This document shows positions 1-44,875 of a stretch of 44,875 nt of DNA, piece by piece. A model generated the notes under the pieces. It saw nothing but the letters and a program-made list of their open reading frames with translations, ran no database searches and was not told the DNA's origin. Position 1 is the stretch's first letter; the number at the start of each line of letters is the position of its first letter. Made by a program: the position numbers and the translations under genes. The stretch is from Gemmatimonadota bacterium (lineage in GTDB: Bacteria > Orphanbacterota > Orphanbacteria > Orphanbacterales > Orphanbacteraceae), in contig JABDJQ010000273.1 in the NCBI GenBank assembly GCA_013002425.1, forward strand, positions 1 to 44,875, in the 5' to 3' direction.

Positions 1-162
1 GTGGGAGAGGCGCGGGTCGGCAGCCGGCGGCAGGCTCTGGCTCCCGCTTCTCGTTCTCGCGGCGATCCTGGTCGCGGTCGGCAGCTTCTACGGCGGCATA
101 CTCGTGCGGGGGCCGGGGCACCTGGCGTTCTAGTGCGCCCGAATTGTGCTACCATTCGCGGC

Positions 163-1170
163 ATGAAACGGTTTTACCAGCTTCGTTGTTCCCATGCCGG
201 GCGCGCTCGCGTCAGCGCCTTCGCACTGTTGCTGATCGCGGCCCTCGGGCTCGCGTGCCTCGACGCGGATCCGCTCGATCCGAACGCGAACGAGGCGACC
301 GTTTCCGTTCACCTTACCTATTATAGTGGCGCGGGGCTCGGGCGTACGGGGGATGCTTCGACGGCCGCCGGCAAGTCTACCGTCGTCGATTCCCTCGTGA
401 TCACGGTTTACGACGTGACGCCCGACGTGAACACGAACGAACCAGCCGCGTTTCCGATTGCGGCCACGGCCGTGAATCCTCCGTCGCAGGACGACGCGAC
501 GGGCACGTTCTATGAAGCGAACATGCGGATCGACCTCAGCGAAGAGCGCTTCTATCGCGTGGTGGCTCGCGTCGTCGACCCGAGCGGCCCGGGTGTGCTG
601 ACGGGCGAGCGCACGATCGACCTCGTGCCGGGCGCGACTTCGTTCGTGGCGATGGTGATGACGGCGCCGGGCGTTCCCGCGCCGGGAACGTACGATCTGG
701 CGGTGGTGAAATCGTTTGCGCGGTCGGGAGCGCGGGGCCACGAGATTCCGATCGTGCTGACGAACGCGGATTCGATCGGGGGCATCGAATTCGAGATGAA
801 ATACGACGCGGCGGCGGTCAGCTCGGTGACAGGCATACGTGTCGATCCGTCGAGCCGCCTTTACGTGTCGGACGGAACGGGCGGGAGCCGGCTCATTCCG
901 ACCCGGGTTTCCACGCCGAGCGATTCGACGCTTCGCGTGTTGACGGTCGACCTTTCGGTCGATGGCGATTCACTGACCGCGCCGCTCAGCGTGATCGAGC
1001 CGGGACAGGACCTGCTGTTTTTCGTCGTCGTCGATCTGGCGTCGAACCTCCCCGCGCTGCCGGACACGTTTACGATGGATCTGGGCGGGGTCTTCTTCTC
1101 GACTCCGTCGGGGAGCACGGAAGTCGCCGTTTCGACTCCTCACGACGATATCCTCATCATGACCCCCTGA
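163..1170 (+). CDS. secreted lipoprotein with C-terminal cohesin-like domain
   Basis: The ORF is open from position 1, but the first 54 codons are Arg/Gly-rich junk. ATG 163 gives a signal peptide with a lipobox (MKRFYQLRC...LLLIAALGLAC). The C-terminal ~150 aa match the cohesin pattern (HEIPIVLTNADSIGGIEFEMKYDAAAVSSVTGIRVD...). No clear SD. Confidence 0.6.
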   Translation: MKRFYQLRCSHAGRARVSAFALLLIAALGLACLDADPLDPNANEATVSVHLTYYSGAGLGRTGDASTAAGKSTVVDSLVITVYDVTPDVNTNEPAAFPIAATAVNPPSQDDATGTFYEANMRIDLSEERFYRVVARVVDPSGPGVLTGERTIDLVPGATSFVAMVMTAPGVPAPGTYDLAVVKSFARSGARGHEIPIVLTNADSIGGIEFEMKYDAAAVSSVTGIRVDPSSRLYVSDGTGGSRLIPTRVSTPSDSTLRVLTVDLSVDGDSLTAPLSVIEPGQDLLFFVVVDLASNLPALPDTFTMDLGGVFFSTPSGSTEVAVSTPHDDILIMTP

Positions 1171-1260
1171 CGCGTTTTCGTCACTCCGTGACGCGTTTTC
1201 GTCACTCCGTGACGCGTTTTCGTCACACCGTGACGCGTTTTCGTCACACCGTGACGCGGA
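1168..1260. repeat. 4.4 copies of a 21-bp tandem repeat (TGACGCGTTTTCGTCAC[T/A]CCG), each carrying the dyad GTGACG-N6-CGTCAC
   Basis: Read directly. Units occupy 1168-1188, 1189-1209, 1210-1230 and 1231-1251, with a partial unit at 1252-1260. Two copies have T and two have A at unit position 18. The array starts on the stop codon of the upstream gene and is followed by the palindrome GACGCG-gagag-CGCGTC (1253-1269). Confidence 0.95.
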
Positions 1261-1272
1261 GAGCGCGTCTAA

Positions 1273-1301
1273 TTGCCGCCTTCGGGCATCTCTGTTAGGA
1301 T
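1273..1301 (+). promoter_or_regulatory. possible sigma70-type promoter for the giant gene (TTGCCG-N17-TAGGAT)
   Basis: Hexamers at 1273-1278 and 1296-1301 with 17-nt spacing, immediately downstream of the repeat array and about 25 nt upstream of ATG 1326. Match to consensus is only moderate. Confidence 0.25.
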
Positions 1302-1325
1302 TGAAGGCCCAGGGACGGACAATTC

Positions 1326-4300
1326 ATGAATGGGGTACATGCTCCAGAGGACGTTCCTCGACCCCCGGAAAGTAAAGTAAGTAGCCTCATGCGCCGCCTG
1401 AACCGTGCGATCGCAATTCTTCCACTTCTTGTTGCCCTGATGTCATTGGCGGCGCCGGTTCACGCGCAGCTCTCGGCGCCGGGCAATCTGACGGCGAGCG
1501 TCGACTCGTGCTGGGGGATCGCGCTTTCGTGGGATTCGCAGCCGGCGGCGGATTCGTTCGCCGTTTTCACCGCGGACACGGTTCGCTATTCGCTCACGAA
1601 TTCGTTTCGCGATTCGATTGCCGTGGTCGGCGTGAATACGACGTACTGGGTCGCGGCGATCAACAATCCGGGGGTGGGCGATTCGGCCACGGCGATCGGA
1701 TTTCGCCCGGCGCCGTTCGCAACGGTCCCGGGGTTTACGGCTTCACTCGATCGCTGTGACGGCATATTGCTTTCGTGGACCGACGTTGCGGGCGAAGCGG
1801 GCTACGTTCTTTATCGCGACAGCGTAGAGGTCGATACGCTGCCGCCGAATACGGTTTCCTTTCTCGACGGAACGGCCGCCTCGGGCGATTCGGTTTCGTA
1901 TCGAATCGAGGCGTGGAGTGATTGCGAACCGGCGCCGGTCGCGTCCGGCACGGTGAACGGCTGGCGTAAACCGGCGGCGCCTCCGGTCGTGAGCGGCCTG
2001 GCGGCGACTTCGGATCTCTGCACGGGCATCGAAGTGTCGTGGATCGACGTGCCGCGCGAAGAGGCGTACGTGATCGAGCGCGACGGCGTTCCGATCGACA
2101 CGATCGGCCCGGACCTCACGGTCTATCTCGACGCGAGCGCGTTCTCCGACATTACCTACAATTATCGTGTCGGGCCGTACAACGAGTGCTCCGCATCGCC
2201 GGCATTCGGCCTGTCGATCACGGGACGCCGGTTGCAGCCCGCGCCCGCGGCCCCCTCGAACGTGACGGCGAGCGATACGTCGTGCGCCGTGGTGTTCCTT
2301 TCGTGGAGCCTGTCCGTAACCGACGGCACCTACATTATCTACCGTGACAACATCGCAATCGACACGGTGCCTTCGGCAACCCTCACTTATGTCGATTCCG
2401 TGCCGGGCGGGAGCTACGTGTATGGAGTGGCGGGCGAGAACGCGTGCGGCACGTCGCCCGACAGTACGGTGGCGATCGGCACGGTGCTTCCGGGTCCGCC
2501 CGCGGCTCCGGTCACCTTCACGGCGAGCGACACGTCGTGCAGTGTCGTCGTGCTGGAATGGTCGGCTTCGGTCGACGCGGATTACTACCTCGTGTATCGC
2601 GACGGCGCGCGCATCGATTCGCTCGCGGCCGCGGTTCTCGGCTACCAGGATTCGCCCGGCGGTTCCGGATCCTTTACGTACGGAATTGCGGCCGGAAACG
2701 AATGCGGTGTATCGGACTCGACAGAAGCGAAAGGCGTCGTCCTTCCCGGCGCGCCGGGCGCGATCACGGGTTTCACGGCGGGCGACACGGCGTGCGTGAG
2801 CGTAACGATGAACTGGGACACGGCGGTCGACGCGGACACCGTGTTTCTGCAGCGCGGCGGCGCCGAGATCGCGCAGTTTCTGCTCGGCGAAACCACGTTC
2901 AACGAAGTCGTTCCGCCCGGCGTTTACGAGTATTCGATTTTCGCGGCGAACGAATGCGGGCGTTCGATCACCGTGATCGACAGCGTGGAGGTCTTTCCGC
3001 TGCCCGTTCCGCCGACGGCGCTTGCCGCTTCGATCGACTCGTGCGGACTCGTGCATGTCACGTGGACGGGCGCCGCCGGCGACGCGGGCTATGCCGTGTA
3101 TCGTGAGGACGCTTTTCTCGCGAACGTTACGGATTCGTTCTACGGCGACACGGCCGCGCCGATCGGCGCCTCCACGTACTGGATCGCGACCCTGAACGCA
3201 TGCGGCGCGAGCGACTCGGTTTCCGTTGTCGGAACGCGGCCGCCGGACGCGCCTTCGGCGCCCGCGCTCGCAGCGGCCACGGACGATTCGTGTACAGCCG
3301 TGTTCGTGAGCTGGAGCGCTTCGGCCGACGCGGATTCGTACTTCGTCTATCGCGACGGCGCCGTCATCGCGCGAACCGTTCTGCTCGCGTTCGCCGACAC
3401 GCCGCCGCCGGGCACGTACGATTATGCGGTGGCCGCGGGCAACTCGTGCGGCGTTTCGGATTCGACCGTCGACTCCGGCACGTTGCTGCCGCCGCCTCCG
3501 ATCGCGCCGACGCTTGCGAGCGCGTCGGATTCGCTTTGCGATCGCGTGGAGATCACGTGGGGCGATGTCGCGAACGAAGCGGGCTACGTCGTATACCGAA
3601 ACAGCGTGGTGCTCGATACGGTGCCCGCGAATACCGTGCTGTTCACGGATACGGGGATCGCTCCGGGCGCGTCCTCGAACTACCAGGTCGGCGCCTTCAA
3701 CGCGTGCTCCGCCGGCCCGGCCGTTTCCGGTTCGCTTGCGGGGTCACGCCTTCCCGCGGCGCCTGCCGCCGTGAACGACCTCGTGGCGAGCGACGACTCG
3801 TGCGGAGTGGTGGTGCTCGCATGGACGGACGTGGCGGACGAAGACGGCTACGTGATCGAGCGAGACGGCGCGCCGATCGACACGATCGCCGCGGGCGCAA
3901 CCGGGTATCGCGATTCGCCGGCATCGATCGACGTGGCTCTTTCCTATCGCGTGGGCGTCTTCAACACGTGTTCGGGGGGCGTCATCTTCGGCAACGCGGA
4001 CTTCGGAACGGCGCTCCCGGGGGCTCCCGGCCTGCCTGCGAACGTGCTGGCGACCGACGATTCGTGCGGCGCCGTATACATCACATGGACGCCCGGCGCC
4101 GATATCGACTCGCAGTTCGTGCTCCGGAACGGCGCCATTCTGGAGCGGCTGGGCCCGGCCGACGCGTCGTATCAGGATCTCACCGCGGTGCCTGCCGTCA
4201 CTTATGCATACGCCATTCGCTCGCGGAACGATTGCGGCGCGACGGACTCCGGAGCCGACAACGGAACGCGCCCGCCGGACGCGCCGGTCAGTCCGGCCGG

Positions 4301-7300
4301 TCTTGCGGCGACGCTCGACTCGTGCGCCTACGTGCTGCTTGCGTGGGGCGATGTCGCGGACGAGGACGGCTACACCGTTTATCGCGACAGTACTCCGCTC
4401 TTAACGCTGCCCCCGAATGTCGTTGTCTGGCGCGATTCGTCCGCGCTCCCCGGCGCGACGTACACGTATCAGGTCAGCGCGTTCAACGGTTGCTCGATTG
4501 CTCCCGCGCTTTCCAATACGGCGCAGGGGAGTCGTCCGCCCGTACCGGTTGCCGTGACCGGGCTGTTCGCGACGGACGACGATTGCGACTTCGTGCAGCT
4601 CACGTGGGTGGACGGGACCGACGAATCCGGATACCGCGTCGAGCGTGACGGCGGCGTACTCGTCGACCTGCCGCCCGACGTGACGAGCTTTACGGATTCG
4701 TCGATTCCCGCCGGCACGACGGCGGCGTATCGCGTCGGCGCGCTCGCGCAATGTATTCCCGACGCCGCCTACTCGAGCGAAGCGAACGGAACGCGGCTCG
4801 CGGCCGTTCCGATCGTACCGGCATCCGTTGTGGCGACCGATGATTCGTGCGCCGCGGTTCGCGTAACGTGGAACGCTTCCCCGGGGGCGGACGGTTACGA
4901 AGTGCTGCGCGACGGACTGTTTGCGGGACTCGTGAGCGACGGATCGCTCTTCTTTCGTGACGTGACGCCGCCTCCCGGCGCGTCATTCTATGAAGTACGC
5001 GCGTTGAACGCGTGCGGAACATCAGCCGCGGCCGGGGACAGCGGCGCGGCGGCGGAACCGCCGGCGATACCCGTGATCGACTCCGCGTCGACGGATCGCT
5101 GCGACGGAATCATGATCACCTGGATCGACGTGGCGAACGAAGACGGCTACATCGTTTATCGCAACCTGATCGGCATCGACACGCTTCCCGCCGACGTGAC
5201 TTCGTATCTCGATACCCTCGCGGACGGCGCGCTCCCGACGCTGTATCGCGTGGGCGCGTTCGCGCCCTGTTTCCCCGCGCCGACGCCGTCCAATCCGGCA
5301 CAGGGCGTACGCCTGCCCACGCCCCCCGTCCCCGTGACCGGTCTTGTGGCGACAACGGACCGGTGCGACGGCATTGCCCTGACGTGGGATGATACCGAGG
5401 GAGAGGAGTTCTACATCGTGGCGCGGAACGGATTCGCCATCGCGAATCTGCCCGCGGGATCGGTTTCGCACCTCGACACGACGGCGCTTGCGGGAAGTAC
5501 GAACGACTACCGTGTGGGGGGCGCGAACTTCTGTTCCGGGGGCCTCCCCGTCTACGGCGACAGCGTTCAGGGCTCGCGTCCCTTTGCCGCGCCTGAAGCC
5601 GTGGATTCACTGACGGCGAGTCAGGACTCGTGCGGCGTGATCCGCCTCGAATGGATTGCGCCTGTCGAGAGCGATACGGTTTCGATCGTCCGCGATTTCG
5701 TCGACGAGATCGCGCGGATTCCGGCTGCCGCCGGCTTCTATCGCGACACGAGCTCCGTTACCGGGAGCCCGCTCTACTCGCTGACCGCTCTCAATTCGTG
5801 CGGCGCCTCGAAGCCGGTGCTGATTCAGGGAGCGAGGAAGCCGGACACGCCGCCGCCGCCCGCGACCGTGAGCGCATCGACGGACTCGTGCGACGGCGTT
5901 TTTCTGGCGTGGAGCGATGTCGAGAACGAATTCGGTTACATCATTCTGAGGGGCGGCGTTCTCGTCGATACGGTGCTCGCCGACGTCACTTCCTATGTCG
6001 ACACGACGGCCGCGCCCGGCGTCGATCATTCCTACGAGATCGGGCCGTTCAACGATTGTACGATCACTCCGCTGTTCTCCGCAGCGGTCACAGGCGCGAT
6101 TCTTCCGCCGCCGGTCCCGGTCACGACCCTGACCGCGTCGACCGACAACTGCGCGGGCATTCAGCTTACATGGACGGGAGTCGCGTTCGCGAGCGGATAC
6201 AGCGTGTATCGCGCCGGCGTATTTCTCGATTCGGTCGCGCCGGGCGTCACCGCGTATCTCGATACGGCCGTTGCTTACGGAAGCACGCACAGGTATCAGA
6301 TCGGCTCCTTGAATCGCTGCTCCTTCGGTCCCGTATTCGGCGACACGCTCTCCGGCACACGCCCGTTCGATCAGCCGGATCCGCCTGCGGGGGTCAGCGC
6401 GACCGACGATCTCTGTCAGGTCGTGAACGTCGTGTGGAACGAATCGCCGAACGCGACGAGCTACGTGATCGAGCGCAACGGAAATCAGATCGGCGAAGTA
6501 TTCGATTCGCCTTACTTCTTCACTGACACCTCGGTGCAGCCGGGTTCGTACACGTACGCGGTGAAAGCGCGCAACCTGTGCGGCACGTCCACCGGTTCGG
6601 TCGACACGGGAACGCGGCGCGCGGGTCCGGGCGAGCCGAGCAACCTCACCGCGACGCAGGATCTATGCGAAGGCGTTCGGCTTACATGGTCCGCCGCGGC
6701 GAACGTATCGTCCTACACGATTCGGAGAGGCGGCGTGACGATCGCGACGAATCTGCCCGCGTCCGCGACGACGTATTTCGATGACGGTGCGACCGGCGGC
6801 GTTTCGAGCATCTATACGGTAGAGGCGCTGAACGTCTGCGGCAGTCGCATCTCGGACCCGGGTGTGGTCGGGCGGCGCCTCGCGGGAGCGCCGAGCGGGC
6901 CTTCGAACGTATCGGCGACGGACGGCGGCTGTTCCGAGATTGCGATTACATGGAGCTATTCGGGATCCACGACCTCGCTCGTCGGTTTCCAGATATCGTT
7001 CCGCGATCTGAATACCGGCGGCGTGTACGACTCGATCACCACGCTTCCTGTCAGCAGCAACTCGTTCGTGCATACGCCGCCGCCGGGGAATTACGAATAC
7101 TGGGTCAGCGCGCGCAATCAGTGCGGCAGTTCGCCGCAGACCGACGGAAGCCAGGACGAAGGGGCGATACTCGGCATTCCGCCCGCACCGGCCTGGGACG
7201 CGGCGAGTGATTCCTCGAGCTGCACCGGAGAATCGTTCACACTTCGATGGAACGCGTTGCCGAACGTGCTCGAGTATCGTGTCTCGCAGGGCGGGTTCGT

Positions 7301-10300
7301 TGTCAGCACGGTCGACACTTCGTTTGCTTTCGTTCGATCGCAGACCGGCGACTACAACTTCACGGTTACCGCTTTCACCGCGTGCGGCCCCGGCTCCGCA
7401 AGCACCCTGTTCCCCGTGACGGTGCTCGCCAGTCCGTCGCCGCCGACGAACGTATCCGCCTCGCAGGACTCGTGCGGCTTCATCGATCTCGTGTGGCAGA
7501 ACGGCACGGACAGCCGCGTATGGATCGCCTCGGCCGGCGACACCGCGTTCCTCGGAGCGGGCGTGCAGAGCTGGCGCGACGATCACCCGGACGGCGGACC
7601 GCGTTCGTATCACGTGGGCGGCTATAACGCCTGCGGCACGCTCGGCTCGACCACGCTTCTCACGGGCTTCGCATTCCCCGACTTCCTGCCTGCGCCCGAC
7701 AGCGTGCACGCCACGGACGGGCTTTGTGATTCCGTGATCGTGACCTGGACATACGAAGCGCCGCTCGAGCCCGTCCAGGACTTCCGCGTCATTCGCTATG
7801 ACGGCGCCTCGGCGACGACGATCGCATTTCTCTCGAGCGACGACGTGTATCGCGTGGTCGATACCCCCCCCGACGCGGCATCCAGGCGCTACGGGGTGCA
7901 GGCCGAAAACCGCTGCGCTCTATCGATCGCGACCGAAGATTTCGGCAGGGCGAATCGCACGCCGGGCATTCCGATCTGGACGGCGGAAGTGGGCGATGCG
8001 TGTCAGTCGGCTTCGTTCTCGCTCCGCTGGCAGGCAGTTTCGGGCGCCGGCAGTTACGAAGTGTTTCGCGACGGGAGCCTGATCGCCACGGTGTTGCAGC
8101 CGAGCCTGCGCCTCAGCGTTTTCGAAACCGGCGAGTTCGAGTTTCGTGTGCGCGCGGTGAGCGACTGCGGCCCCGGTCCGCTCGGCGAAAGCCAGCTCGT
8201 GCGCGTGGTCGATCTGCCCGCCGTCCCGCTGGATGTAAGAATCGACAGCTCCTACTGCGATTCGGTGCACGTGACATGGAGTCCGCAGCTCGACTCGATT
8301 CGCGTTACGCGGTCGGATCGCGTCGACCCGGTTTATGTCGGCGCGGGAAACGGATTCGCGACCGACTTCCCCGTGAAAGGGGTAACGTACCGCGTGCGCT
8401 CCTTCAACGGTTGCGGCGAGTCCGAAGAAGTCACGGTCACGCTGGGACGCCCGCTGATTCGTCCGCCGGCGCCTGTTGCCGTAACCGCCTCGAACACGCT
8501 TTGCGATTCCGTCGTGATTACATGGTCGATGCCGCAGTCGCAGATCGTGCTAAGCGGTTTCGAGATTTCGCGTACGCGAAACGATTCGACGACCATCGTG
8601 GCGAATTCACTCGCTCCGTCGCTTCGTCGCTTCGTCGATCGCGGCGGTGTCGGGCTCTACGAATACCGGATTGTCGCGACGAACGAATGCGGCGTATCGC
8701 TCGACGTGGAAACGGCGCGGGACTTCGGCTCGTTCCGCCCCGCATTCCTGGCGACGAACTTCAGTTCGGAATCGGATTCCGTCGGCTGCAGGGGTTCGAA
8801 TATCGAGCTCGTGTGGGAACCCGATCCGGATGCGCTCTTCTACAACGTATGGGAGACGGGAGACGAAATTCCCGTGGCGGTCGTTGCGGGCAGTAATTCC
8901 AGCGCGTCTCTTCTGGTGACATCGATCGGCGACCGAAGCTACGAGCTCCAGTCTGTCGGCGTTTGCGGCGACGGACTCCGGTCCGCGCCGTGGCTCGTGC
9001 GCGTCGGCGAAACACCCGTGCGACTCTCGGGCCTGCGCGCGAGCGACGACCTGTGCGGCGCCGTGCGTCTCGACTGGAATCGCTCGGCGTCCGTGATGGA
9101 AGAAGTGCGCGTGTATCGGAGCGGCGAGTGGATTGCGTCGGCATCGCCGACCGACACCACGTTCATGGACGAGAGCGTCGCGCTCGGCGAAACGTACGAA
9201 TACTTCGTGGTCGGCGCGAGCCGTTGCGGCACCGCCGGCGCTTCTCCCGTCGCCGAGGGAAGCGCGCTTCGCGGCCTCACCTCACCCGTGCTCTCCGGGC
9301 CGCCGTCGGGCGCGACGAACCTGCCGATTCCCGTCACGATGAGCTGGACGCCCGTACCGGCCGCCATCGGTTATTACCTCGAGGTCCAGGATCCCGACGT
9401 GTCCGAGATCGTGCTCGATTCGCTGCTGCCGGCGTCGCCGTCCGTCACGATCGGGGGCCTCAGCCTCGGCGAGCGTTATCTGTGGCGTGTGGCGACTGTC
9501 GACGACTGCGGGCCCGGCATTCCGAGCGCGTGGCGGAACTTCCAGACGATTCAGAGCGCGCCGGCGGTGCTTGCGAGCGATCCGGCCAGCTTCGCGACGG
9601 GCGTGGCTCTCGACGCGAACGTGCGCGTGGTCTTCAGCCTGCCGATCGATCCCGCAAGCTTGAGCGGGGCGCAGCTGTTCCGCGGCGATACGGAAGTTCC
9701 CGTGTCGCGCCGCCTCGAGACGGAAGGGAGCGTGCTCGTCGTGGATCCTGTCGACTCGCTCCGCTTCAACACGACCTACTCGCTTCTGGTCGGAGGCCTT
9801 CGGGATATCTTCGGACAGGGGCTCGGCGGAACGGCGCCGATCACGTTCACGACAGCGCCCGCGCCTCGCCCTGTCGGTGACGTCGACATCGATTTTCAGC
9901 GGACCCCCGCAGATGTTGCGCGCGCCGCGGACATCGTGCTCGGCCGTGTGAATCCCGCGGAGTATGATGTGGGCGAAATCGATCTGAACCGTGACGGACG
10001 GTTCGGTGTGGGCGACGTCGTCCTCCTCGGGAAGCTGATCGTGAAAGAGGGCGTCGTCCTTCTGCCCGATTTCTCGAAGAGCGCGCCGCACGCGATTCGT
10101 TTCGCGAGCGAACCGAGTGACGGCCGCGCGGACGCGGACGGTTACGCGCTGCGACTGACGCTGGAAGGCGACGCGAGCCGGAGCACGTTCCTTTCGCTTG
10201 CGTGGCCGGAAGACGCGGGGCGCGTTACGGCGATCGAGCGTCTGCAGAACGTGAACGTCGTGCAGAGCGCAGGTGAAGGGCAGAATACGAATGCGGAAGG

Positions 10301-10799
10301 CGGCCTCGTCTTCTTCTCTCAGAGCGCGGGCACGCTTCGTGTTCTATGGAACGAGGACGCGGGCGCAGACACTTACAGAATTTTCGCTTCGGGCGGTGGC
10401 GCACCGGAAGCGTTGACGGTGCGCGAGCTCCTCGTTACGCTCGGCGACGGCGCGGTGGCCCGTGCGAAGAGCGCGGGCGAGTCGATCGCGGTCACGGGGC
10501 CGCGTCTGCTTCACGTGTCGGGACCCGACGCGAGTCCGAACCCGTTCAACCCCGTGACGACTCTTCGCTATCACGTGCCGGGCGTTTCGGATGTCCTGCT
10601 CGTGATTTACGATTTGTCGGGGCGCGCCGTGCGCACGCTCGAAGCCGGTCGTCGCGCGGCCGGATGGCATGCGCCGGTCTGGGACGGAAAGAGCGACAAT
10701 GGCGAAGCGGTCGCGTCCGGTCTCTACTTCGCGCGTCTCGAAGCGCGCGGCGACGGGCACGACGACACCCGCACTTCGCGCATCGTCCTGATTCGTTGA
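1326..10799 (+). CDS. giant secreted surface protein: ~31 tandem FN3/Ig-like modules + Big_5/SbsA-like Ig domain + dockerin-like segment + FlgD-Ig/T9SS-type C-terminal domain
   Basis: Uninterrupted 9.47-kb ORF (3157 aa). Signal peptide MRRLNRAIAILPLLVALMSLAAPVHA; an alternative start at ATG 1389 would place it at the N-terminus. Contains ~87-aa repeats with conserved D-x-C...W...Y.(V/I)(Y/E)R...Y.Y.V.A.N.CG. C-terminal motifs: APAVLASDP... (Ig), DLNRDGRFGVGDVVLLGKLIV (dockerin EF-hand), PNPFNP...LYFARLEA...RIVLIR (CTD). Confidence 0.93.
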   Translation: MNGVHAPEDVPRPPESKVSSLMRRLNRAIAILPLLVALMSLAAPVHAQLSAPGNLTASVDSCWGIALSWDSQPAADSFAVFTADTVRYSLTNSFRDSIAVVGVNTTYWVAAINNPGVGDSATAIGFRPAPFATVPGFTASLDRCDGILLSWTDVAGEAGYVLYRDSVEVDTLPPNTVSFLDGTAASGDSVSYRIEAWSDCEPAPVASGTVNGWRKPAAPPVVSGLAATSDLCTGIEVSWIDVPREEAYVIERDGVPIDTIGPDLTVYLDASAFSDITYNYRVGPYNECSASPAFGLSITGRRLQPAPAAPSNVTASDTSCAVVFLSWSLSVTDGTYIIYRDNIAIDTVPSATLTYVDSVPGGSYVYGVAGENACGTSPDSTVAIGTVLPGPPAAPVTFTASDTSCSVVVLEWSASVDADYYLVYRDGARIDSLAAAVLGYQDSPGGSGSFTYGIAAGNECGVSDSTEAKGVVLPGAPGAITGFTAGDTACVSVTMNWDTAVDADTVFLQRGGAEIAQFLLGETTFNEVVPPGVYEYSIFAANECGRSITVIDSVEVFPLPVPPTALAASIDSCGLVHVTWTGAAGDAGYAVYREDAFLANVTDSFYGDTAAPIGASTYWIATLNACGASDSVSVVGTRPPDAPSAPALAAATDDSCTAVFVSWSASADADSYFVYRDGAVIARTVLLAFADTPPPGTYDYAVAAGNSCGVSDSTVDSGTLLPPPPIAPTLASASDSLCDRVEITWGDVANEAGYVVYRNSVVLDTVPANTVLFTDTGIAPGASSNYQVGAFNACSAGPAVSGSLAGSRLPAAPAAVNDLVASDDSCGVVVLAWTDVADEDGYVIERDGAPIDTIAAGATGYRDSPASIDVALSYRVGVFNTCSGGVIFGNADFGTALPGAPGLPANVLATDDSCGAVYITWTPGADIDSQFVLRNGAILERLGPADASYQDLTAVPAVTYAYAIRSRNDCGATDSGADNGTRPPDAPVSPAGLAATLDSCAYVLLAWGDVADEDGYTVYRDSTPLLTLPPNVVVWRDSSALPGATYTYQVSAFNGCSIAPALSNTAQGSRPPVPVAVTGLFATDDDCDFVQLTWVDGTDESGYRVERDGGVLVDLPPDVTSFTDSSIPAGTTAAYRVGALAQCIPDAAYSSEANGTRLAAVPIVPASVVATDDSCAAVRVTWNASPGADGYEVLRDGLFAGLVSDGSLFFRDVTPPPGASFYEVRALNACGTSAAAGDSGAAAEPPAIPVIDSASTDRCDGIMITWIDVANEDGYIVYRNLIGIDTLPADVTSYLDTLADGALPTLYRVGAFAPCFPAPTPSNPAQGVRLPTPPVPVTGLVATTDRCDGIALTWDDTEGEEFYIVARNGFAIANLPAGSVSHLDTTALAGSTNDYRVGGANFCSGGLPVYGDSVQGSRPFAAPEAVDSLTASQDSCGVIRLEWIAPVESDTVSIVRDFVDEIARIPAAAGFYRDTSSVTGSPLYSLTALNSCGASKPVLIQGARKPDTPPPPATVSASTDSCDGVFLAWSDVENEFGYIILRGGVLVDTVLADVTSYVDTTAAPGVDHSYEIGPFNDCTITPLFSAAVTGAILPPPVPVTTLTASTDNCAGIQLTWTGVAFASGYSVYRAGVFLDSVAPGVTAYLDTAVAYGSTHRYQIGSLNRCSFGPVFGDTLSGTRPFDQPDPPAGVSATDDLCQVVNVVWNESPNATSYVIERNGNQIGEVFDSPYFFTDTSVQPGSYTYAVKARNLCGTSTGSVDTGTRRAGPGEPSNLTATQDLCEGVRLTWSAAANVSSYTIRRGGVTIATNLPASATTYFDDGATGGVSSIYTVEALNVCGSRISDPGVVGRRLAGAPSGPSNVSATDGGCSEIAITWSYSGSTTSLVGFQISFRDLNTGGVYDSITTLPVSSNSFVHTPPPGNYEYWVSARNQCGSSPQTDGSQDEGAILGIPPAPAWDAASDSSSCTGESFTLRWNALPNVLEYRVSQGGFVVSTVDTSFAFVRSQTGDYNFTVTAFTACGPGSASTLFPVTVLASPSPPTNVSASQDSCGFIDLVWQNGTDSRVWIASAGDTAFLGAGVQSWRDDHPDGGPRSYHVGGYNACGTLGSTTLLTGFAFPDFLPAPDSVHATDGLCDSVIVTWTYEAPLEPVQDFRVIRYDGASATTIAFLSSDDVYRVVDTPPDAASRRYGVQAENRCALSIATEDFGRANRTPGIPIWTAEVGDACQSASFSLRWQAVSGAGSYEVFRDGSLIATVLQPSLRLSVFETGEFEFRVRAVSDCGPGPLGESQLVRVVDLPAVPLDVRIDSSYCDSVHVTWSPQLDSIRVTRSDRVDPVYVGAGNGFATDFPVKGVTYRVRSFNGCGESEEVTVTLGRPLIRPPAPVAVTASNTLCDSVVITWSMPQSQIVLSGFEISRTRNDSTTIVANSLAPSLRRFVDRGGVGLYEYRIVATNECGVSLDVETARDFGSFRPAFLATNFSSESDSVGCRGSNIELVWEPDPDALFYNVWETGDEIPVAVVAGSNSSASLLVTSIGDRSYELQSVGVCGDGLRSAPWLVRVGETPVRLSGLRASDDLCGAVRLDWNRSASVMEEVRVYRSGEWIASASPTDTTFMDESVALGETYEYFVVGASRCGTAGASPVAEGSALRGLTSPVLSGPPSGATNLPIPVTMSWTPVPAAIGYYLEVQDPDVSEIVLDSLLPASPSVTIGGLSLGERYLWRVATVDDCGPGIPSAWRNFQTIQSAPAVLASDPASFATGVALDANVRVVFSLPIDPASLSGAQLFRGDTEVPVSRRLETEGSVLVVDPVDSLRFNTTYSLLVGGLRDIFGQGLGGTAPITFTTAPAPRPVGDVDIDFQRTPADVARAADIVLGRVNPAEYDVGEIDLNRDGRFGVGDVVLLGKLIVKEGVVLLPDFSKSAPHAIRFASEPSDGRADADGYALRLTLEGDASRSTFLSLAWPEDAGRVTAIERLQNVNVVQSAGEGQNTNAEGGLVFFSQSAGTLRVLWNEDAGADTYRIFASGGGAPEALTVRELLVTLGDGAVARAKSAGESIAVTGPRLLHVSGPDASPNPFNPVTTLRYHVPGVSDVLLVIYDLSGRAVRTLEAGRRAAGWHAPVWDGKSDNGEAVASGLYFARLEARGDGHDDTRTSRIVLIR
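1470..9551 (+). repeat. coding tandem array of ~31 FN3/Ig-like modules (~87 aa / ~261 nt each) with a conserved cysteine pair
   Basis: Repeat boundaries counted by hand in the translation: 8082 nt / 31 = 87 aa. Modules fall into recurring three-module super-repeats (see findings). Confidence 0.85.
9877..10050 (+). other. dockerin-like duplicated Ca-binding segment inside the giant protein
   Basis: GDVDIDFQRTPADVARAADIVLG ... EIDLNRDGRFGVGDVVLLGKLIV. The second segment fits D-x-N-x-D-G-x5-D plus helix. The first is degenerate. Confidence 0.55.
10535..10796 (+). other. FlgD-Ig / T9SS type-A-like C-terminal sorting domain of the giant protein
   Basis: PNPFNPVTTLRYHVPGVSDVLLVIYDLSGRAVRTL...WDGKSDNGEAVASGLYFARLEA...RIVLIR matches the well-known CTD pattern (PNPFNP, IYD..G, WDG, G.Y...L). 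Confidence 0.7.
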
Positions 10800-10818
10800 C
10801 CCTGGAGTTTGCTCTGCA

Positions 10819-12744
10819 ATGAACTGGATTCTCTGGGGCATTTTCTCGGGCCTGCTGCTTCGGGCCGGGGAGCTTTCGGTACTCGGCCGCTCGATACGGA
10901 TCGGCCCCGGCGATTTCCTGATCGGACTCGCGGGGACGGTATTCGGTTCACTCTTTCTCTTCCTGGCGATCGGGCTCATTCTCCGCGGGGTTGCGGTTCT
11001 GCTGAAGCGCGACTGGTTCGCGAATGCCGGCGATCGATTCCTTCTCGCGCTGCTGCAGGCGGCTCTATTCTTCACGATCTGGTGGGCGCTTCGCGCGGAC
11101 CTCTTTACTCTCGCCGGAAGCGGTACCGGCAAGTTGCTGTTCGGGGCCATGCTGCTGGCGTCGTGCGCGCTCTTCTTCGTTCTGCGTCCCGCGCTCGAAC
11201 GTATACCCGCGCAGATTCCGGCGGCGCTGCTGCTCGTGGCGGGCGCGGGGCTCGCGATGGCGGGAACGTTCGGGCCGGTACGGTTCGCCCCCGAGAAGAC
11301 GGCCGACGCGGGAACGGTCGAGGGGGGCGCGCCCGACACGGTCGTAGCGGAAACCGGCGGCCGGCCGAATATCGTTCTCATTCTGATCGACACGCTCCGC
11401 GGGGATCGCCTGCAGTTCGACCGCAAGGTGACGCGCAATCCGAGCCTCGCGAAACTCGCGCGTACTTCCGTTCGCTACACGAAGGCACGTTCGACGAACA
11501 GCTGGACCGCGCCCTCCGTCGCCGGAATCCTGACTTCGCGGTATCCGTCGCAGCACGGCGTGCATCACGGCACGGCGCGTCTGCCCGAGCGCGAACTGTC
11601 GTTCGTCGAGACGCTGCAGCAGAGCGGGTATCGCACGGCCGCCGTGACGGCGAACAGCGTGATCGGCAGAGACTTCGGCTTCGCACAGGGTTTCGACTTC
11701 TACCTCGACACGAAGAACGCGTTCCCGTTCGGCTTCTTTCTCGATCAGCTTTCGCGGCTCTGGAAAATGCGATTCGAAAAGGGAAGTCAGCCCGAAGTGC
11801 AGGCGTTCTTTCATCGCGTCACCCGCTACTACCAGCACGCGGAGCAGGTCACGCGGAACGCGCGTGCGGTGGCCGACGGTCTCGCCGAAGAAGCGGAGCC
11901 GTTCTTCCTGCTCGTGCACTACATGGACCCGCATCGGCCGTACCGCGCTCCGCTCCGCTACTGGCGCGACGAAGATGCGGAATACGACGGTCCCGTGAAC
12001 GGCTTCGAATACATGAAGTACGACGAAAGCGCGGGCGCGTTTCGCGTGGGCGGCGTGAAGCTCGGGCCCGATGACGTAGCGCAGTTCGTGCGCCTCTACG
12101 ACGCGGAGATCCGGCACGTCGACGACGCGATCGGGAGTTTCGTCGCGGGGCTCAAGAGCGCCGGCGTTTTTGAAGAGAGCTACGTCATGGTGACGGCCGA
12201 CCACGGCGAGTACTTCGGGGAGCACGGTCTTTCCGCGCACTCGGACGTATATGCGCCCTGCATCGACGTGCCCCTTCTCGTTCGCCCGCCCGGGGGCGCG
12301 GCGCAGTCCACTTATAACGAGTACGTGCAGACGCGCCAGATCCCGGCAACGGTGCTCGCGTGGTCGGGGCAGGGCGACGCGGCCGCTGCCATGGAGGCGC
12401 CCCCGATTCCGTTTCCGGCTCTCGGCACCGGTGAGCCGATCGATCATGTTTTCGTCGAAGCCGAGGACGGCCCGACCGGGTTTCGACGCTCGGTCGAGCG
12501 CGACGACTGGAAGCTGATTCGCGGCGCGAACGGCCAGGAGCTGTACGATCGCGGCGCTGATCCGGGCGAAGTCACGAACCTGTTCGCGCTCGTGGAAAGC
12601 GACGCCGCCCTGCAGCGCACGTATCAAACGCTCGATTCGCTTTTGATTTCGTTCGAGGAAGCGATGCGGGTGTTCGGCGGGTCCGGCGAGAGCATGACGG
12701 CCGAGCAGGAAGAGGCGCTTCGCGCGCTCGGATACCTCGACTAG
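10819..12744 (+). CDS. membrane-anchored sulfatase-like (alkaline phosphatase superfamily) hydrolase/transferase
   Basis: N-terminal ~170 aa contain several hydrophobic helices. The catalytic domain starts PNIVLILIDTLRGDRL. The nucleophile region SWTAPSVAGILTSRYPSQHGV aligns to the sulfatase C-x-P-x-R box but reads T-x-P-x-V. Later motif: MVTADHGEYFGEHG. Confidence 0.85.
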   Translation: MNWILWGIFSGLLLRAGELSVLGRSIRIGPGDFLIGLAGTVFGSLFLFLAIGLILRGVAVLLKRDWFANAGDRFLLALLQAALFFTIWWALRADLFTLAGSGTGKLLFGAMLLASCALFFVLRPALERIPAQIPAALLLVAGAGLAMAGTFGPVRFAPEKTADAGTVEGGAPDTVVAETGGRPNIVLILIDTLRGDRLQFDRKVTRNPSLAKLARTSVRYTKARSTNSWTAPSVAGILTSRYPSQHGVHHGTARLPERELSFVETLQQSGYRTAAVTANSVIGRDFGFAQGFDFYLDTKNAFPFGFFLDQLSRLWKMRFEKGSQPEVQAFFHRVTRYYQHAEQVTRNARAVADGLAEEAEPFFLLVHYMDPHRPYRAPLRYWRDEDAEYDGPVNGFEYMKYDESAGAFRVGGVKLGPDDVAQFVRLYDAEIRHVDDAIGSFVAGLKSAGVFEESYVMVTADHGEYFGEHGLSAHSDVYAPCIDVPLLVRPPGGAAQSTYNEYVQTRQIPATVLAWSGQGDAAAAMEAPPIPFPALGTGEPIDHVFVEAEDGPTGFRRSVERDDWKLIRGANGQELYDRGADPGEVTNLFALVESDAALQRTYQTLDSLLISFEEAMRVFGGSGESMTAEQEEALRALGYLD

Positions 12745-12760
12745 GTGCTATAGTTCGAAC

Positions 12761-15700
12761 ATGAACCGATTGCCGCCTTTTCGCGCCGTGTCCCGTCGCT
12801 CTGCGAATCTGCTGCGAATTTTTTGTCCGGCGTTCTCCGCGCTCTTTCTGTGCGGGGCTGTCGCGACTGCGCACGACCTTCCCTCCGGCTTCACTCTTCT
12901 CGACGACTCTCCTCAAGGCCTCACATTTCGATACGACGCGCCGGAATGGACACGTCGATCCGTCGACCTGGATGGCGGGGGGCGCGCCACGCTGCTTGCG
13001 GCGCCCGGCTGGACTCCGGGCGAGGACGAAGGTCGGCCTGCGTTTCCCGCCGCGTCGATTCCGATTGCCCTGCCGCCGGGCGGAACGGTGCGTGTCGAAA
13101 TCGTGTCGGAACGGGTGCGCTCTCCCGGTTCGTACACGGCGCCGTTCGGAAGCGGGCGGCCTCACGCGCCGTATAATGAGAAAGGCGCCGCCGGTCAGCG
13201 CCCGTGGGCGCGTGTTGCGAAGCCGGGGCACGTCCGCGATCAGCGTGTCGCTTCGCTCGTAATCGAACCGGTCCGCTTCGTGTCCGACACCGGCGCGAAG
13301 CCCGGCACGCAACGCCGGGTCGAAGAACTGGAACGCGCGACGATTCGAGTGACGTTCGAGGGCGGCGGGGAGAAACCGCCGGCAACATCGGGCGATCCGC
13401 TGCACGCAGAGTCGCACGAGCGGCGCAATTCGGCTTTATCGAATCGAGAGGCGCTCTACCGCGCGCTGACCGTGAACCATGAAACCGGCCGCGCGTGGCG
13501 GGCGGAGGCGTCCGGTCGACGCGGCGGCGCGGGTGCCGGCGCAAACGTTGCGAACGTCGCGCGCGCCCGCGCGCTGCGTGACGGCGACTCGTTTTCGTCG
13601 AGTCCGGACTGGTTGAAGCTCACCGTGTCCGAGCGCGGCATGACGCGCGTGACGTATCAGGACTTTCTCGATGCGGGGCTTCTGAACCCGCGCAATGCGG
13701 TGGGCGATCCGCGCACTCTTCGCATGTACACGGGCTCCGCGCGTGAACTTCCCGAGTCGATCGCCGTGCCGCGCCCGGACTGGATGGACCAGACCGCGAT
13801 TCTCGTGGCGGGCGGTGACGACGGCACGTTCGACCCGGGCGACGCCGTCGAGTTTTACGCGCTCCCGCCTGACGACTTTGCGGACTACTTCGATCCCGCC
13901 GCGCCCGACCCGGACGAGTGGGTGTTTCATCGCTACGCGGACGACGGCGTCTACTGGCTCACCTGGGGGGGCGAATTCGAGGAGCCCGCGGAACGAATGG
14001 TGAGCGTAAATCCGGCGGGCGCCGGGAGAGGGTCGGGCGGGAACGACACGCGCGGGCAGGAAGCCGCTGCCGCCGCGCACACGTTTCGCGCCCGCGCGCA
14101 CTATGAGGAGAACCGCTCCTTTCATGACGAGACACGGTTCGGAACGGACCTCTACTTCTACGACCTGCTCACGAGATCCCGCCCCGACAAGACGTATCGT
14201 CTCGCGGAGCTGACGCACGCGGACACCGCCTCGCCCGGGTTGCTTCGCGTTCACGTGATCCATGCCGTGAACGAAAGAACGGGCGACAACGGGGGCAGCC
14301 AGGAAGTTCGTTACACGATGAACGAGGGCGAACCGGCTCTCGCACAATGGAACAGCGACGCGATCGAAGAGGGGGCGATCGTGTCTCCGATCCTGCTCGA
14401 CTCCTCCGTGACGGTCGTGAACGGCCCGAACCGCGTGCGTCTCGAGGCGCTCCGGCGGGCGGACCTCTGGCTCGACTGGATCGAGATCTTCTACGATCGT
14501 TTCTTCGAGGCCGACAGCGGGTCGCTCGCGTTCACTCTCGAAGCGGGAAGCCACGCCCTTTCGCTCGGAGGGCTCTCTGAGAACGCGCGGGTCTTCGACG
14601 TGACGAACAGGCTCGCGCCACGCGAATGGACGGGCGCGGCGCACACGGAGGGACGGCTCGGGTTCACGGCAGATGTCTCCGCCCGAACACACGCCATCGC
14701 TCTCGATCAGGGCGCGTGGCCGGCTCCGGCTGCGATCGAGCTCACGCGCCCCGAAGACCTGCGCGCCGAAAGAGAAGGCGCGGAGTATGTCACGATCGCG
14801 GGCGAATTCTTCTTCGAAGAAGTCGAAACGCTCTTGCGCCATCGCGGTCTCGCTTACTCGACGCTGGTCGCGCGGGTATCCGATATCTTCGACGTCTACT
14901 CCTTCGGATTGCGCGACCCCGTCGCGATTCGTGACTTTCTCGCGAGCGCGTACGCTTCGTGGGACACACGCCCGCTCTTCGTGCTGCTCGCGGGAGACGC
15001 GACGAGTGACATCGCGGACAGACTCACCGGTGTGAGTAATCGCAACGATCTCCCGTCGTTTCCCGAACTCGACAGGCGCGGCCGGGAGGACTTCACGTTT
15101 CGAACCGATGACTTCTACTCCCTCGTCCACCCCGACACGATAGACGACGCGCTTCCCGATCTCGCGATCGGCCGGCTGCCCGCCCGGAACGAAGCGGAGC
15201 TTTCCACGATGCAGAAGAAGATCGTGGCTTACGATATCGCGCCGCCGTTCGGCGCCTGGAAGAACGAAACGCTCGTGCTCGCCGACGACCATCTGAAGGG
15301 ATCGTCCACCGAGGGAGACTGCGCGTTTCAGGGGGCGCACACGGAAGACAGCGAGAAGATCGCGCGCCGCCTTCCCGGATCGTTCGTGAAGCCGCGGATC
15401 TACCTGACGGAGTACGAGATCGGGAACAACGGCGAAAAACCGGAGGCGACGGCGGATCTGCTCGAACGCATGAACGACGGATTTCTCGTGAGCAGCTATA
15501 TCGGAAACGGCGGCTTCGACAGGATGACGGACGAGAATCTGCTTTCGCTCGGGGCGCTGCCGGCCGACGGGTTCGCCAACGAGGGCAGGGAATACCTGTT
15601 CACCGCCTGGACCTGTGATGTCGGTAGCTTCGATCTGCTGAGCGGAGAGTCGCTGAGCGAGCGGTTGATCGCGATGGAAGCGGGGGGCGCTCTTGCGGCG

Positions 15701-17035
15701 TATGCCGCCAACGCCTGCACGTTCGGCAACCTGTCGAGCGCTCTCGCTTTCGATTTCTTCGGCGCGCTCTTTCCCGCGCCGCACCAGACCATTGCCCTCG
15801 GCCTGGCGGGCATGATCGCGAAGGCGAACGCGAGCCATTCGCAGAGCTTTCTGCTGAACGCGCGCAAGTATCATCTGCTCGGCGATCCGGCGATGGAACT
15901 CGCGATTCCGCGTCTCGCGATCGATCTCGGCGACACGCTCGCTTTCGAGGCCGGCACGGTCTCGTCGCTGGCGGGAGCGATCGTTGATGAATCGGGTGAA
16001 GTCGTCTCTTCGTTCAGCGGGGAAGCGCGCGTGACCGTTCACGAAGTGTCGGACACGTCGGGCTTTCGTTATATCGACTCGCTCTGCTCCCCGTCTCCCT
16101 GGCCGGAGCGCAGCGTCGAGTACACGCTCACCGGCGAAGCCGTCTACGCCGCCACGCTTCCCGTCGTGAACGGGCGTTTCGCGACCGAGTTCGTCGCGCC
16201 GCTCGCCGCGCGGACCGGCTCGCTCGCCCGCGTTTCGGCCTACGCATCTTCGCCCGCGTTGCAGGTCGACGCGTCGGGCGGCACCGACTCGGCCGCGATC
16301 ACGCCCGCGCCGGACACGTTCCCGTACGACGATTCGGATCCGCCGCGCGTCACGCTCGCATTCGCAAGCGCCGGTGGTTCGGATCCGGCGCCGATCACGC
16401 TCACGACACCGATCGAAATCACGGTGCGCGACACGAGCGGCATCGACGTTCTGCAGTCAGACCCGTTTTATCAGATGCACGCGCGCGTCGACGGCGGCGA
16501 CCCGATTCCTCTGCTGCCGTTCTTCGCCGTCGATCCCGCGAGCTTCCGCACGGGGCGCGCCCGATTCACGCTGGCCGAGCTCGCCGCTCCGGCAACCCTC
16601 CCGCTCGGCGAGCACGAACTCGCGTTCGTATTCGCGGACGCGCGCGGGAACCGCGGCGAAACGATCCGGCGCGTGCGCGTCGTCTCCGATGAAGGGACGT
16701 TCGGCTTCATGCAGGACATCCTGAGCTATCCGAACCCGTTCGATCCGGAGCGCGAAGAGTCTGTTTTCTATACGGATTTCGGTTCGATCGGCGAGTTGAC
16801 GATCGAGATCTTCACGGTGAACGGGCGGAGAGTGCGCGTGTTTCGCGAATGCATCGCGGCGGGCGCGGAGAAGCTGAACTGCGCGTGGGACGGGCGGGAT
16901 GCGGACGGCGATCTCGTGGCGAACGGCGTGTATGTCGTGCGCGCCGCCGCCGTTTCGGCCGACGGCAGCGAACGCGACGAATCCCTCGGGAGAATAGTCG
17001 TATTGCGCCAGGGGGATCGCCGCATTCGCCGGTAG
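12761..17035 (+). CDS. peptidase C25 (gingipain/PorU-like) family protein with FlgD-Ig/T9SS-type C-terminal domain
   Basis: 1424-aa ORF with a signal peptide. The core aligns to gingipain R (NDGFLVSSYIGNGGFDRM ~ NQGISLINYTGHGSETAW; LFTAWTCDVGSFD ~ FIFDVACVNGDF; HLLGDPAMEL ~ TVFGDPSLLV). C-terminal motif: YPNPFDP...WDGRDADGDLVANGVYVVR...RIVVLR. Confidence 0.88.
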   Translation: MNRLPPFRAVSRRSANLLRIFCPAFSALFLCGAVATAHDLPSGFTLLDDSPQGLTFRYDAPEWTRRSVDLDGGGRATLLAAPGWTPGEDEGRPAFPAASIPIALPPGGTVRVEIVSERVRSPGSYTAPFGSGRPHAPYNEKGAAGQRPWARVAKPGHVRDQRVASLVIEPVRFVSDTGAKPGTQRRVEELERATIRVTFEGGGEKPPATSGDPLHAESHERRNSALSNREALYRALTVNHETGRAWRAEASGRRGGAGAGANVANVARARALRDGDSFSSSPDWLKLTVSERGMTRVTYQDFLDAGLLNPRNAVGDPRTLRMYTGSARELPESIAVPRPDWMDQTAILVAGGDDGTFDPGDAVEFYALPPDDFADYFDPAAPDPDEWVFHRYADDGVYWLTWGGEFEEPAERMVSVNPAGAGRGSGGNDTRGQEAAAAAHTFRARAHYEENRSFHDETRFGTDLYFYDLLTRSRPDKTYRLAELTHADTASPGLLRVHVIHAVNERTGDNGGSQEVRYTMNEGEPALAQWNSDAIEEGAIVSPILLDSSVTVVNGPNRVRLEALRRADLWLDWIEIFYDRFFEADSGSLAFTLEAGSHALSLGGLSENARVFDVTNRLAPREWTGAAHTEGRLGFTADVSARTHAIALDQGAWPAPAAIELTRPEDLRAEREGAEYVTIAGEFFFEEVETLLRHRGLAYSTLVARVSDIFDVYSFGLRDPVAIRDFLASAYASWDTRPLFVLLAGDATSDIADRLTGVSNRNDLPSFPELDRRGREDFTFRTDDFYSLVHPDTIDDALPDLAIGRLPARNEAELSTMQKKIVAYDIAPPFGAWKNETLVLADDHLKGSSTEGDCAFQGAHTEDSEKIARRLPGSFVKPRIYLTEYEIGNNGEKPEATADLLERMNDGFLVSSYIGNGGFDRMTDENLLSLGALPADGFANEGREYLFTAWTCDVGSFDLLSGESLSERLIAMEAGGALAAYAANACTFGNLSSALAFDFFGALFPAPHQTIALGLAGMIAKANASHSQSFLLNARKYHLLGDPAMELAIPRLAIDLGDTLAFEAGTVSSLAGAIVDESGEVVSSFSGEARVTVHEVSDTSGFRYIDSLCSPSPWPERSVEYTLTGEAVYAATLPVVNGRFATEFVAPLAARTGSLARVSAYASSPALQVDASGGTDSAAITPAPDTFPYDDSDPPRVTLAFASAGGSDPAPITLTTPIEITVRDTSGIDVLQSDPFYQMHARVDGGDPIPLLPFFAVDPASFRTGRARFTLAELAAPATLPLGEHELAFVFADARGNRGETIRRVRVVSDEGTFGFMQDILSYPNPFDPEREESVFYTDFGSIGELTIEIFTVNGRRVRVFRECIAAGAEKLNCAWDGRDADGDLVANGVYVVRAAAVSADGSERDESLGRIVVLRQGDRRIRR

Positions 17036-17043
17036 GCCGGAAT

Positions 17044-17337
17044 CTAGAGGACGATGACGGAGTCTTCTTCGCCGTGTTCGTTCGGAATGAACTTGTCGGC
17101 TTCGCCGTCGTTCTCCCACTTCTTGCCGTCGAGCAGGTACCGATACCGGTATTCCTTGCCCGAGTCGAGCGAGATCGTCGTCGAGAAGCTGCCGTCCTTC
17201 CGCTTCTTCAGCGGATGAGCCTTCGGATCCCAGTCATTGAATTCGCCGAGCACGCAGGCTTTGCGCGCTTTGAAGTCGGCCGGGAGCGTGAAGGTCACGC
17301 GGCATCCCCTGCCGGTCTTCGTGTAAGTCTTTTTCAT
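17044..17337 (-). CDS. CBM48 / AMPK-beta glycogen-binding-domain protein
   Basis: VTFTLPADFKARKACVLGEFNDWDPKAHPLKKRKDGSFSTTISLDSGKEYRYRYLLDGKKWENDGEAD is a typical AMPK1_CBM/isoamylase-N pattern. ATG 17337 is preceded by GGAGA about 5 nt upstream. The ORF is open to 17397 (alternative start). Confidence 0.8.
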   Translation of the reverse strand: MKKTYTKTGRGCRVTFTLPADFKARKACVLGEFNDWDPKAHPLKKRKDGSFSTTISLDSGKEYRYRYLLDGKKWENDGEADKFIPNEHGEEDSVIVL

Positions 17338-17658
17338 CTCGTCTCCTCTTCCCTCGCGCAGTTCGGCGCGGGGAGTATCTGCTGCATAATTTGACATAAA
17401 TTAGGCGTATGGACCCCATTCCGCAAGGACCCGGGGGCGAAAATTCGATGGATTGTCGTCGCCGGGATACGGGGCCTGAGCGGAGCGGTTCCTTCTCCCA
17501 TCTTACCACACGAACACCCCGGCTGCCGCTCGCCGAAACGCCCGGTGACCGCGCCGCATGCCGCCCTTCGACGGTCGTGCGACAGCCCACCGCCGGCCAC
17601 AGGCCTTCAGCTGCAACCGATTGAATCTGCATGGTTTGCGCGAGGATGTACAACCCGG

Positions 17659-17688
17659 TTGGCGGAAAAACGGCTCTTCTATTATACT
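17659..17688 (+). promoter_or_regulatory. possible promoter TTGGCG-N18-TATACT placed to give a (near-)leaderless mRNA for the next gene
   Basis: The -10-like TATACT (17683-17688) ends 7 nt before ATG 17696, and no SD lies between them. Motif match only. Confidence 0.25.
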
Positions 17689-17695
17689 GCGTCGC

Positions 17696-18169
17696 ATGAA
17701 GTACTACAGAATGCTACCGGTTCTGCTTCTGCTGCTGTCCTGCTCCAGCCGTTACTCGCAGACCGAAACGACACGAAGCGAAATCGACGAATCATACTCG
17801 ACCTCCACCACCATTCCCGTAGGGGTGGATGACGAAGACAAGCTCTCGTTCGCGTCGCGAGCCGCCACCGAGGGCAGGTGGATGGAATCGATTCACTCCT
17901 ATCAGGGCGTATACGACAACACGAAAGCTTCCTCGGAAGACCGCTCCCGCGCGCTGCTCGGGCTCGGCGACGTGTGGTCGAATCCGGTCAATCCGTTCCG
18001 CGACTTCGGCACGTCGCTCTTCTACCTGAACAAGGTCGCGACGGAATTCCCCGACGCGGCGGTTCGTCCGAAGGCGGAGAAGAAGATCGCGACCGTTCGG
18101 ATCATGATGGAAGAAGTCGAGAACGCCACGCGCGACCAGCTGATCGAATCGCAGCACACGAGCGACTAG
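17696..18169 (+). CDS. lipoprotein, possibly TPR-like
   Basis: MKYYRMLPVLLLLLSCSS has a lipobox. The longer track ORF (17558) adds an implausible Arg-rich extension. Function is not recognisable beyond a helical repeat-like C-terminal half. Confidence 0.6.
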   Translation: MKYYRMLPVLLLLLSCSSRYSQTETTRSEIDESYSTSTTIPVGVDDEDKLSFASRAATEGRWMESIHSYQGVYDNTKASSEDRSRALLGLGDVWSNPVNPFRDFGTSLFYLNKVATEFPDAAVRPKAEKKIATVRIMMEEVENATRDQLIESQHTSD

Positions 18170-18271
18170 ACCCGCCCGCGGCCGGCAGCGCTTTTGTACA
18201 CGCGTTTTACCCGCGCCCCCCTCGAGCCGCGATACGATCGGACCGAATCTGAAAAGAGGAGGAGGTCCGCA

Positions 18272-18541
18272 GTGTCTGTCCGTCTGTCCGCACGCATGCA
18301 GCGCAATCTGGCTTTCGGAGCGTTCCTGCTTCTGCTCGGCGCCTGTTCGCGCGACGTTCCGCCCGAGCCCCTGGTGTTCGAAGGGATGGCAGCATACGAC
18401 GATACGACAGCGGAGTTTCCCCGGGTTCGTTACGAAGACGGCACGCTGTCGATGAACGACCGCTGTATCGTTCGCCAGGTCAAGCTGAACCGCAAGATGG
18501 GCGCCGTGTATGTGAACGGGCGCCCGATCGGATTCTGCTGA
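18272..18541 (+). CDS. lipoprotein, N-terminal part of a YHS/TRASH-like protein; ends at an in-frame TGA inside the domain
   Basis: GTG 18272 lies 7 nt after AGGAGGAGG. Signal and lipobox: (M)SVRLSARMQRNLAFGAFLLLLGAC. Ends ...DRCIVRQVKLNRKMGAVYVNGRPIGFC-TGA. It is in the same frame as 18563-18907. Confidence 0.7.
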   Translation: MSVRLSARMQRNLAFGAFLLLLGACSRDVPPEPLVFEGMAAYDDTTAEFPRVRYEDGTLSMNDRCIVRQVKLNRKMGAVYVNGRPIGFC

Positions 18542-18543
18542 AC

Positions 18544-18570
18544 TCCGTGCGTCAAGGTCTTCGTGCAGGA
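18544..18570 (+). promoter_or_regulatory. RNA hairpin 3 nt downstream of the in-frame UGA (candidate bacterial SECIS-like element)
   Basis: Hand-folded pairs: U44-A70, C45-G69, C46-G68, (A67 bulged), G47-C66, U48-G65, G49-U64, C50-G63, G51-C62. The 10-nt loop is UCAAGGUCUU, with GGU about 18 nt after the U of UGA. No energy calculation was possible. Confidence 0.3.
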
Positions 18571-18907
18571 CCCCGACCCCTACCTCGAATCTCTCGATCT
18601 CTCCGTTCGGTGTGCCGTCAATCCCCGCATGCCGGCCAGGATGGACGCCGGGCACCGTACCCGCGTGAACCACGAGATCTTCTACTTCGCAACCGAGCGA
18701 GAGCGCGAAAAGTTCGCGACGAAGCCCCTGGAATACGTCGGCGTCGTCACGGATCCCGTTACGATGCAGCGGTTCGAACCGAACTCGCTTTCGCCGCGCC
18801 GCGACCATGACGGGATTCCGTTCTACTTCCTGAGCGAGGGGAACCGCGACCTGTTCACGGCAACGCCCGACAGTTTCGTGGTCCCGAAGCTTCGTATGAA
18901 GTCCTGA
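18563..18907 (+). CDS. YHS-like repeat protein (conventional call); in frame with, and probably continuous with, 18272-18541
   Basis: The track start GTG 18563 has only a weak AAGG upstream. The frame is open from 18542 (TPCVKVFVQDPDPYL...). It contains two Cys-less YHS-like copies (FYFATEREREKFATKPLEY; FYFLSEGNRDLFTATPDSF). Confidence 0.6.
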   Translation: MQDPDPYLESLDLSVRCAVNPRMPARMDAGHRTRVNHEIFYFATEREREKFATKPLEYVGVVTDPVTMQRFEPNSLSPRRDHDGIPFYFLSEGNRDLFTATPDSFVVPKLRMKS

Positions 18908-18962
18908 CGCCGCTTGACGGGAACGCGCCCTCTCTGGAAAGATCCCGGTGAGAGGTGCTGAA

Positions 18963-19445
18963 ATGAAAGAACTCGAAGTAATCGGCTGGCGGGAGTGGGT
19001 CGGACTTCCCGACCTCGCCGTGGAACGTATCAAGGCGAAAGTCGACACGGGCGCGCGCACTTCCTCGCTTCACGCGTTCGACATGGAACACTTCTCGAGG
19101 CGGAACCAGGCGTGGATCCACTTCTCCATCCATCCCATGCAGCGCGATTCGAAACAGATCATCGAGTGCGAATTCCCGATCCACGATCTCCGGACCGTTC
19201 GCAGCTCGAACGGCCGGAAAGAACTGCGCCCCGTGATCCGCACCCATCTCCACCTGAACGGTGACGACTGGCTCATCGACCTCAATCTCACTTCCCGCGA
19301 CCTCATGGGATTCCGCATGCTGCTCGGACGCGAAGCCGTTCGCAACCGCTATGCCGTCAATCCCGGACGCTCGTTTCTCGTTCGCGAACTCGTTCCGCGT
19401 CGTCTCAAGAAGCGGAGTCTCAAAAAGAGGAAGATCTCGAAGTGA
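18963..19445 (+). CDS. RimB-like retropepsin-type / 'ATP-dependent zinc protease' family protein (RimK-associated)
   Basis: [12 protein letters not shown]...[16 protein letters not shown] (D-T-G-A) ...[18 protein letters not shown] is typical of PF05618-type proteins found next to rimK. ATG 18963 follows GAGAGGTG. The stop overlaps the rimK start (GTGA). Confidence 0.8.
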
Positions 19446-20344
19446 AGATCGGCATTCTCTCCCGCAAGGCGGATCTCTATTCTACCCGCCGCCTGCGCGA
19501 AGCGTCGGAAGCGCGCGGCCACGACACGAGGATCGTCGATTACATTCGCTGTTACATGAACATTACGTCCCGGAAGCCGCGCGTTCTGTACGCGTCGCAC
19601 TCGCTCACGTTCGACGCCATCATTCCGCGCATCGGCGCTTCCATGACTTTTTACGGAACGGCGGTCGTCCGTCAGTTCGAGATGATGGGCGAGTACTCGG
19701 TGAACTCGTCGATCGGGATCGCGCGCTCGCGCGACAAACTGCGGGCGCTGCAGCTTCTGGCGCGCGCCGGCGTTCATCTTCCCGTCACCGGATTCGCGCG
19801 CTCGACGAAGGACATCGACGGGGTCATCGCCACGGTCGGCGGCGCGCCCCTCGTGATCAAGCTGCTCGAGGGCACGCAGGGAACCGGTGTCGTGCTCGCC
19901 GAGACGAACAAAGCCGCCGAGTCGGTCATCGGCGCGTTCCGGCAGCTCGACGCCAACATTCTCGTGCAGCAGTTCATCGCCGAGGCGGGGGGCGCCGACG
20001 TGCGCGCCTTCGTCGTGGGCGATCGTGTCGTGGCCGCGATGCTCCGCCAGGGGCCGGAGGGAGAGTTCCGGTCGAACCTGCACCGGGGCGGCTCGGCGCA
20101 GGCGGTAAAGCTCTCCCCGGATGAGCGGAAGCTCGCGGTGCAGGCGGCGAAGACGATGGCTCTTCGCGTGGCCGGCGTCGACATGCTCCGTTCGGACGAA
20201 GGTCCGATGGTGATGGAAGTGAACTCCTCGCCCGGTCTCGAGGGAATCGAGGAGGCGACCGGAGTCGATGTCGCGGAGGCGATCATCCGTTACATCGAAA
20301 AACACGCAAGGCCCGGCAAGAAGAGGGAGCGGATTCAAGGTTGA
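19442..20344 (+). CDS. rimK: RimK-family ATP-grasp alpha-L-glutamate ligase (ribosomal protein S6 glutamyl ligase type)
   Basis: [27 protein letters not shown]...[21 protein letters not shown]...[19 protein letters not shown]...[10 protein letters not shown]...[23 protein letters not shown] is a strong RimK-family pattern. GTG start. Confidence 0.92.
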
Positions 20345-21462
20345 CCGAAAAGAGCAAACCAGGCAAGCCGAGCAAAACACGCAAGGCCGGCAAGCAGAGC
20401 AGGGCCGGCAAGACGAGCGCGGCGAGCAGGACGAGTAAAAAAGCGCGGAAGCCGGACAAGCCGGAGATGCCGGACAAGACGAAGAGGCCCGTCAAAGTGG
20501 GTGGTCGCGAAAAGTGGGGCCCGATCTCGATCGGTCCCGTCACCGCTTCGCCGGGCGAGCTCACGCGACTGGAGCTTCCGTTCTCGCGCCTGGCAACGGG
20601 AACGTGGGCATCCATTCCGGTCGCGGTGCTGCACGGAAAGCAGCCCGGCCCGCGGATCTGGGTGAACGCGGTCATTCACGGCGACGAGCTGAACGGCGTT
20701 CCGATCATTCGCGAACTCGTGCACGACATCGACCCGACGCGGCTCAGGGGAACGGTGGTTGCCGTGCCCATCGTCAACGTATTCGGGCTGATCAAGGAGT
20801 CGCGCTATCTGCCTGACCGGCGCGATCTGAATCGTTCTTTTCCCGGTTCGGCGCGCGGCTCCATGGCGTCGCAGCTCGCCCATCTGTTCATGACGCATAT
20901 CGTTGCCGGCTCGAGCCTCGGGTTCGATCTGCACACGGGCTCCGACGGGCGAACGAACCTGCCGCAGATCCGGTGCGATCTCGAAGATCCGGTCACGGCG
21001 GAATACGCGGACGTGTTCGGCGCTCCGCTCAACCTGCACTCTCCGCTTCGCGGAGGATCGCTTCGGGCCGCCGCGGGCAAGATGGGTATTCCCGTTCTTG
21101 TCTACGAAGGGGGCGAAGCGTTTCGTTTCAATCGCGAAGCGTTCCGGGTCGGCTACGAGGGCGTGAGGCGCGTGCTCGAACGGCTCGGCATGTACGAGTC
21201 GGGGCTCCCCCCGGTGACGAACAGCCCGGCGCGATCCCACGCGAGCCAGTGGGTGCGGGCCCGGCGCTCGGGACTCTGCCAGCTGAGCGTTCGTATCGGC
21301 GCGCGCGTCAAGCAGGGCGACAGGATCGCGGTCATCTACGACGCGGCCACCCGCTGGGAATCGGTCATACGCGCCAGGGCCGACGGCATGATTATCGGCA
21401 TGACGCGCGTGGCTATCGTCCACAGGGGAGACGCCATCGTCCATATCGCTTCCATCGACTAG
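20341..21462 (+). CDS. succinylglutamate desuccinylase/aspartoacylase (AstE/AspA, M14-like) family deacylase with Lys-rich N-terminal extension
   Basis: Zinc motif [12 protein letters not shown] plus DLNRSFPGS...DLHTG. TTG 20341 overlaps the rimK stop (TTGA). The first ~55 aa are K/P/S/A-rich with coding-like GC3. An alternative start at ATG 20467 would remove most of the tail. Confidence 0.82.
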
Positions 21463-21515
21463 CACCCTCGCGATGTGGTATCGTGGGATCGCATCCGCAA
21501 CGGAGTGGAGGTGCC

Positions 21516-22325
21516 ATGCGGAGGACGCTCCCGAATCGTTATCATCTGGCGGCGGCTCTCGTCGCAATCATACTGCTCGGCTGCACGCGGGTCGAATACA
21601 CGCGCATCTACGACGAAGGGCAAGGCTCGGAAGGCCGCACCACCCCGATCGTGTCCTCACGCCCCGAACTGGCCGTTCGCCTCGACGGCTACGTGGATAT
21701 GGGCGAGATTCTCGCCCGCGGCCAGGGCGCGCGCGCGCAGATCATGCGCGAAGCCTCCCGCAAAGGCGCGGACCTCGTCTACATTTCCTATTACACGAAC
21801 ACGCCCTCGGCATTTCAGGAGTCGGACCAGGGGCTCGCGTCCGAGAAGGACGAGACGCCCGCGACTTACTTCGAGGCCAAGCTCTTTCGGCACGAACCTG
21901 ATATCGCGATGGACCGCGGGCTGATCTTCGCGCTCGCGTATCCTTCGGAACTGGGCGACGCGAGCGGCCGGCTCGTTACGGCGGACGACCGCGCCCTCTA
22001 TGTCGCGGCGTTTCTCGATTCGGGGGCGAATCCGAACGCGGAACACGGCGGCGTTCCCGTTCTCGGCAAAGTCATCACGCACTGGCACCGTCACTTCGAC
22101 GGGAGGCACGTGGATATCGTGCGTTCTCTCGTCGCTCACGGCGCCGATCCCGGTCTCGAACTCCCGACAGGCGAAACGCTTCTTCAGGCATGCGAGCGGG
22201 TGGAAGCCTGGGTTCTGGAGAAGGAGGAGAGCGCGGAAGGAAAAGCCGCCGACGAGTACTCGCGCATGCGGGAGCAGTACGGCCTCATTCGCGAAGCACT
22301 CACGGAAGCCACCACGAAGAGCTGA
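21516..22325 (+). CDS. lipoprotein with C-terminal ankyrin-like repeats
   Basis: ATG 21516 follows GGAGTGGAGG. MRRTLPNRYHLAAALVAIILLGC has a lipobox. ANK-like: FLDSGANPNAEHGGVPVLG..., LVAHGADPGLELPTGETLLQAC. The track ORF start at 20973 overlaps the previous gene and is rejected. Confidence 0.65.
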   Translation: MRRTLPNRYHLAAALVAIILLGCTRVEYTRIYDEGQGSEGRTTPIVSSRPELAVRLDGYVDMGEILARGQGARAQIMREASRKGADLVYISYYTNTPSAFQESDQGLASEKDETPATYFEAKLFRHEPDIAMDRGLIFALAYPSELGDASGRLVTADDRALYVAAFLDSGANPNAEHGGVPVLGKVITHWHRHFDGRHVDIVRSLVAHGADPGLELPTGETLLQACERVEAWVLEKEESAEGKAADEYSRMREQYGLIREALTEATTKS

Positions 22326-22344
22326 ACACGCGCTCACCTCTACG

Positions 22345-22749
22345 CTAGTCGAGAAGCCGCCCGGCCCGATCGCTGTCAGGGATCAGGCAGACATCACTCC
22401 TTCCGAATACTCGAAAACGGATGCGTGCGACGAAACGATAGAGCGCGTCGCGCACCGGACGCGGCACGATCCGGAAGACACGAAACCATCCCCAGAAGCC
22501 GTCGAGCAGCTCGACGATACGAAGCACGGCGCCGGAGCGTTCCAGGATCTCTCCGTCTTCGTAAAGAATCAGCGTCTCCCCGGCGTCGCCGTCCCGCGAC
22601 ACGCCGAGGCTCGCGGCGGTCCTCCCCTGAAGGGGGGCGTAGCGAAAGATGTCGCCGCGGTCGCGCGTGTAGACGAAGCGAACAGCCCTGTGACAGAGCG
22701 CGCACTCGCCGTCGTAAAACAGAATCGGGCCGCCGGCGGATTCGGTCAT
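22345..22749 (-). CDS. DCC-family thiol-disulfide oxidoreductase (DUF393)
   Basis: ILFYDGECALCHRAVRF (D-x-x-C-x-x-C signature) with family-typical length. ATG 22749 overlaps the stop of the upstream gene (ATGA). Confidence 0.85.
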   Translation of the reverse strand: MTESAGGPILFYDGECALCHRAVRFVYTRDRGDIFRYAPLQGRTAASLGVSRDGDAGETLILYEDGEILERSGAVLRIVELLDGFWGWFRVFRIVPRPVRDALYRFVARIRFRVFGRSDVCLIPDSDRAGRLLD

Positions 22750-23849
22750 GCGATGCGCTCGGGGCTCCCCTTTCGAACGGGCCGTCGCGCCCGCCACCAC
22801 GCGCCCGCCGGAATGAGCAGCACGAGCAACTGCGCGGGTCCGGCGCCCCTGAAGAAGAACTGCTGCTGCGTGGTGGTTTCGCGGAACTCGTCGTTCGTCG
22901 CGGCCTTCTCGATATAGATCGAGTGCCGGAACGCGGTGATCGTCGTGATCGTGCGTTCCAGCCTCGTCAGGAACGTGCCCGCCTTCGCGAAGTCCGCCAT
23001 CGACGGATAGAGCGTCAGCATCGCTTCGTATTCACTCGCCGTGATCCGGTTCGCATAGCGCGTTCGAAATCCGTCGAGCGAGGCGCGATCGTCGCCCACC
23101 ACGTAGAAAGTGACGGGAAGCGTGCCGGTCCAGTTGATGCTGAGTATGGGCAGCGCGAACTCGAAGTCCGTTCCCGCGAATTCGAAGAGAACCGGATCGA
23201 CGTTCGTATTCCATCCTTGCGCCGGGACCTGGGCCTTCGTGGTGTCGAGCCGCATCGCCGTGAAGAACCAGCCGTCTTCGACGAGCGGCGCGAACTTCGC
23301 CTCATCCTCTTCCGCGAGGGTGAAGTTTCGCTCGTTCAGCCAGTTCACGAGCGCGTCCGGATCGTCCGACGTGATGACGGTCGCCTGGAAAGCGCCCACG
23401 GTCGTTTCACTGATCACGATCACGCCGTCGTCGCGCGTTTCCGCGTCACCGCCCCCCGCGGTTCCGTCGTTCAGCACGCCCGTAGCGAAATCGCTGCTGT
23501 TGCACCCGAACGCGCCGTCGTCGTTCGAGCGCTGCACGAAGATCGGGGCCGTCATGTTGCGCGCTTCTCTCCAGATCGTGGCGCTGGCGGGGAAGAGCGC
23601 CGGCTCGGCCGGTGTCGGCACGATCAGCGCGAAGTCGCGCGCGTTCCCGGTGAAGCGGATGTTCGGAATCAGCTGAATCATCTCGTTCTTCTTGTCGATA
23701 CGAACGAGGTTCAACTGCCCCGCGTTCTGAATCTCCCAGTCGGGAGGCGGAATCGGGCAGCAGACAGCGCCGGCTTCGCCGGGTCGAGAGACGAGTGCGA
23801 TGACCGCGATGACGGTTGCGAAGAGAAGCGTTTTGATCGTGTGTTTCAT
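22746..23849 (-). CDS. secreted protein with N-terminal Cys-Cys motif and C-terminal membrane anchor (DUF2330-like)
   Basis: ATG 23849 lies 5 nt after GGAGG. Signal peptide MKHTIKTLLFATVIAVIALVS...GEAGA followed by VCCPIPPPDW. C-terminal hydrophobic helix plus basic tail (LLVLLIPAGAWWRARRPVRK). The DUF2330 assignment is from memory of the family architecture and was not verified. Confidence 0.7.
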   Translation of the reverse strand: MKHTIKTLLFATVIAVIALVSRPGEAGAVCCPIPPPDWEIQNAGQLNLVRIDKKNEMIQLIPNIRFTGNARDFALIVPTPAEPALFPASATIWREARNMTAPIFVQRSNDDGAFGCNSSDFATGVLNDGTAGGGDAETRDDGVIVISETTVGAFQATVITSDDPDALVNWLNERNFTLAEEDEAKFAPLVEDGWFFTAMRLDTTKAQVPAQGWNTNVDPVLFEFAGTDFEFALPILSINWTGTLPVTFYVVGDDRASLDGFRTRYANRITASEYEAMLTLYPSMADFAKAGTFLTRLERTITTITAFRHSIYIEKAATNDEFRETTTQQQFFFRGAGPAQLLVLLIPAGAWWRARRPVRKGSPERIA

Positions 23850-24448
23850 GATTGACCTCCGCCGAGGGGAAGAGCGATGCCGATTTCCGTCTGCGCGCCG
23901 TCGAAGTCGAGCGATCGATCGTCGAAGTCGCTCTCGGAAAGAATCGTGAGGCGCTGCCTGATCCACGCGTACATCCTGTCGTTCACGCGAACGCGCGGTC
24001 GAAAGTCGAGTGCGATTCCGTGCGCGGTTGCGCTCGACTCGACGTCGAACGAGCTCGTTCGTTTCGCGAAGAGCGTCTGCCAGCCGATCGAGAAAGCGAT
24101 CCGCACGGGGCTCTCGGGGGCGCCGCCGGTGACCCCCGCTCCGATCGTGACGGGAAACGCGTTGTAGGTCGCCTCGTCGGTCTCGAACGTCGGGTCGACC
24201 GTGCCGAGATCGTTTCCGTTCGCGTGAATCCATCCTGTTTCGAGAAAGAAGAACCCGGGGCCGGGGGGCATGGGGACGAGCACGCCGGCGCTGAACGACG
24301 GGCTGCTTCCGTAGTCGTCGCCGTGCCCGTCGTCGAACGGATTATAGAACCCGCCGCCGAAAGAGAGGTCGAGTTCCGCGGCTTCGGCAGGCGCGGGAAG
24401 GGCGGCGAGCACGAGTAGAACCGGCAGGAGTCTGAGTACGTTCTGCAA
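23846..24448 (-). CDS. putative outer-membrane beta-barrel-like protein
   Basis: TTG 24448 lies 8 nt after GGAGG and gives the signal peptide LQNVLRLLPVLLVLAALPAPAEA. The mature part has alternating beta-strand-like segments and Gly/aromatic-rich turns. The stop overlaps the next start (ATGA). Confidence 0.55.
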   Translation of the reverse strand: MQNVLRLLPVLLVLAALPAPAEAAELDLSFGGGFYNPFDDGHGDDYGSSPSFSAGVLVPMPPGPGFFFLETGWIHANGNDLGTVDPTFETDEATYNAFPVTIGAGVTGGAPESPVRIAFSIGWQTLFAKRTSSFDVESSATAHGIALDFRPRVRVNDRMYAWIRQRLTILSESDFDDRSLDFDGAQTEIGIALPLGGGQS

Positions 24449-24601
24449 GCGAGAGACCTCCGTGGGGATATGTTTCGGGAACGAACGAGAAAACGCGGGG
24501 ATAGTGCGAACCGGAACCGGGCGCATGATCGTCTCCCGGGGAACTCTTCGCACGTTCAGTATACGCCTCCGGCGTCACCGGCGTCCATTGTGGATCGCTT
24601 T

Positions 24602-25867
24602 CTATGATTTCGACGCTTCTGATGCACGCAGGGGAATCTGTCTGAAGTCGCCCCCCGTGGGATCCTGGAACACGCGAAGGCCGAATTCGGGAATCACCGC
24701 GAGAATGTGATCGAAGATGTCGGCCTGAATCTGTTCGTAGTCGGCCCACGCCTGCACTTTGGAGAAGACGTAGATCTCGATCGGAATCCCCTGCGGCCCC
24801 GGAGCAAGCTGACGAACCAGAAACGTCATCTCGGGATTCACGAGCGGGTGCTTCCTGAGGTATTGCTGCAGATACGCGCGGAACGTACCGATGTTCGTCA
24901 GGCGCCGGCCGTTCACGAGCACGGCGAGATCCACTTTGATTTCGTCGTTGTACTTCTGCACTTCCGCGACTTTCGTTTCGATGTATTTCGTCAGAAACGC
25001 GAACTTTCGAAACCGGTCCACGTCCTCCGTCGTCAGAAACCGAACGGAGGTCATGTCGATGTTGATGGCGCGCTTGATCCTTCTCCCGCCCGACTCCTCC
25101 ATCCCCTTCCAGTTTCGGAACGCGTCGCTCACGAGGGCGTAAGTGGGGATCGTCGAGATCGTCTTGTCCCAGTTCTGGACCTTGACGGCCGTGAGCGTGG
25201 CGTCGGTGACCGTGCCGTCGGCGCCGTACTTCGGCATTTCGATCCAGTCGCCCACCTTTACCATGTCGTTCGCCGAAAGCTGAATGCTCGCGACGAAACC
25301 GAGAATCGTGTCTTTGAAAACGAGCAGGATCACGGCGGTCAGCGCGCCCATCCCGCTCAGGAAGACGAACGGAGAGCGGTTCATCAGAACGGCAAGCGCG
25401 AGAACGCCGAGGACGAAGAACGTCACGATCTTGGCGATCTGCACGTAGCCGCGAATCGGGCGGCTGCGTCCGGCTTCGGAACGCGTGTAGATGGCGTGGG
25501 CCGAGTCGAGGAGCCCCGAGATAACCCGGATCAGCACGAGGATCATATAAGCGACCGCAAGACGCTCGACTACCGTGACGACGTTTGCATGCTGCGCGAA
25601 TGCGACCGGCGTCGTGAAATACAGAACGAATGCCGGGGCGAGTTCGGCCAGCCGGGCGAACACCTGGTTCTCCAGAATCACGTCGTCCCATTCGACCTGG
25701 CTTCTCGCAACGACGCGCTTCAGAACCCGAAGTACGACTCGCTTCGCCACGAACCACGATATCCAGGCGAGCACCAGAATGGCGAAAGCGATGATCACAT
25801 ATGCAGCGAGCTCCGCCGTGCCGTCCTGCATGCCGCGGCCCGTCATCCAATCGCGAATCCATTCCAT
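24602..25867 (-). CDS. mechanosensitive ion channel, MscS family (YbdG/MscM-like)
   Basis: N-terminal TM helices, then ...SANDMVKVGDWIEMPKYGADGTVTDATLTAVKVQNWDKTISTIPTYALVSDAFRNW... is typical of the MscS beta-domain. About 420 aa, like YbdG. AGGA SD 6 nt upstream. Confidence 0.88.
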   Translation of the reverse strand: MEWIRDWMTGRGMQDGTAELAAYVIIAFAILVLAWISWFVAKRVVLRVLKRVVARSQVEWDDVILENQVFARLAELAPAFVLYFTTPVAFAQHANVVTVVERLAVAYMILVLIRVISGLLDSAHAIYTRSEAGRSRPIRGYVQIAKIVTFFVLGVLALAVLMNRSPFVFLSGMGALTAVILLVFKDTILGFVASIQLSANDMVKVGDWIEMPKYGADGTVTDATLTAVKVQNWDKTISTIPTYALVSDAFRNWKGMEESGGRRIKRAINIDMTSVRFLTTEDVDRFRKFAFLTKYIETKVAEVQKYNDEIKVDLAVLVNGRRLTNIGTFRAYLQQYLRKHPLVNPEMTFLVRQLAPGPQGIPIEIYVFSKVQAWADYEQIQADIFDHILAVIPEFGLRVFQDPTGGDFRQIPLRASEASKS

Positions 25868-25939
25868 TCGACCATCCTTCGTTCATTCGAGTAACACATG
25901 GCCAGGCGATCCTGTGCAGAGCATACCAAGAGCTGCGCG

Positions 25940-27559
25940 TTAAGGGCGGATCCCCCTGCGCCGGTACGTTCGCAGGATCCATGCGCGCCGGAGCCGGCGC
26001 ACGAGTCGCGCGTGCGGAGGGTCGTGCCCGCCCGGTCCCGGCCCGAGCCAGGGACGAAGCGCGGCTGCGTGCTTCGTGTAGATGTAGCGGTCTCGTTCGG
26101 ACGAGGGATCGTCATGCATCGCGCCGCGCAGCATGGAACCCGGTCGTACACGATATTCGAAGAGCACGTCGGGCAGATGGTGAAACTTCCAGCCCTTGAT
26201 CATTGCGTGGATCCAGAATTCCCAGTCCTCGAGAGCGTCCAGATTCGTGTCGTAGCCGTTGCAGTCGTTCCAGACTTCCCGTCTGAACAGCGCGCACGCG
26301 TCGACGCGATTGCAGTAGCACATGTGGGGAAAGCGGGGTGAGGGCGGAAAGACGAGGTGGTTGCGTCCCCCGAACACGCGCCGGCTGGAGTACACGACGC
26401 CGGTTGCGGGCGTTCGGTCCAGCACGGCCGTCCCCTGCTGCACGTACCCGGGGAGCAGCCGGTTGTCGGCGTCGAGCGGAAGGATGTATCGGCCGGCGGC
26501 GGCTTCGATGCCGACGTTCCGCGCGCCGGCGACGCCCCCGTTCTCCTTGTCGATGACGTGGTAGCCCAGGCTCTTCAGCGCTGCCATCACGGCGAGCGTG
26601 CGCGGCTCGGTCGACCCGTCGTTCACGATGATGAGCTCGGTGGTTTCCGCCGGGACGCTTCGCTCCACGCTGGCGACGGCCTCGAGCAGAAGCTCGCCGT
26701 GATTGAAGCAGGGAATGATGACCGACGTACTCACGCTGCCCGTGCGTTCTGGGCGCCGCAGCAACTGCAAAGCCGGGGGTTCCCCCGCGTTCCAGAACGG
26801 CGCCGACGAGAGATCGGCGCGGTCGTCGAGCTCTTTCAGCAGTTGAATCGATGCGGGTGAGGCGGCGGCGAGCAGCGTGACCAGCGGGTCGATCCTCGCG
26901 TCGGTCGAGACGAAACGTTCGCGGTCGTAAATGCGGGCGAACGCGCGCTGCCTGATATCGACGTCGAAGCGTTCGTGCATGAGTTCACGAAACCCATCGG
27001 AGCGATGCATCATGGCGTTTGCACTGACGAGAAGGCAGCGATCCGGGTTCGCCCTCGCGAAAGCGACAATGCGTTCATTATAGAAGCGCCAGATCCTGTG
27101 CGCGTACCCCGCGTTCCGGAGAAAGACAGAGGAGCCGAGCCGCTGCATCGAATCGGCGACTTCCCACGGGAATCTGTATACGAGCAGAAAGCGGGAGCCG
27201 GGGATGATCTCTTTCCAGAAATCGAGAAACAGCGTAGTGCGCGGATCCTTCCATCCCCAGTGGCCGCCCGGCGTGCGCGTATGAGCTCGGGCGAACGCCT
27301 GATTCTTGAACGGATCGGCGCGCGTCACGTCGAACGCTTCGTCTTCCGTCCAGCCCCAGTCGAGCCAGCCGGGCTTGTCCGCGGGCACGCAGTTCTTCAG
27401 GAGCATGCGATGGAACTCGACGAAGCCGACGTCTTCCTGGTGATCGCCCTGGCGGCTGCTCGGGCCCATGGCAACGCCACCGCTTCGCAGCAGTTTCGCC
27501 ACGAGTGTGGTTCCGGACCGGTGCATGCCGGCTACGATGATCGGAGGCGACTGCGCCAT
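25940..27559 (-). CDS. bifunctional sulfotransferase (N-terminal) / family-2 glycosyltransferase (C-terminal) fusion
   Basis: N-terminal PIIVAGMHRSGTTLVAKLL is a PAPS 5'-PSB loop. C-terminal VSVIIPCFNHGELLLEAVASV...ELIIVNDGSTEPRT...GARNVGIEAA.GRYILPLDADNRL is GT2 with DxD. Start ATG 27559 (MAQSPP) lies 13 nt after the upstream stop. The track start 27628 would overlap by 56 nt. Confidence 0.85.
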   Translation of the reverse strand: MAQSPPIIVAGMHRSGTTLVAKLLRSGGVAMGPSSRQGDHQEDVGFVEFHRMLLKNCVPADKPGWLDWGWTEDEAFDVTRADPFKNQAFARAHTRTPGGHWGWKDPRTTLFLDFWKEIIPGSRFLLVYRFPWEVADSMQRLGSSVFLRNAGYAHRIWRFYNERIVAFARANPDRCLLVSANAMMHRSDGFRELMHERFDVDIRQRAFARIYDRERFVSTDARIDPLVTLLAAASPASIQLLKELDDRADLSSAPFWNAGEPPALQLLRRPERTGSVSTSVIIPCFNHGELLLEAVASVERSVPAETTELIIVNDGSTEPRTLAVMAALKSLGYHVIDKENGGVAGARNVGIEAAAGRYILPLDADNRLLPGYVQQGTAVLDRTPATGVVYSSRRVFGGRNHLVFPPSPRFPHMCYCNRVDACALFRREVWNDCNGYDTNLDALEDWEFWIHAMIKGWKFHHLPDVLFEYRVRPGSMLRGAMHDDPSSERDRYIYTKHAAALRPWLGPGPGGHDPPHARLVRRLRRAWILRTYRRRGIRP

Positions 27560-27572
27560 CGGAGAGAGCCTT

Positions 27573-29072
27573 TCAGTTCGGGGCGGGGCGCCGGATGCGT
27601 CCGGCCAGGCCGAAGAAGAACTTCGCACGTTCGCGCCCGCCCGGCAACCCGATCCAGATCAGAAGATACACGAACAGAAAGAGAGCCGCGTGAACCGCGA
27701 CGGCGAGAATCGTGTTGTCGATCGTGCGCATTGCGAGAAAGACGCGCACGGCTGCCGCCGCGGCAATCGAGCCGGTGACGGGCGCGAAGAACGATTTCAC
27801 GAGATCCATCGTACGGATCGGAGAGCCGTGAAAGCAGTAGAGCGCGCCCGGTACGGCGAGCAGAATCGCAACGGAAGACCATGCGGCCGCGATACCGTTC
27901 ACGCCCCATCTCATCCCGACCACGAAAGCCGTGATCGTGACGATCATCTCGAAAACCGACCACCGGAACTGCCGGTCGGCGCGCCCGAGAGAAATGTAGC
28001 ACCACTGGAAACCGGCGTGCACGACCGCGGCGAACGCGACCGGCGCCAGCAGCCGGAAGATCGGAATCGCGGGAAGCCACTGGTCGCCCAGAATCAGCAG
28101 CACGACCGAGCGCGTATCGGCGAACAGAAACGCGGCCAGCGGGAGCGCAATGGAAGCGAGGATCTCCTGGCCCTTGCCGAACCAGGCGCGAAACCGCTCC
28201 GGTTCGGATCGCAGCCTGCTCAACACCGGAACGGCCACTCGCGATACGGGGCCGGAAATCAGGTGCGCCGGCGCGTAGAGCCAGCCTCGCGCGCGGCCGT
28301 AAAAGCCGAGGATCTCGGCGCCGAAAGCGCGCCCCACGAGAAGCCTGTCGACGTGACGCGCCGTGTAGCGCACGAACTGCGAGAGCGTGAGATAGCCGCC
28401 GAACGCGAGCAGCGACCGGACGCGGCCGAAATGAATCGTGCGATCCGGTCTCCAGTCGCACAGGATCCAGAGAAGGCTGATGCGTGTCAGTTCGGTCCCG
28501 AAGCGCATGGCGACGAGGGCCCAGTAGCCGTGACCGCGCAGCGCGAGGACGATCCCCGTCACGACCCCGACCGCGAGCGACCCGACTTCCGCGAACGAAA
28601 GGGCGCCGAATCGCATGCGCCTGCGAAGCAACCCTTCGTGCTGCGTGCCGAACGATTCGACGAGGCCGAGAACGCCGAGCGCGATTCCGATCGCGACGAG
28701 CCGGGGCTCTCGAAAGAACGCCGCGATCGCGGGCGAAACGAGGATGACCGCGACTGCGAGAAGCGCGCCCGTAATGACGTTGACCCAGAAGAGCGTGCTG
28801 ACCTGTCCCTGATCGATCTCTTCGCTCTGTACCGTTGCGGTCGCGAGGCCGAGGTCGCGCAGGATTCCCAGGAATCCGGTGGTCGCGGTCACCATGGCCA
28901 CCATGCCGAAGTCGTGCGGCGCGAGAATGCGCGCGAGCACGATCGTCGAAACCACGGTCAGCAGAACGCGCGTGCCCTGGGCGCCGAGCGCCACCGTGCC
29001 GCCGCGCACGGAGCGGCCGATCAGGTCGTCCTGCAGATCCAGCGTCCGAAAATGGCGATCGCGATCTTTCAA
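27573..29072 (-). CDS. Wzx-like polysaccharide/oligosaccharide flippase (MOP superfamily)
   Basis: About 12 predicted hydrophobic helices. N-terminal motif: RSVRGGTVALGAQGTRVLLTVVSTIVLARILAPHDFGMVAMV...LGLATATVQ. TTG start overlaps the upstream stop (TTGA). Confidence 0.82.
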   Translation of the reverse strand: MKDRDRHFRTLDLQDDLIGRSVRGGTVALGAQGTRVLLTVVSTIVLARILAPHDFGMVAMVTATTGFLGILRDLGLATATVQSEEIDQGQVSTLFWVNVITGALLAVAVILVSPAIAAFFREPRLVAIGIALGVLGLVESFGTQHEGLLRRRMRFGALSFAEVGSLAVGVVTGIVLALRGHGYWALVAMRFGTELTRISLLWILCDWRPDRTIHFGRVRSLLAFGGYLTLSQFVRYTARHVDRLLVGRAFGAEILGFYGRARGWLYAPAHLISGPVSRVAVPVLSRLRSEPERFRAWFGKGQEILASIALPLAAFLFADTRSVVLLILGDQWLPAIPIFRLLAPVAFAAVVHAGFQWCYISLGRADRQFRWSVFEMIVTITAFVVGMRWGVNGIAAAWSSVAILLAVPGALYCFHGSPIRTMDLVKSFFAPVTGSIAAAAAVRVFLAMRTIDNTILAVAVHAALFLFVYLLIWIGLPGGRERAKFFFGLAGRIRRPAPN

Positions 29073-30109
29073 TCCGGCCGCCCCGGCCGCTCGAGGGCTC
29101 GCACGCGATCGCAGAGCGCGGGGTAACGGTCGCCGAGCGCTGCCCGCATCAGCGAAAACCGGGTGTCGACTTCCGCCGAGCCCGTAGGCACCGCCTCCTC
29201 GGCGCGCTTACCCCTGCGAAGCGACTGCATCCACGCGGAAACCTGCATGACGACCCGTTTCTTGCGCGCGTAGACGCCTGCCTGGCGCCTTCCTTCGACC
29301 GTGAGCCGCCGCTTCACGTTCGTCACGAGATTGATCGCGGCCGAGCGCTCTCCACGCATGAGGAGAGCCGCCGTTCGTTTCCATTTCCGTGTCGATCCCC
29401 GCGGTGTGATATCGGCGGTATGACTGAGCCCGCCGAGATGATGCAGTTGAGCGCAGTCGCGGTTCACGATTGCGTTCCCCTGTCGCACGAGCTCGAGATG
29501 CGCGACGCGCGCCGTGCCGTATCGCGTGAAACGCCAGCCGCGTGCGGCGAATGCGTCGCGCGCTCCCCCGTCGAGCGAACGTGACATGCGATTCCGAAAG
29601 CCCGCGCCGATCGTTTTCAGTGCGGCCTGAAGCGCGCCGCGATCATAGATCGCGCAGCCCGTGCCTCCGACAGCCGTTCCATCCGCAAGAGTTCGATACG
29701 GGCCGCCGAGGAACGGTTGCGACGCGCCGCAGATCGCTTCGCGGTCTTCGATCCAGACCGGCCAGCCGGTGCAGACCGCGCCGCAGGCCGGGGGGCGGTC
29801 TTCGAGTTCTGTCAGAAAATCGCCTGAGGCCAGGATGTCCGAGTCGATGATCGCGAACGTGGACTCGTCGGAGCGCTCGAAGAGGTGATCGAGCGCGATC
29901 CCGTGTCGAACGACGCGATCGAACGGAAGGCGGTAGTACGAGAAGCGCTCCTCCGCATTCGCGGTGAGTCGCATGCGATCGGATTCCTCGGGCGAGCATC
30001 CGTTGTCGACCAGAAGAAAGCGCGCGGAGGGCGACTGCAGCAGCGAAAACGCGAACGGGAGCAGGAGTTCGGTCGTGCCTGCCGTATAGACGACGTGAAA
30101 TGTCGTCAT
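29069..30109 (-). CDS. uncharacterised GT-A-fold-like (putative glycosyl)transferase, paralogue 2
   Basis: Shares with 30106-31182 the blocks LVDNGC, HG(I/L)AL(D/N)HLFER, DSD(I/V)(L/I)ASGDF, RGWRF and LHH(L/V)GG(L/F)S. The DSD acidic motif is in a Rossmann-like context. The family was not identified. Confidence 0.6.
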   Translation of the reverse strand: MTTFHVVYTAGTTELLLPFAFSLLQSPSARFLLVDNGCSPEESDRMRLTANAEERFSYYRLPFDRVVRHGIALDHLFERSDESTFAIIDSDILASGDFLTELEDRPPACGAVCTGWPVWIEDREAICGASQPFLGGPYRTLADGTAVGGTGCAIYDRGALQAALKTIGAGFRNRMSRSLDGGARDAFAARGWRFTRYGTARVAHLELVRQGNAIVNRDCAQLHHLGGLSHTADITPRGSTRKWKRTAALLMRGERSAAINLVTNVKRRLTVEGRRQAGVYARKKRVVMQVSAWMQSLRRGKRAEEAVPTGSAEVDTRFSLMRAALGDRYPALCDRVRALERPGRPD

Positions 30110-31182
30110 TGCGTCTGCTGGTCGCCGGGCGCGCTGCCGGCTTCGCCCGCGGTTACGGGGGAACGGGACCGATCGGGCCGGCAGTGCACCGCAAGGGCCG
30201 CCGTGAGCGCGGCGACCTGCTCGTCGACGGCACGCGACGCGAAGTCCGGAACGGGCGGAATGTCACGGTTGCTGCGTATCGCGTCGGCCGCGTCGCGCAC
30301 GTGTTCGATGACGCGCGCCCTGCGCACGTTCATCTGTCGATGCGCCGGATCGCGCCGGCTGCGCGCGATGAACAGATGGTGCCGCGACGCGTCGATCAGA
30401 CGCTGCACGCGACTTCCTTCGTTCGAACGCATGATGGCGAGCGCCCCGCCCGCAAGCGCGGCGGCTCTGTGACGCTTCCGCGCGAAGTGCTGCGCGCTGA
30501 ATCCGCCCACATGATGCAGGTCGGGGAGTACGCGATGAGCCAGGTCGTGTCCTGCGAGAAGGAGAAGCAGATTGAGAACGCGCGTCGTATCGAAGAGAAC
30601 GAACCGCCAGCCGCGGCCGGCGAACGCGTCGCGCCTCTCGCGCGGTAGTTCGTACGAATCGACGACGCCGAAGCCGCGGGGCGCGGCATCCCAGACCGAT
30701 TCGAGCGCGGCGCGGGGGTAGATCGCGAAGTAGGAATTGCCGGCGCTCGTTCCGTCTTCGAACTCCCGATGGCGCGCGCCGATCCAGGTACTCTCCTTCG
30801 AGATCACCACGTCGTTCTCGGTGGCCCACACCGGCGAACCGCTGAAAACCGACGTCCCGGCGCGCAGCAGAGGATGGAGATCGGCCATGAAGTCGCCGCT
30901 CGCGATCACGTCCGAGTCGGCCATCGCGAAGTGCTCCTCGCGAAAGCGCTCGAACAGGTGGTTCAGCGCGAGGCCGTGTTCGACAGGGGACTCCGCCGCC
31001 AGCGAGTAATACGAAATGCGATCGGATCGCTCCGCCGCTTCCCGGAGCAGGGGGGATTCGTCCGCGCCGCATCCGTTGTCGACCAGGCGGATCGTGACGC
31101 CCGACCCCTTCAGCAGCGATGTCGCAAACGGAATCAGCCGCGCGGGCGTGCGCGGAGTGAAAATGACGTTCAAGGTGATCAT
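30106..31182 (-). CDS. uncharacterised GT-A-fold-like (putative glycosyl)transferase, paralogue 1
   Basis: Tandem paralogue of 29069-30109 (same motif blocks). ATGA overlap with the downstream gene. Confidence 0.6.
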   Translation of the reverse strand: MITLNVIFTPRTPARLIPFATSLLKGSGVTIRLVDNGCGADESPLLREAAERSDRISYYSLAAESPVEHGLALNHLFERFREEHFAMADSDVIASGDFMADLHPLLRAGTSVFSGSPVWATENDVVISKESTWIGARHREFEDGTSAGNSYFAIYPRAALESVWDAAPRGFGVVDSYELPRERRDAFAGRGWRFVLFDTTRVLNLLLLLAGHDLAHRVLPDLHHVGGFSAQHFARKRHRAAALAGGALAIMRSNEGSRVQRLIDASRHHLFIARSRRDPAHRQMNVRRARVIEHVRDAADAIRSNRDIPPVPDFASRAVDEQVAALTAALAVHCRPDRSRSPVTAGEAGSAPGDQQTQ

Positions 31183-31242
31183 GGAAGCTTCAAGATACCA
31201 TGGAAAGTTCGCAATGCCTGACGAGTTTGCTACAGTGGCGCC

Positions 31243-32157
31243 ATGGCACTCCCCGACTTCATCGTAATCGGCGCGGGACGCAGCGGCACCACTTCACTTC
31301 ATCATTGTCTGAAGCAGCATCCGGATATCTTCATGTGCCCGCACAAGTCGCCCAACTACTTCGTGTCTCACGAGAAACAGCCGGCGCGGGAAAACGCCAG
31401 GGTGCGTGCGATGGCGCGACAGTGGGTGTCGGACCGGGGCGAGTACGAGAATCTGTTCGACGGCGCCCGCGGCGAGAAAGTGCGTGGCGAAGTCTCTCCG
31501 GTCTACCTGCAGGCGGAAAGCGCGCCGGCCGCGATTCACGAGGCGTGCCCCGAAGCGAAACTGATCGCGGTCCTTCGCAATCCGATCGATCGTGCGTACG
31601 CGCATTTTCTCGGACGCCGGCGCGACGGGCTCGAGCCGCGCGCGGACTTTCGCGCGGTCGTCGCCACCGAACTGTCCGCGCCGCTTCCGGACGATGTCGC
31701 GTTCGGCAGTTATCTCGGATGCGGGCGTTATCACCACTTCCTGCGCGGCTACTACGAACGCTTTCCGCACGAACGGATACGCGTTTTCCTCTTCGACGAT
31801 CTTCGGCGCGACCTTCCGGGGCTCATGAGGGAGATCTACGCGTTCCTGGACGTTGACGCGGGCTTCTCGCCGGATACGACGTACCGGCACAACCGCACCG
31901 GCGTGATCGAGAACCCGGTCGCGCGTTTCGTGTGGACGCGAACGGCGCCGATTCGCACGCTGCTCCGACCCCTGTGGCCGGAGTTCGTGCGTGACGGCGT
32001 GCATCCGCTCAAGGCCGTTTCGCTCGTAAAGCCGGAGCTCGACCCCGCGATTCGCGCGGACCTTATCGACGTGTTTCGGGAGGACGTGATTCGTCTACAG
32101 AATCTGATCGGGCGGGACCTGGCGCACTGGCTGCAGGACACTCCGGTCGCGCGTTGA
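31243..32157 (+). CDS. sulfotransferase family protein
   Basis: PDFIVIGAGRSGTTSLHHCL (5'-PSB), IAVLRNPIDRAYAHF (3'-PB). Paralogous to 33745-34641. Divergent from 30106-31182 across a 60-bp spacer. Confidence 0.88.
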   Translation: MALPDFIVIGAGRSGTTSLHHCLKQHPDIFMCPHKSPNYFVSHEKQPARENARVRAMARQWVSDRGEYENLFDGARGEKVRGEVSPVYLQAESAPAAIHEACPEAKLIAVLRNPIDRAYAHFLGRRRDGLEPRADFRAVVATELSAPLPDDVAFGSYLGCGRYHHFLRGYYERFPHERIRVFLFDDLRRDLPGLMREIYAFLDVDAGFSPDTTYRHNRTGVIENPVARFVWTRTAPIRTLLRPLWPEFVRDGVHPLKAVSLVKPELDPAIRADLIDVFREDVIRLQNLIGRDLAHWLQDTPVAR

Positions 32158-33748
32158 TCGCGTCGGCTTCGTAAAGAGGCGTTTGCAGGCCCGGGACTTT
32201 GCGGAGCGCGAGAGAAAAGTCGGCGCCCGGTCTCCAGTGGCTCCAGTGCCGGAAGTCGCGCTCCACGCGATCGGCTCCGAACGCGTCCCAGTCGTAATCC
32301 GCCAGCTCTTCCATGAATGTCTTTGCGATCGCGTATGTGAGGGCTACGCCGTTGCACCCGTGATGCGGGCACCCGAACGGAGAGTACGCCTGCTTCGGGA
32401 AGTCTTCTTTCAGATGGCGATCGGGATCGAACGACTCGGGACGGTCGAACAGCGCGGGATCGCGGTGGCTCTCCCAGACGCACTGTCTGATCAGCCATCC
32501 TTTCGGGTAACGAACGCCTTCGAACTCGAAATCGGTGTGCACGGCGCGGTAGAGATATTCGCTCTGCGCGAGTCGAAGGGTCTCCAGGATGACGCGGTTG
32601 GCAATGTCCTGCCGGCGCGAGTCACCCGCCCCGGACCCGCGATCTTCACGAATACGCGCGACCCATTCCTTGTTTTCTCCGAGCATCTGCAGAATCCAGT
32701 GCAGAAGCGAGGAGACGTTCGCCGTGGAGATTTTGAGAATGAACAGCATGTTGTCGATACAGACGTCGTCCGGCATGGAAGAATCGATACGGTGAAGCTC
32801 GGCGAGCGCGTTCGGCGGTTCGTCGGCCGCGGCATCGGATTGCAGCGCGGCGGCGGATTGCAGCGCCCCGGCTTTCGATCGCATGAGACCGCGAAGTTTC
32901 CCGAGCGCCGCCCTGGTCCTGTCGTCCAGCCGCTGGTTCAGGTCCTGCGCGCCGAACTCTCTCGTGAGCGTCGCCAGTTCATCCGCGGCGGCCGTGCCGG
33001 GAACGATTCCGAACAGGGACGCGGCAAGCGCGTCGTGGACGATCGCGTGCACGAAAGGTCCCGGCCGCGGCCCGCGCCCTTCGTTCTCGCCCGCCCGCGC
33101 GGCCATGCACGCAAGCTGCCCGCGCGCGGAGGATCGTGTGATTTTGGTTGCCGTGGATGTCGTGGTCCCGGAGAAGGCCTTGCGAAAGAGCGGGCCGTAT
33201 TTTTCGTATGTCGCATCGTCCATGTAGCGAAGAAAGCCGCCCGCGACTTCGTCGGAAAACGGGAGAGGGCAGGGGCCGATCCGGTCGGCGCGCTCGCGAA
33301 AAAGCCGGTGCCCTCGTTCGATTCCGAGAACGCAGACAACCTTGTGATGAAACTGCGCCATCTTGAAGATCGGTCCGTGGCGCGCGAACTTCTTCGAGTA
33401 GAAGCGCCGGTCGGCCAGCGCTTCGATCGACTCGGCGACCGAAACATTGCCGGGCGGAAGGGGCGCCGTGACCTTCGATCGCGGGCGGTTTCCGATCATG
33501 AGCGCGATGACGAGGATCGCGACAGCCGCGGTCAGGATGTGAAAGCCGGGCGGGAAGTACAGCGCGAGCAGAACCGCTGTCACGGCGAGGGCGATTCCGG
33601 CGGCAAGCAGCGCAAAGCAGGCGCGCGGGAACATCCGCCGGAACGAGCGTGCGCCGAGCAGCTTCGCCCATGGCAGGAAAGCCCAGCCGAGCAGGCACCC
33701 CTCCAGTATGCGGATCGTGATTCCCAGCGTACCGCCCTCCGGACTCAT
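32063..33748 (-). CDS. membrane-anchored cytochrome P450
   Basis: Heme loop FGCPHHGCNG (F-G-x-x-x-H-x-C-x-G), ExxR (ETLRL), PESFDPDRH. The N-terminus has about 3 hydrophobic helices. ATG 33748 overlaps the upstream stop (ATGA). The 3' end overlaps the convergent sulfotransferase gene by 95 nt. Confidence 0.85.
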   Translation of the reverse strand: MSPEGGTLGITIRILEGCLLGWAFLPWAKLLGARSFRRMFPRACFALLAAGIALAVTAVLLALYFPPGFHILTAAVAILVIALMIGNRPRSKVTAPLPPGNVSVAESIEALADRRFYSKKFARHGPIFKMAQFHHKVVCVLGIERGHRLFRERADRIGPCPLPFSDEVAGGFLRYMDDATYEKYGPLFRKAFSGTTTSTATKITRSSARGQLACMAARAGENEGRGPRPGPFVHAIVHDALAASLFGIVPGTAAADELATLTREFGAQDLNQRLDDRTRAALGKLRGLMRSKAGALQSAAALQSDAAADEPPNALAELHRIDSSMPDDVCIDNMLFILKISTANVSSLLHWILQMLGENKEWVARIREDRGSGAGDSRRQDIANRVILETLRLAQSEYLYRAVHTDFEFEGVRYPKGWLIRQCVWESHRDPALFDRPESFDPDRHLKEDFPKQAYSPFGCPHHGCNGVALTYAIAKTFMEELADYDWDAFGADRVERDFRHWSHWRPGADFSLALRKVPGLQTPLYEADAINARPECPAASAPGPARSDSVDESRPPETRR

Positions 33749-34641
33749 GCGAACCAGTGTGAAAGATCGCGGTTCAGCATCCCCTGCAGTTTCTCGATCT
33801 CCGCGCGATAGAGCGAAGCCAGTTCCGCGCGAAGCTCCGCGTCGAGCGGGCGCTCGTCGAGATCGCGCTTCACGGCCGAAGAAACGGGGCCGCGGATCCA
33901 GCCGGGCACGTACGGCTGTGCGCGGGCGCGGAGAAGCGCCGATCGCGTCCATACTTTGCGAAGCAGGGGATTACGAATCACCCCGCCGCTCGCGTTATGG
34001 CGTTCTTTCGTGTCGATCGGGAACGACGCGTCCACGCCGAGGAACGCGAACGTCTCCGCCATCATCCGCGCCGGATCATCCCGCAGGTCTTCGAACAGAT
34101 GAATCTTTATCCTATCACGATTGAATCTCTCGAAGTACGACCCGAGAACATGACTGCAGAACCCGGCGGCGAGGTAGGTTCCGGAGGCATCGTCGCGGAC
34201 CAGGGGCTCCGCTCGTTCTTCGCGCACGATCGCGGCGAAATCGCCTCTCTCTTCGAGGCCGTCTCTGAGACGCGCCACGTATCGCGCGTACACGCGGTCG
34301 ACCGGATTCCGCAGAATCGCGATCAGGCGAGCTTCCGGAATGCGGTCCGCGATCCGCGCCGGAACCGCGGTCGAAGCGAGATAGGCGGGCGAGACTTCGC
34401 CGATCGCGCTCTCGTCGCGCACGCCGTCGAAAAGGGCTTCATACGCGGCCGCGTCGCGCACGAAGAAGTTGCGCGTCACGATCCTCACTCGCGGGTCGTT
34501 CGAAGGGCCCAGATCACGGCAATAGAAGTAGCTCGGTGACTTGACCCGGGGTAGGTACACGCCAGGGTGCTTCCCGAGGTAATGATGCAGCGAGGTGGTG
34601 CCGGATCGTCCGGCGCCGATTACGAGGAAATTCGGTAGCAC
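33745..34641 (-). CDS. sulfotransferase family protein
   Basis: LPNFLVIGAGRSGTTSLHHYL, IAILRNPVDRVYARY. GTG 34641 lies 8 nt after AAGGA and matches the paralogue's N-terminus (MALPDF / VLPNF). The ORF is open to GTG 34707 (alternative start, no SD). Confidence 0.85.
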   Translation of the reverse strand: MLPNFLVIGAGRSGTTSLHHYLGKHPGVYLPRVKSPSYFYCRDLGPSNDPRVRIVTRNFFVRDAAAYEALFDGVRDESAIGEVSPAYLASTAVPARIADRIPEARLIAILRNPVDRVYARYVARLRDGLEERGDFAAIVREERAEPLVRDDASGTYLAAGFCSHVLGSYFERFNRDRIKIHLFEDLRDDPARMMAETFAFLGVDASFPIDTKERHNASGGVIRNPLLRKVWTRSALLRARAQPYVPGWIRGPVSSAVKRDLDERPLDAELRAELASLYRAEIEKLQGMLNRDLSHWFA

Positions 34642-34869
34642 TGCCTGCGTCCTTGCGTGCGGCCGCTTCTTTCGCGGCCCCTTGAGTCTGCGATGCACAA
34701 CTGCCACGAGTATTGCAGATCCGGGCGGTTCGTGACCAACCGAGCCGGAAGATCGACAATCCGCCCCGCAGCGCGTGGTATCCGATCGATCGTATCGGAA
34801 TGACGCCGTTTCCGGTTGGAATATATACGGTAACTAATTGATATACATGGAGTTATAAGGGCGACCGTT

Positions 34870-34878
34870 TGGTATAAT
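34870..34878 (+). promoter_or_regulatory. extended -10 promoter element TGGTATAAT
   Basis: Perfect TGnTATAAT in the AT-richest patch of the window. It would start transcription near 34885, about 250 nt upstream of the rimJ-like start. No good -35. Confidence 0.4.
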
Positions 34879-35137
34879 GGAGGCACGAAACCGACACATA
34901 CCGATCAACGAGCCACACGCAACCACCGCGAACGAAGAGGCCTCGAGGGGTTCGTTCAAGGAGCTCTTTCGCTGGAAATCCACGCGCGCGCATCGAATCG
35001 AAGATGCGCGGTTCCTGCTCGACAGCTCCGATGATGCCCGTTCTGGATACGGCTCCCCGCCCGAAACAGGCGGGCGTCTCGGAGCTCTTTCTTCGTCCCG
35101 GCTTCCCTCTCGATCGCTCTCCCGCTACAATTCGTTC

Positions 35138-35743
35138 ATGATGCCCCCGACCCGATCGAAGGGACACGGCCTCTTGAACGAAGCGCTGCAAGCCGGAAAA
35201 TCCGTTCTGATCCGCTACCCCGCGATGACCGATCGCGACGAGTTCGTGCAGCTCAGGCAGAAGAGCCGGCGTTTTCACAGGACATGGGAACCCACGCCGC
35301 CGCGGGGATTCGACCCCTACGGATCCGAGGCGTTCACGCGATTTCAAATGACCGCGAACCTCGACAGCGTAAAGCGCTTTCTTCTCTGTCGCACCGAAGA
35401 CGACGCGATCGTCGGCGTCATTACGCTCAGCGAGATCATCCGCGGCTGCTTTCAGAACGCGTACATGGGGTACTGGATCGGAAGCCCCTTCGCGCGCCGC
35501 GGCTACATGACCGAGGGGATCGCTCTGGTGCTCCGGCACGCTTTTCGCGACATGAAACTGCACCGCGTGGAGGCCAACATTCAGCCCACGAACGAAGCTT
35601 CGATCGCACTCGTGCGAAGAGCGGGTTTCACGAAGGAAGGATACTCGCGGCGGTATCTGAAGATCGCCGGACGATGGCGCGACCACGAACGGTGGGCGAT
35701 CCTGAAAGAAGACTGGGGCGGGGGGCGGTTGCCGAACGTCTGA
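35138..35743 (+). CDS. rimJ: GNAT N-acetyltransferase, RimJ-like (ribosomal protein S5-alanine acetyltransferase family)
   Basis: FHRTWEP..., IIRGCFQNAYMGYWIG, GFTKEGYSRRYLKIAGRWRDHERWAIL parallel E. coli RimJ ([45 protein letters not shown]; recalled from memory). ATG 35138 gives a RimJ-like length (201 aa). The track start 34877 lies under the -10 element and has lower GC3. Confidence 0.8.
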   Translation: MMPPTRSKGHGLLNEALQAGKSVLIRYPAMTDRDEFVQLRQKSRRFHRTWEPTPPRGFDPYGSEAFTRFQMTANLDSVKRFLLCRTEDDAIVGVITLSEIIRGCFQNAYMGYWIGSPFARRGYMTEGIALVLRHAFRDMKLHRVEANIQPTNEASIALVRRAGFTKEGYSRRYLKIAGRWRDHERWAILKEDWGGGRLPNV

Positions 35744-35770
35744 CGGGTGGTGGTCGTGTGCGTGACCGGC

Positions 35771-35860
35771 TCCTCCTCGCTTCGCCCTGTCGTGCCGCGG
35801 TTTCTTGCGAGGTCAGCCATGTCACGGTTGCCCGGCCCTCCAATGGGGCTCAGCTGCGGG
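35771..35860 (+). repeat. left copy of a ~95-bp inverted repeat (blocks CTTCGCCCTGTCG and CCCTCCAATGGGGCTCAG)
   Basis: Exact 13-mer at 35780-35792 and exact 18-mer at 35836-35853. Both recur reverse-complemented at 37954-37966 and 37892-37909 with the same spacing (43 versus 44 nt between blocks). Confidence 0.85.
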
Positions 35861-35899
35861 GGACCGGTCACGCACACGCCCCCCCCCGTCGACATGCGT

Positions 35900-36028
35900 G
35901 GAGGGGGAAGAGGGGAAGGGAAGCGGAAGGAAGGGAAGGGAGAAAAGAGAAGAGAGAGAAGGGAAGAAAGAGGGAGCGGGAAGGGAAGCGGGAAGAAGAG
36001 GGGAAGAGAAACGAGAAAAGAAAAAAGG
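35900..36028 (+). repeat. 129-nt polypurine (G/A) tract, about 15 GGA motifs, no T and only 4 C on the + strand
   Basis: Read directly. C occurs only at 35924, 35977, 35989 and 36012. Contains imperfect GGGAAGGGAAGCGG-type sub-repeats. Confidence 0.95.
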
Positions 36029-36052
36029 CCCGGGAGGTGTTCCCCCCGGGCC
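36016..36052 (-). terminator. intrinsic terminator of the sigma/anti-sigma operon
   Basis: The minus strand reads GGCCCGGGGGGAACACCUCCCGGGCC followed by UUUUUUCUUUUCU, starting 26 nt after the anti-sigma stop. Confidence 0.8.
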
Positions 36053-36077
36053 GGCGTGTGTTCAGGAGCCTGAGCGA

Positions 36078-37070
36078 CTAGCGGGCCTGAATGTCGATCA
36101 GGCCGTCTTCGACGGTCACGCTGCTCCAGTCGAGGCCCTGCTCGCTCAGGATGCGTTTGATCGCCTCGGCCTTTTCGGCGTCGCTCAAGCCGTCGAGTTC
36201 TTCCATCTTGATCATGTGGATATCGCCGGCGGGATCGCCGTCGAACTCGAGTTCGAACTTGTCGTCGAGCGTCTCGATCGTGAGACCGCCGATGCAGGCG
36301 GAGGAGCCGTCTTCGTTCTCGATACTCAGGATCTTGACTTCGCCCTGGTCCGAGTACGAAACCTGCGGGTTGTCGCAGCAACCGGATGCGATGAGCTGCC
36401 GGCGAATGTCTTCTTCGATTTCGTCTTCGAAGCGTCCGGCGGTGTCGAGCTTCAGGCGGAGAACGCATTCCCGTCCGAAGGCGTACGCGTTGCTCGAGAT
36501 TTCGGCGCGCACGGGCTCGATCGAAGCGGAAGCGTCGATGCCGCGTTCGCCGACGGCGGCCGCGAACGCATTCGACACGCGTTTCACGAAGCGCCCGCTC
36601 GTCGATTCGGTCTTCGCGACGAGTGCGAACCGTCCCGCATCAGGAAGCCGCGGCTCGATGCGAAGCTCCGTCGCCTCGAGGACGTCAGCCAGTTCGTTCG
36701 CGAGTGTCTGGATCTGCCCATCGTGATAGTTCGGGATGGCAAGATCCATCGTTACGGTGTGCCCCGTCGTTCGTTCGTAGGAAATCGGGATCACAAGCAG
36801 AAGCAGCGCGGCAAACGCGCCGGCAAGCACCGGTTTGAACCAGCGTCGATCGTTCATATTGTTCACGGTTCGCATGATTGCGTTCCTTTCGTTATGACAG
36901 TGGCGTTTCGCCGCCAAGGTTCGTTTCGTATCTTCCCACCCGGGCATTTCCTGCGTCCGCATCTCGCGCAGCGATCGCAAATCGTCCTTTATCACGCGCG
37001 CGGTGTCGCCGCCGGAGGGATTGCTATCCTGACGAGGACCGTGCGCATTTGAGTGAGTATGCCGTCTCAT
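36078..37070 (-). CDS. single-pass membrane protein, putative anti-sigma factor
   Basis: Immediately downstream of, and overlapping by 47 nt, the ECF sigma gene. ATG 37070 lies 4 nt after GGGAGGAG. ~75-aa cytoplasmic N-terminus, TM helix WFKPVLAGAFAALLLLVIPI, ~230-aa acidic extracytoplasmic domain. No canonical HxxxCxxC motif. Confidence 0.6.
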   Translation of the reverse strand: MRRHTHSNAHGPRQDSNPSGGDTARVIKDDLRSLREMRTQEMPGWEDTKRTLAAKRHCHNERNAIMRTVNNMNDRRWFKPVLAGAFAALLLLVIPISYERTTGHTVTMDLAIPNYHDGQIQTLANELADVLEATELRIEPRLPDAGRFALVAKTESTSGRFVKRVSNAFAAAVGERGIDASASIEPVRAEISSNAYAFGRECVLRLKLDTAGRFEDEIEEDIRRQLIASGCCDNPQVSYSDQGEVKILSIENEDGSSACIGGLTIETLDDKFELEFDGDPAGDIHMIKMEELDGLSDAEKAEAIKRILSEQGLDWSSVTVEDGLIDIQAR

Positions 37071-37650
37071 CGCGCTCCTCCCTGTTCGATTGCGATCGGT
37101 TCGTCTCGCTCGCGAATTCGTCCGCGAGCCCGAGCCGCCTGTAATATCTGCGAAGCCTCTCCCGCCCTCTCGCGAGCCGGGACTTCACGGCAGAGATGCT
37201 CTTCGACTGCATCTCCGCGACTTCCGCGATCGTGAACCCGTCCAGGTCGTGAAGCACGAACGCCTCTCTCTGCGCGGCGGGGAGTGTCGCGAGGGCCCGG
37301 GCCGCCCGCTCCGCTCCTGCTCGTGATTCGATCTCTCTCTCCCCGTCGTGGCCGGCCGGTTCACGCCCCTCTTCGAGCTCGTTCTCGAGAGGAAGAAGTC
37401 GCTTCCAGAATCGGCGCCGATACCGTGTTCGATGCCGCGAGAGGAGTACGGCGTAGAACCAGGCACGGAAACGCGACTCGTCGCGAAGGGTGTCGAGCTT
37501 CTCGAATGCACGAAGAATGGTGTCCTGAAAGAGATCGTTCCCCTCGTCGGAACTCCTGCAGAGCGCCCGGGCCGACGACAAAGCCTGGTCGTGCATCGGC
37601 GCCAGCAGCCCCCACAGGCGTTCCCACTGTTGATCTCGCTCACGAGCCAT
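37024..37650 (-). CDS. ECF-type RNA polymerase sigma-70 family factor
   Basis: Region 2: DLFQDTILRAFEKLDTLRDESRFRAWFYAVLLSRHRTRYRR. Region 4: REAFVLHDLDGFTIAEVAEMQSKSISAVKSRLARGRERLRRYY. Confidence 0.9.
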   Translation of the reverse strand: MARERDQQWERLWGLLAPMHDQALSSARALCRSSDEGNDLFQDTILRAFEKLDTLRDESRFRAWFYAVLLSRHRTRYRRRFWKRLLPLENELEEGREPAGHDGEREIESRAGAERAARALATLPAAQREAFVLHDLDGFTIAEVAEMQSKSISAVKSRLARGRERLRRYYRRLGLADEFASETNRSQSNREERDETAYSLKCARSSSG

Positions 37651-37880
37651 CCATTCCGCCTTTCAGGGTAGAGACGCATTCAGCGTGGCGAATGGTCGCA
37701 AAAAAGTGCGAGGTGAGCCGGGGGGCGGGGGGAGGCGTGATCTCCTTCGCCATCGCCCGAAAGGATCGGAGACGGCGATTGAGAGACCTTTCTCTTCTTT
37801 CCATACTTCGTGCGCGCGATGGGTCCGGGAAGTGCGATCAGGTCGAGCTCGCGTGAAAGATCGGGGCGCGGGAGGGCGGG

Positions 37881-37975
37881 CTCCTGGCAGCCTGAGCCCC
37901 ATTGGAGGGACGGGGGCACGGTGATCAGGCTTCAAGTCATGCGTTCGACGGTCCGACAGGGCGAAGGCGAAGGAG
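37881..37975 (-). repeat. right copy of the ~95-bp inverted repeat
   Basis: Reverse complement of 37892-37909 = CCCTCCAATGGGGCTCAG, and of 37954-37966 = CTTCGCCCTGTCG. A TCAC(C/G)GT block is also shared. The linkers between blocks are diverged. Confidence 0.85.
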
Positions 37976-38020
37976 TCCGTCCTCCCGCGACCCCCTACTT
38001 CTCACGAGTGCTCGCCTGCT

Positions 38021-39271
38021 CTACTTCCGGACACCCTCGCTTTTCGCGCGGTGCTGGAGGTCGAAGCTGCCCTGCGCCCAGGCGGTTGCATCGATATAGG
38101 CCTGAAAGATCGTTTCGGGCGCGAGGCCGAGATCCATCGCGTTCTTCCAGACACCGTCGAAGTCGGCCCGCTCATACCGGGTCACGAGCTCGAGCACGCT
38201 TCGCTGGCGCGAAGGCTCGCCCGCGAGCGCGCTCTTGAGCGCGCGGCCGAGTGGAATGCTGTCGATGATCTCGTCGAGAGGCATGTCCATCATCGCGTCG
38301 AGCAGCGAGAACATGCCCATCAGGAAGTACTCCTTGGACTCGTTGCCGCGCTTCAGGGCCGTGGACAGTAGTTCGCACATGCGCGCGCGCGTCAGCGCGA
38401 TCACGTTCAGCTCGTCGGGCTTGTCGTTCCCCATCGTCCCCATCGTCACGAAGGTTGCCCAGGTGCGAATCTCCTGCGTCCCCATCTGTACGAGGGCGTG
38501 ACGAATGGACGTGATCGGCGAGATCCATCCGAAGTAGGCGGAGTTGATGAACTGCATCAGCTTGAAAGTGAGCGCCGGGTCGCGGGAGATGATCTCCTCG
38601 AGCGACTTGTAGTCGAGTTCGCGTCGCTGCAGATCCATGATGAGCTGCAGGTGCTGCGTGCCGACCTCGCTCATCCGTTTCCGTTTGATCGTTTCGGGTC
38701 TGGCGAAGAAGTAACCCTGGAAATAGTGGAAGCCGTCCTGAAGCGCGCGCTTGAACTCGCTCTCCTCTTCCACCTTTTCGGCGAGGATGTGCTTGTCGCG
38801 GCCGAGAAAGTCGTCCGCCATTTTCTGGCGCTGGTCCGCTTCGGTCCCGTGGAAGTCGATCTTGACGATATCCGCCGCATCGATCAGGGGGTCGTAGTTT
38901 TCCTGTCCGATGAAGTCGTCGATCGCGATCGTGTATCCGTCGGCGCGAAGGCCGGCGAGCTTCTCGAGGATCTCCGGTTCGGGCTCGACAGTCTCGAGCA
39001 CTTCCGCAACGACGACGTCGGCCGGAAGCGAACGGATCTGGTCGGTAAGGATCGCTTCTCGGTCCAGGTTCACGAAGGCGGGCTTGCCGCCGGTCAGATT
39101 CCGCATGCCGAAGAGCAGCGTCGCGTTCGAGAGCACGTGGGAAGTGATCTCGAGCGGAGACATCGAATCGGACGCGTCGGCAGCGCCGCGATACAGCAGC
39201 TCGTACGCGAATACTTTTTTCTGGCGATCGAAGATCGGCTGGCGCGCCAGGAATGTGTGCACCTGTCCCAT
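38021..39271 (-). CDS. EAL + HDOD domain protein (c-di-GMP phosphodiesterase-like signalling protein)
   Basis: ARQPIFDRQKKVFAYELLYR...VNLDRE...VVAEVLE...IAIDDF...IVKIDF...LAEKVE...GF.YFQGYFFARP is an EAL domain with an ELL variant. Then LEEIISRDPALTFKLMQFINSAYFG...ITSIRHALVQMG is HDOD. SD GAGGAAAGG. Confidence 0.88.
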   Translation of the reverse strand: MGQVHTFLARQPIFDRQKKVFAYELLYRGAADASDSMSPLEITSHVLSNATLLFGMRNLTGGKPAFVNLDREAILTDQIRSLPADVVVAEVLETVEPEPEILEKLAGLRADGYTIAIDDFIGQENYDPLIDAADIVKIDFHGTEADQRQKMADDFLGRDKHILAEKVEEESEFKRALQDGFHYFQGYFFARPETIKRKRMSEVGTQHLQLIMDLQRRELDYKSLEEIISRDPALTFKLMQFINSAYFGWISPITSIRHALVQMGTQEIRTWATFVTMGTMGNDKPDELNVIALTRARMCELLSTALKRGNESKEYFLMGMFSLLDAMMDMPLDEIIDSIPLGRALKSALAGEPSRQRSVLELVTRYERADFDGVWKNAMDLGLAPETIFQAYIDATAWAQGSFDLQHRAKSEGVRK

Positions 39272-39365
39272 CCTTTCCTCAGTGTTCCCTTGGGCAGAGG
39301 TCGTGAGGGGTTCGGGCGTATGGTCCTTTTTTCGGCACGGAGAGGCTGATTTGTTAGCGGTGAAA

Positions 39366-40430
39366 CTACTGTACGCAGGAGGTCATCTGCCCGAGATCGC
39401 TCCACTCTCGAAGCACTGCGGGCTCGAGGTGTTTCAGGAATGAAATGTTGCGGCAGGCGTCCGTAATAATGCTGAGATTCAGGGCCGGATCATACGGAAC
39501 GAGGTGTTCGTTCAGATCGCCGGCGACGTCGGCGTTCAGGTCGAGAAATCGAACCGGCGTGTCACACGAAAAGTCGGCATCGGAAAACGCGAAGTGCTTG
39601 CGCGCCGAAGAACGGTACGTCCGGTAGTGGACGACGCGATCGTGTATGTCGTACACGATAGACCACTTCGTCCGTGAACCCTGCGACACCTCCGCCAGGG
39701 TCGCGAACGCGTGTTCGACCGGATCGCGCACTTCGTGCCGCCAGCTGTCGGCCCCGCGCACGAAGCGGTCGAGTGAAGCGGCCGTCTTCATGGGGCGCCT
39801 GCTCCCCCCGAACCCCCTGTGCTGACCCAGGTACTTCGCGGACCGGTCGTATCTGTCGTTTGCGAGCACCGGCGCGACGAGATCTTCGCCCGTGTGCGCT
39901 ACGAGGGCGCCCTCCAGAAACTCGACAGCCGCTACCGCGCCGGACGCGTCCGCCACGAGAAAATGACAGCGGCCGCTCGAATGATCCGTGATACGGATTT
40001 CGGTATCGCTCGCGAGCAGTTCGGCGACGCTCTTTTTCGTGTCGAGCTGGTATTGAATCCATGTGAGAAGCGAAACCGAAGGGCGGTCGTCGGGCGCGGG
40101 ATACTTCGTTTCGTTCAGCCAGAGCAGTTCGATCACGAGACCCGCTTCGTTCATGCCGCCCGAGGGGAATTCGCGCCCGAACTGATTGAACGTGGTGCTT
40201 CCGAAGCGGGAGGTCCAGGAGATCGTGCGGCCGCCGTCCGTTGTCGGGTCCGACTGCTTGGCGACGCCGCGCTTGTTCACGACGAAGAGCCCCGCGTCGG
40301 CCGACCAGTCGTAGTTCTTGCCGAAGACGAGCGTCCCCGCGTTCTCCACGCAGAATGTAGTGCAGGCCGGAACGGATAGCGGGAGGCAGGCGCAGTTCAG
40401 CAGCGCGGCAATGACGAACAGACGAAACAC
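39366..40430 (-). CDS. Ntn hydrolase, choloylglycine hydrolase / linear amide C-N hydrolase family (C59)
   Basis: GTG 40430 lies 6 nt after GAGG. Signal peptide ends ...LSVPA|CTTFCVENAGTLVFGKNYDW, with the nucleophile Cys directly after cleavage. NEAGLVIELLWL. The track ORF start 40661 adds 77 implausible residues. Confidence 0.82.
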   Translation of the reverse strand: MFRLFVIAALLNCACLPLSVPACTTFCVENAGTLVFGKNYDWSADAGLFVVNKRGVAKQSDPTTDGGRTISWTSRFGSTTFNQFGREFPSGGMNEAGLVIELLWLNETKYPAPDDRPSVSLLTWIQYQLDTKKSVAELLASDTEIRITDHSSGRCHFLVADASGAVAAVEFLEGALVAHTGEDLVAPVLANDRYDRSAKYLGQHRGFGGSRRPMKTAASLDRFVRGADSWRHEVRDPVEHAFATLAEVSQGSRTKWSIVYDIHDRVVHYRTYRSSARKHFAFSDADFSCDTPVRFLDLNADVAGDLNEHLVPYDPALNLSIITDACRNISFLKHLEPAVLREWSDLGQMTSCVQ

Positions 40431-40795
40431 GGGGCGCCTCGATTCGGGGGACGGTAAGTCGACGCCGGCGGCAGGGCTGCGGCCGGCGCCGGGGATGCGC
40501 GTATCATAGCAAACGGGTGGAGGACGCGTCGGGATCGAAACCAGAGGCAGATCTCCGAAAAAAAGGAAGCCATTCGCGCACAATATCGGGGCTTTGATGC
40601 CGATCTGACGGCGAAAGGGCCGGCATTTCATATGTCCACCCTCTAACCTGTATAAAATCAAACGGTTAAAAATTATTTACAGATCGTTTCCGATTGGCTC
40701 CGCGGTTGCATTCTTCCGGTAACTCAGAGGCGTGCAGACATGTTCGCCGCCTCCAGTCGGCCGTGGTGGCCGATTCGAATAGGAGTTCATCTCAA

Positions 40796-40906
40796 ATGAA
40801 GAAGACGAATAAGTCCGCGAAGAAGACTGCTGCCCCGAAAGCCGGCGCGAAGAAGACGAGCACGCCCTCGACGGCTTCCGCCAAAAAGGCCAAAGGCAAG
40901 CGCTAA
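40796..40906 (+). CDS. 36-aa Lys/Ala-rich basic protein (histone H1-like low-complexity)
   Basis: MKKTNKSAKKTAAPKAGAKKTSTPSTASAKKAKGKR. AGGAG 10 nt upstream. A strong intrinsic terminator ~100 nt downstream defines a short transcription unit. A small ORF is hard to prove. Confidence 0.5.
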   Translation: MKKTNKSAKKTAAPKAGAKKTSTPSTASAKKAKGKR

Positions 40907-41003
40907 GCTTCGAGAGCCCATCGGGACGGACACAGCCGCGATACCTCGGAGGGACGCGGCGAACCCGTTCCTCATGATCAGCTGAGCTGGTCATGCATAT
41001 CAA

Positions 41004-41040
41004 GCCCGGCGATCTCAGGATCGCCGGGCTTTCTCGTTTC
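41004..41040 (+). terminator. intrinsic terminator
   Basis: Perfect 11-bp stem GCCCGGCGATC / GATCGCCGGGC with a 4-nt loop, followed by TTTCTCGTTTC. Confidence 0.8.
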
Positions 41041-41051
41041 GGCGCAATCCC

Positions 41052-41079
41052 TTTACCCCTCCCGCCCCTCCATGATAAT
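41052..41079 (+). promoter_or_regulatory. possible promoter of the liu operon (TTTACC-N16-GATAAT)
   Basis: Hexamers at 41052-41057 and 41074-41079, about 50 nt upstream of ATG 41130 (SD GAAGGA). Motif match only. Confidence 0.35.
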
Positions 41080-41129
41080 TCTTTAAGTTCATTGAACTTG
41101 CTTTCCGCCACGGCCCTGAAGGAACGCCC

Positions 41130-42737
41130 ATGATCCCACTCAGTTCGCATGTGAATCCGAACGCGCCCGAGTTTCGCGCGAACCGGGAGCACTACGAAGC
41201 ATTACGCGCCGATCTCAAGGAGCAGCTCGCGCAGGTACGCAAGGGCGGCTCCGAAAAGGCGCACGCTCTTCATGAAAAACGCGGCAAGCTGTTCGTACGC
41301 AAACGGATCGAACGCCTGCTCGACCCCGACACGCCGTTTCTCGAACTCTCGGCGCTGGCCGCGCACGGCCTCTACACGGGCGACGTGCCGTCAGCCGGCA
41401 TCGTGGCCGGGATCGGCCGCGTGTCGGGCAAGATCTGCATGATTCTCGGGAACGACGCGACGGTCAAAGGCGGAACGTACTACCCCGCGACGATCCGAAA
41501 ACACATCCGCATGCAGGAGATCGCCCTCGAAAATCATCTGCCCACGATTTATCTCGTCGATTCGGGCGGCGTCTTTCTGCCGATGCAGGACGAGGTATTT
41601 CCCGACAAGGAGCACTTCGGCCGGATCTTCTATAACCAGGCGGTCATGTCGTCGAAGCGGATCTCGCAGGTCGCGGTCGTCATGGGCATGTGCACCGCAG
41701 GCGGCGCCTACGTCCCCGCGATGTGCGACGAGAACGTGATCGTCGACGGCACGGGCACGATTTATCTCGCCGGGCCGCCGCTCGTGAAAGCCGCGACGGG
41801 CGAGGAAGTGTCGCCCGAAGATCTCGGCGGCGGGCCGATGCACTCGCGCATCTCGGGCGTCACGGATCATCTCGCCGCGAACGACGAAGAGGCGCTCGAA
41901 AGGGCGCGCGGGATTCTCGAATGCGTGCCGCAGGAGCCACGCGTCCGTTTCGACTGGGATGAACCCGAGGAGCCGCTCTACTCGCCCGACGAAATCTGCG
42001 GCCTGCTCCCCAGAGATACGAAGCAGCCGTACGACGTCCGCGAAGTGATCGCGCGCCTCGTGGACGGCTCGCGCTTCCACGAATTCAAAGCCGAATACGG
42101 TTCGACGCTCGTCTGCGGATTCGCGCGCTGGATGGGGTGCCTGGTCGGCATCGTCGCGAACAACGGCGTGCTCTTCTCGGAATCGGCGCTGAAGGGCGCG
42201 CACTTCATCGAACTGTGCGGTCAGCGCAACATCCCTCTCGTCTTTCTGCAGAACATCACCGGCTTCATGGTCGGCAAGCGCTACGAGCAGGGCGGGATCG
42301 CGAAGGACGGCGCGAAGATGGTGCAGGCCGTCGCGACCGCGCCGGTGCCGCGATTCACGGTGATCATCGGCGGTTCGCACGGCGCGGGCAACTACGCCAT
42401 GTGCGGGCGCGGGTATCTTCCGCGCTTCCTGTTCACCTGGCCGAACGCGCGTATCTCGGTCATGGGCGCCGATCAGGCGGCGAGCGTTCTCGTCACGGTG
42501 CAGGAGCAGAAGCTCCAGCGCGACGGGAAGAAGCTCTCGCCCGAGGAAGCCGCCGCGATCGCGGACCCCATCAAGGAGAAGTACGAGCGCGAAGGGCATC
42601 CGTATTACGCCACGGCGCGGCTCTGGGATGACGGCATTCTCGACCCGTCCGAAACGCGCGAAGCGATCGGACTGTGCCTGGCGGTTTCGGAACACGCGCC
42701 GCAATCGAAGCCGGAGTACCCCGTCTTCCGCATGTAG
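41130..42737 (+). CDS. liuB: methylcrotonoyl-CoA carboxylase beta subunit (carboxyltransferase)
   Basis: 535 aa. The N-terminus ...[30 protein letters not shown]... and two carboxyltransferase halves are typical of MCCase-beta. It is followed by hydratase and biotin carboxylase genes. Confidence 0.9.
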
Positions 42738-42758
42738 ACAGAGAGCGGAGTGGAAATC

Positions 42759-43541
42759 ATGAAATTCATACGCAAAGAGATCGAGGGTGCGCGCGCCACG
42801 ATCTCGATCGACAGACCGGACGTACGTAACGCCCTGAGCGGAGAAGTGCTGAAGGAACTGCGCGCGGCGTTCGACGAAGTCGGCGCGAATGAAAGCGTCC
42901 GCGCCGTGGTGCTTCGCGGCGAAGGGAAATCGTTCTGCGCAGGCGCCGACATCGAATGGATGCGCGCGAGCGTCGACAAGAGCGTCGCCGAGAACGAAGA
43001 GGAAACGCGCGGCATCGCCGCCGCGCTGCGTGCGATCGACGAATGTGCGAAGCCCGTGATCGCGCGCGTTCACGGCGCGGCCCTCGGCGGCGGCGCGGGC
43101 CTTGTTGCCGCGTGTGACATCGTCGTTTCCGCGGACAACGCGAAGTTCGGTTTCACCGAAGTCCGCCTCGGGATCATCCCGGCCGCGATCTCGACGTTCG
43201 TGCTTGCGAAAATCGGCTCGAATCATGCGCGCCGCTATTTTCTTACAGGTGAAGTGTTCGGCGCCGAAGCCGCGTTTCATATCGGCCTCGCGGACGAGGT
43301 CGTCAAAGAAGGCGAACTCGACCAGGCGGTCGACGCGATCGCTGACGCCATCGCGATGAACGGACCCCGCGCGGTCGAAGCCGCGAAGAAGATGATCCGC
43401 GACGTCGCCCCGCTCTCGCGCGAGGACGCGATCGCCGAAACGACCCGACGCATTGCGAAGCTCCGCACGTCCCCGGAAGGGCAGGAAGGGCTCCGCGCCT
43501 TTCTCGAAAAACGCCGCGCCTCCTGGCTCGAGGAGTCGTAG
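42759..43541 (+). CDS. liuC: enoyl-CoA hydratase family, methylglutaconyl-CoA hydratase by context
   Basis: ISIDRPDVRNAL...VRAVVLRGEGKSFCAGADIEWM...IARVHGAALGGGAGLVAACDIVV is the crotonase fold. ATG 42759 lies 8 nt after GGAG. Located between liuB and liuD. Confidence 0.85.
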   Translation: MKFIRKEIEGARATISIDRPDVRNALSGEVLKELRAAFDEVGANESVRAVVLRGEGKSFCAGADIEWMRASVDKSVAENEEETRGIAAALRAIDECAKPVIARVHGAALGGGAGLVAACDIVVSADNAKFGFTEVRLGIIPAAISTFVLAKIGSNHARRYFLTGEVFGAEAAFHIGLADEVVKEGELDQAVDAIADAIAMNGPRAVEAAKKMIRDVAPLSREDAIAETTRRIAKLRTSPEGQEGLRAFLEKRRASWLEES

Positions 43542-43544
43542 CGC

Positions 43545-44875
43545 GTGGCGAAATCGAAGACAGGGAAGAACGCGCCGAAGGCAGGAAACGCGCCGATCAG
43601 GCGTATTCACAAGGTGCTGATCGCGAATCGCGGGGAGATTGCGGTTCGCGTGGCGCGCACGCTGCGTGAAACGGGCATGGCGTCCGTGGCCGTCTATTCG
43701 GAGGCCGACGACGGCGCTCCGCATGTGGAAGCGTGCGACGAAGCGATCGCGATCGGTCCGGCCCCCGCCTCGGAATCGTACCTGGTGCAGGAAAAGATAC
43801 TCGCCGCCGCGCGCGACTGCGGCGCTGACGCGATTCACCCCGGCTACGGATTTCTTTCGGAGCGCGCTTCTTTCGCCGAAGCGTGCGAACAGGCGGGAAT
43901 CGCGTTCATCGGCCCCGGCCCCGATGCGATTCGCCTCATGGGGAGCAAGGACGACGCGCGCCGCGCGGCAGAGAAAGCCGGCGTTCCCGTCGTGCCCGGA
44001 TCGAAGGGATCGCTGGTCGACGATGCCGCGATTCTGGCCGTCGTGAAGGAGATCGGCGTGCCCGTCATGCTGAAAGCGGCGGCGGGCGGCGGCGGCAAGG
44101 GGATGCGGCGGATCGAGTCGGCCGAGAACCTTAGCGAGCAGATCGAAAGCGCGCGCCGCGAAGCGGAGGCTTCGTTCGGCGACGGCGCCCTTCTCGTCGA
44201 AAAGCTCGTATCCCCCGCGCGCCATGTCGAGATTCAGATCATCGGCGACAAGCACGGCAACGTACTCGCTCTCGGCGAACGTGAATGTTCGCTGCAGCGG
44301 CGGTTTCAGAAGATCATCGAAGAGGCGCCGTCCGCGGTCGTCGATCCGGAGCTGCGCGAAAAAATGCAGACCGCGGCGTGCGATCTGGCGCGCGCGGCGG
44401 GATACGCGGGCGCCGGCACGGTGGAGTTTCTGCTGCAGGACGACGGCACGTTCTACTTTCTCGAAATGAACACGCGTCTTCAGGTCGAGCATCCGGTCAC
44501 GGAACTCGTGATGGGCGTCGACCTCGTGCGCATGCAGATCGAAGTGGCCGAGGGGCGCCCGCTCTCGCTCGATACGCGCGTCCCCCGCGGACATGCGATC
44601 GAGGCGCGCCTCTATGCCGAAAACCCGGACGCCGGTTTCCTTCCGACGTCGGGCCGCGTGCTCGCGCTTGCATGGCCGGAAGGCGCGCGGGTCGATCACG
44701 GACTGCGCGAGGGAATGGAAGTCGGTACGCACTACGATCCCATGCTCGCGAAAGTCATCGTATGGGGACACGATCGCGAACAGGCGCGCGTGAAACTCGT
44801 GCGTGCGCTCGAACGGACGATCCTTCTCGGATTCGTTACGAACGTAAATTATCTGATCGACCTTCTGAATACGGA
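43545..44875 (+). CDS. liuD: methylcrotonoyl-CoA carboxylase alpha subunit (biotin carboxylase domain), 3'-truncated by the window end
   Basis: Not in the supplied track (no stop within the window). My translation of the frame from GTG 43545 gives ...KVLIANRGEIAVRVARTLRETGM...HPGYGFLSERA...LKAAAGGGGKGMR...EMNTRLQVEHPVTE.... Alternative start GTG 43614. Confidence 0.88.
   Translation, partial: MAKSKTGKNAPKAGNAPIRRIHKVLIANRGEIAVRVARTLRETGMASVAVYSEADDGAPHVEACDEAIAIGPAPASESYLVQEKILAAARDCGADAIHPGYGFLSERASFAEACEQAGIAFIGPGPDAIRLMGSKDDARRAAEKAGVPVVPGSKGSLVDDAAILAVVKEIGVPVMLKAAAGGGGKGMRRIESAENLSEQIESARREAEASFGDGALLVEKLVSPARHVEIQIIGDKHGNVLALGERECSLQRRFQKIIEEAPSAVVDPELREKMQTAACDLARAAGYAGAGTVEFLLQDDGTFYFLEMNTRLQVEHPVTELVMGVDLVRMQIEVAEGRPLSLDTRVPRGHAIEARLYAENPDAGFLPTSGRVLALAWPEGARVDHGLREGMEVGTHYDPMLAKVIVWGHDREQARVKLVRALERTILLGFVTNVNYLIDLLNT

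Follow-up and report, generated by a model that had tools for sequence, protein, structure and literature searches.

A conserved cohesin-lipoprotein and dockerin-cargo gene pair in Candidatus Eisenbacteria, extended in one genus by a membrane enzyme and a putative pseudo-sortase

The locus at positions 163 to 17,035 of the window, a stretch of DNA of 44,875 nt (GCA_013002425.1, JABDJQ010000273.1) from a Candidatus Eisenbacteria MAG, an FCB-group diderm, is best and, in our judgement, probably explained as two layers of different age: a family-wide two-gene cassette for a cohesin-dockerin tether, and a later genus-specific addition of 6 kb encoding an alkaline phosphatase (AP)-superfamily enzyme and a pseudo-sortase. 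The four consecutive plus-strand ORFs that a preliminary description of this DNA had noted were found at the same coordinates (163-1170, 1326-10799, 10819-12744 and 12761-17035), with gaps of 155, 19 and 16 nt between them. All genomes compared are MAGs; the window genome (G000) is 83% complete in 830 contigs and G001 is 95% complete. The features of the locus are:

163-1170, + strand: lipoprotein of 335 aa, with a signal peptide and lipobox Cys32 (nt 256), an N-terminal beta-sandwich (nt 292-663) and a C-terminal cohesin
685-1167, + strand: cohesin domain, lipoprotein residues 175-335, assigned from family profile evidence and the AF2 fold
1171-1256, + strand: hairpin array of four tandem 21-bp units, lying between the lipoprotein stop and a promoter-like site of the giant gene
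1326-10799, + strand: giant secreted protein of 3157 aa, with a signal peptide, Fn3/Ig-like modules, Big_5, dockerin, linker region and T9SS C-terminal domain
9555-9854, + strand: Big_5 bacterial Ig-like domain, giant residues 2744-2843 (PF13205, E 2.6e-14)
9876-10052, + strand: dockerin module, giant residues 2851-2909, two 12-residue Ca-binding loops with a helix after each
10536-10796, + strand: T9SS-type C-terminal domain of FlgD_ig type, giant residues 3071-3157 (PF13860, 39.4 bits, cut-off 27)
10819-12744, + strand: membrane-anchored AP-superfamily (sulfatase-fold) enzyme of 641 aa, transmembrane helices at nt 10819-11283 and catalytic domain at nt 11365-12369
12761-17035, + strand: PorU paralogue of 1424 aa, C25 domain at nt 14786-15901 and FlgD_ig C-terminal domain at nt 16727-17005

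The hairpin array was not found in the corresponding intergenic region of the sister species and is thus not conserved.

Searches with the Pfam cohesin and dockerin models gave the same picture for both domains, in that the window's own proteins score below threshold whereas their families yield significant matches. For the lipoprotein itself, PF00963 reached 15.9 bits with the whole protein and 17.3 bits with the domain alone, against a gathering cut-off of 24.1, and the match spans just profile positions 17-56 of 139. The same model matched 7 of 8 lipoprotein-family members (best E 2.2e-5). A profile of this family, which comprises 8 proteins among 5.8 billion, retrieved multi-cohesin scaffoldin-like proteins from 1.84 billion sequences (E 4e-16 to 1e-5), and seven of the eight multi-stretch matches that were checked carry 3-6 Pfam Cohesin domains. 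The AF2 model of the lipoprotein (pLDDT 80.9) adopts a cohesin fold, and its best 14 Foldseek matches in the PDB are all cohesins (probability 1.00, E 3e-7 to 2e-5); target TM-scores are 0.62-0.82 in 13 of them, with 0.74-0.82 in 11, and 0.27 in the remaining one, a two-cohesin dyad entry. The cohesin first suspected from the window sequence is therefore confirmed at the level of the family, through orthologue scans and profiles, and by the predicted structure. The lipobox Cys32 is invariant across all 16 full-length aligned relatives, within the motif C-L-D-A-D/G-P.

Orthologues of the giant protein are present in 9/9 family genomes. Its rod consists of about 30 Fn3/Ig-like modules of about 87 aa each, with one Cys pair per module (nt 1473-9515). 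The dockerin-like EF-hand pair previously placed at 9877-10050 proved to be a dockerin module with the Ca-binding loops DVDIDFQRTPAD and DLNRDGRFGVGD. Loop positions 1, 3, 5 and 12 (Asp/Asn) are conserved in most aligned segments, and a few segments have one substitution at a ligand position. PF00404 scored 13.7-14.3 bits on the giant's own module, under the cut-off of 22.9 and spanning profile positions 2-52 of 57; among nine related segments, namely seven giant orthologues including that of the window and two paralogues, eight matched Dockerin_1 (best E 1.5e-6). When a profile of these segments was compared with the PDB, the best 19 matches were dockerin modules or dockerin-bearing proteins, 15 of them at E <0.01 (best E 2.2e-6). 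The dockerin sits 160 residues ahead of the T9SS C-terminal domain, which scored 16.6 bits with TIGR04183, below the cut-off of 23, and 15.6 bits with CHU_C. As had been described, both large proteins of the locus end in FlgD-Ig/T9SS-type domains, that of the PorU paralogue at 25.2 bits and thus under the PF13860 cut-off; tails of this type are also found on PorU and at the end of 50-100 proteins in each genome.

The genes for lipoprotein and giant lie next to each other in five genera; a sixth genus has them linked, and a seventh has them on two contig ends. Adjacency was seen in the window, in G001, G003, G004, G005 and G008 and in one Logan contig; in G002 the genes are 7 kb apart with unrelated genes between them, and in G006 they lie on two contig ends. 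The pair stays adjacent across genera though the cohesin-lipoproteins are merely 41-52% identical. A second, paralogous cassette, whose genes overlap by 4 nt (ATGA), is found on contig C10 of G001 and contig C219 of G000, and the cargo on the former scores 25.3 bits with Dockerin_1, above the cut-off, and ends in a FlgD_ig C-terminal domain. Judged by gene order and sequence relatedness, lipoprotein and giant are an old, conserved, family-wide cassette. The proposal of a matched cohesin and dockerin encoded side by side thus holds beyond the window, the two genes being conserved together throughout the family and having duplicated together. Our literature searches found no description of a lipoprotein-cohesin/dockerin-cargo gene pair.

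It is unlikely that cohesin and dockerin do not bind each other within the pair and that their adjacency reflects inherited synteny or co-regulation, with the dockerin serving as a Ca-binding structural element or binding another partner, such as the cohesin of other cells, which would result in aggregation. Such a reading would accommodate the approximately 7 kb of unrelated genes that split the pair in G002 as well as a third dockerin-bearing cargo (G000 contig C276, G001 contig C1) that has no cohesin gene beside it, from which it follows that adjacency is not obligatory; the support for binding within the pair is its conserved gene adjacency. It accounts poorly for the persistence of the pair across genera at such divergence and for the duplication of the cassette as a pair, and alternative partners are few, with only 2-3 cohesins and 3 dockerins in a genome of the window's genus.

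According to the mechanism that we propose, the giant protein would pass Sec and then the SprA translocon, with its C-terminal domain as the signal, and its membrane-proximal dockerin would bind the cohesin of the neighbouring gene in a Ca-dependent manner. The base of the fibre would thus be tethered to a lipid-anchored outer-membrane lipoprotein with a single type-I-like cohesin. A fibrillar adhesin, a rod of about 30 disulfide-braced modules, would in this way be anchored at the surface by a cohesin-dockerin contact of non-cellulosomal kind. Cleavage of the C-terminal domain, if any, would be done by the intact PorU encoded on contig C626, and the domain may act as an export signal alone.

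The interaction of lipoprotein and giant could also be periplasmic, and surface exposure is only putative. Periplasm-facing lipoproteins are common in diderms, and a cohesin lipoprotein of this orientation might serve not as a surface anchor but as a dedicated chaperone or pilot that holds the C-terminal region of the giant ahead of T9SS export or in the course of it. The proximity of the dockerin to the export signal would suit this role, as would the tight gene coupling, including the genes of the paralogous cassette that overlap by 4 nt, since such coupling is typical of chaperone-substrate pairs. Nevertheless, the acidic residues behind the lipid-modified Cys (C-L-D-A-D-P), which we take to resemble the Bacteroidota surface-lipoprotein export signal, may point to the outside of the cell. 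Moreover, known cohesin-dockerin systems all work extracellularly (PMC8542988), and we consider the chaperone role improbable and retain the surface tether as the preferred reading.

A check of the genome for T9SS core genes gave a divided result: SprA, PorU and a PorV-like gene were found, whereas PorK, PorL and PorM went undetected. SprA scored 232 and 286 bits (cut-off 200) and the housekeeping PorU on contig C626 scored 542 bits; the PorV-like gene immediately downstream of the latter reached 105 bits, under the cut-off of 250. Neither G000 nor G001 gave a match to GldM (TIGR03517, PF12081), GldK (TIGR03525) or GldL (TIGR03513). TIGR03517 and TIGR03513 matched no control genome, and PF12081 and TIGR03525 each matched two, below cut-off. 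Since none of the control genomes is known to carry a T9SS, the absence of GldK/L/M (PorK/L/M) is not established, and with these three undetected the evidence for the export route is incomplete.

The product of the C25 gene matched Peptidase_C25 with E 2e-57 and the PorU model NF033707 with 427.2 bits over positions 3-1095 (427.9 bits in the genome search; cut-off 420). Asn916 (AAC, nt 15506-15508) replaces the catalytic His, and Cys952 (nt 15614-15616) is kept. The His site is occupied by N, N and R in three orthologues, and that of G001 also has the Cys changed to Ser (R/S), while the other orthologue of the window copy reads N/C; both His and Cys are kept in 115 of 120 PorU homologues. In a PorU tree, the copies from the window and from G001 are sister to the housekeeping PorU of the genus (SH-aLRT 99), and these two copies have terminal branches about 3 times longer. 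On this phylogenetic evidence the gene is a genus-specific duplicate of the genus's own PorU. Its dN/dS of 0.25, compared to 0.13 for housekeeping PorU and 0.12-0.18 for neighbouring genes, indicates that it is still under purifying selection. No PorV-like gene was detected on the window contig in the profile search of the genome.

Judging by its active-site residues, the PorU paralogue most likely acts without catalysis, as a pseudo-sortase that might, for instance, serve as a scaffold or bind C-terminal domains or PorV without cleavage. A dedicated C25 sortase, as initially assumed, is unlikely given the absent catalytic His, the additional loss of Cys in G001 and the intact PorU with its PorV-like neighbour elsewhere. 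The related idea of two anchoring modes was not borne out, because the paralogue is unlikely to be active and the C-terminal domain is perhaps an export signal only. In Porphyromonas gingivalis, the T9SS attachment complex consists of PorU, PorV, PorQ and PorZ (PMC5562754, PMC8545088), and in the catalytic mutant porU C690A cargo stays PorV-bound with uncleaved C-terminal domains (PMC5562754). The window paralogue shares with P. gingivalis PorU the C25 domain, a C-terminal domain of its own and the full-length NF033707 architecture, and SprA and a PorV-like gene are also present in the genome, but it lacks the catalytic His and an adjacent PorV and evolves about 3 times faster. By analogy, its nearest functional counterpart may be the laboratory mutant C690A. 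The Asn of the window copy could in principle still allow some Cys-based chemistry.

In the AP-superfamily enzyme, 4-5 N-terminal transmembrane helices are followed by a Sulfatase-family domain (E 2e-42). Hydropathy analysis (window 19, cut-off 1.6) gave five overlapping windows that make up four distinct hydrophobic segments between residues 31 and 155, and a short fifth segment in residues 3-15 was read by eye. In an alignment with choline sulfatase, Thr230 (nt 11506-11508) falls on the formylglycine Cys; where choline sulfatase reads C-A-P-A-R the window enzyme has TAPSV, the CxPxR motif being replaced, with Val at the position of its Arg. Thr is also found at the nucleophile site in the aligned orthologue and paralogues; the aligned Eisenbacteria paralogues have the motifs T-x-P/S-S (W-T in most), DT(L/V/M)R and DHGE in common. 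A type I (formylglycine) sulfatase was considered and rejected on the grounds that C/S-x-P-x-R is absent, with T-A-P-S-V in its place. The enzyme is thus not a canonical sulfatase, in agreement with its earlier designation as a non-sulfatase.

By sequence, the enzyme nonetheless falls among true sulfatases (choline sulfatase, E 5e-20). Curated models gave 24.8 bits for YejM, 20.3 for P_eth_NH2_trans and 12.3 for LtaS, with cut-offs of 500-970, and the EptA, LtaS and YejM matches had E values of 6e-6 to 0.09. In common with the membrane phospho-group transferases LtaS, EptA (MCR) and OpgB, the enzyme has a 4-5-helix N-terminal bundle followed by an extracytoplasmic AP-fold domain and a Thr nucleophile, and it conserves DT..D and DHGE as metal ligands; unlike them, it groups in sequence with true sulfatases and falls far below the cut-offs of the phosphotransferase models. 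We infer a Thr-nucleophile enzyme that would be LtaS/EptA-like in architecture only.

The sister species shows synteny for the whole set of four genes, and the AP enzyme and the PorU paralogue follow the giant only in the window's genus, being absent from this position in all other genera examined. In G006 and G003 the giant directly precedes a homologue of the window gene at 17792-19060, with neither AP enzyme nor PorU between them. By this gene order the AP and PorU genes are a recent, genus-only addition and not part of the old unit, and in the proposed mechanism they would have joined a tether that was already in place. The four genes had been viewed as one functional unit, a view that is not supported, as the AP and C25 genes join the giant in this genus only.

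In its full form, the single-unit view would make the locus a surface-assembly unit in which an active, cargo-specific C25 sortase attaches the giant covalently, with the cohesin-dockerin pair as a second anchor. The short gaps of 19 and 16 nt between the last three genes and the four-gene synteny in the sister species are what it would predict, the C25 product passes the NCBIfam PorU cut-off (427 versus 420 bits), and the window copy retains its Cys. Set against this are the loss of the catalytic His in 3/3 orthologues and of Cys in G001, the confinement of both genes at the locus to one genus, the intact PorU with a PorV-like neighbour elsewhere in the genome and the faster evolution of the PorU copy compared to housekeeping PorU, which together make such a unit very unlikely.

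The old cassette resembles clostridial type I systems in its cohesin fold, for which type I cohesins from solved complexes are the best matches, in the dockerin with its two copies of a 12-residue Ca loop and following helix, and in the placement of the partner modules on separate secreted proteins. It differs from cellulosomes in its host, an FCB-group diderm, and in that no carbohydrate-active enzymes are involved. In cellulosomes, SLH domains or a sortase anchor a scaffoldin with several cohesins, whereas here one cohesin sits on a small lipoprotein, and the dockerin is internal to a non-enzymatic 3157-aa Fn3/Ig rod, ahead of a T9SS C-terminal domain. Non-cellulosomal cohesin and dockerin modules were surveyed by Peer et al. 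2009, as cited in PMC8542988. The assertion that no similar system had been described was too strong, since proteins in Cloacimonadota MAGs (Ca. Stygibacter) are inferred to combine cohesin/dockerin modules with a T9SS C-terminal domain (PMC8542988). That system likewise belongs to an FCB-group candidate phylum known from MAGs only. However, the roles are reversed: in Ca. Stygibacter a 3755-aa scaffoldin bears tandem cohesins and the C-terminal domain, and enzymes bear the dockerins (PMC8542988), whereas here the giant with the C-terminal domain has the dockerin and the lipoprotein has a single cohesin. Furthermore, the partners described here form an adjacent, conserved gene pair.

A bolder interpretation, which we regard as quite unlikely, is that Eisenbacteria anchor at least some T9SS cargo in a new way, with a dedicated cohesin-lipoprotein capturing the dockerin ahead of the C-terminal domain, a dead PorU recruited in this genus as a receptor for C-terminal domains or PorV, and an AP transferase. 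If true, these parts would make up a T9SS attachment module of a new kind, and the lineage that has it would be one without a detectable PorKLMN ring and motor. The AP transferase would then modify the fibre or its anchor, and dockerin capture would replace or supplement sortase-mediated linkage to a lipopolysaccharide for such cargo.

The window is contig C468 of a MAG (G000; 83% complete, 830 contigs) from the phylum Eisenbacteria, which is represented by 10 species genomes in the collection searched. All data come from MAGs of this uncultured phylum, from which we infer the functional roles proposed throughout. Four ORFs on the plus strand, separated in order by 155, 19 and 16 nt, open the contig, and a polysaccharide cluster lies downstream of them:

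163-1170, + strand, cohesin-lipoprotein ORF, 335 aa (ORF call)
1326-10799, + strand, ORF of the giant protein, 3157 aa
Residues 2851-2909 of the giant, + strand, dockerin segment GDVDIDFQRTPADVARAADIVLGR...DLNRDGRFGVGDVVLLGKLIV, after Big_5
10819-12744, + strand, AP-superfamily enzyme ORF
12761-17035, + strand, C25 homologue (PorU copy) ORF
25940-34707, - strand, polysaccharide cluster: Wzx-type flippase, sulfotransferase-GT2 fusion, further sulfotransferase, membrane P450

Taken alone, the lipoprotein matched the Pfam Cohesin model below threshold (full length, 15.9 bits; domain, 17.3 bits; cut-off 24.1), and a single-sequence search returned just 3 relatives. A collection of 5.8 billion proteins contains 8 members of its family, each from an Eisenbacteria-like MAG; scanned one by one, 7 of these 8 matched Pfam Cohesin (best E 2.2e-5), and a precomputed PF00963 annotation exists for one. 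The family profile, searched against 1.84 billion representatives, retrieved proteins with several matched stretches (E 4e-16 to 1e-5), and seven of the eight matches checked contain 3-6 Pfam Cohesin domains (E 1e-39 to 1e-81), with SLH domains, a dockerin or a Por_Secre_tail domain also present in some of the proteins checked. When the cohesin profile was compared with PDB sequences, the top 5 were all cohesins, at E values that are not significant alone (0.14-0.4). An AlphaFold2 model of the lipoprotein from a 17-sequence alignment reached a pLDDT of 80.9 and a pTM of 0.77 (a 4-sequence alignment gave an unusable model, pLDDT 45). Foldseek comparison of this model with the PDB placed cohesins in all top 14 positions (E 3e-7 to 2e-5), the majority being of type I and taken from solved complexes with dockerins, with a target TM-score of 0.74-0.82 in 11 of the 14. 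The Pfam matches of the family, the family profile and the predicted fold are three independent lines, which together settle, at the level of sequence and model, that the cohesin of the lipoprotein is genuine. All family members and their paralogues have the lipobox Cys, in the context C-L-D-A-D/G-P.

The giant consists, from N- to C-terminus, of a signal peptide, ~30 modules of ~87 aa with one Cys pair each (60 Cys in all), Big_5, the dockerin, ~160 residues and a FlgD_ig-type C-terminal domain (39.4 bits). The dockerin segment alone scored 13.7-14.3 bits (cut-off 22.9) while covering profile positions 2-52 of 57. Both of its 12-residue loops have acidic ligands at positions 1, 3, 5 and 12, which are kept in most related segments. 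Dockerin_1 was matched by 8 of 9 related segments (best E 1.5e-6), and a profile of these segments found solved type I dockerins in the PDB at E 2e-6, its top 19 entries all being dockerin modules or dockerin-bearing proteins. Judged by sequence, the giant carries a real dockerin before its T9SS-type tail. The cohesin and dockerin assignments of the preliminary description are thus borne out by family-level matches, profiles and, for the cohesin, the AlphaFold2 fold, where the window's own two proteins had scored sub-threshold in Pfam. The annotated ATG of the giant at 1326 is not conserved, the sister species of the same genus (G001) having CAG at this position; the true start is probably either the next ATG (1332) or Met22 (MRRLNR..., nt 1389), just ahead of the signal peptide.

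Orthologues of the giant were found in 9 of 9 family genomes, matched over the whole 508-residue C-terminal query, and the position of the cohesin-lipoprotein gene relative to them is given below.

Location of the cohesin-lipoprotein gene with respect to the giant gene, by genome
G000, G001, G003, G004, G005, G008 and one Logan contig: immediately upstream of the giant
G002: ~7 kb upstream of the giant, with an unrelated minus-strand cluster between
G006: at one contig's end, the giant lying at the start of another

The cluster separating the pair in G002 (contig C106, locus L063 1300-8000) encodes a lysine-2,3-aminomutase, a GNAT+deacetylase fusion and an ATP-grasp protein (D-Ala-D-Ala-ligase-like), and resembles a pathway for a beta-lysine-derived compatible solute that was inserted between the two genes.

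A second, paralogous cassette is present in the genus, on contig C10 of G001 (L097 8428-13676) and, in the same arrangement, on contig C219 of G000 (3-5086). In G001, the gene of its cohesin-lipoprotein (303 aa) shares the bases ATGA with the start of the cargo gene. The cargo (1446 aa) combines PapD/ASH-type Ig repeats with a FlgD_ig C-terminal domain and a dockerin that, at 25.3 bits, exceeds the Pfam cut-off. Another T9SS cargo with a dockerin, the third, of 1641-1684 aa (G000:C276 2279-7201, minus strand; G001:C1, L091 9238-14289), lacks a neighbouring cohesin and is 31-33% identical to the giant in its C-terminal region; no cohesin gene was found within ~9 kb upstream or ~6 kb downstream of it in G001. 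A third cohesin-lipoprotein ORF of G000 lies at a contig end (C696 2801-3823). Each genome of this genus encodes only 2-3 cohesins and 3 dockerin proteins. The main argument for candidate cognate partnership between a cohesin-lipoprotein and the neighbouring dockerin cargo is that their adjacency is kept across 41-52% protein identity and that they were duplicated as a pair. The side-by-side pairing proposed earlier is upheld in this respect, the pair being adjacent across genera, and by gene-order comparison this cohesin-dockerin gene pair is the conserved unit of the locus.

The preliminary description had joined all four genes into one surface-assembly unit. Gene order in G001 matches the window for all four genes and for those downstream, and in the Logan contig the AP gene follows the giant, with the PorU orthologue on the same contig; the AP enzyme and the PorU copy are common at this locus only to these two and G000. 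In G006 and G003, the giant is directly followed by a homologue of the window gene 17792-19060, which indicates that the ~6.2-kb segment 10800-17035 was inserted in the genus ancestor. The idea of a single four-gene unit with a dedicated sortase does not hold, the AP enzyme and the PorU copy having joined the pair in this genus only.

The same preliminary description had assigned the C25 homologue the role of a dedicated sortase. It matches the NCBIfam PorU model end to end with 427 bits (cut-off 420). G000 also encodes a better-scoring housekeeping PorU on contig C626 (542 bits), directly followed by a PorV-like gene, as well as a third C25 protein on C784. In the alignment, the window copy reads GNG where other copies read GHG; in its G001 orthologue, Arg replaces the catalytic His and Ser the catalytic Cys, and a third orthologue has Asn for the His and keeps the Cys. 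Among 120 PorU homologues, 115 have the His/Cys dyad and two have His/Ser, and the only ones without the His are these three orthologues. The two His/Ser proteins, the metagenome homologues P0087 and P0096, may be Ser-nucleophile or inactive variants.

In a maximum-likelihood tree, the window copy and its G001 orthologue are sister to the housekeeping PorU of their own genus (SH-aLRT 99), with a long stem and terminal branches ~3 times longer. G002, G007 and G008 have second PorU copies that share a 'C-D' motif, keep the dyad intact and group in a clade of their own; this placement speaks against one old PorU2 clade uniting them with the window copy. dN/dS and protein identities were computed for gene pairs of G000 and G001.

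Selection on locus genes and housekeeping PorU, G000 versus G001
PorU copy in the window: dN/dS 0.25, protein identity 68-69%
Housekeeping PorU: dN/dS 0.13, protein identity 87%
Cohesin-lipoprotein, giant and AP enzyme: dN/dS 0.12-0.18, protein identity 84-87%

With an open frame preserved in three genomes and a dN/dS of 0.25, the PorU copy is not a decaying pseudogene, a reading that was considered and rejected. Most likely, it is not a working sortase either. In the P. gingivalis catalytic mutant porU C690A, cargo is left with uncleaved C-terminal domains on PorV (PMC5562754), which makes a role of the PorU copy as a non-cleaving scaffold or receptor plausible. It would be a natural counterpart of this laboratory mutant, kept by selection.

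In the AP enzyme, 4-5 hydrophobic helices precede a Pfam Sulfatase domain (E 2e-42), and the best solved relatives of the enzyme are choline sulfatases (E 5e-20). Since its Thr230 aligns to their formylglycine Cys and a Val to the motif's Arg, it is not a formylglycine sulfatase. Aligned Eisenbacteria paralogues have T-x-P/S-S, DT(L/V/M)R and DHGE in common. The enzyme is built like LtaS/EptA-type transferases, yet does not match their curated models. The closest orthologue, from G006 (44% identity), follows an unrelated 635-aa T9SS cargo that has only the C-terminal domain in common, a suggestive but single case. Our best guess, held with low confidence, is that the enzyme would transfer a phospho-group onto the fibre or an envelope glycan.

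A general link between AP enzymes and extra PorU copies was considered, as the second PorU copies of G002 (C39, L040 9677-16142) and G007 (C80, L042 8962-14300), both with intact His/Cys dyad, have sulfatase-family neighbours, but it was rejected because these differ in architecture: they are soluble-type Sulfatase+TPR proteins, convergently oriented, alongside SLT-LysM and Wzi genes. These second copies, found in other genera, arose by a duplication of their own. At both loci, a Wzi-like gene for capsule assembly lies before PorU, while an SLT-LysM transglycosylase gene and one to three Sulfatase+TPR genes point towards it.

With regard to the T9SS core genes, SprA (above cut-off), PorU and a PorV-like gene beside PorU are present in G000 and G001, and the same CTD ends 50-100 proteins per genome. 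The GldK, GldL and GldM models matched neither G000 nor G001 (10 contigs, 95% complete), with controls that included no T9SS-positive genome; ring and motor are either too divergent for these Bacteroidota-trained models or missing. The T9SS is treated in the literature as a feature of Bacteroidota and the FCB group, with several FCB phyla listed and Eisenbacteria not among them (PMC11285876).

Directly 3' of the lipoprotein stop, 1171-1256 holds four tandem 21-bp units (ACGCGTTTTCGTCAC[T/A]CCGTG), each consisting of a 6+6 hairpin and a T-rich stretch after it. The same intergenic region of G001 lacks this array and keeps a promoter-like TTGCCG-N17-TA(G/A)GAT, implying that the array is a species-specific expansion, not a conserved operator. 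The content of the downstream polysaccharide cluster suggests that a sulfated surface glycan is made near this surface-protein locus. Two long minus-strand ORFs, 19349-20380 and 20335-21567, have no Pfam match and are 65-67% identical to their G001 counterparts at dN/dS ~0.9-1.2; these calls are probably wrong in frame or strand.

Cohesin-dockerin systems outside cellulosomes are already known. In Cloacimonadota MAGs, cohesins and dockerins together with a T9SS C-terminal domain have been inferred, with a scaffoldin carrying both the cohesins and the CTD (PMC8542988). In contrast, the arrangement described here is inverted and minimal, with a single cohesin on a lipoprotein and the dockerin on the T9SS giant, and forms a conserved, duplicated two-gene cassette. 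Literature searches on cohesin, dockerin, T9SS and Eisenbacteria yielded no description of this lipoprotein-cohesin/dockerin-giant cassette. The conserved pair, of which each genome has two, is a candidate non-covalent anchoring route for T9SS cargo outside Bacteroidota, and such an anchor, if true, would add the fibrillar adhesins of diderms to the reach of cohesin-dockerin biology. A naturally dead PorU kept by selection further points to a capacity of sortase paralogues for non-catalytic roles within the attachment complex.

Follow-up and report, generated by a model that had tools for sequence, protein, structure and literature searches.

The window, meaning the whole stretch of 44,875 nucleotides analysed here, originates from an uncultured soil-type bacterium of Candidatus Eisenbacteria, whose genome is only 83% complete. 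Between positions 25940 and 34707, the eight genes proposed by the first-pass annotation were confirmed by ORF, GC3 and Pfam analysis, each frame displaying a coding GC3 signature (GC3 of 0.74-0.82). The features of the locus are given in Table 1.

Table 1. Genes and other features of the sulfotransferase-P450 locus, with positions in the window.
Feature	Position	Strand	Length	Basis	Remarks
MscS-type mechanosensitive channel	24602..25867	-		PF00924 + PF21082	72 nt downstream of operon
ST-GT2 fusion, bifunctional	25940..27559	-	539 aa	Pfam	
Wzx-type MOP flippase	27573..29072	-	499 aa	Pfam	
GTlB, GT-A-fold transferase-like protein B	29069..30109	-	346 aa		
GTlA, GT-A-fold transferase-like protein A	30106..31182	-	358 aa		First gene of minus-strand operon
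ST1 sulfotransferase	31243..32157	+	304 aa		Divergent from GT operon, convergent with P450
Membrane-anchored cytochrome P450	32063..33748	-	561 aa	Pfam p450	
ST2 sulfotransferase	33745..34707	-	320 aa, or ~298 aa from internal start		
AT-rich intergenic region, ST2 to divergent GNAT gene	34708..34876	.		Sequence read	

Reading the junctions from the sequence revealed all of the 4-nt overlaps described earlier: ATGA connects GTlA with GTlB and ST2 with the P450 gene, and TTGA connects GTlB with the flippase gene, whose TTG start codon overlaps the GTlB stop. ST2 is translationally coupled to the P450, and the convergent ST1 and P450 genes overlap by 95 nt at their 3' ends. For ST-GT2, ATG 27559 is the most likely start; it lies 13 nt beyond the stop of Wzx and agrees with the 539-aa gene call for the orthologue in the sister genome (L005). 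GTG 27628 is a less probable start. Although an ORF of 629 aa beginning at 33952 is the longest one for the P450, the gene itself starts with the ATG at 33748. We infer that the intergenic region upstream of ST2 is likely the promoter region for ST2-P450; a consensus promoter scan reported no site within it. The genes scanned beside the cluster include the GNAT gene and one for an ECF sigma factor 2.3 kb away. On the other flank, it is uncertain whether the MscS gene belongs to the system; it is syntenic in L005 and L011, and in Gemmatimonadota, too, MscS genes adjoin P450 loci (L076, 52% identity; L062).

All three PAPS-type sulfotransferase domains of the first-pass annotation were retained by the HMMs, and a reassignment to another P-loop family did not occur. 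The N-terminal 260 aa of ST-GT2 scored 41.3 bits with Sulfotransfer_3 (PF13469; cut-off 27) and form a PAPS-type domain with the loop GMHRSGTT, while ST1 (PF13469, 58.4 bits; PF00685, Sulfotransfer_1, 48 bits) and ST2 (48 and 35.8 bits, respectively) were above cut-off for both families and also match solved structures. ST1 and ST2 are 48% identical to each other, and for both the best PDB match is 3rnl (E 1e-46 for ST1, 8.6e-48 for ST2), which is about 40% identical to either protein over the full length and is of the same subfamily; its N-terminal loop equivalent reads GAAKCGTSSL versus GAGRSGTTSL in the alignment. As its PDB record is named just "Sulfotransferase", without a function, this match provides the subfamily, but not the acceptor. 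Heparan-sulfate 3-OST/NDST enzymes follow with an E-value of only ~1e-6. In the tree, ST1 falls within a 26-row ST1-type clade with a support of 100/100, and ST1-type and ST2-type proteins form separate groups that diverged anciently and were both retained.

The C-terminal part of ST-GT2 belongs to Glycos_transf_2 (PF00535, 88.7 bits), carries a DAD motif and matches PglI-like, chondroitin synthase and TarP chains; the fused architecture is common to more than 1400 full-length homologues. The flippase was assigned to the Wzx/MOP type by Polysacc_synt_3 (PF13440, 271 bits) and showed about nine hydrophobic windows in a simple hydropathy scan. Its closest NCBIfam models are WzxC and TuaB, with PRK10459 at 232.6 bits remaining under the equivalog cut-off of 273. 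GTlA and GTlB are paralogues with 35% identity, belong to a family of 517 representative clusters and gave no Pfam hit over cut-off, nor did GTlA give one in NCBIfam. Profile search and alignment of the family revealed invariant DSD and HH.GG motifs in GTlB. The AlphaFold2 model of GTlA (pLDDT 82.5) matched the GT-A glycosyltransferases K4CP, PcManGT, TarP, SpsA and heparosan synthase in Foldseek (E ~5e-7), which bears out the earlier guess that the two paralogues are GT-A-like.

The P450 (PF00067, 72 bits) was modelled with a pLDDT of 86.2, and its N-terminal helices with values above 90. Helices 3-32, 41-64 and 66-86 precede the catalytic domain in the model, and a hydropathy scan detected a hydrophobic stretch at 39-89; the N-terminal membrane hairpin keeps the catalytic domain on the cytoplasmic side. 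The best Foldseek match is CYP120A1 (TM 0.79, target-normalised), followed by CYP11A/B, CYP90B1, CYP97C1 and CYP51, and all these nearest folds act on isoprenoid-derived lipids. The Cys loop and ExxR are invariant in the family alignment, while the acid-alcohol pair of the I-helix is absent from this P450 and its family, so that it may not be a classical O2-activating hydroxylase. All 26 sulfotransferase-linked P450s group in one 35-row clade with 97% support, and the 49 P450s beyond the split include no sulfotransferase-linked member. A basic residue is fixed at position 339 in the sulfotransferase-linked clade and may serve to bind a substrate that already carries sulfate. The window contains no redox partner for the P450. 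One homologue (P0026) stands last in an operon for lipids that also encodes FAAL, a reductase, a CDP-alcohol phosphatidyltransferase and a PlsC-type acyltransferase; a paralogue in the genome of the window has GT4, sugar aminotransferase and flippase-like proteins as neighbours, judging from their translations by eye.

The genes are also found together in related genomes. In Candidatus Eisenbacteria OFTM309, of the same genus, all eight genes are syntenic with 77-89% amino-acid identity, and in a second genus of the family seven are syntenic (57-71% identity), the flanking MscS gene not being detected there. The P450 and the two stand-alone sulfotransferases form a triad (ST1-type, P450, ST2-type) that is conserved independently over six phyla, in 27 loci comprising the window and 26 fetched loci from Actinomycetota, Acidobacteriota, Planctomycetota, Gemmatimonadota and Burkholderiales. 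A sulfotransferase gene lies directly upstream of the P450 in 23 of the 26 related loci. This recurrence in at least six phyla is not visible from the sequence of the window alone, and our literature search found no description of a core of two sulfotransferases and a membrane P450. We regard the triad as the ancient core, to which the GT pair, the flippase and ST-GT2 were joined as modules in the lineage of the window, the Wzx and ST-GT2 genes being lineage-specific additions.

The reading that we tentatively favour is a composite pathway leading to a cell-envelope glycolipid or lipid-linked oligosaccharide that bears several sulfates and has its lipid part oxidised by the P450. From its anchorage in the inner membrane, this enzyme, whose nearest folds are isoprenoid, steroid and retinoid P450s, would oxidise a membrane lipid, most likely an isoprenoid-type or long alkyl chain. 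GTlA, GTlB and the GT2 domain would attach sugars, and ST1, ST2 and the GT2-fused domain would transfer a minimum of two to three sulfates from PAPS to the sugars and/or the new hydroxyl. The flippase would carry the anionic product across the membrane to its outer face. Oxidation of a lipid or aglycone by the P450, followed by sulfation or glycosylation, had been proposed before and is the course that the evidence favours. A lipid substrate is supported by the N-terminal helices, the isoprenoid-acting nearest folds, the lipid operon of P0026 and the neighbours read by eye around the paralogue. Phytoene/squalene synthase genes are present in the genome, and no squalene-hopene cyclase was found in the 83% recovered. 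PAPS can be supplied, since ATP sulfurylase (C296:1777-2409, 326 bits) and APS kinase (C296:1-360, 161 bits) are both encoded. Counting against this reading, all related loci are derived from MAGs, most triad loci have no flippase or GT-like pair, and the window offers the P450 no redox partner.

The main rival, which we consider rather unlikely, is a sulfated Wzx/Wzy-dependent exopolysaccharide or O-antigen-like polysaccharide. The GT-A enzymes would assemble a repeat unit on undecaprenyl diphosphate, its sulfation would fall to the three sulfotransferase domains and its flipping to Wzx, with Wzy, PCP/OPX and a priming transferase supplied from elsewhere in the genome and the P450 being a tailoring enzyme or unrelated. 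The Wzx-like flippase and the resemblance of ST1 and ST2 to heparan-sulfate sulfotransferases fit this proposal, and the genome search did find four to five priming transferases (Bac_transf), five Wzy_C proteins and three OPX (Poly_export) on other contigs. Clusters combining Wzx with two sulfotransferases are also documented for synechan (xss, PMC8205485) and Actinoplanes wps-1 (PMC13390465). However, among the ORFs scanned in the window there is no Wzy, PCP/OPX, priming transferase or PAPS-synthesis gene, in agreement with the first-pass annotation, and the cluster lacks Wzy, PCP, OPX and a priming transferase in all three syntenic genomes, which disfavours a polymer. GT domains number only three, conservation of the stand-alone sulfotransferases across six phyla goes with the membrane P450 and not with Wzx, and a P450 is absent from the described sulfated polysaccharide clusters that were compared. 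Of the products initially offered, a sulfoglycolipid or lipid-linked oligosaccharide is now likelier than a Wzy-polymerised exopolysaccharide.

It is unlikely that two unrelated systems are neighbours by a lineage-specific accident, the triad making a sulfated non-glycosylated lipid, such as an isoprenoid quinone or carotenoid sulfated at the omega position, as with CYP128-Stf3, and the GT-GT-Wzx-ST-GT2 operon a separate sulfated glycan. The two arms are indeed divergent or convergent transcription units, the large ST-GT2 family is widespread without a P450, and most triad loci lack the flippase, the GT-like pair and ST-GT2, L008 consisting only of the two sulfotransferases and the P450. The Wzx arm is physically linked to the triad in just one Eisenbacteria family, with Wzx genes farther away in L020 and L022. 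On the other hand, in a Solirubrobacterales MAG (L091) the genes for ST1, two GT-like proteins and the FAD, FeS and Mo subunits of a xanthine-dehydrogenase-type enzyme are chained by short overlaps, divergent from ST2-P450, and the GTlB orthologue (48% identical) is again the second of the pair. The GT-like pair also neighbours the triad in another Actinomycetota lineage (L009/L015) and in Eisenbacteria, where three genera keep the arrangement down to 57% identity. In L093, two sulfotransferases flanking the P450, a weak GT2-like gene and a GT4 gene form one chain; GT4 or GT2 genes beside the triad recur in seven to eight loci each; and in the diverged P0220 and P0238 a GT-like domain is fused to the sulfotransferase subtype of ST-GT2. 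These findings support a link between the triad and glycosylation.

Very unlikely is a bacterial counterpart to the three phases (I, II and III) of xenobiotic metabolism, serving to detoxify lipophilic compounds of exogenous origin. The P450 (elsewhere a molybdenum hydroxylase) would oxidise them, sulfotransferases, GTs and methyltransferases would conjugate them and a MOP-superfamily transporter would expel them. Xanthine-dehydrogenase/aldehyde-oxidase-type enzymes near the P450 family in at least 24 of 78 loci, further recurrent neighbours (sulfotransferases, class I methyltransferases, GTs) and CYP3A4 and CYP2D6 among the lower-ranked fold matches are in line with it, but the coupling of two orthologous sulfotransferases in fixed order to a single P450 suggests a set order of biosynthetic steps, the transporter is of the Wzx rather than the MATE type, and no ligand-sensing regulator was seen among the genes scanned beside the cluster.

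Among solved structures, CYP120A1 of Synechocystis (PDB 2ve3), a retinoic-acid-binding, eukaryote-like cyanobacterial P450 with an isoprenoid-derived substrate, is the best match of our P450 in both sequence (E 6e-16) and fold. The two are just 20-21% identical, and the aligned part of CYP120A1 offers nothing equivalent to the 86 N-terminal helical residues of the model. Moreover, CYP120A1 keeps the canonical I-helix acid-alcohol pair, and we know of no sulfotransferase partner for it.

The synechan xss cluster of Synechocystis sp. PCC 6803 combines PF13469/PF00685-type sulfotransferases with GTs and Wzx; similar clusters are Actinoplanes wps-1 and the capsule cluster of Vibrio sp. KMM 8419 (PMC11641403). 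In all of them PAPS comes from elsewhere in the genome, as in our case. According to PMC8205485, xss has Wzy, PCP, a priming glycosyltransferase and eight GTs, whereas the window lacks the first three; its gene list names no P450, nor does the term "P450" occur in PMC13390465.

The favoured reading has a precedent in the CYP128A1-Stf3 operon of Mycobacterium tuberculosis, in which menaquinone-9 is hydroxylated and then sulfated (Sogi et al. 2016, summarised in PMC7404182). There, too, a P450 gene adjoins a PAPS-type sulfotransferase gene, and the product, sulfomenaquinone (S881), is an anionic envelope lipid made by sulfating the new hydroxyl of a membrane isoprenoid lipid. An assignment of our P450 to CYP128 was rejected, since signatures (E-T-L-R and P-F-G-x-x-x-H-x-C-N-G versus E-T-W-R and F-G-S-G-I-H-L-C-P-G) and nearest folds differ, CYP120A1, CYP11 and CYP51 standing against the soluble Vdh/CYP107-type enzymes on which CYP128 was modelled. 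Unlike CYP128, our P450 has a membrane hairpin and no acid-alcohol pair, and it is accompanied by two sulfotransferases (three in the window), GT-A enzymes and a flippase. By analogy, and as tentatively as the favoured reading of which this forms part, the system may work like CYP128-Stf3, but outside that family.

The 25940-34707 stretch carries eight genes, each with its frame marked by a high-GC3 coding signature. At one end it is bordered by a gene for an MscS channel, at the other by one for a GNAT acetyltransferase. The first-pass annotation had claimed short ATGA, TTGA and ATGA junctions, which are borne out by reading the sequence; the one between the stand-alone sulfotransferase ST2 and the P450 is an ATGA overlap, and the 3' ends of the second stand-alone sulfotransferase, ST1, and of the P450 are convergent, overlapping by 95 nt. 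The gene for the sulfotransferase-GT2 fusion most likely starts at the ATG at 27559, 13 nt past the Wzx stop, and the start codon of the P450 is the ATG that shares bases with the stop of ST2 rather than the one giving the longest ORF. A promoter and terminator scan returned counts no higher than those of shuffled sequence and no useful sites.

Genes of the sulfotransferase-rich cluster
Feature	Coordinates	Strand	Assignment
Sulfotransferase-GT2 fusion	25940-27559	-	Pfam
Wzx/MOP flippase	27573-29072	-	Pfam
Paralogue GTlB	29069-30109	-	no family over cut-off; 35% identical to GTlA
Paralogue GTlA	30106-31182	-	no family over cut-off; 35% identical to GTlB
Sulfotransferase ST1	31243-32157	+	Pfam
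P450	32063-33748	-	Pfam
Sulfotransferase ST2	33745-34707	-	Pfam

The overlap of ST1 and P450 (window 32063-32157) is kept in the sister genome of the same genus (L005 6290-6384) and corresponds to the disordered C-terminal tail of the P450, with a pLDDT below 50 beyond residue 541. An MscS-type channel gene (24602-25867) adjoins the cluster in both genomes, and MscS genes are also found beside P450 loci of Gemmatimonadota (L076 11389-12630, 52% identity; L062 14169-15365), which could be a coincidence or a functional link. The window further holds a plus-strand row (1326-17035) encoding a 3157-aa protein with fn3, Big_5 and C-terminal FlgD_ig domains, a sulfatase (10819-12744) and a C25 peptidase of 1424 aa with the same type of FlgD_ig C-terminal domain. 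This row may represent a secreted or surface degradative set; its sulfatase and the sulfation locus share one window.

Judged from gene content, it is quite possible, if somewhat short of probable, that the locus makes a sulfated glycolipid for export: the membrane P450 would oxidise a membrane lipid, the GT-A enzymes would glycosylate it, the three sulfotransferase domains would add several sulfates, and the MOP flippase would move the anionic product outward.

ST1 (58.4 and 48 bits) and ST2 (48 and 35.8 bits) score over the Pfam cut-offs of Sulfotransfer_3 and Sulfotransfer_1 (27 and 22 bits), and the N-terminal domain of the fusion also lies over a Pfam sulfotransferase cut-off with 41.3 bits. 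The 5'-phosphosulfate-binding loop, taken as G-x-x-K/R-S/G-G-T-T near the N-terminus, is present as GAGRSGTTSL in ST1 and ST2 and as GMHRSGTT in the fusion, and aligns with the equivalent loop of PDB 3rnl. PAPS can be made by this organism, since ATP sulfurylase (PF01747, 326 bits, C296:1777-2409) and APS kinase (PF01583, 161 bits, C296:1-360, continued at the end of contig C338) are encoded together on contig C296 of its genome. The APS kinase gene is split over two contig ends (C296:1-360 and C338:7626-7712), and genes for large type I phosphodiesterase/alkaline-phosphatase-like proteins, recognised by eye only, lie between and beside the sulfate-activation genes. In the sulfotransferase tree, ST1-type proteins form a single clade with 100/100 support, apart from the ST2-type, and these separate groups imply that both paralogues are old and have both been retained. 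The sulfotransferase-GT2 architecture is very common, with more than 1400 homologues at 44-50% identity that are annotated only as glycosyltransferase. A putative conserved small protein near the P450 (cluster 9) turned out to consist of arginine-rich shadow frames of extra sulfotransferase-like genes; these form a very distant branch of the tree and were not counted as a confirmed third sulfotransferase.

For GTlA and GTlB, it was the fold search alone that identified a GT-A fold. With the GTlA model (pLDDT 82.5), Foldseek returned chondroitin polymerase (K4CP), PcManGT, TarP, SpsA and heparosan synthase with a probability of 1.0, an E-value of about 5e-7 and TM-scores of 0.35-0.45, and the DxD motif is present as D89-S90-D91, which is invariant in the family. 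The invariant D-S-D and H-x-G motifs of the family fit a predicted metal-dependent GT-A enzyme. GTlA stays below the Pfam GT2 cut-offs (19.7 and 17.2 bits versus 27 and 23.3), GTlB has no Pfam match, the pair has no NCBIfam match, and a PDB sequence search with GTlA gave no matches. The GT-like proteins are a separate family without a Pfam or NCBIfam model. The family appeared very rare in a word-indexed search (15 hits), but an exhaustive profile search of 1.8 billion representative proteins revealed 517 clusters, whose members are mostly about 340 aa long and without a Pfam family. In L091, a locus of a Solirubrobacterales MAG, the order of the pair is kept, with the first gene nearest to GTlA and the second nearest to GTlB; the pair is old. 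Other glycan loci have tandem GT-like pairs as well, neighboured by genes for GT2, GT61 and methyltransferases. A distant member from a Chromatiales MAG (L089 10001-10927), shorter at its N-terminus, stands alone beside an NAD-dependent sugar epimerase gene, with genes for a PAPS-type sulfotransferase and an arylsulfotransferase 8 kb off, on either side of it.

The flippase matches PF13440 with 271 bits and NCBIfam PRK10459 with 232.6 bits, the latter under its cut-off of 273. A Wzx flippase would also suit a Wzy-dependent sulfated polysaccharide assembled with machinery encoded elsewhere, and priming transferases, Wzy_C and OPX proteins are indeed encoded on other contigs of the genome. Neither the ORFs scanned in the window nor the gene tables for the syntenic loci contained Wzy, PCP/OPX or a priming phosphoglycosyl transferase, and we regard such a polysaccharide as the less likely product. 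Another Wzx, sharing 83% protein identity with the one in the window, is encoded on a short contig (C640, 1472 bases); it was rejected as a duplicate of the locus, there being no megablast-level DNA match, and is a paralogue or stems from a second population in the bin.

In the P450, the heme-thiolate loop (F-x-x-G-x-H/R-x-C-x-G) and the ExxR motif are both present, and F458, G459, H463, C465, G467, E389 and R392 are invariant in 29 homologues. The AF2 model (pLDDT 86.2) supports the P450 fold, with CYP120A1 in complex with retinoic acid as the best Foldseek match (E 2e-17, TM 0.79 normalised to target) and CYP11A/B, CYP204A3, CYP90B1, CYP97C1 and CYP51 as further best matches; those that could be placed act on isoprenoid-derived lipids. 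The model has three N-terminal helices (3-32, 41-64 and 66-86), the latter two of which would make up a hairpin in the hydrophobic stretch 39-89. This hairpin has basic residues on both sides, which puts the catalytic domain on the cytoplasmic face of the membrane, within reach of PAPS.

In classical monooxygenases, an acid-alcohol pair of the I-helix (A/G-G-x-D/E-T) serves O2 activation; it is typical of them and not required for membership in the P450 superfamily. By hand alignment to this motif, the pair is absent from the window P450, the family showing L-(K/R)-I-(A/S) at these positions, with I340 in place of the acid and A/S341 in place of Thr, within an I-helix that reads D-N-L-L-F-x-L-(K/R)-I-(A/S)-x-x-N-V. 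Assignment to the P450-derived glycosyltransferase activators of TIGR04515 was rejected (26.8 bits versus a cut-off of 343); that family is not known to carry the Cys ligand, which is invariant here. An 846-aa sulfotransferase-P450 fusion (P0003, locus L007) was treated as a frameshift artefact and not as Rosetta-stone evidence: immediately ahead of the junction, the conserved sulfotransferase C-terminus GRDLTHWLR* is found in a different frame, and the contig, from a long-read assembly at 1x, has further broken genes. The genome also encodes a P450 paralogue with 27-29% identity and likewise an N-terminal hydrophobic region. It lies in a gene group at C92:5355-13277 whose other members, by eye from their translations, were read as GT4, DegT-type aminotransferase, polytopic flippase-like protein, ATP-grasp enzyme and a second Wzx-like gene.

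The window belongs to a MAG with 830 contigs, 3.9 Mb and 83% completeness, to which a Candidatus Eisenbacteria MAG is the nearest relative. A genome of the same genus shows synteny for all eight genes (77-89% amino-acid identity), and another genus of the family for seven (57-71%), with the flanking MscS gene undetected in the latter. Three of the ten genomes examined for the phylum have the P450, which marks the locus as accessory. An alignment scan for the P450 over one genome per prokaryote species revealed 78 loci, all from MAGs. ST1-type and/or ST2-type genes accompany the P450 in 26 of them, contig ends leaving a few with only one, and these come from Actinomycetota, Acidobacteriota, Planctomycetota, Gemmatimonadota and Burkholderiales; in 23, the P450 is immediately preceded by a sulfotransferase gene that runs in the same direction. 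The P450 tree is split with 97% support into a clade of 35 rows, containing all 26 sulfotransferase-linked P450s, and a clade of 49 rows containing none. In the second clade, tandem P450s are often found, mostly in Gemmatimonadota, next to genes for Wzx and for an enzyme of the xanthine-dehydrogenase type. Near-fixed in the former are R/K339 (33/35), N344 (31/35) and N466 (32/35), all three being variable in the latter. The conserved unit is therefore the sulfotransferase-P450-sulfotransferase triad and not the eight-gene cluster.

Such a pattern might also be expected if two unrelated modules merely happened to be neighbours. Several loci join the triad to glycosylation: in L091, ST1, two GT-like genes and the FAD, FeS and Mo subunit genes are chained by short overlaps, with ST2, the P450 and a MocA-like gene running divergently; L093 has a single chain of sulfotransferase, P450, second sulfotransferase, weak GT2-like gene and GT4; and two diverged proteins (P0220 and P0238) have the GT-like domain fused to a sulfotransferase domain with the loop LGMHRSGTS, a subtype that the window fusion also has at its N-terminus. 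Chance neighbourhood of two modules thus appears unlikely to us. The MocA-like gene of L091 lies 3' of the P450.

Genes for a molybdenum enzyme of the xanthine-dehydrogenase/aldehyde-oxidase type (FeS and Mo subunits, with or without the FAD subunit) were found in the fetched flanks of at least 24 of the 78 loci, regardless of sulfotransferase presence, including L014, L021/L091, L022, L027, L031, L033, L036, L039, L048, L052, L055, L056, L061, L062, L066, L068, L071, L072, L074 and L075. Its role could be that of a redox partner, or it could catalyse the oxidation that follows. No such enzyme lies near the cluster in the window, whose genome has its closest copy on C447. In five loci of Gemmatimonadota (L062, L066, L074, L075 and L076), two to three tandem P450 paralogues flank a Wzx-type flippase and the molybdenum enzyme, and no sulfotransferase or GT was detected there with the proteins of the window; the cargo of the MOP flippase in these loci may be an oxidised lipid in place of a lipid-linked sugar. 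The operon at L092 2214-11527 ends with a 40%-identical P450 that is not accompanied by sulfotransferases; it also encodes a weak UbiA-like protein, a methyltransferase, a fatty-acyl-AMP ligase, a carrier/reductase/kinase protein, a CDP-alcohol phosphatidyltransferase and a PlsC-type acyltransferase, which by its genes looks like an unusual lipid pathway. A conjugative detoxification system, as the recurrent xanthine-dehydrogenase-type, methyltransferase and GT neighbours might suggest, is a very improbable explanation.

Regarding the sulfated glycolipid, a lipid substrate is supported by the P450 homologue that closes a lipid-synthesis operon, and also by the P450 paralogue of the genome itself, lying among genes read as GT4, aminotransferase and flippase-like. 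Squalene-hopene cyclase was not detected in the genome at its 83% completeness; phytoene/squalene synthase genes are present. Going further, we would suggest only as a tentative and rather doubtful proposal that a conserved triad-based pathway, undescribed in the literature searched and present in uncultured bacteria of at least six phyla, produces poly-sulfated membrane (glyco)lipids of a new class. With the acid-alcohol pair lost and, in the sulfotransferase-linked clade, R/K339, N344 and N466 fixed, its P450 may recognise a sulfate on the substrate, and might draw electrons from, or hand the substrate to, the adjoining xanthine-dehydrogenase-type enzyme rather than use a classical ferredoxin.

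To our knowledge, sulfated lipids and glycans have rarely been documented in bacteria outside cyanobacteria and mycobacteria. Those known shape envelope charge, the biofilm matrix and interactions with hosts or phages. The locus offers a core of three defined genes (sulfotransferase, membrane P450, sulfotransferase) that occurs in MAGs from soil and water in six phyla, together with a GT-A family of about 500 clusters, without a Pfam or NCBIfam model and tied to sulfotransferases by operon coupling and fusion, and a P450 subfamily whose active site is unusual and which recurrently has a molybdenum hydroxylase for a neighbour, the whole system comprising only three to eight genes. If the product is a sulfated glycolipid, many genes now labelled "hypothetical" or simply "glycosyltransferase" would gain a function, and the "hydroxylate then sulfate" logic of CYP128-Stf3 would extend far beyond mycobacteria.

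The literature searched holds no description of a cluster of P450, sulfotransferase and flippase, nor of the triad, its ties to the GT-A family and a molybdenum hydroxylase, or the modified P450 active site. Glycan loci that are rich in sulfotransferases and include a flippase are a known kind of system, as is lipid sulfation by a P450 and a sulfotransferase. With synechan-type Wzx/Wzy clusters the window shares the Wzx flippase, but it has no Wzy, PCP/OPX or priming transferase among the scanned ORFs. The CYP128-Stf3 operon hydroxylates and then sulfates menaquinone, and CYP128 carries the signatures E-T-W-R and F-G-S-G-I-H-L-C-P-G (PMC7404182). Membership of the window P450 in CYP128 is ruled out by motifs and fold neighbours: it has E-T-L-R, FGCPHHGCNG and a membrane hairpin, with CYP120A1, CYP11 and CYP51 as nearest folds, whereas CYP128 was modelled on a soluble CYP107-like scaffold. 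In both systems, however, the P450 gene adjoins a sulfotransferase gene, in the window through the ATGA overlap with ST2, and CYP128-Stf3 can serve as a functional precedent, by functional analogy only.
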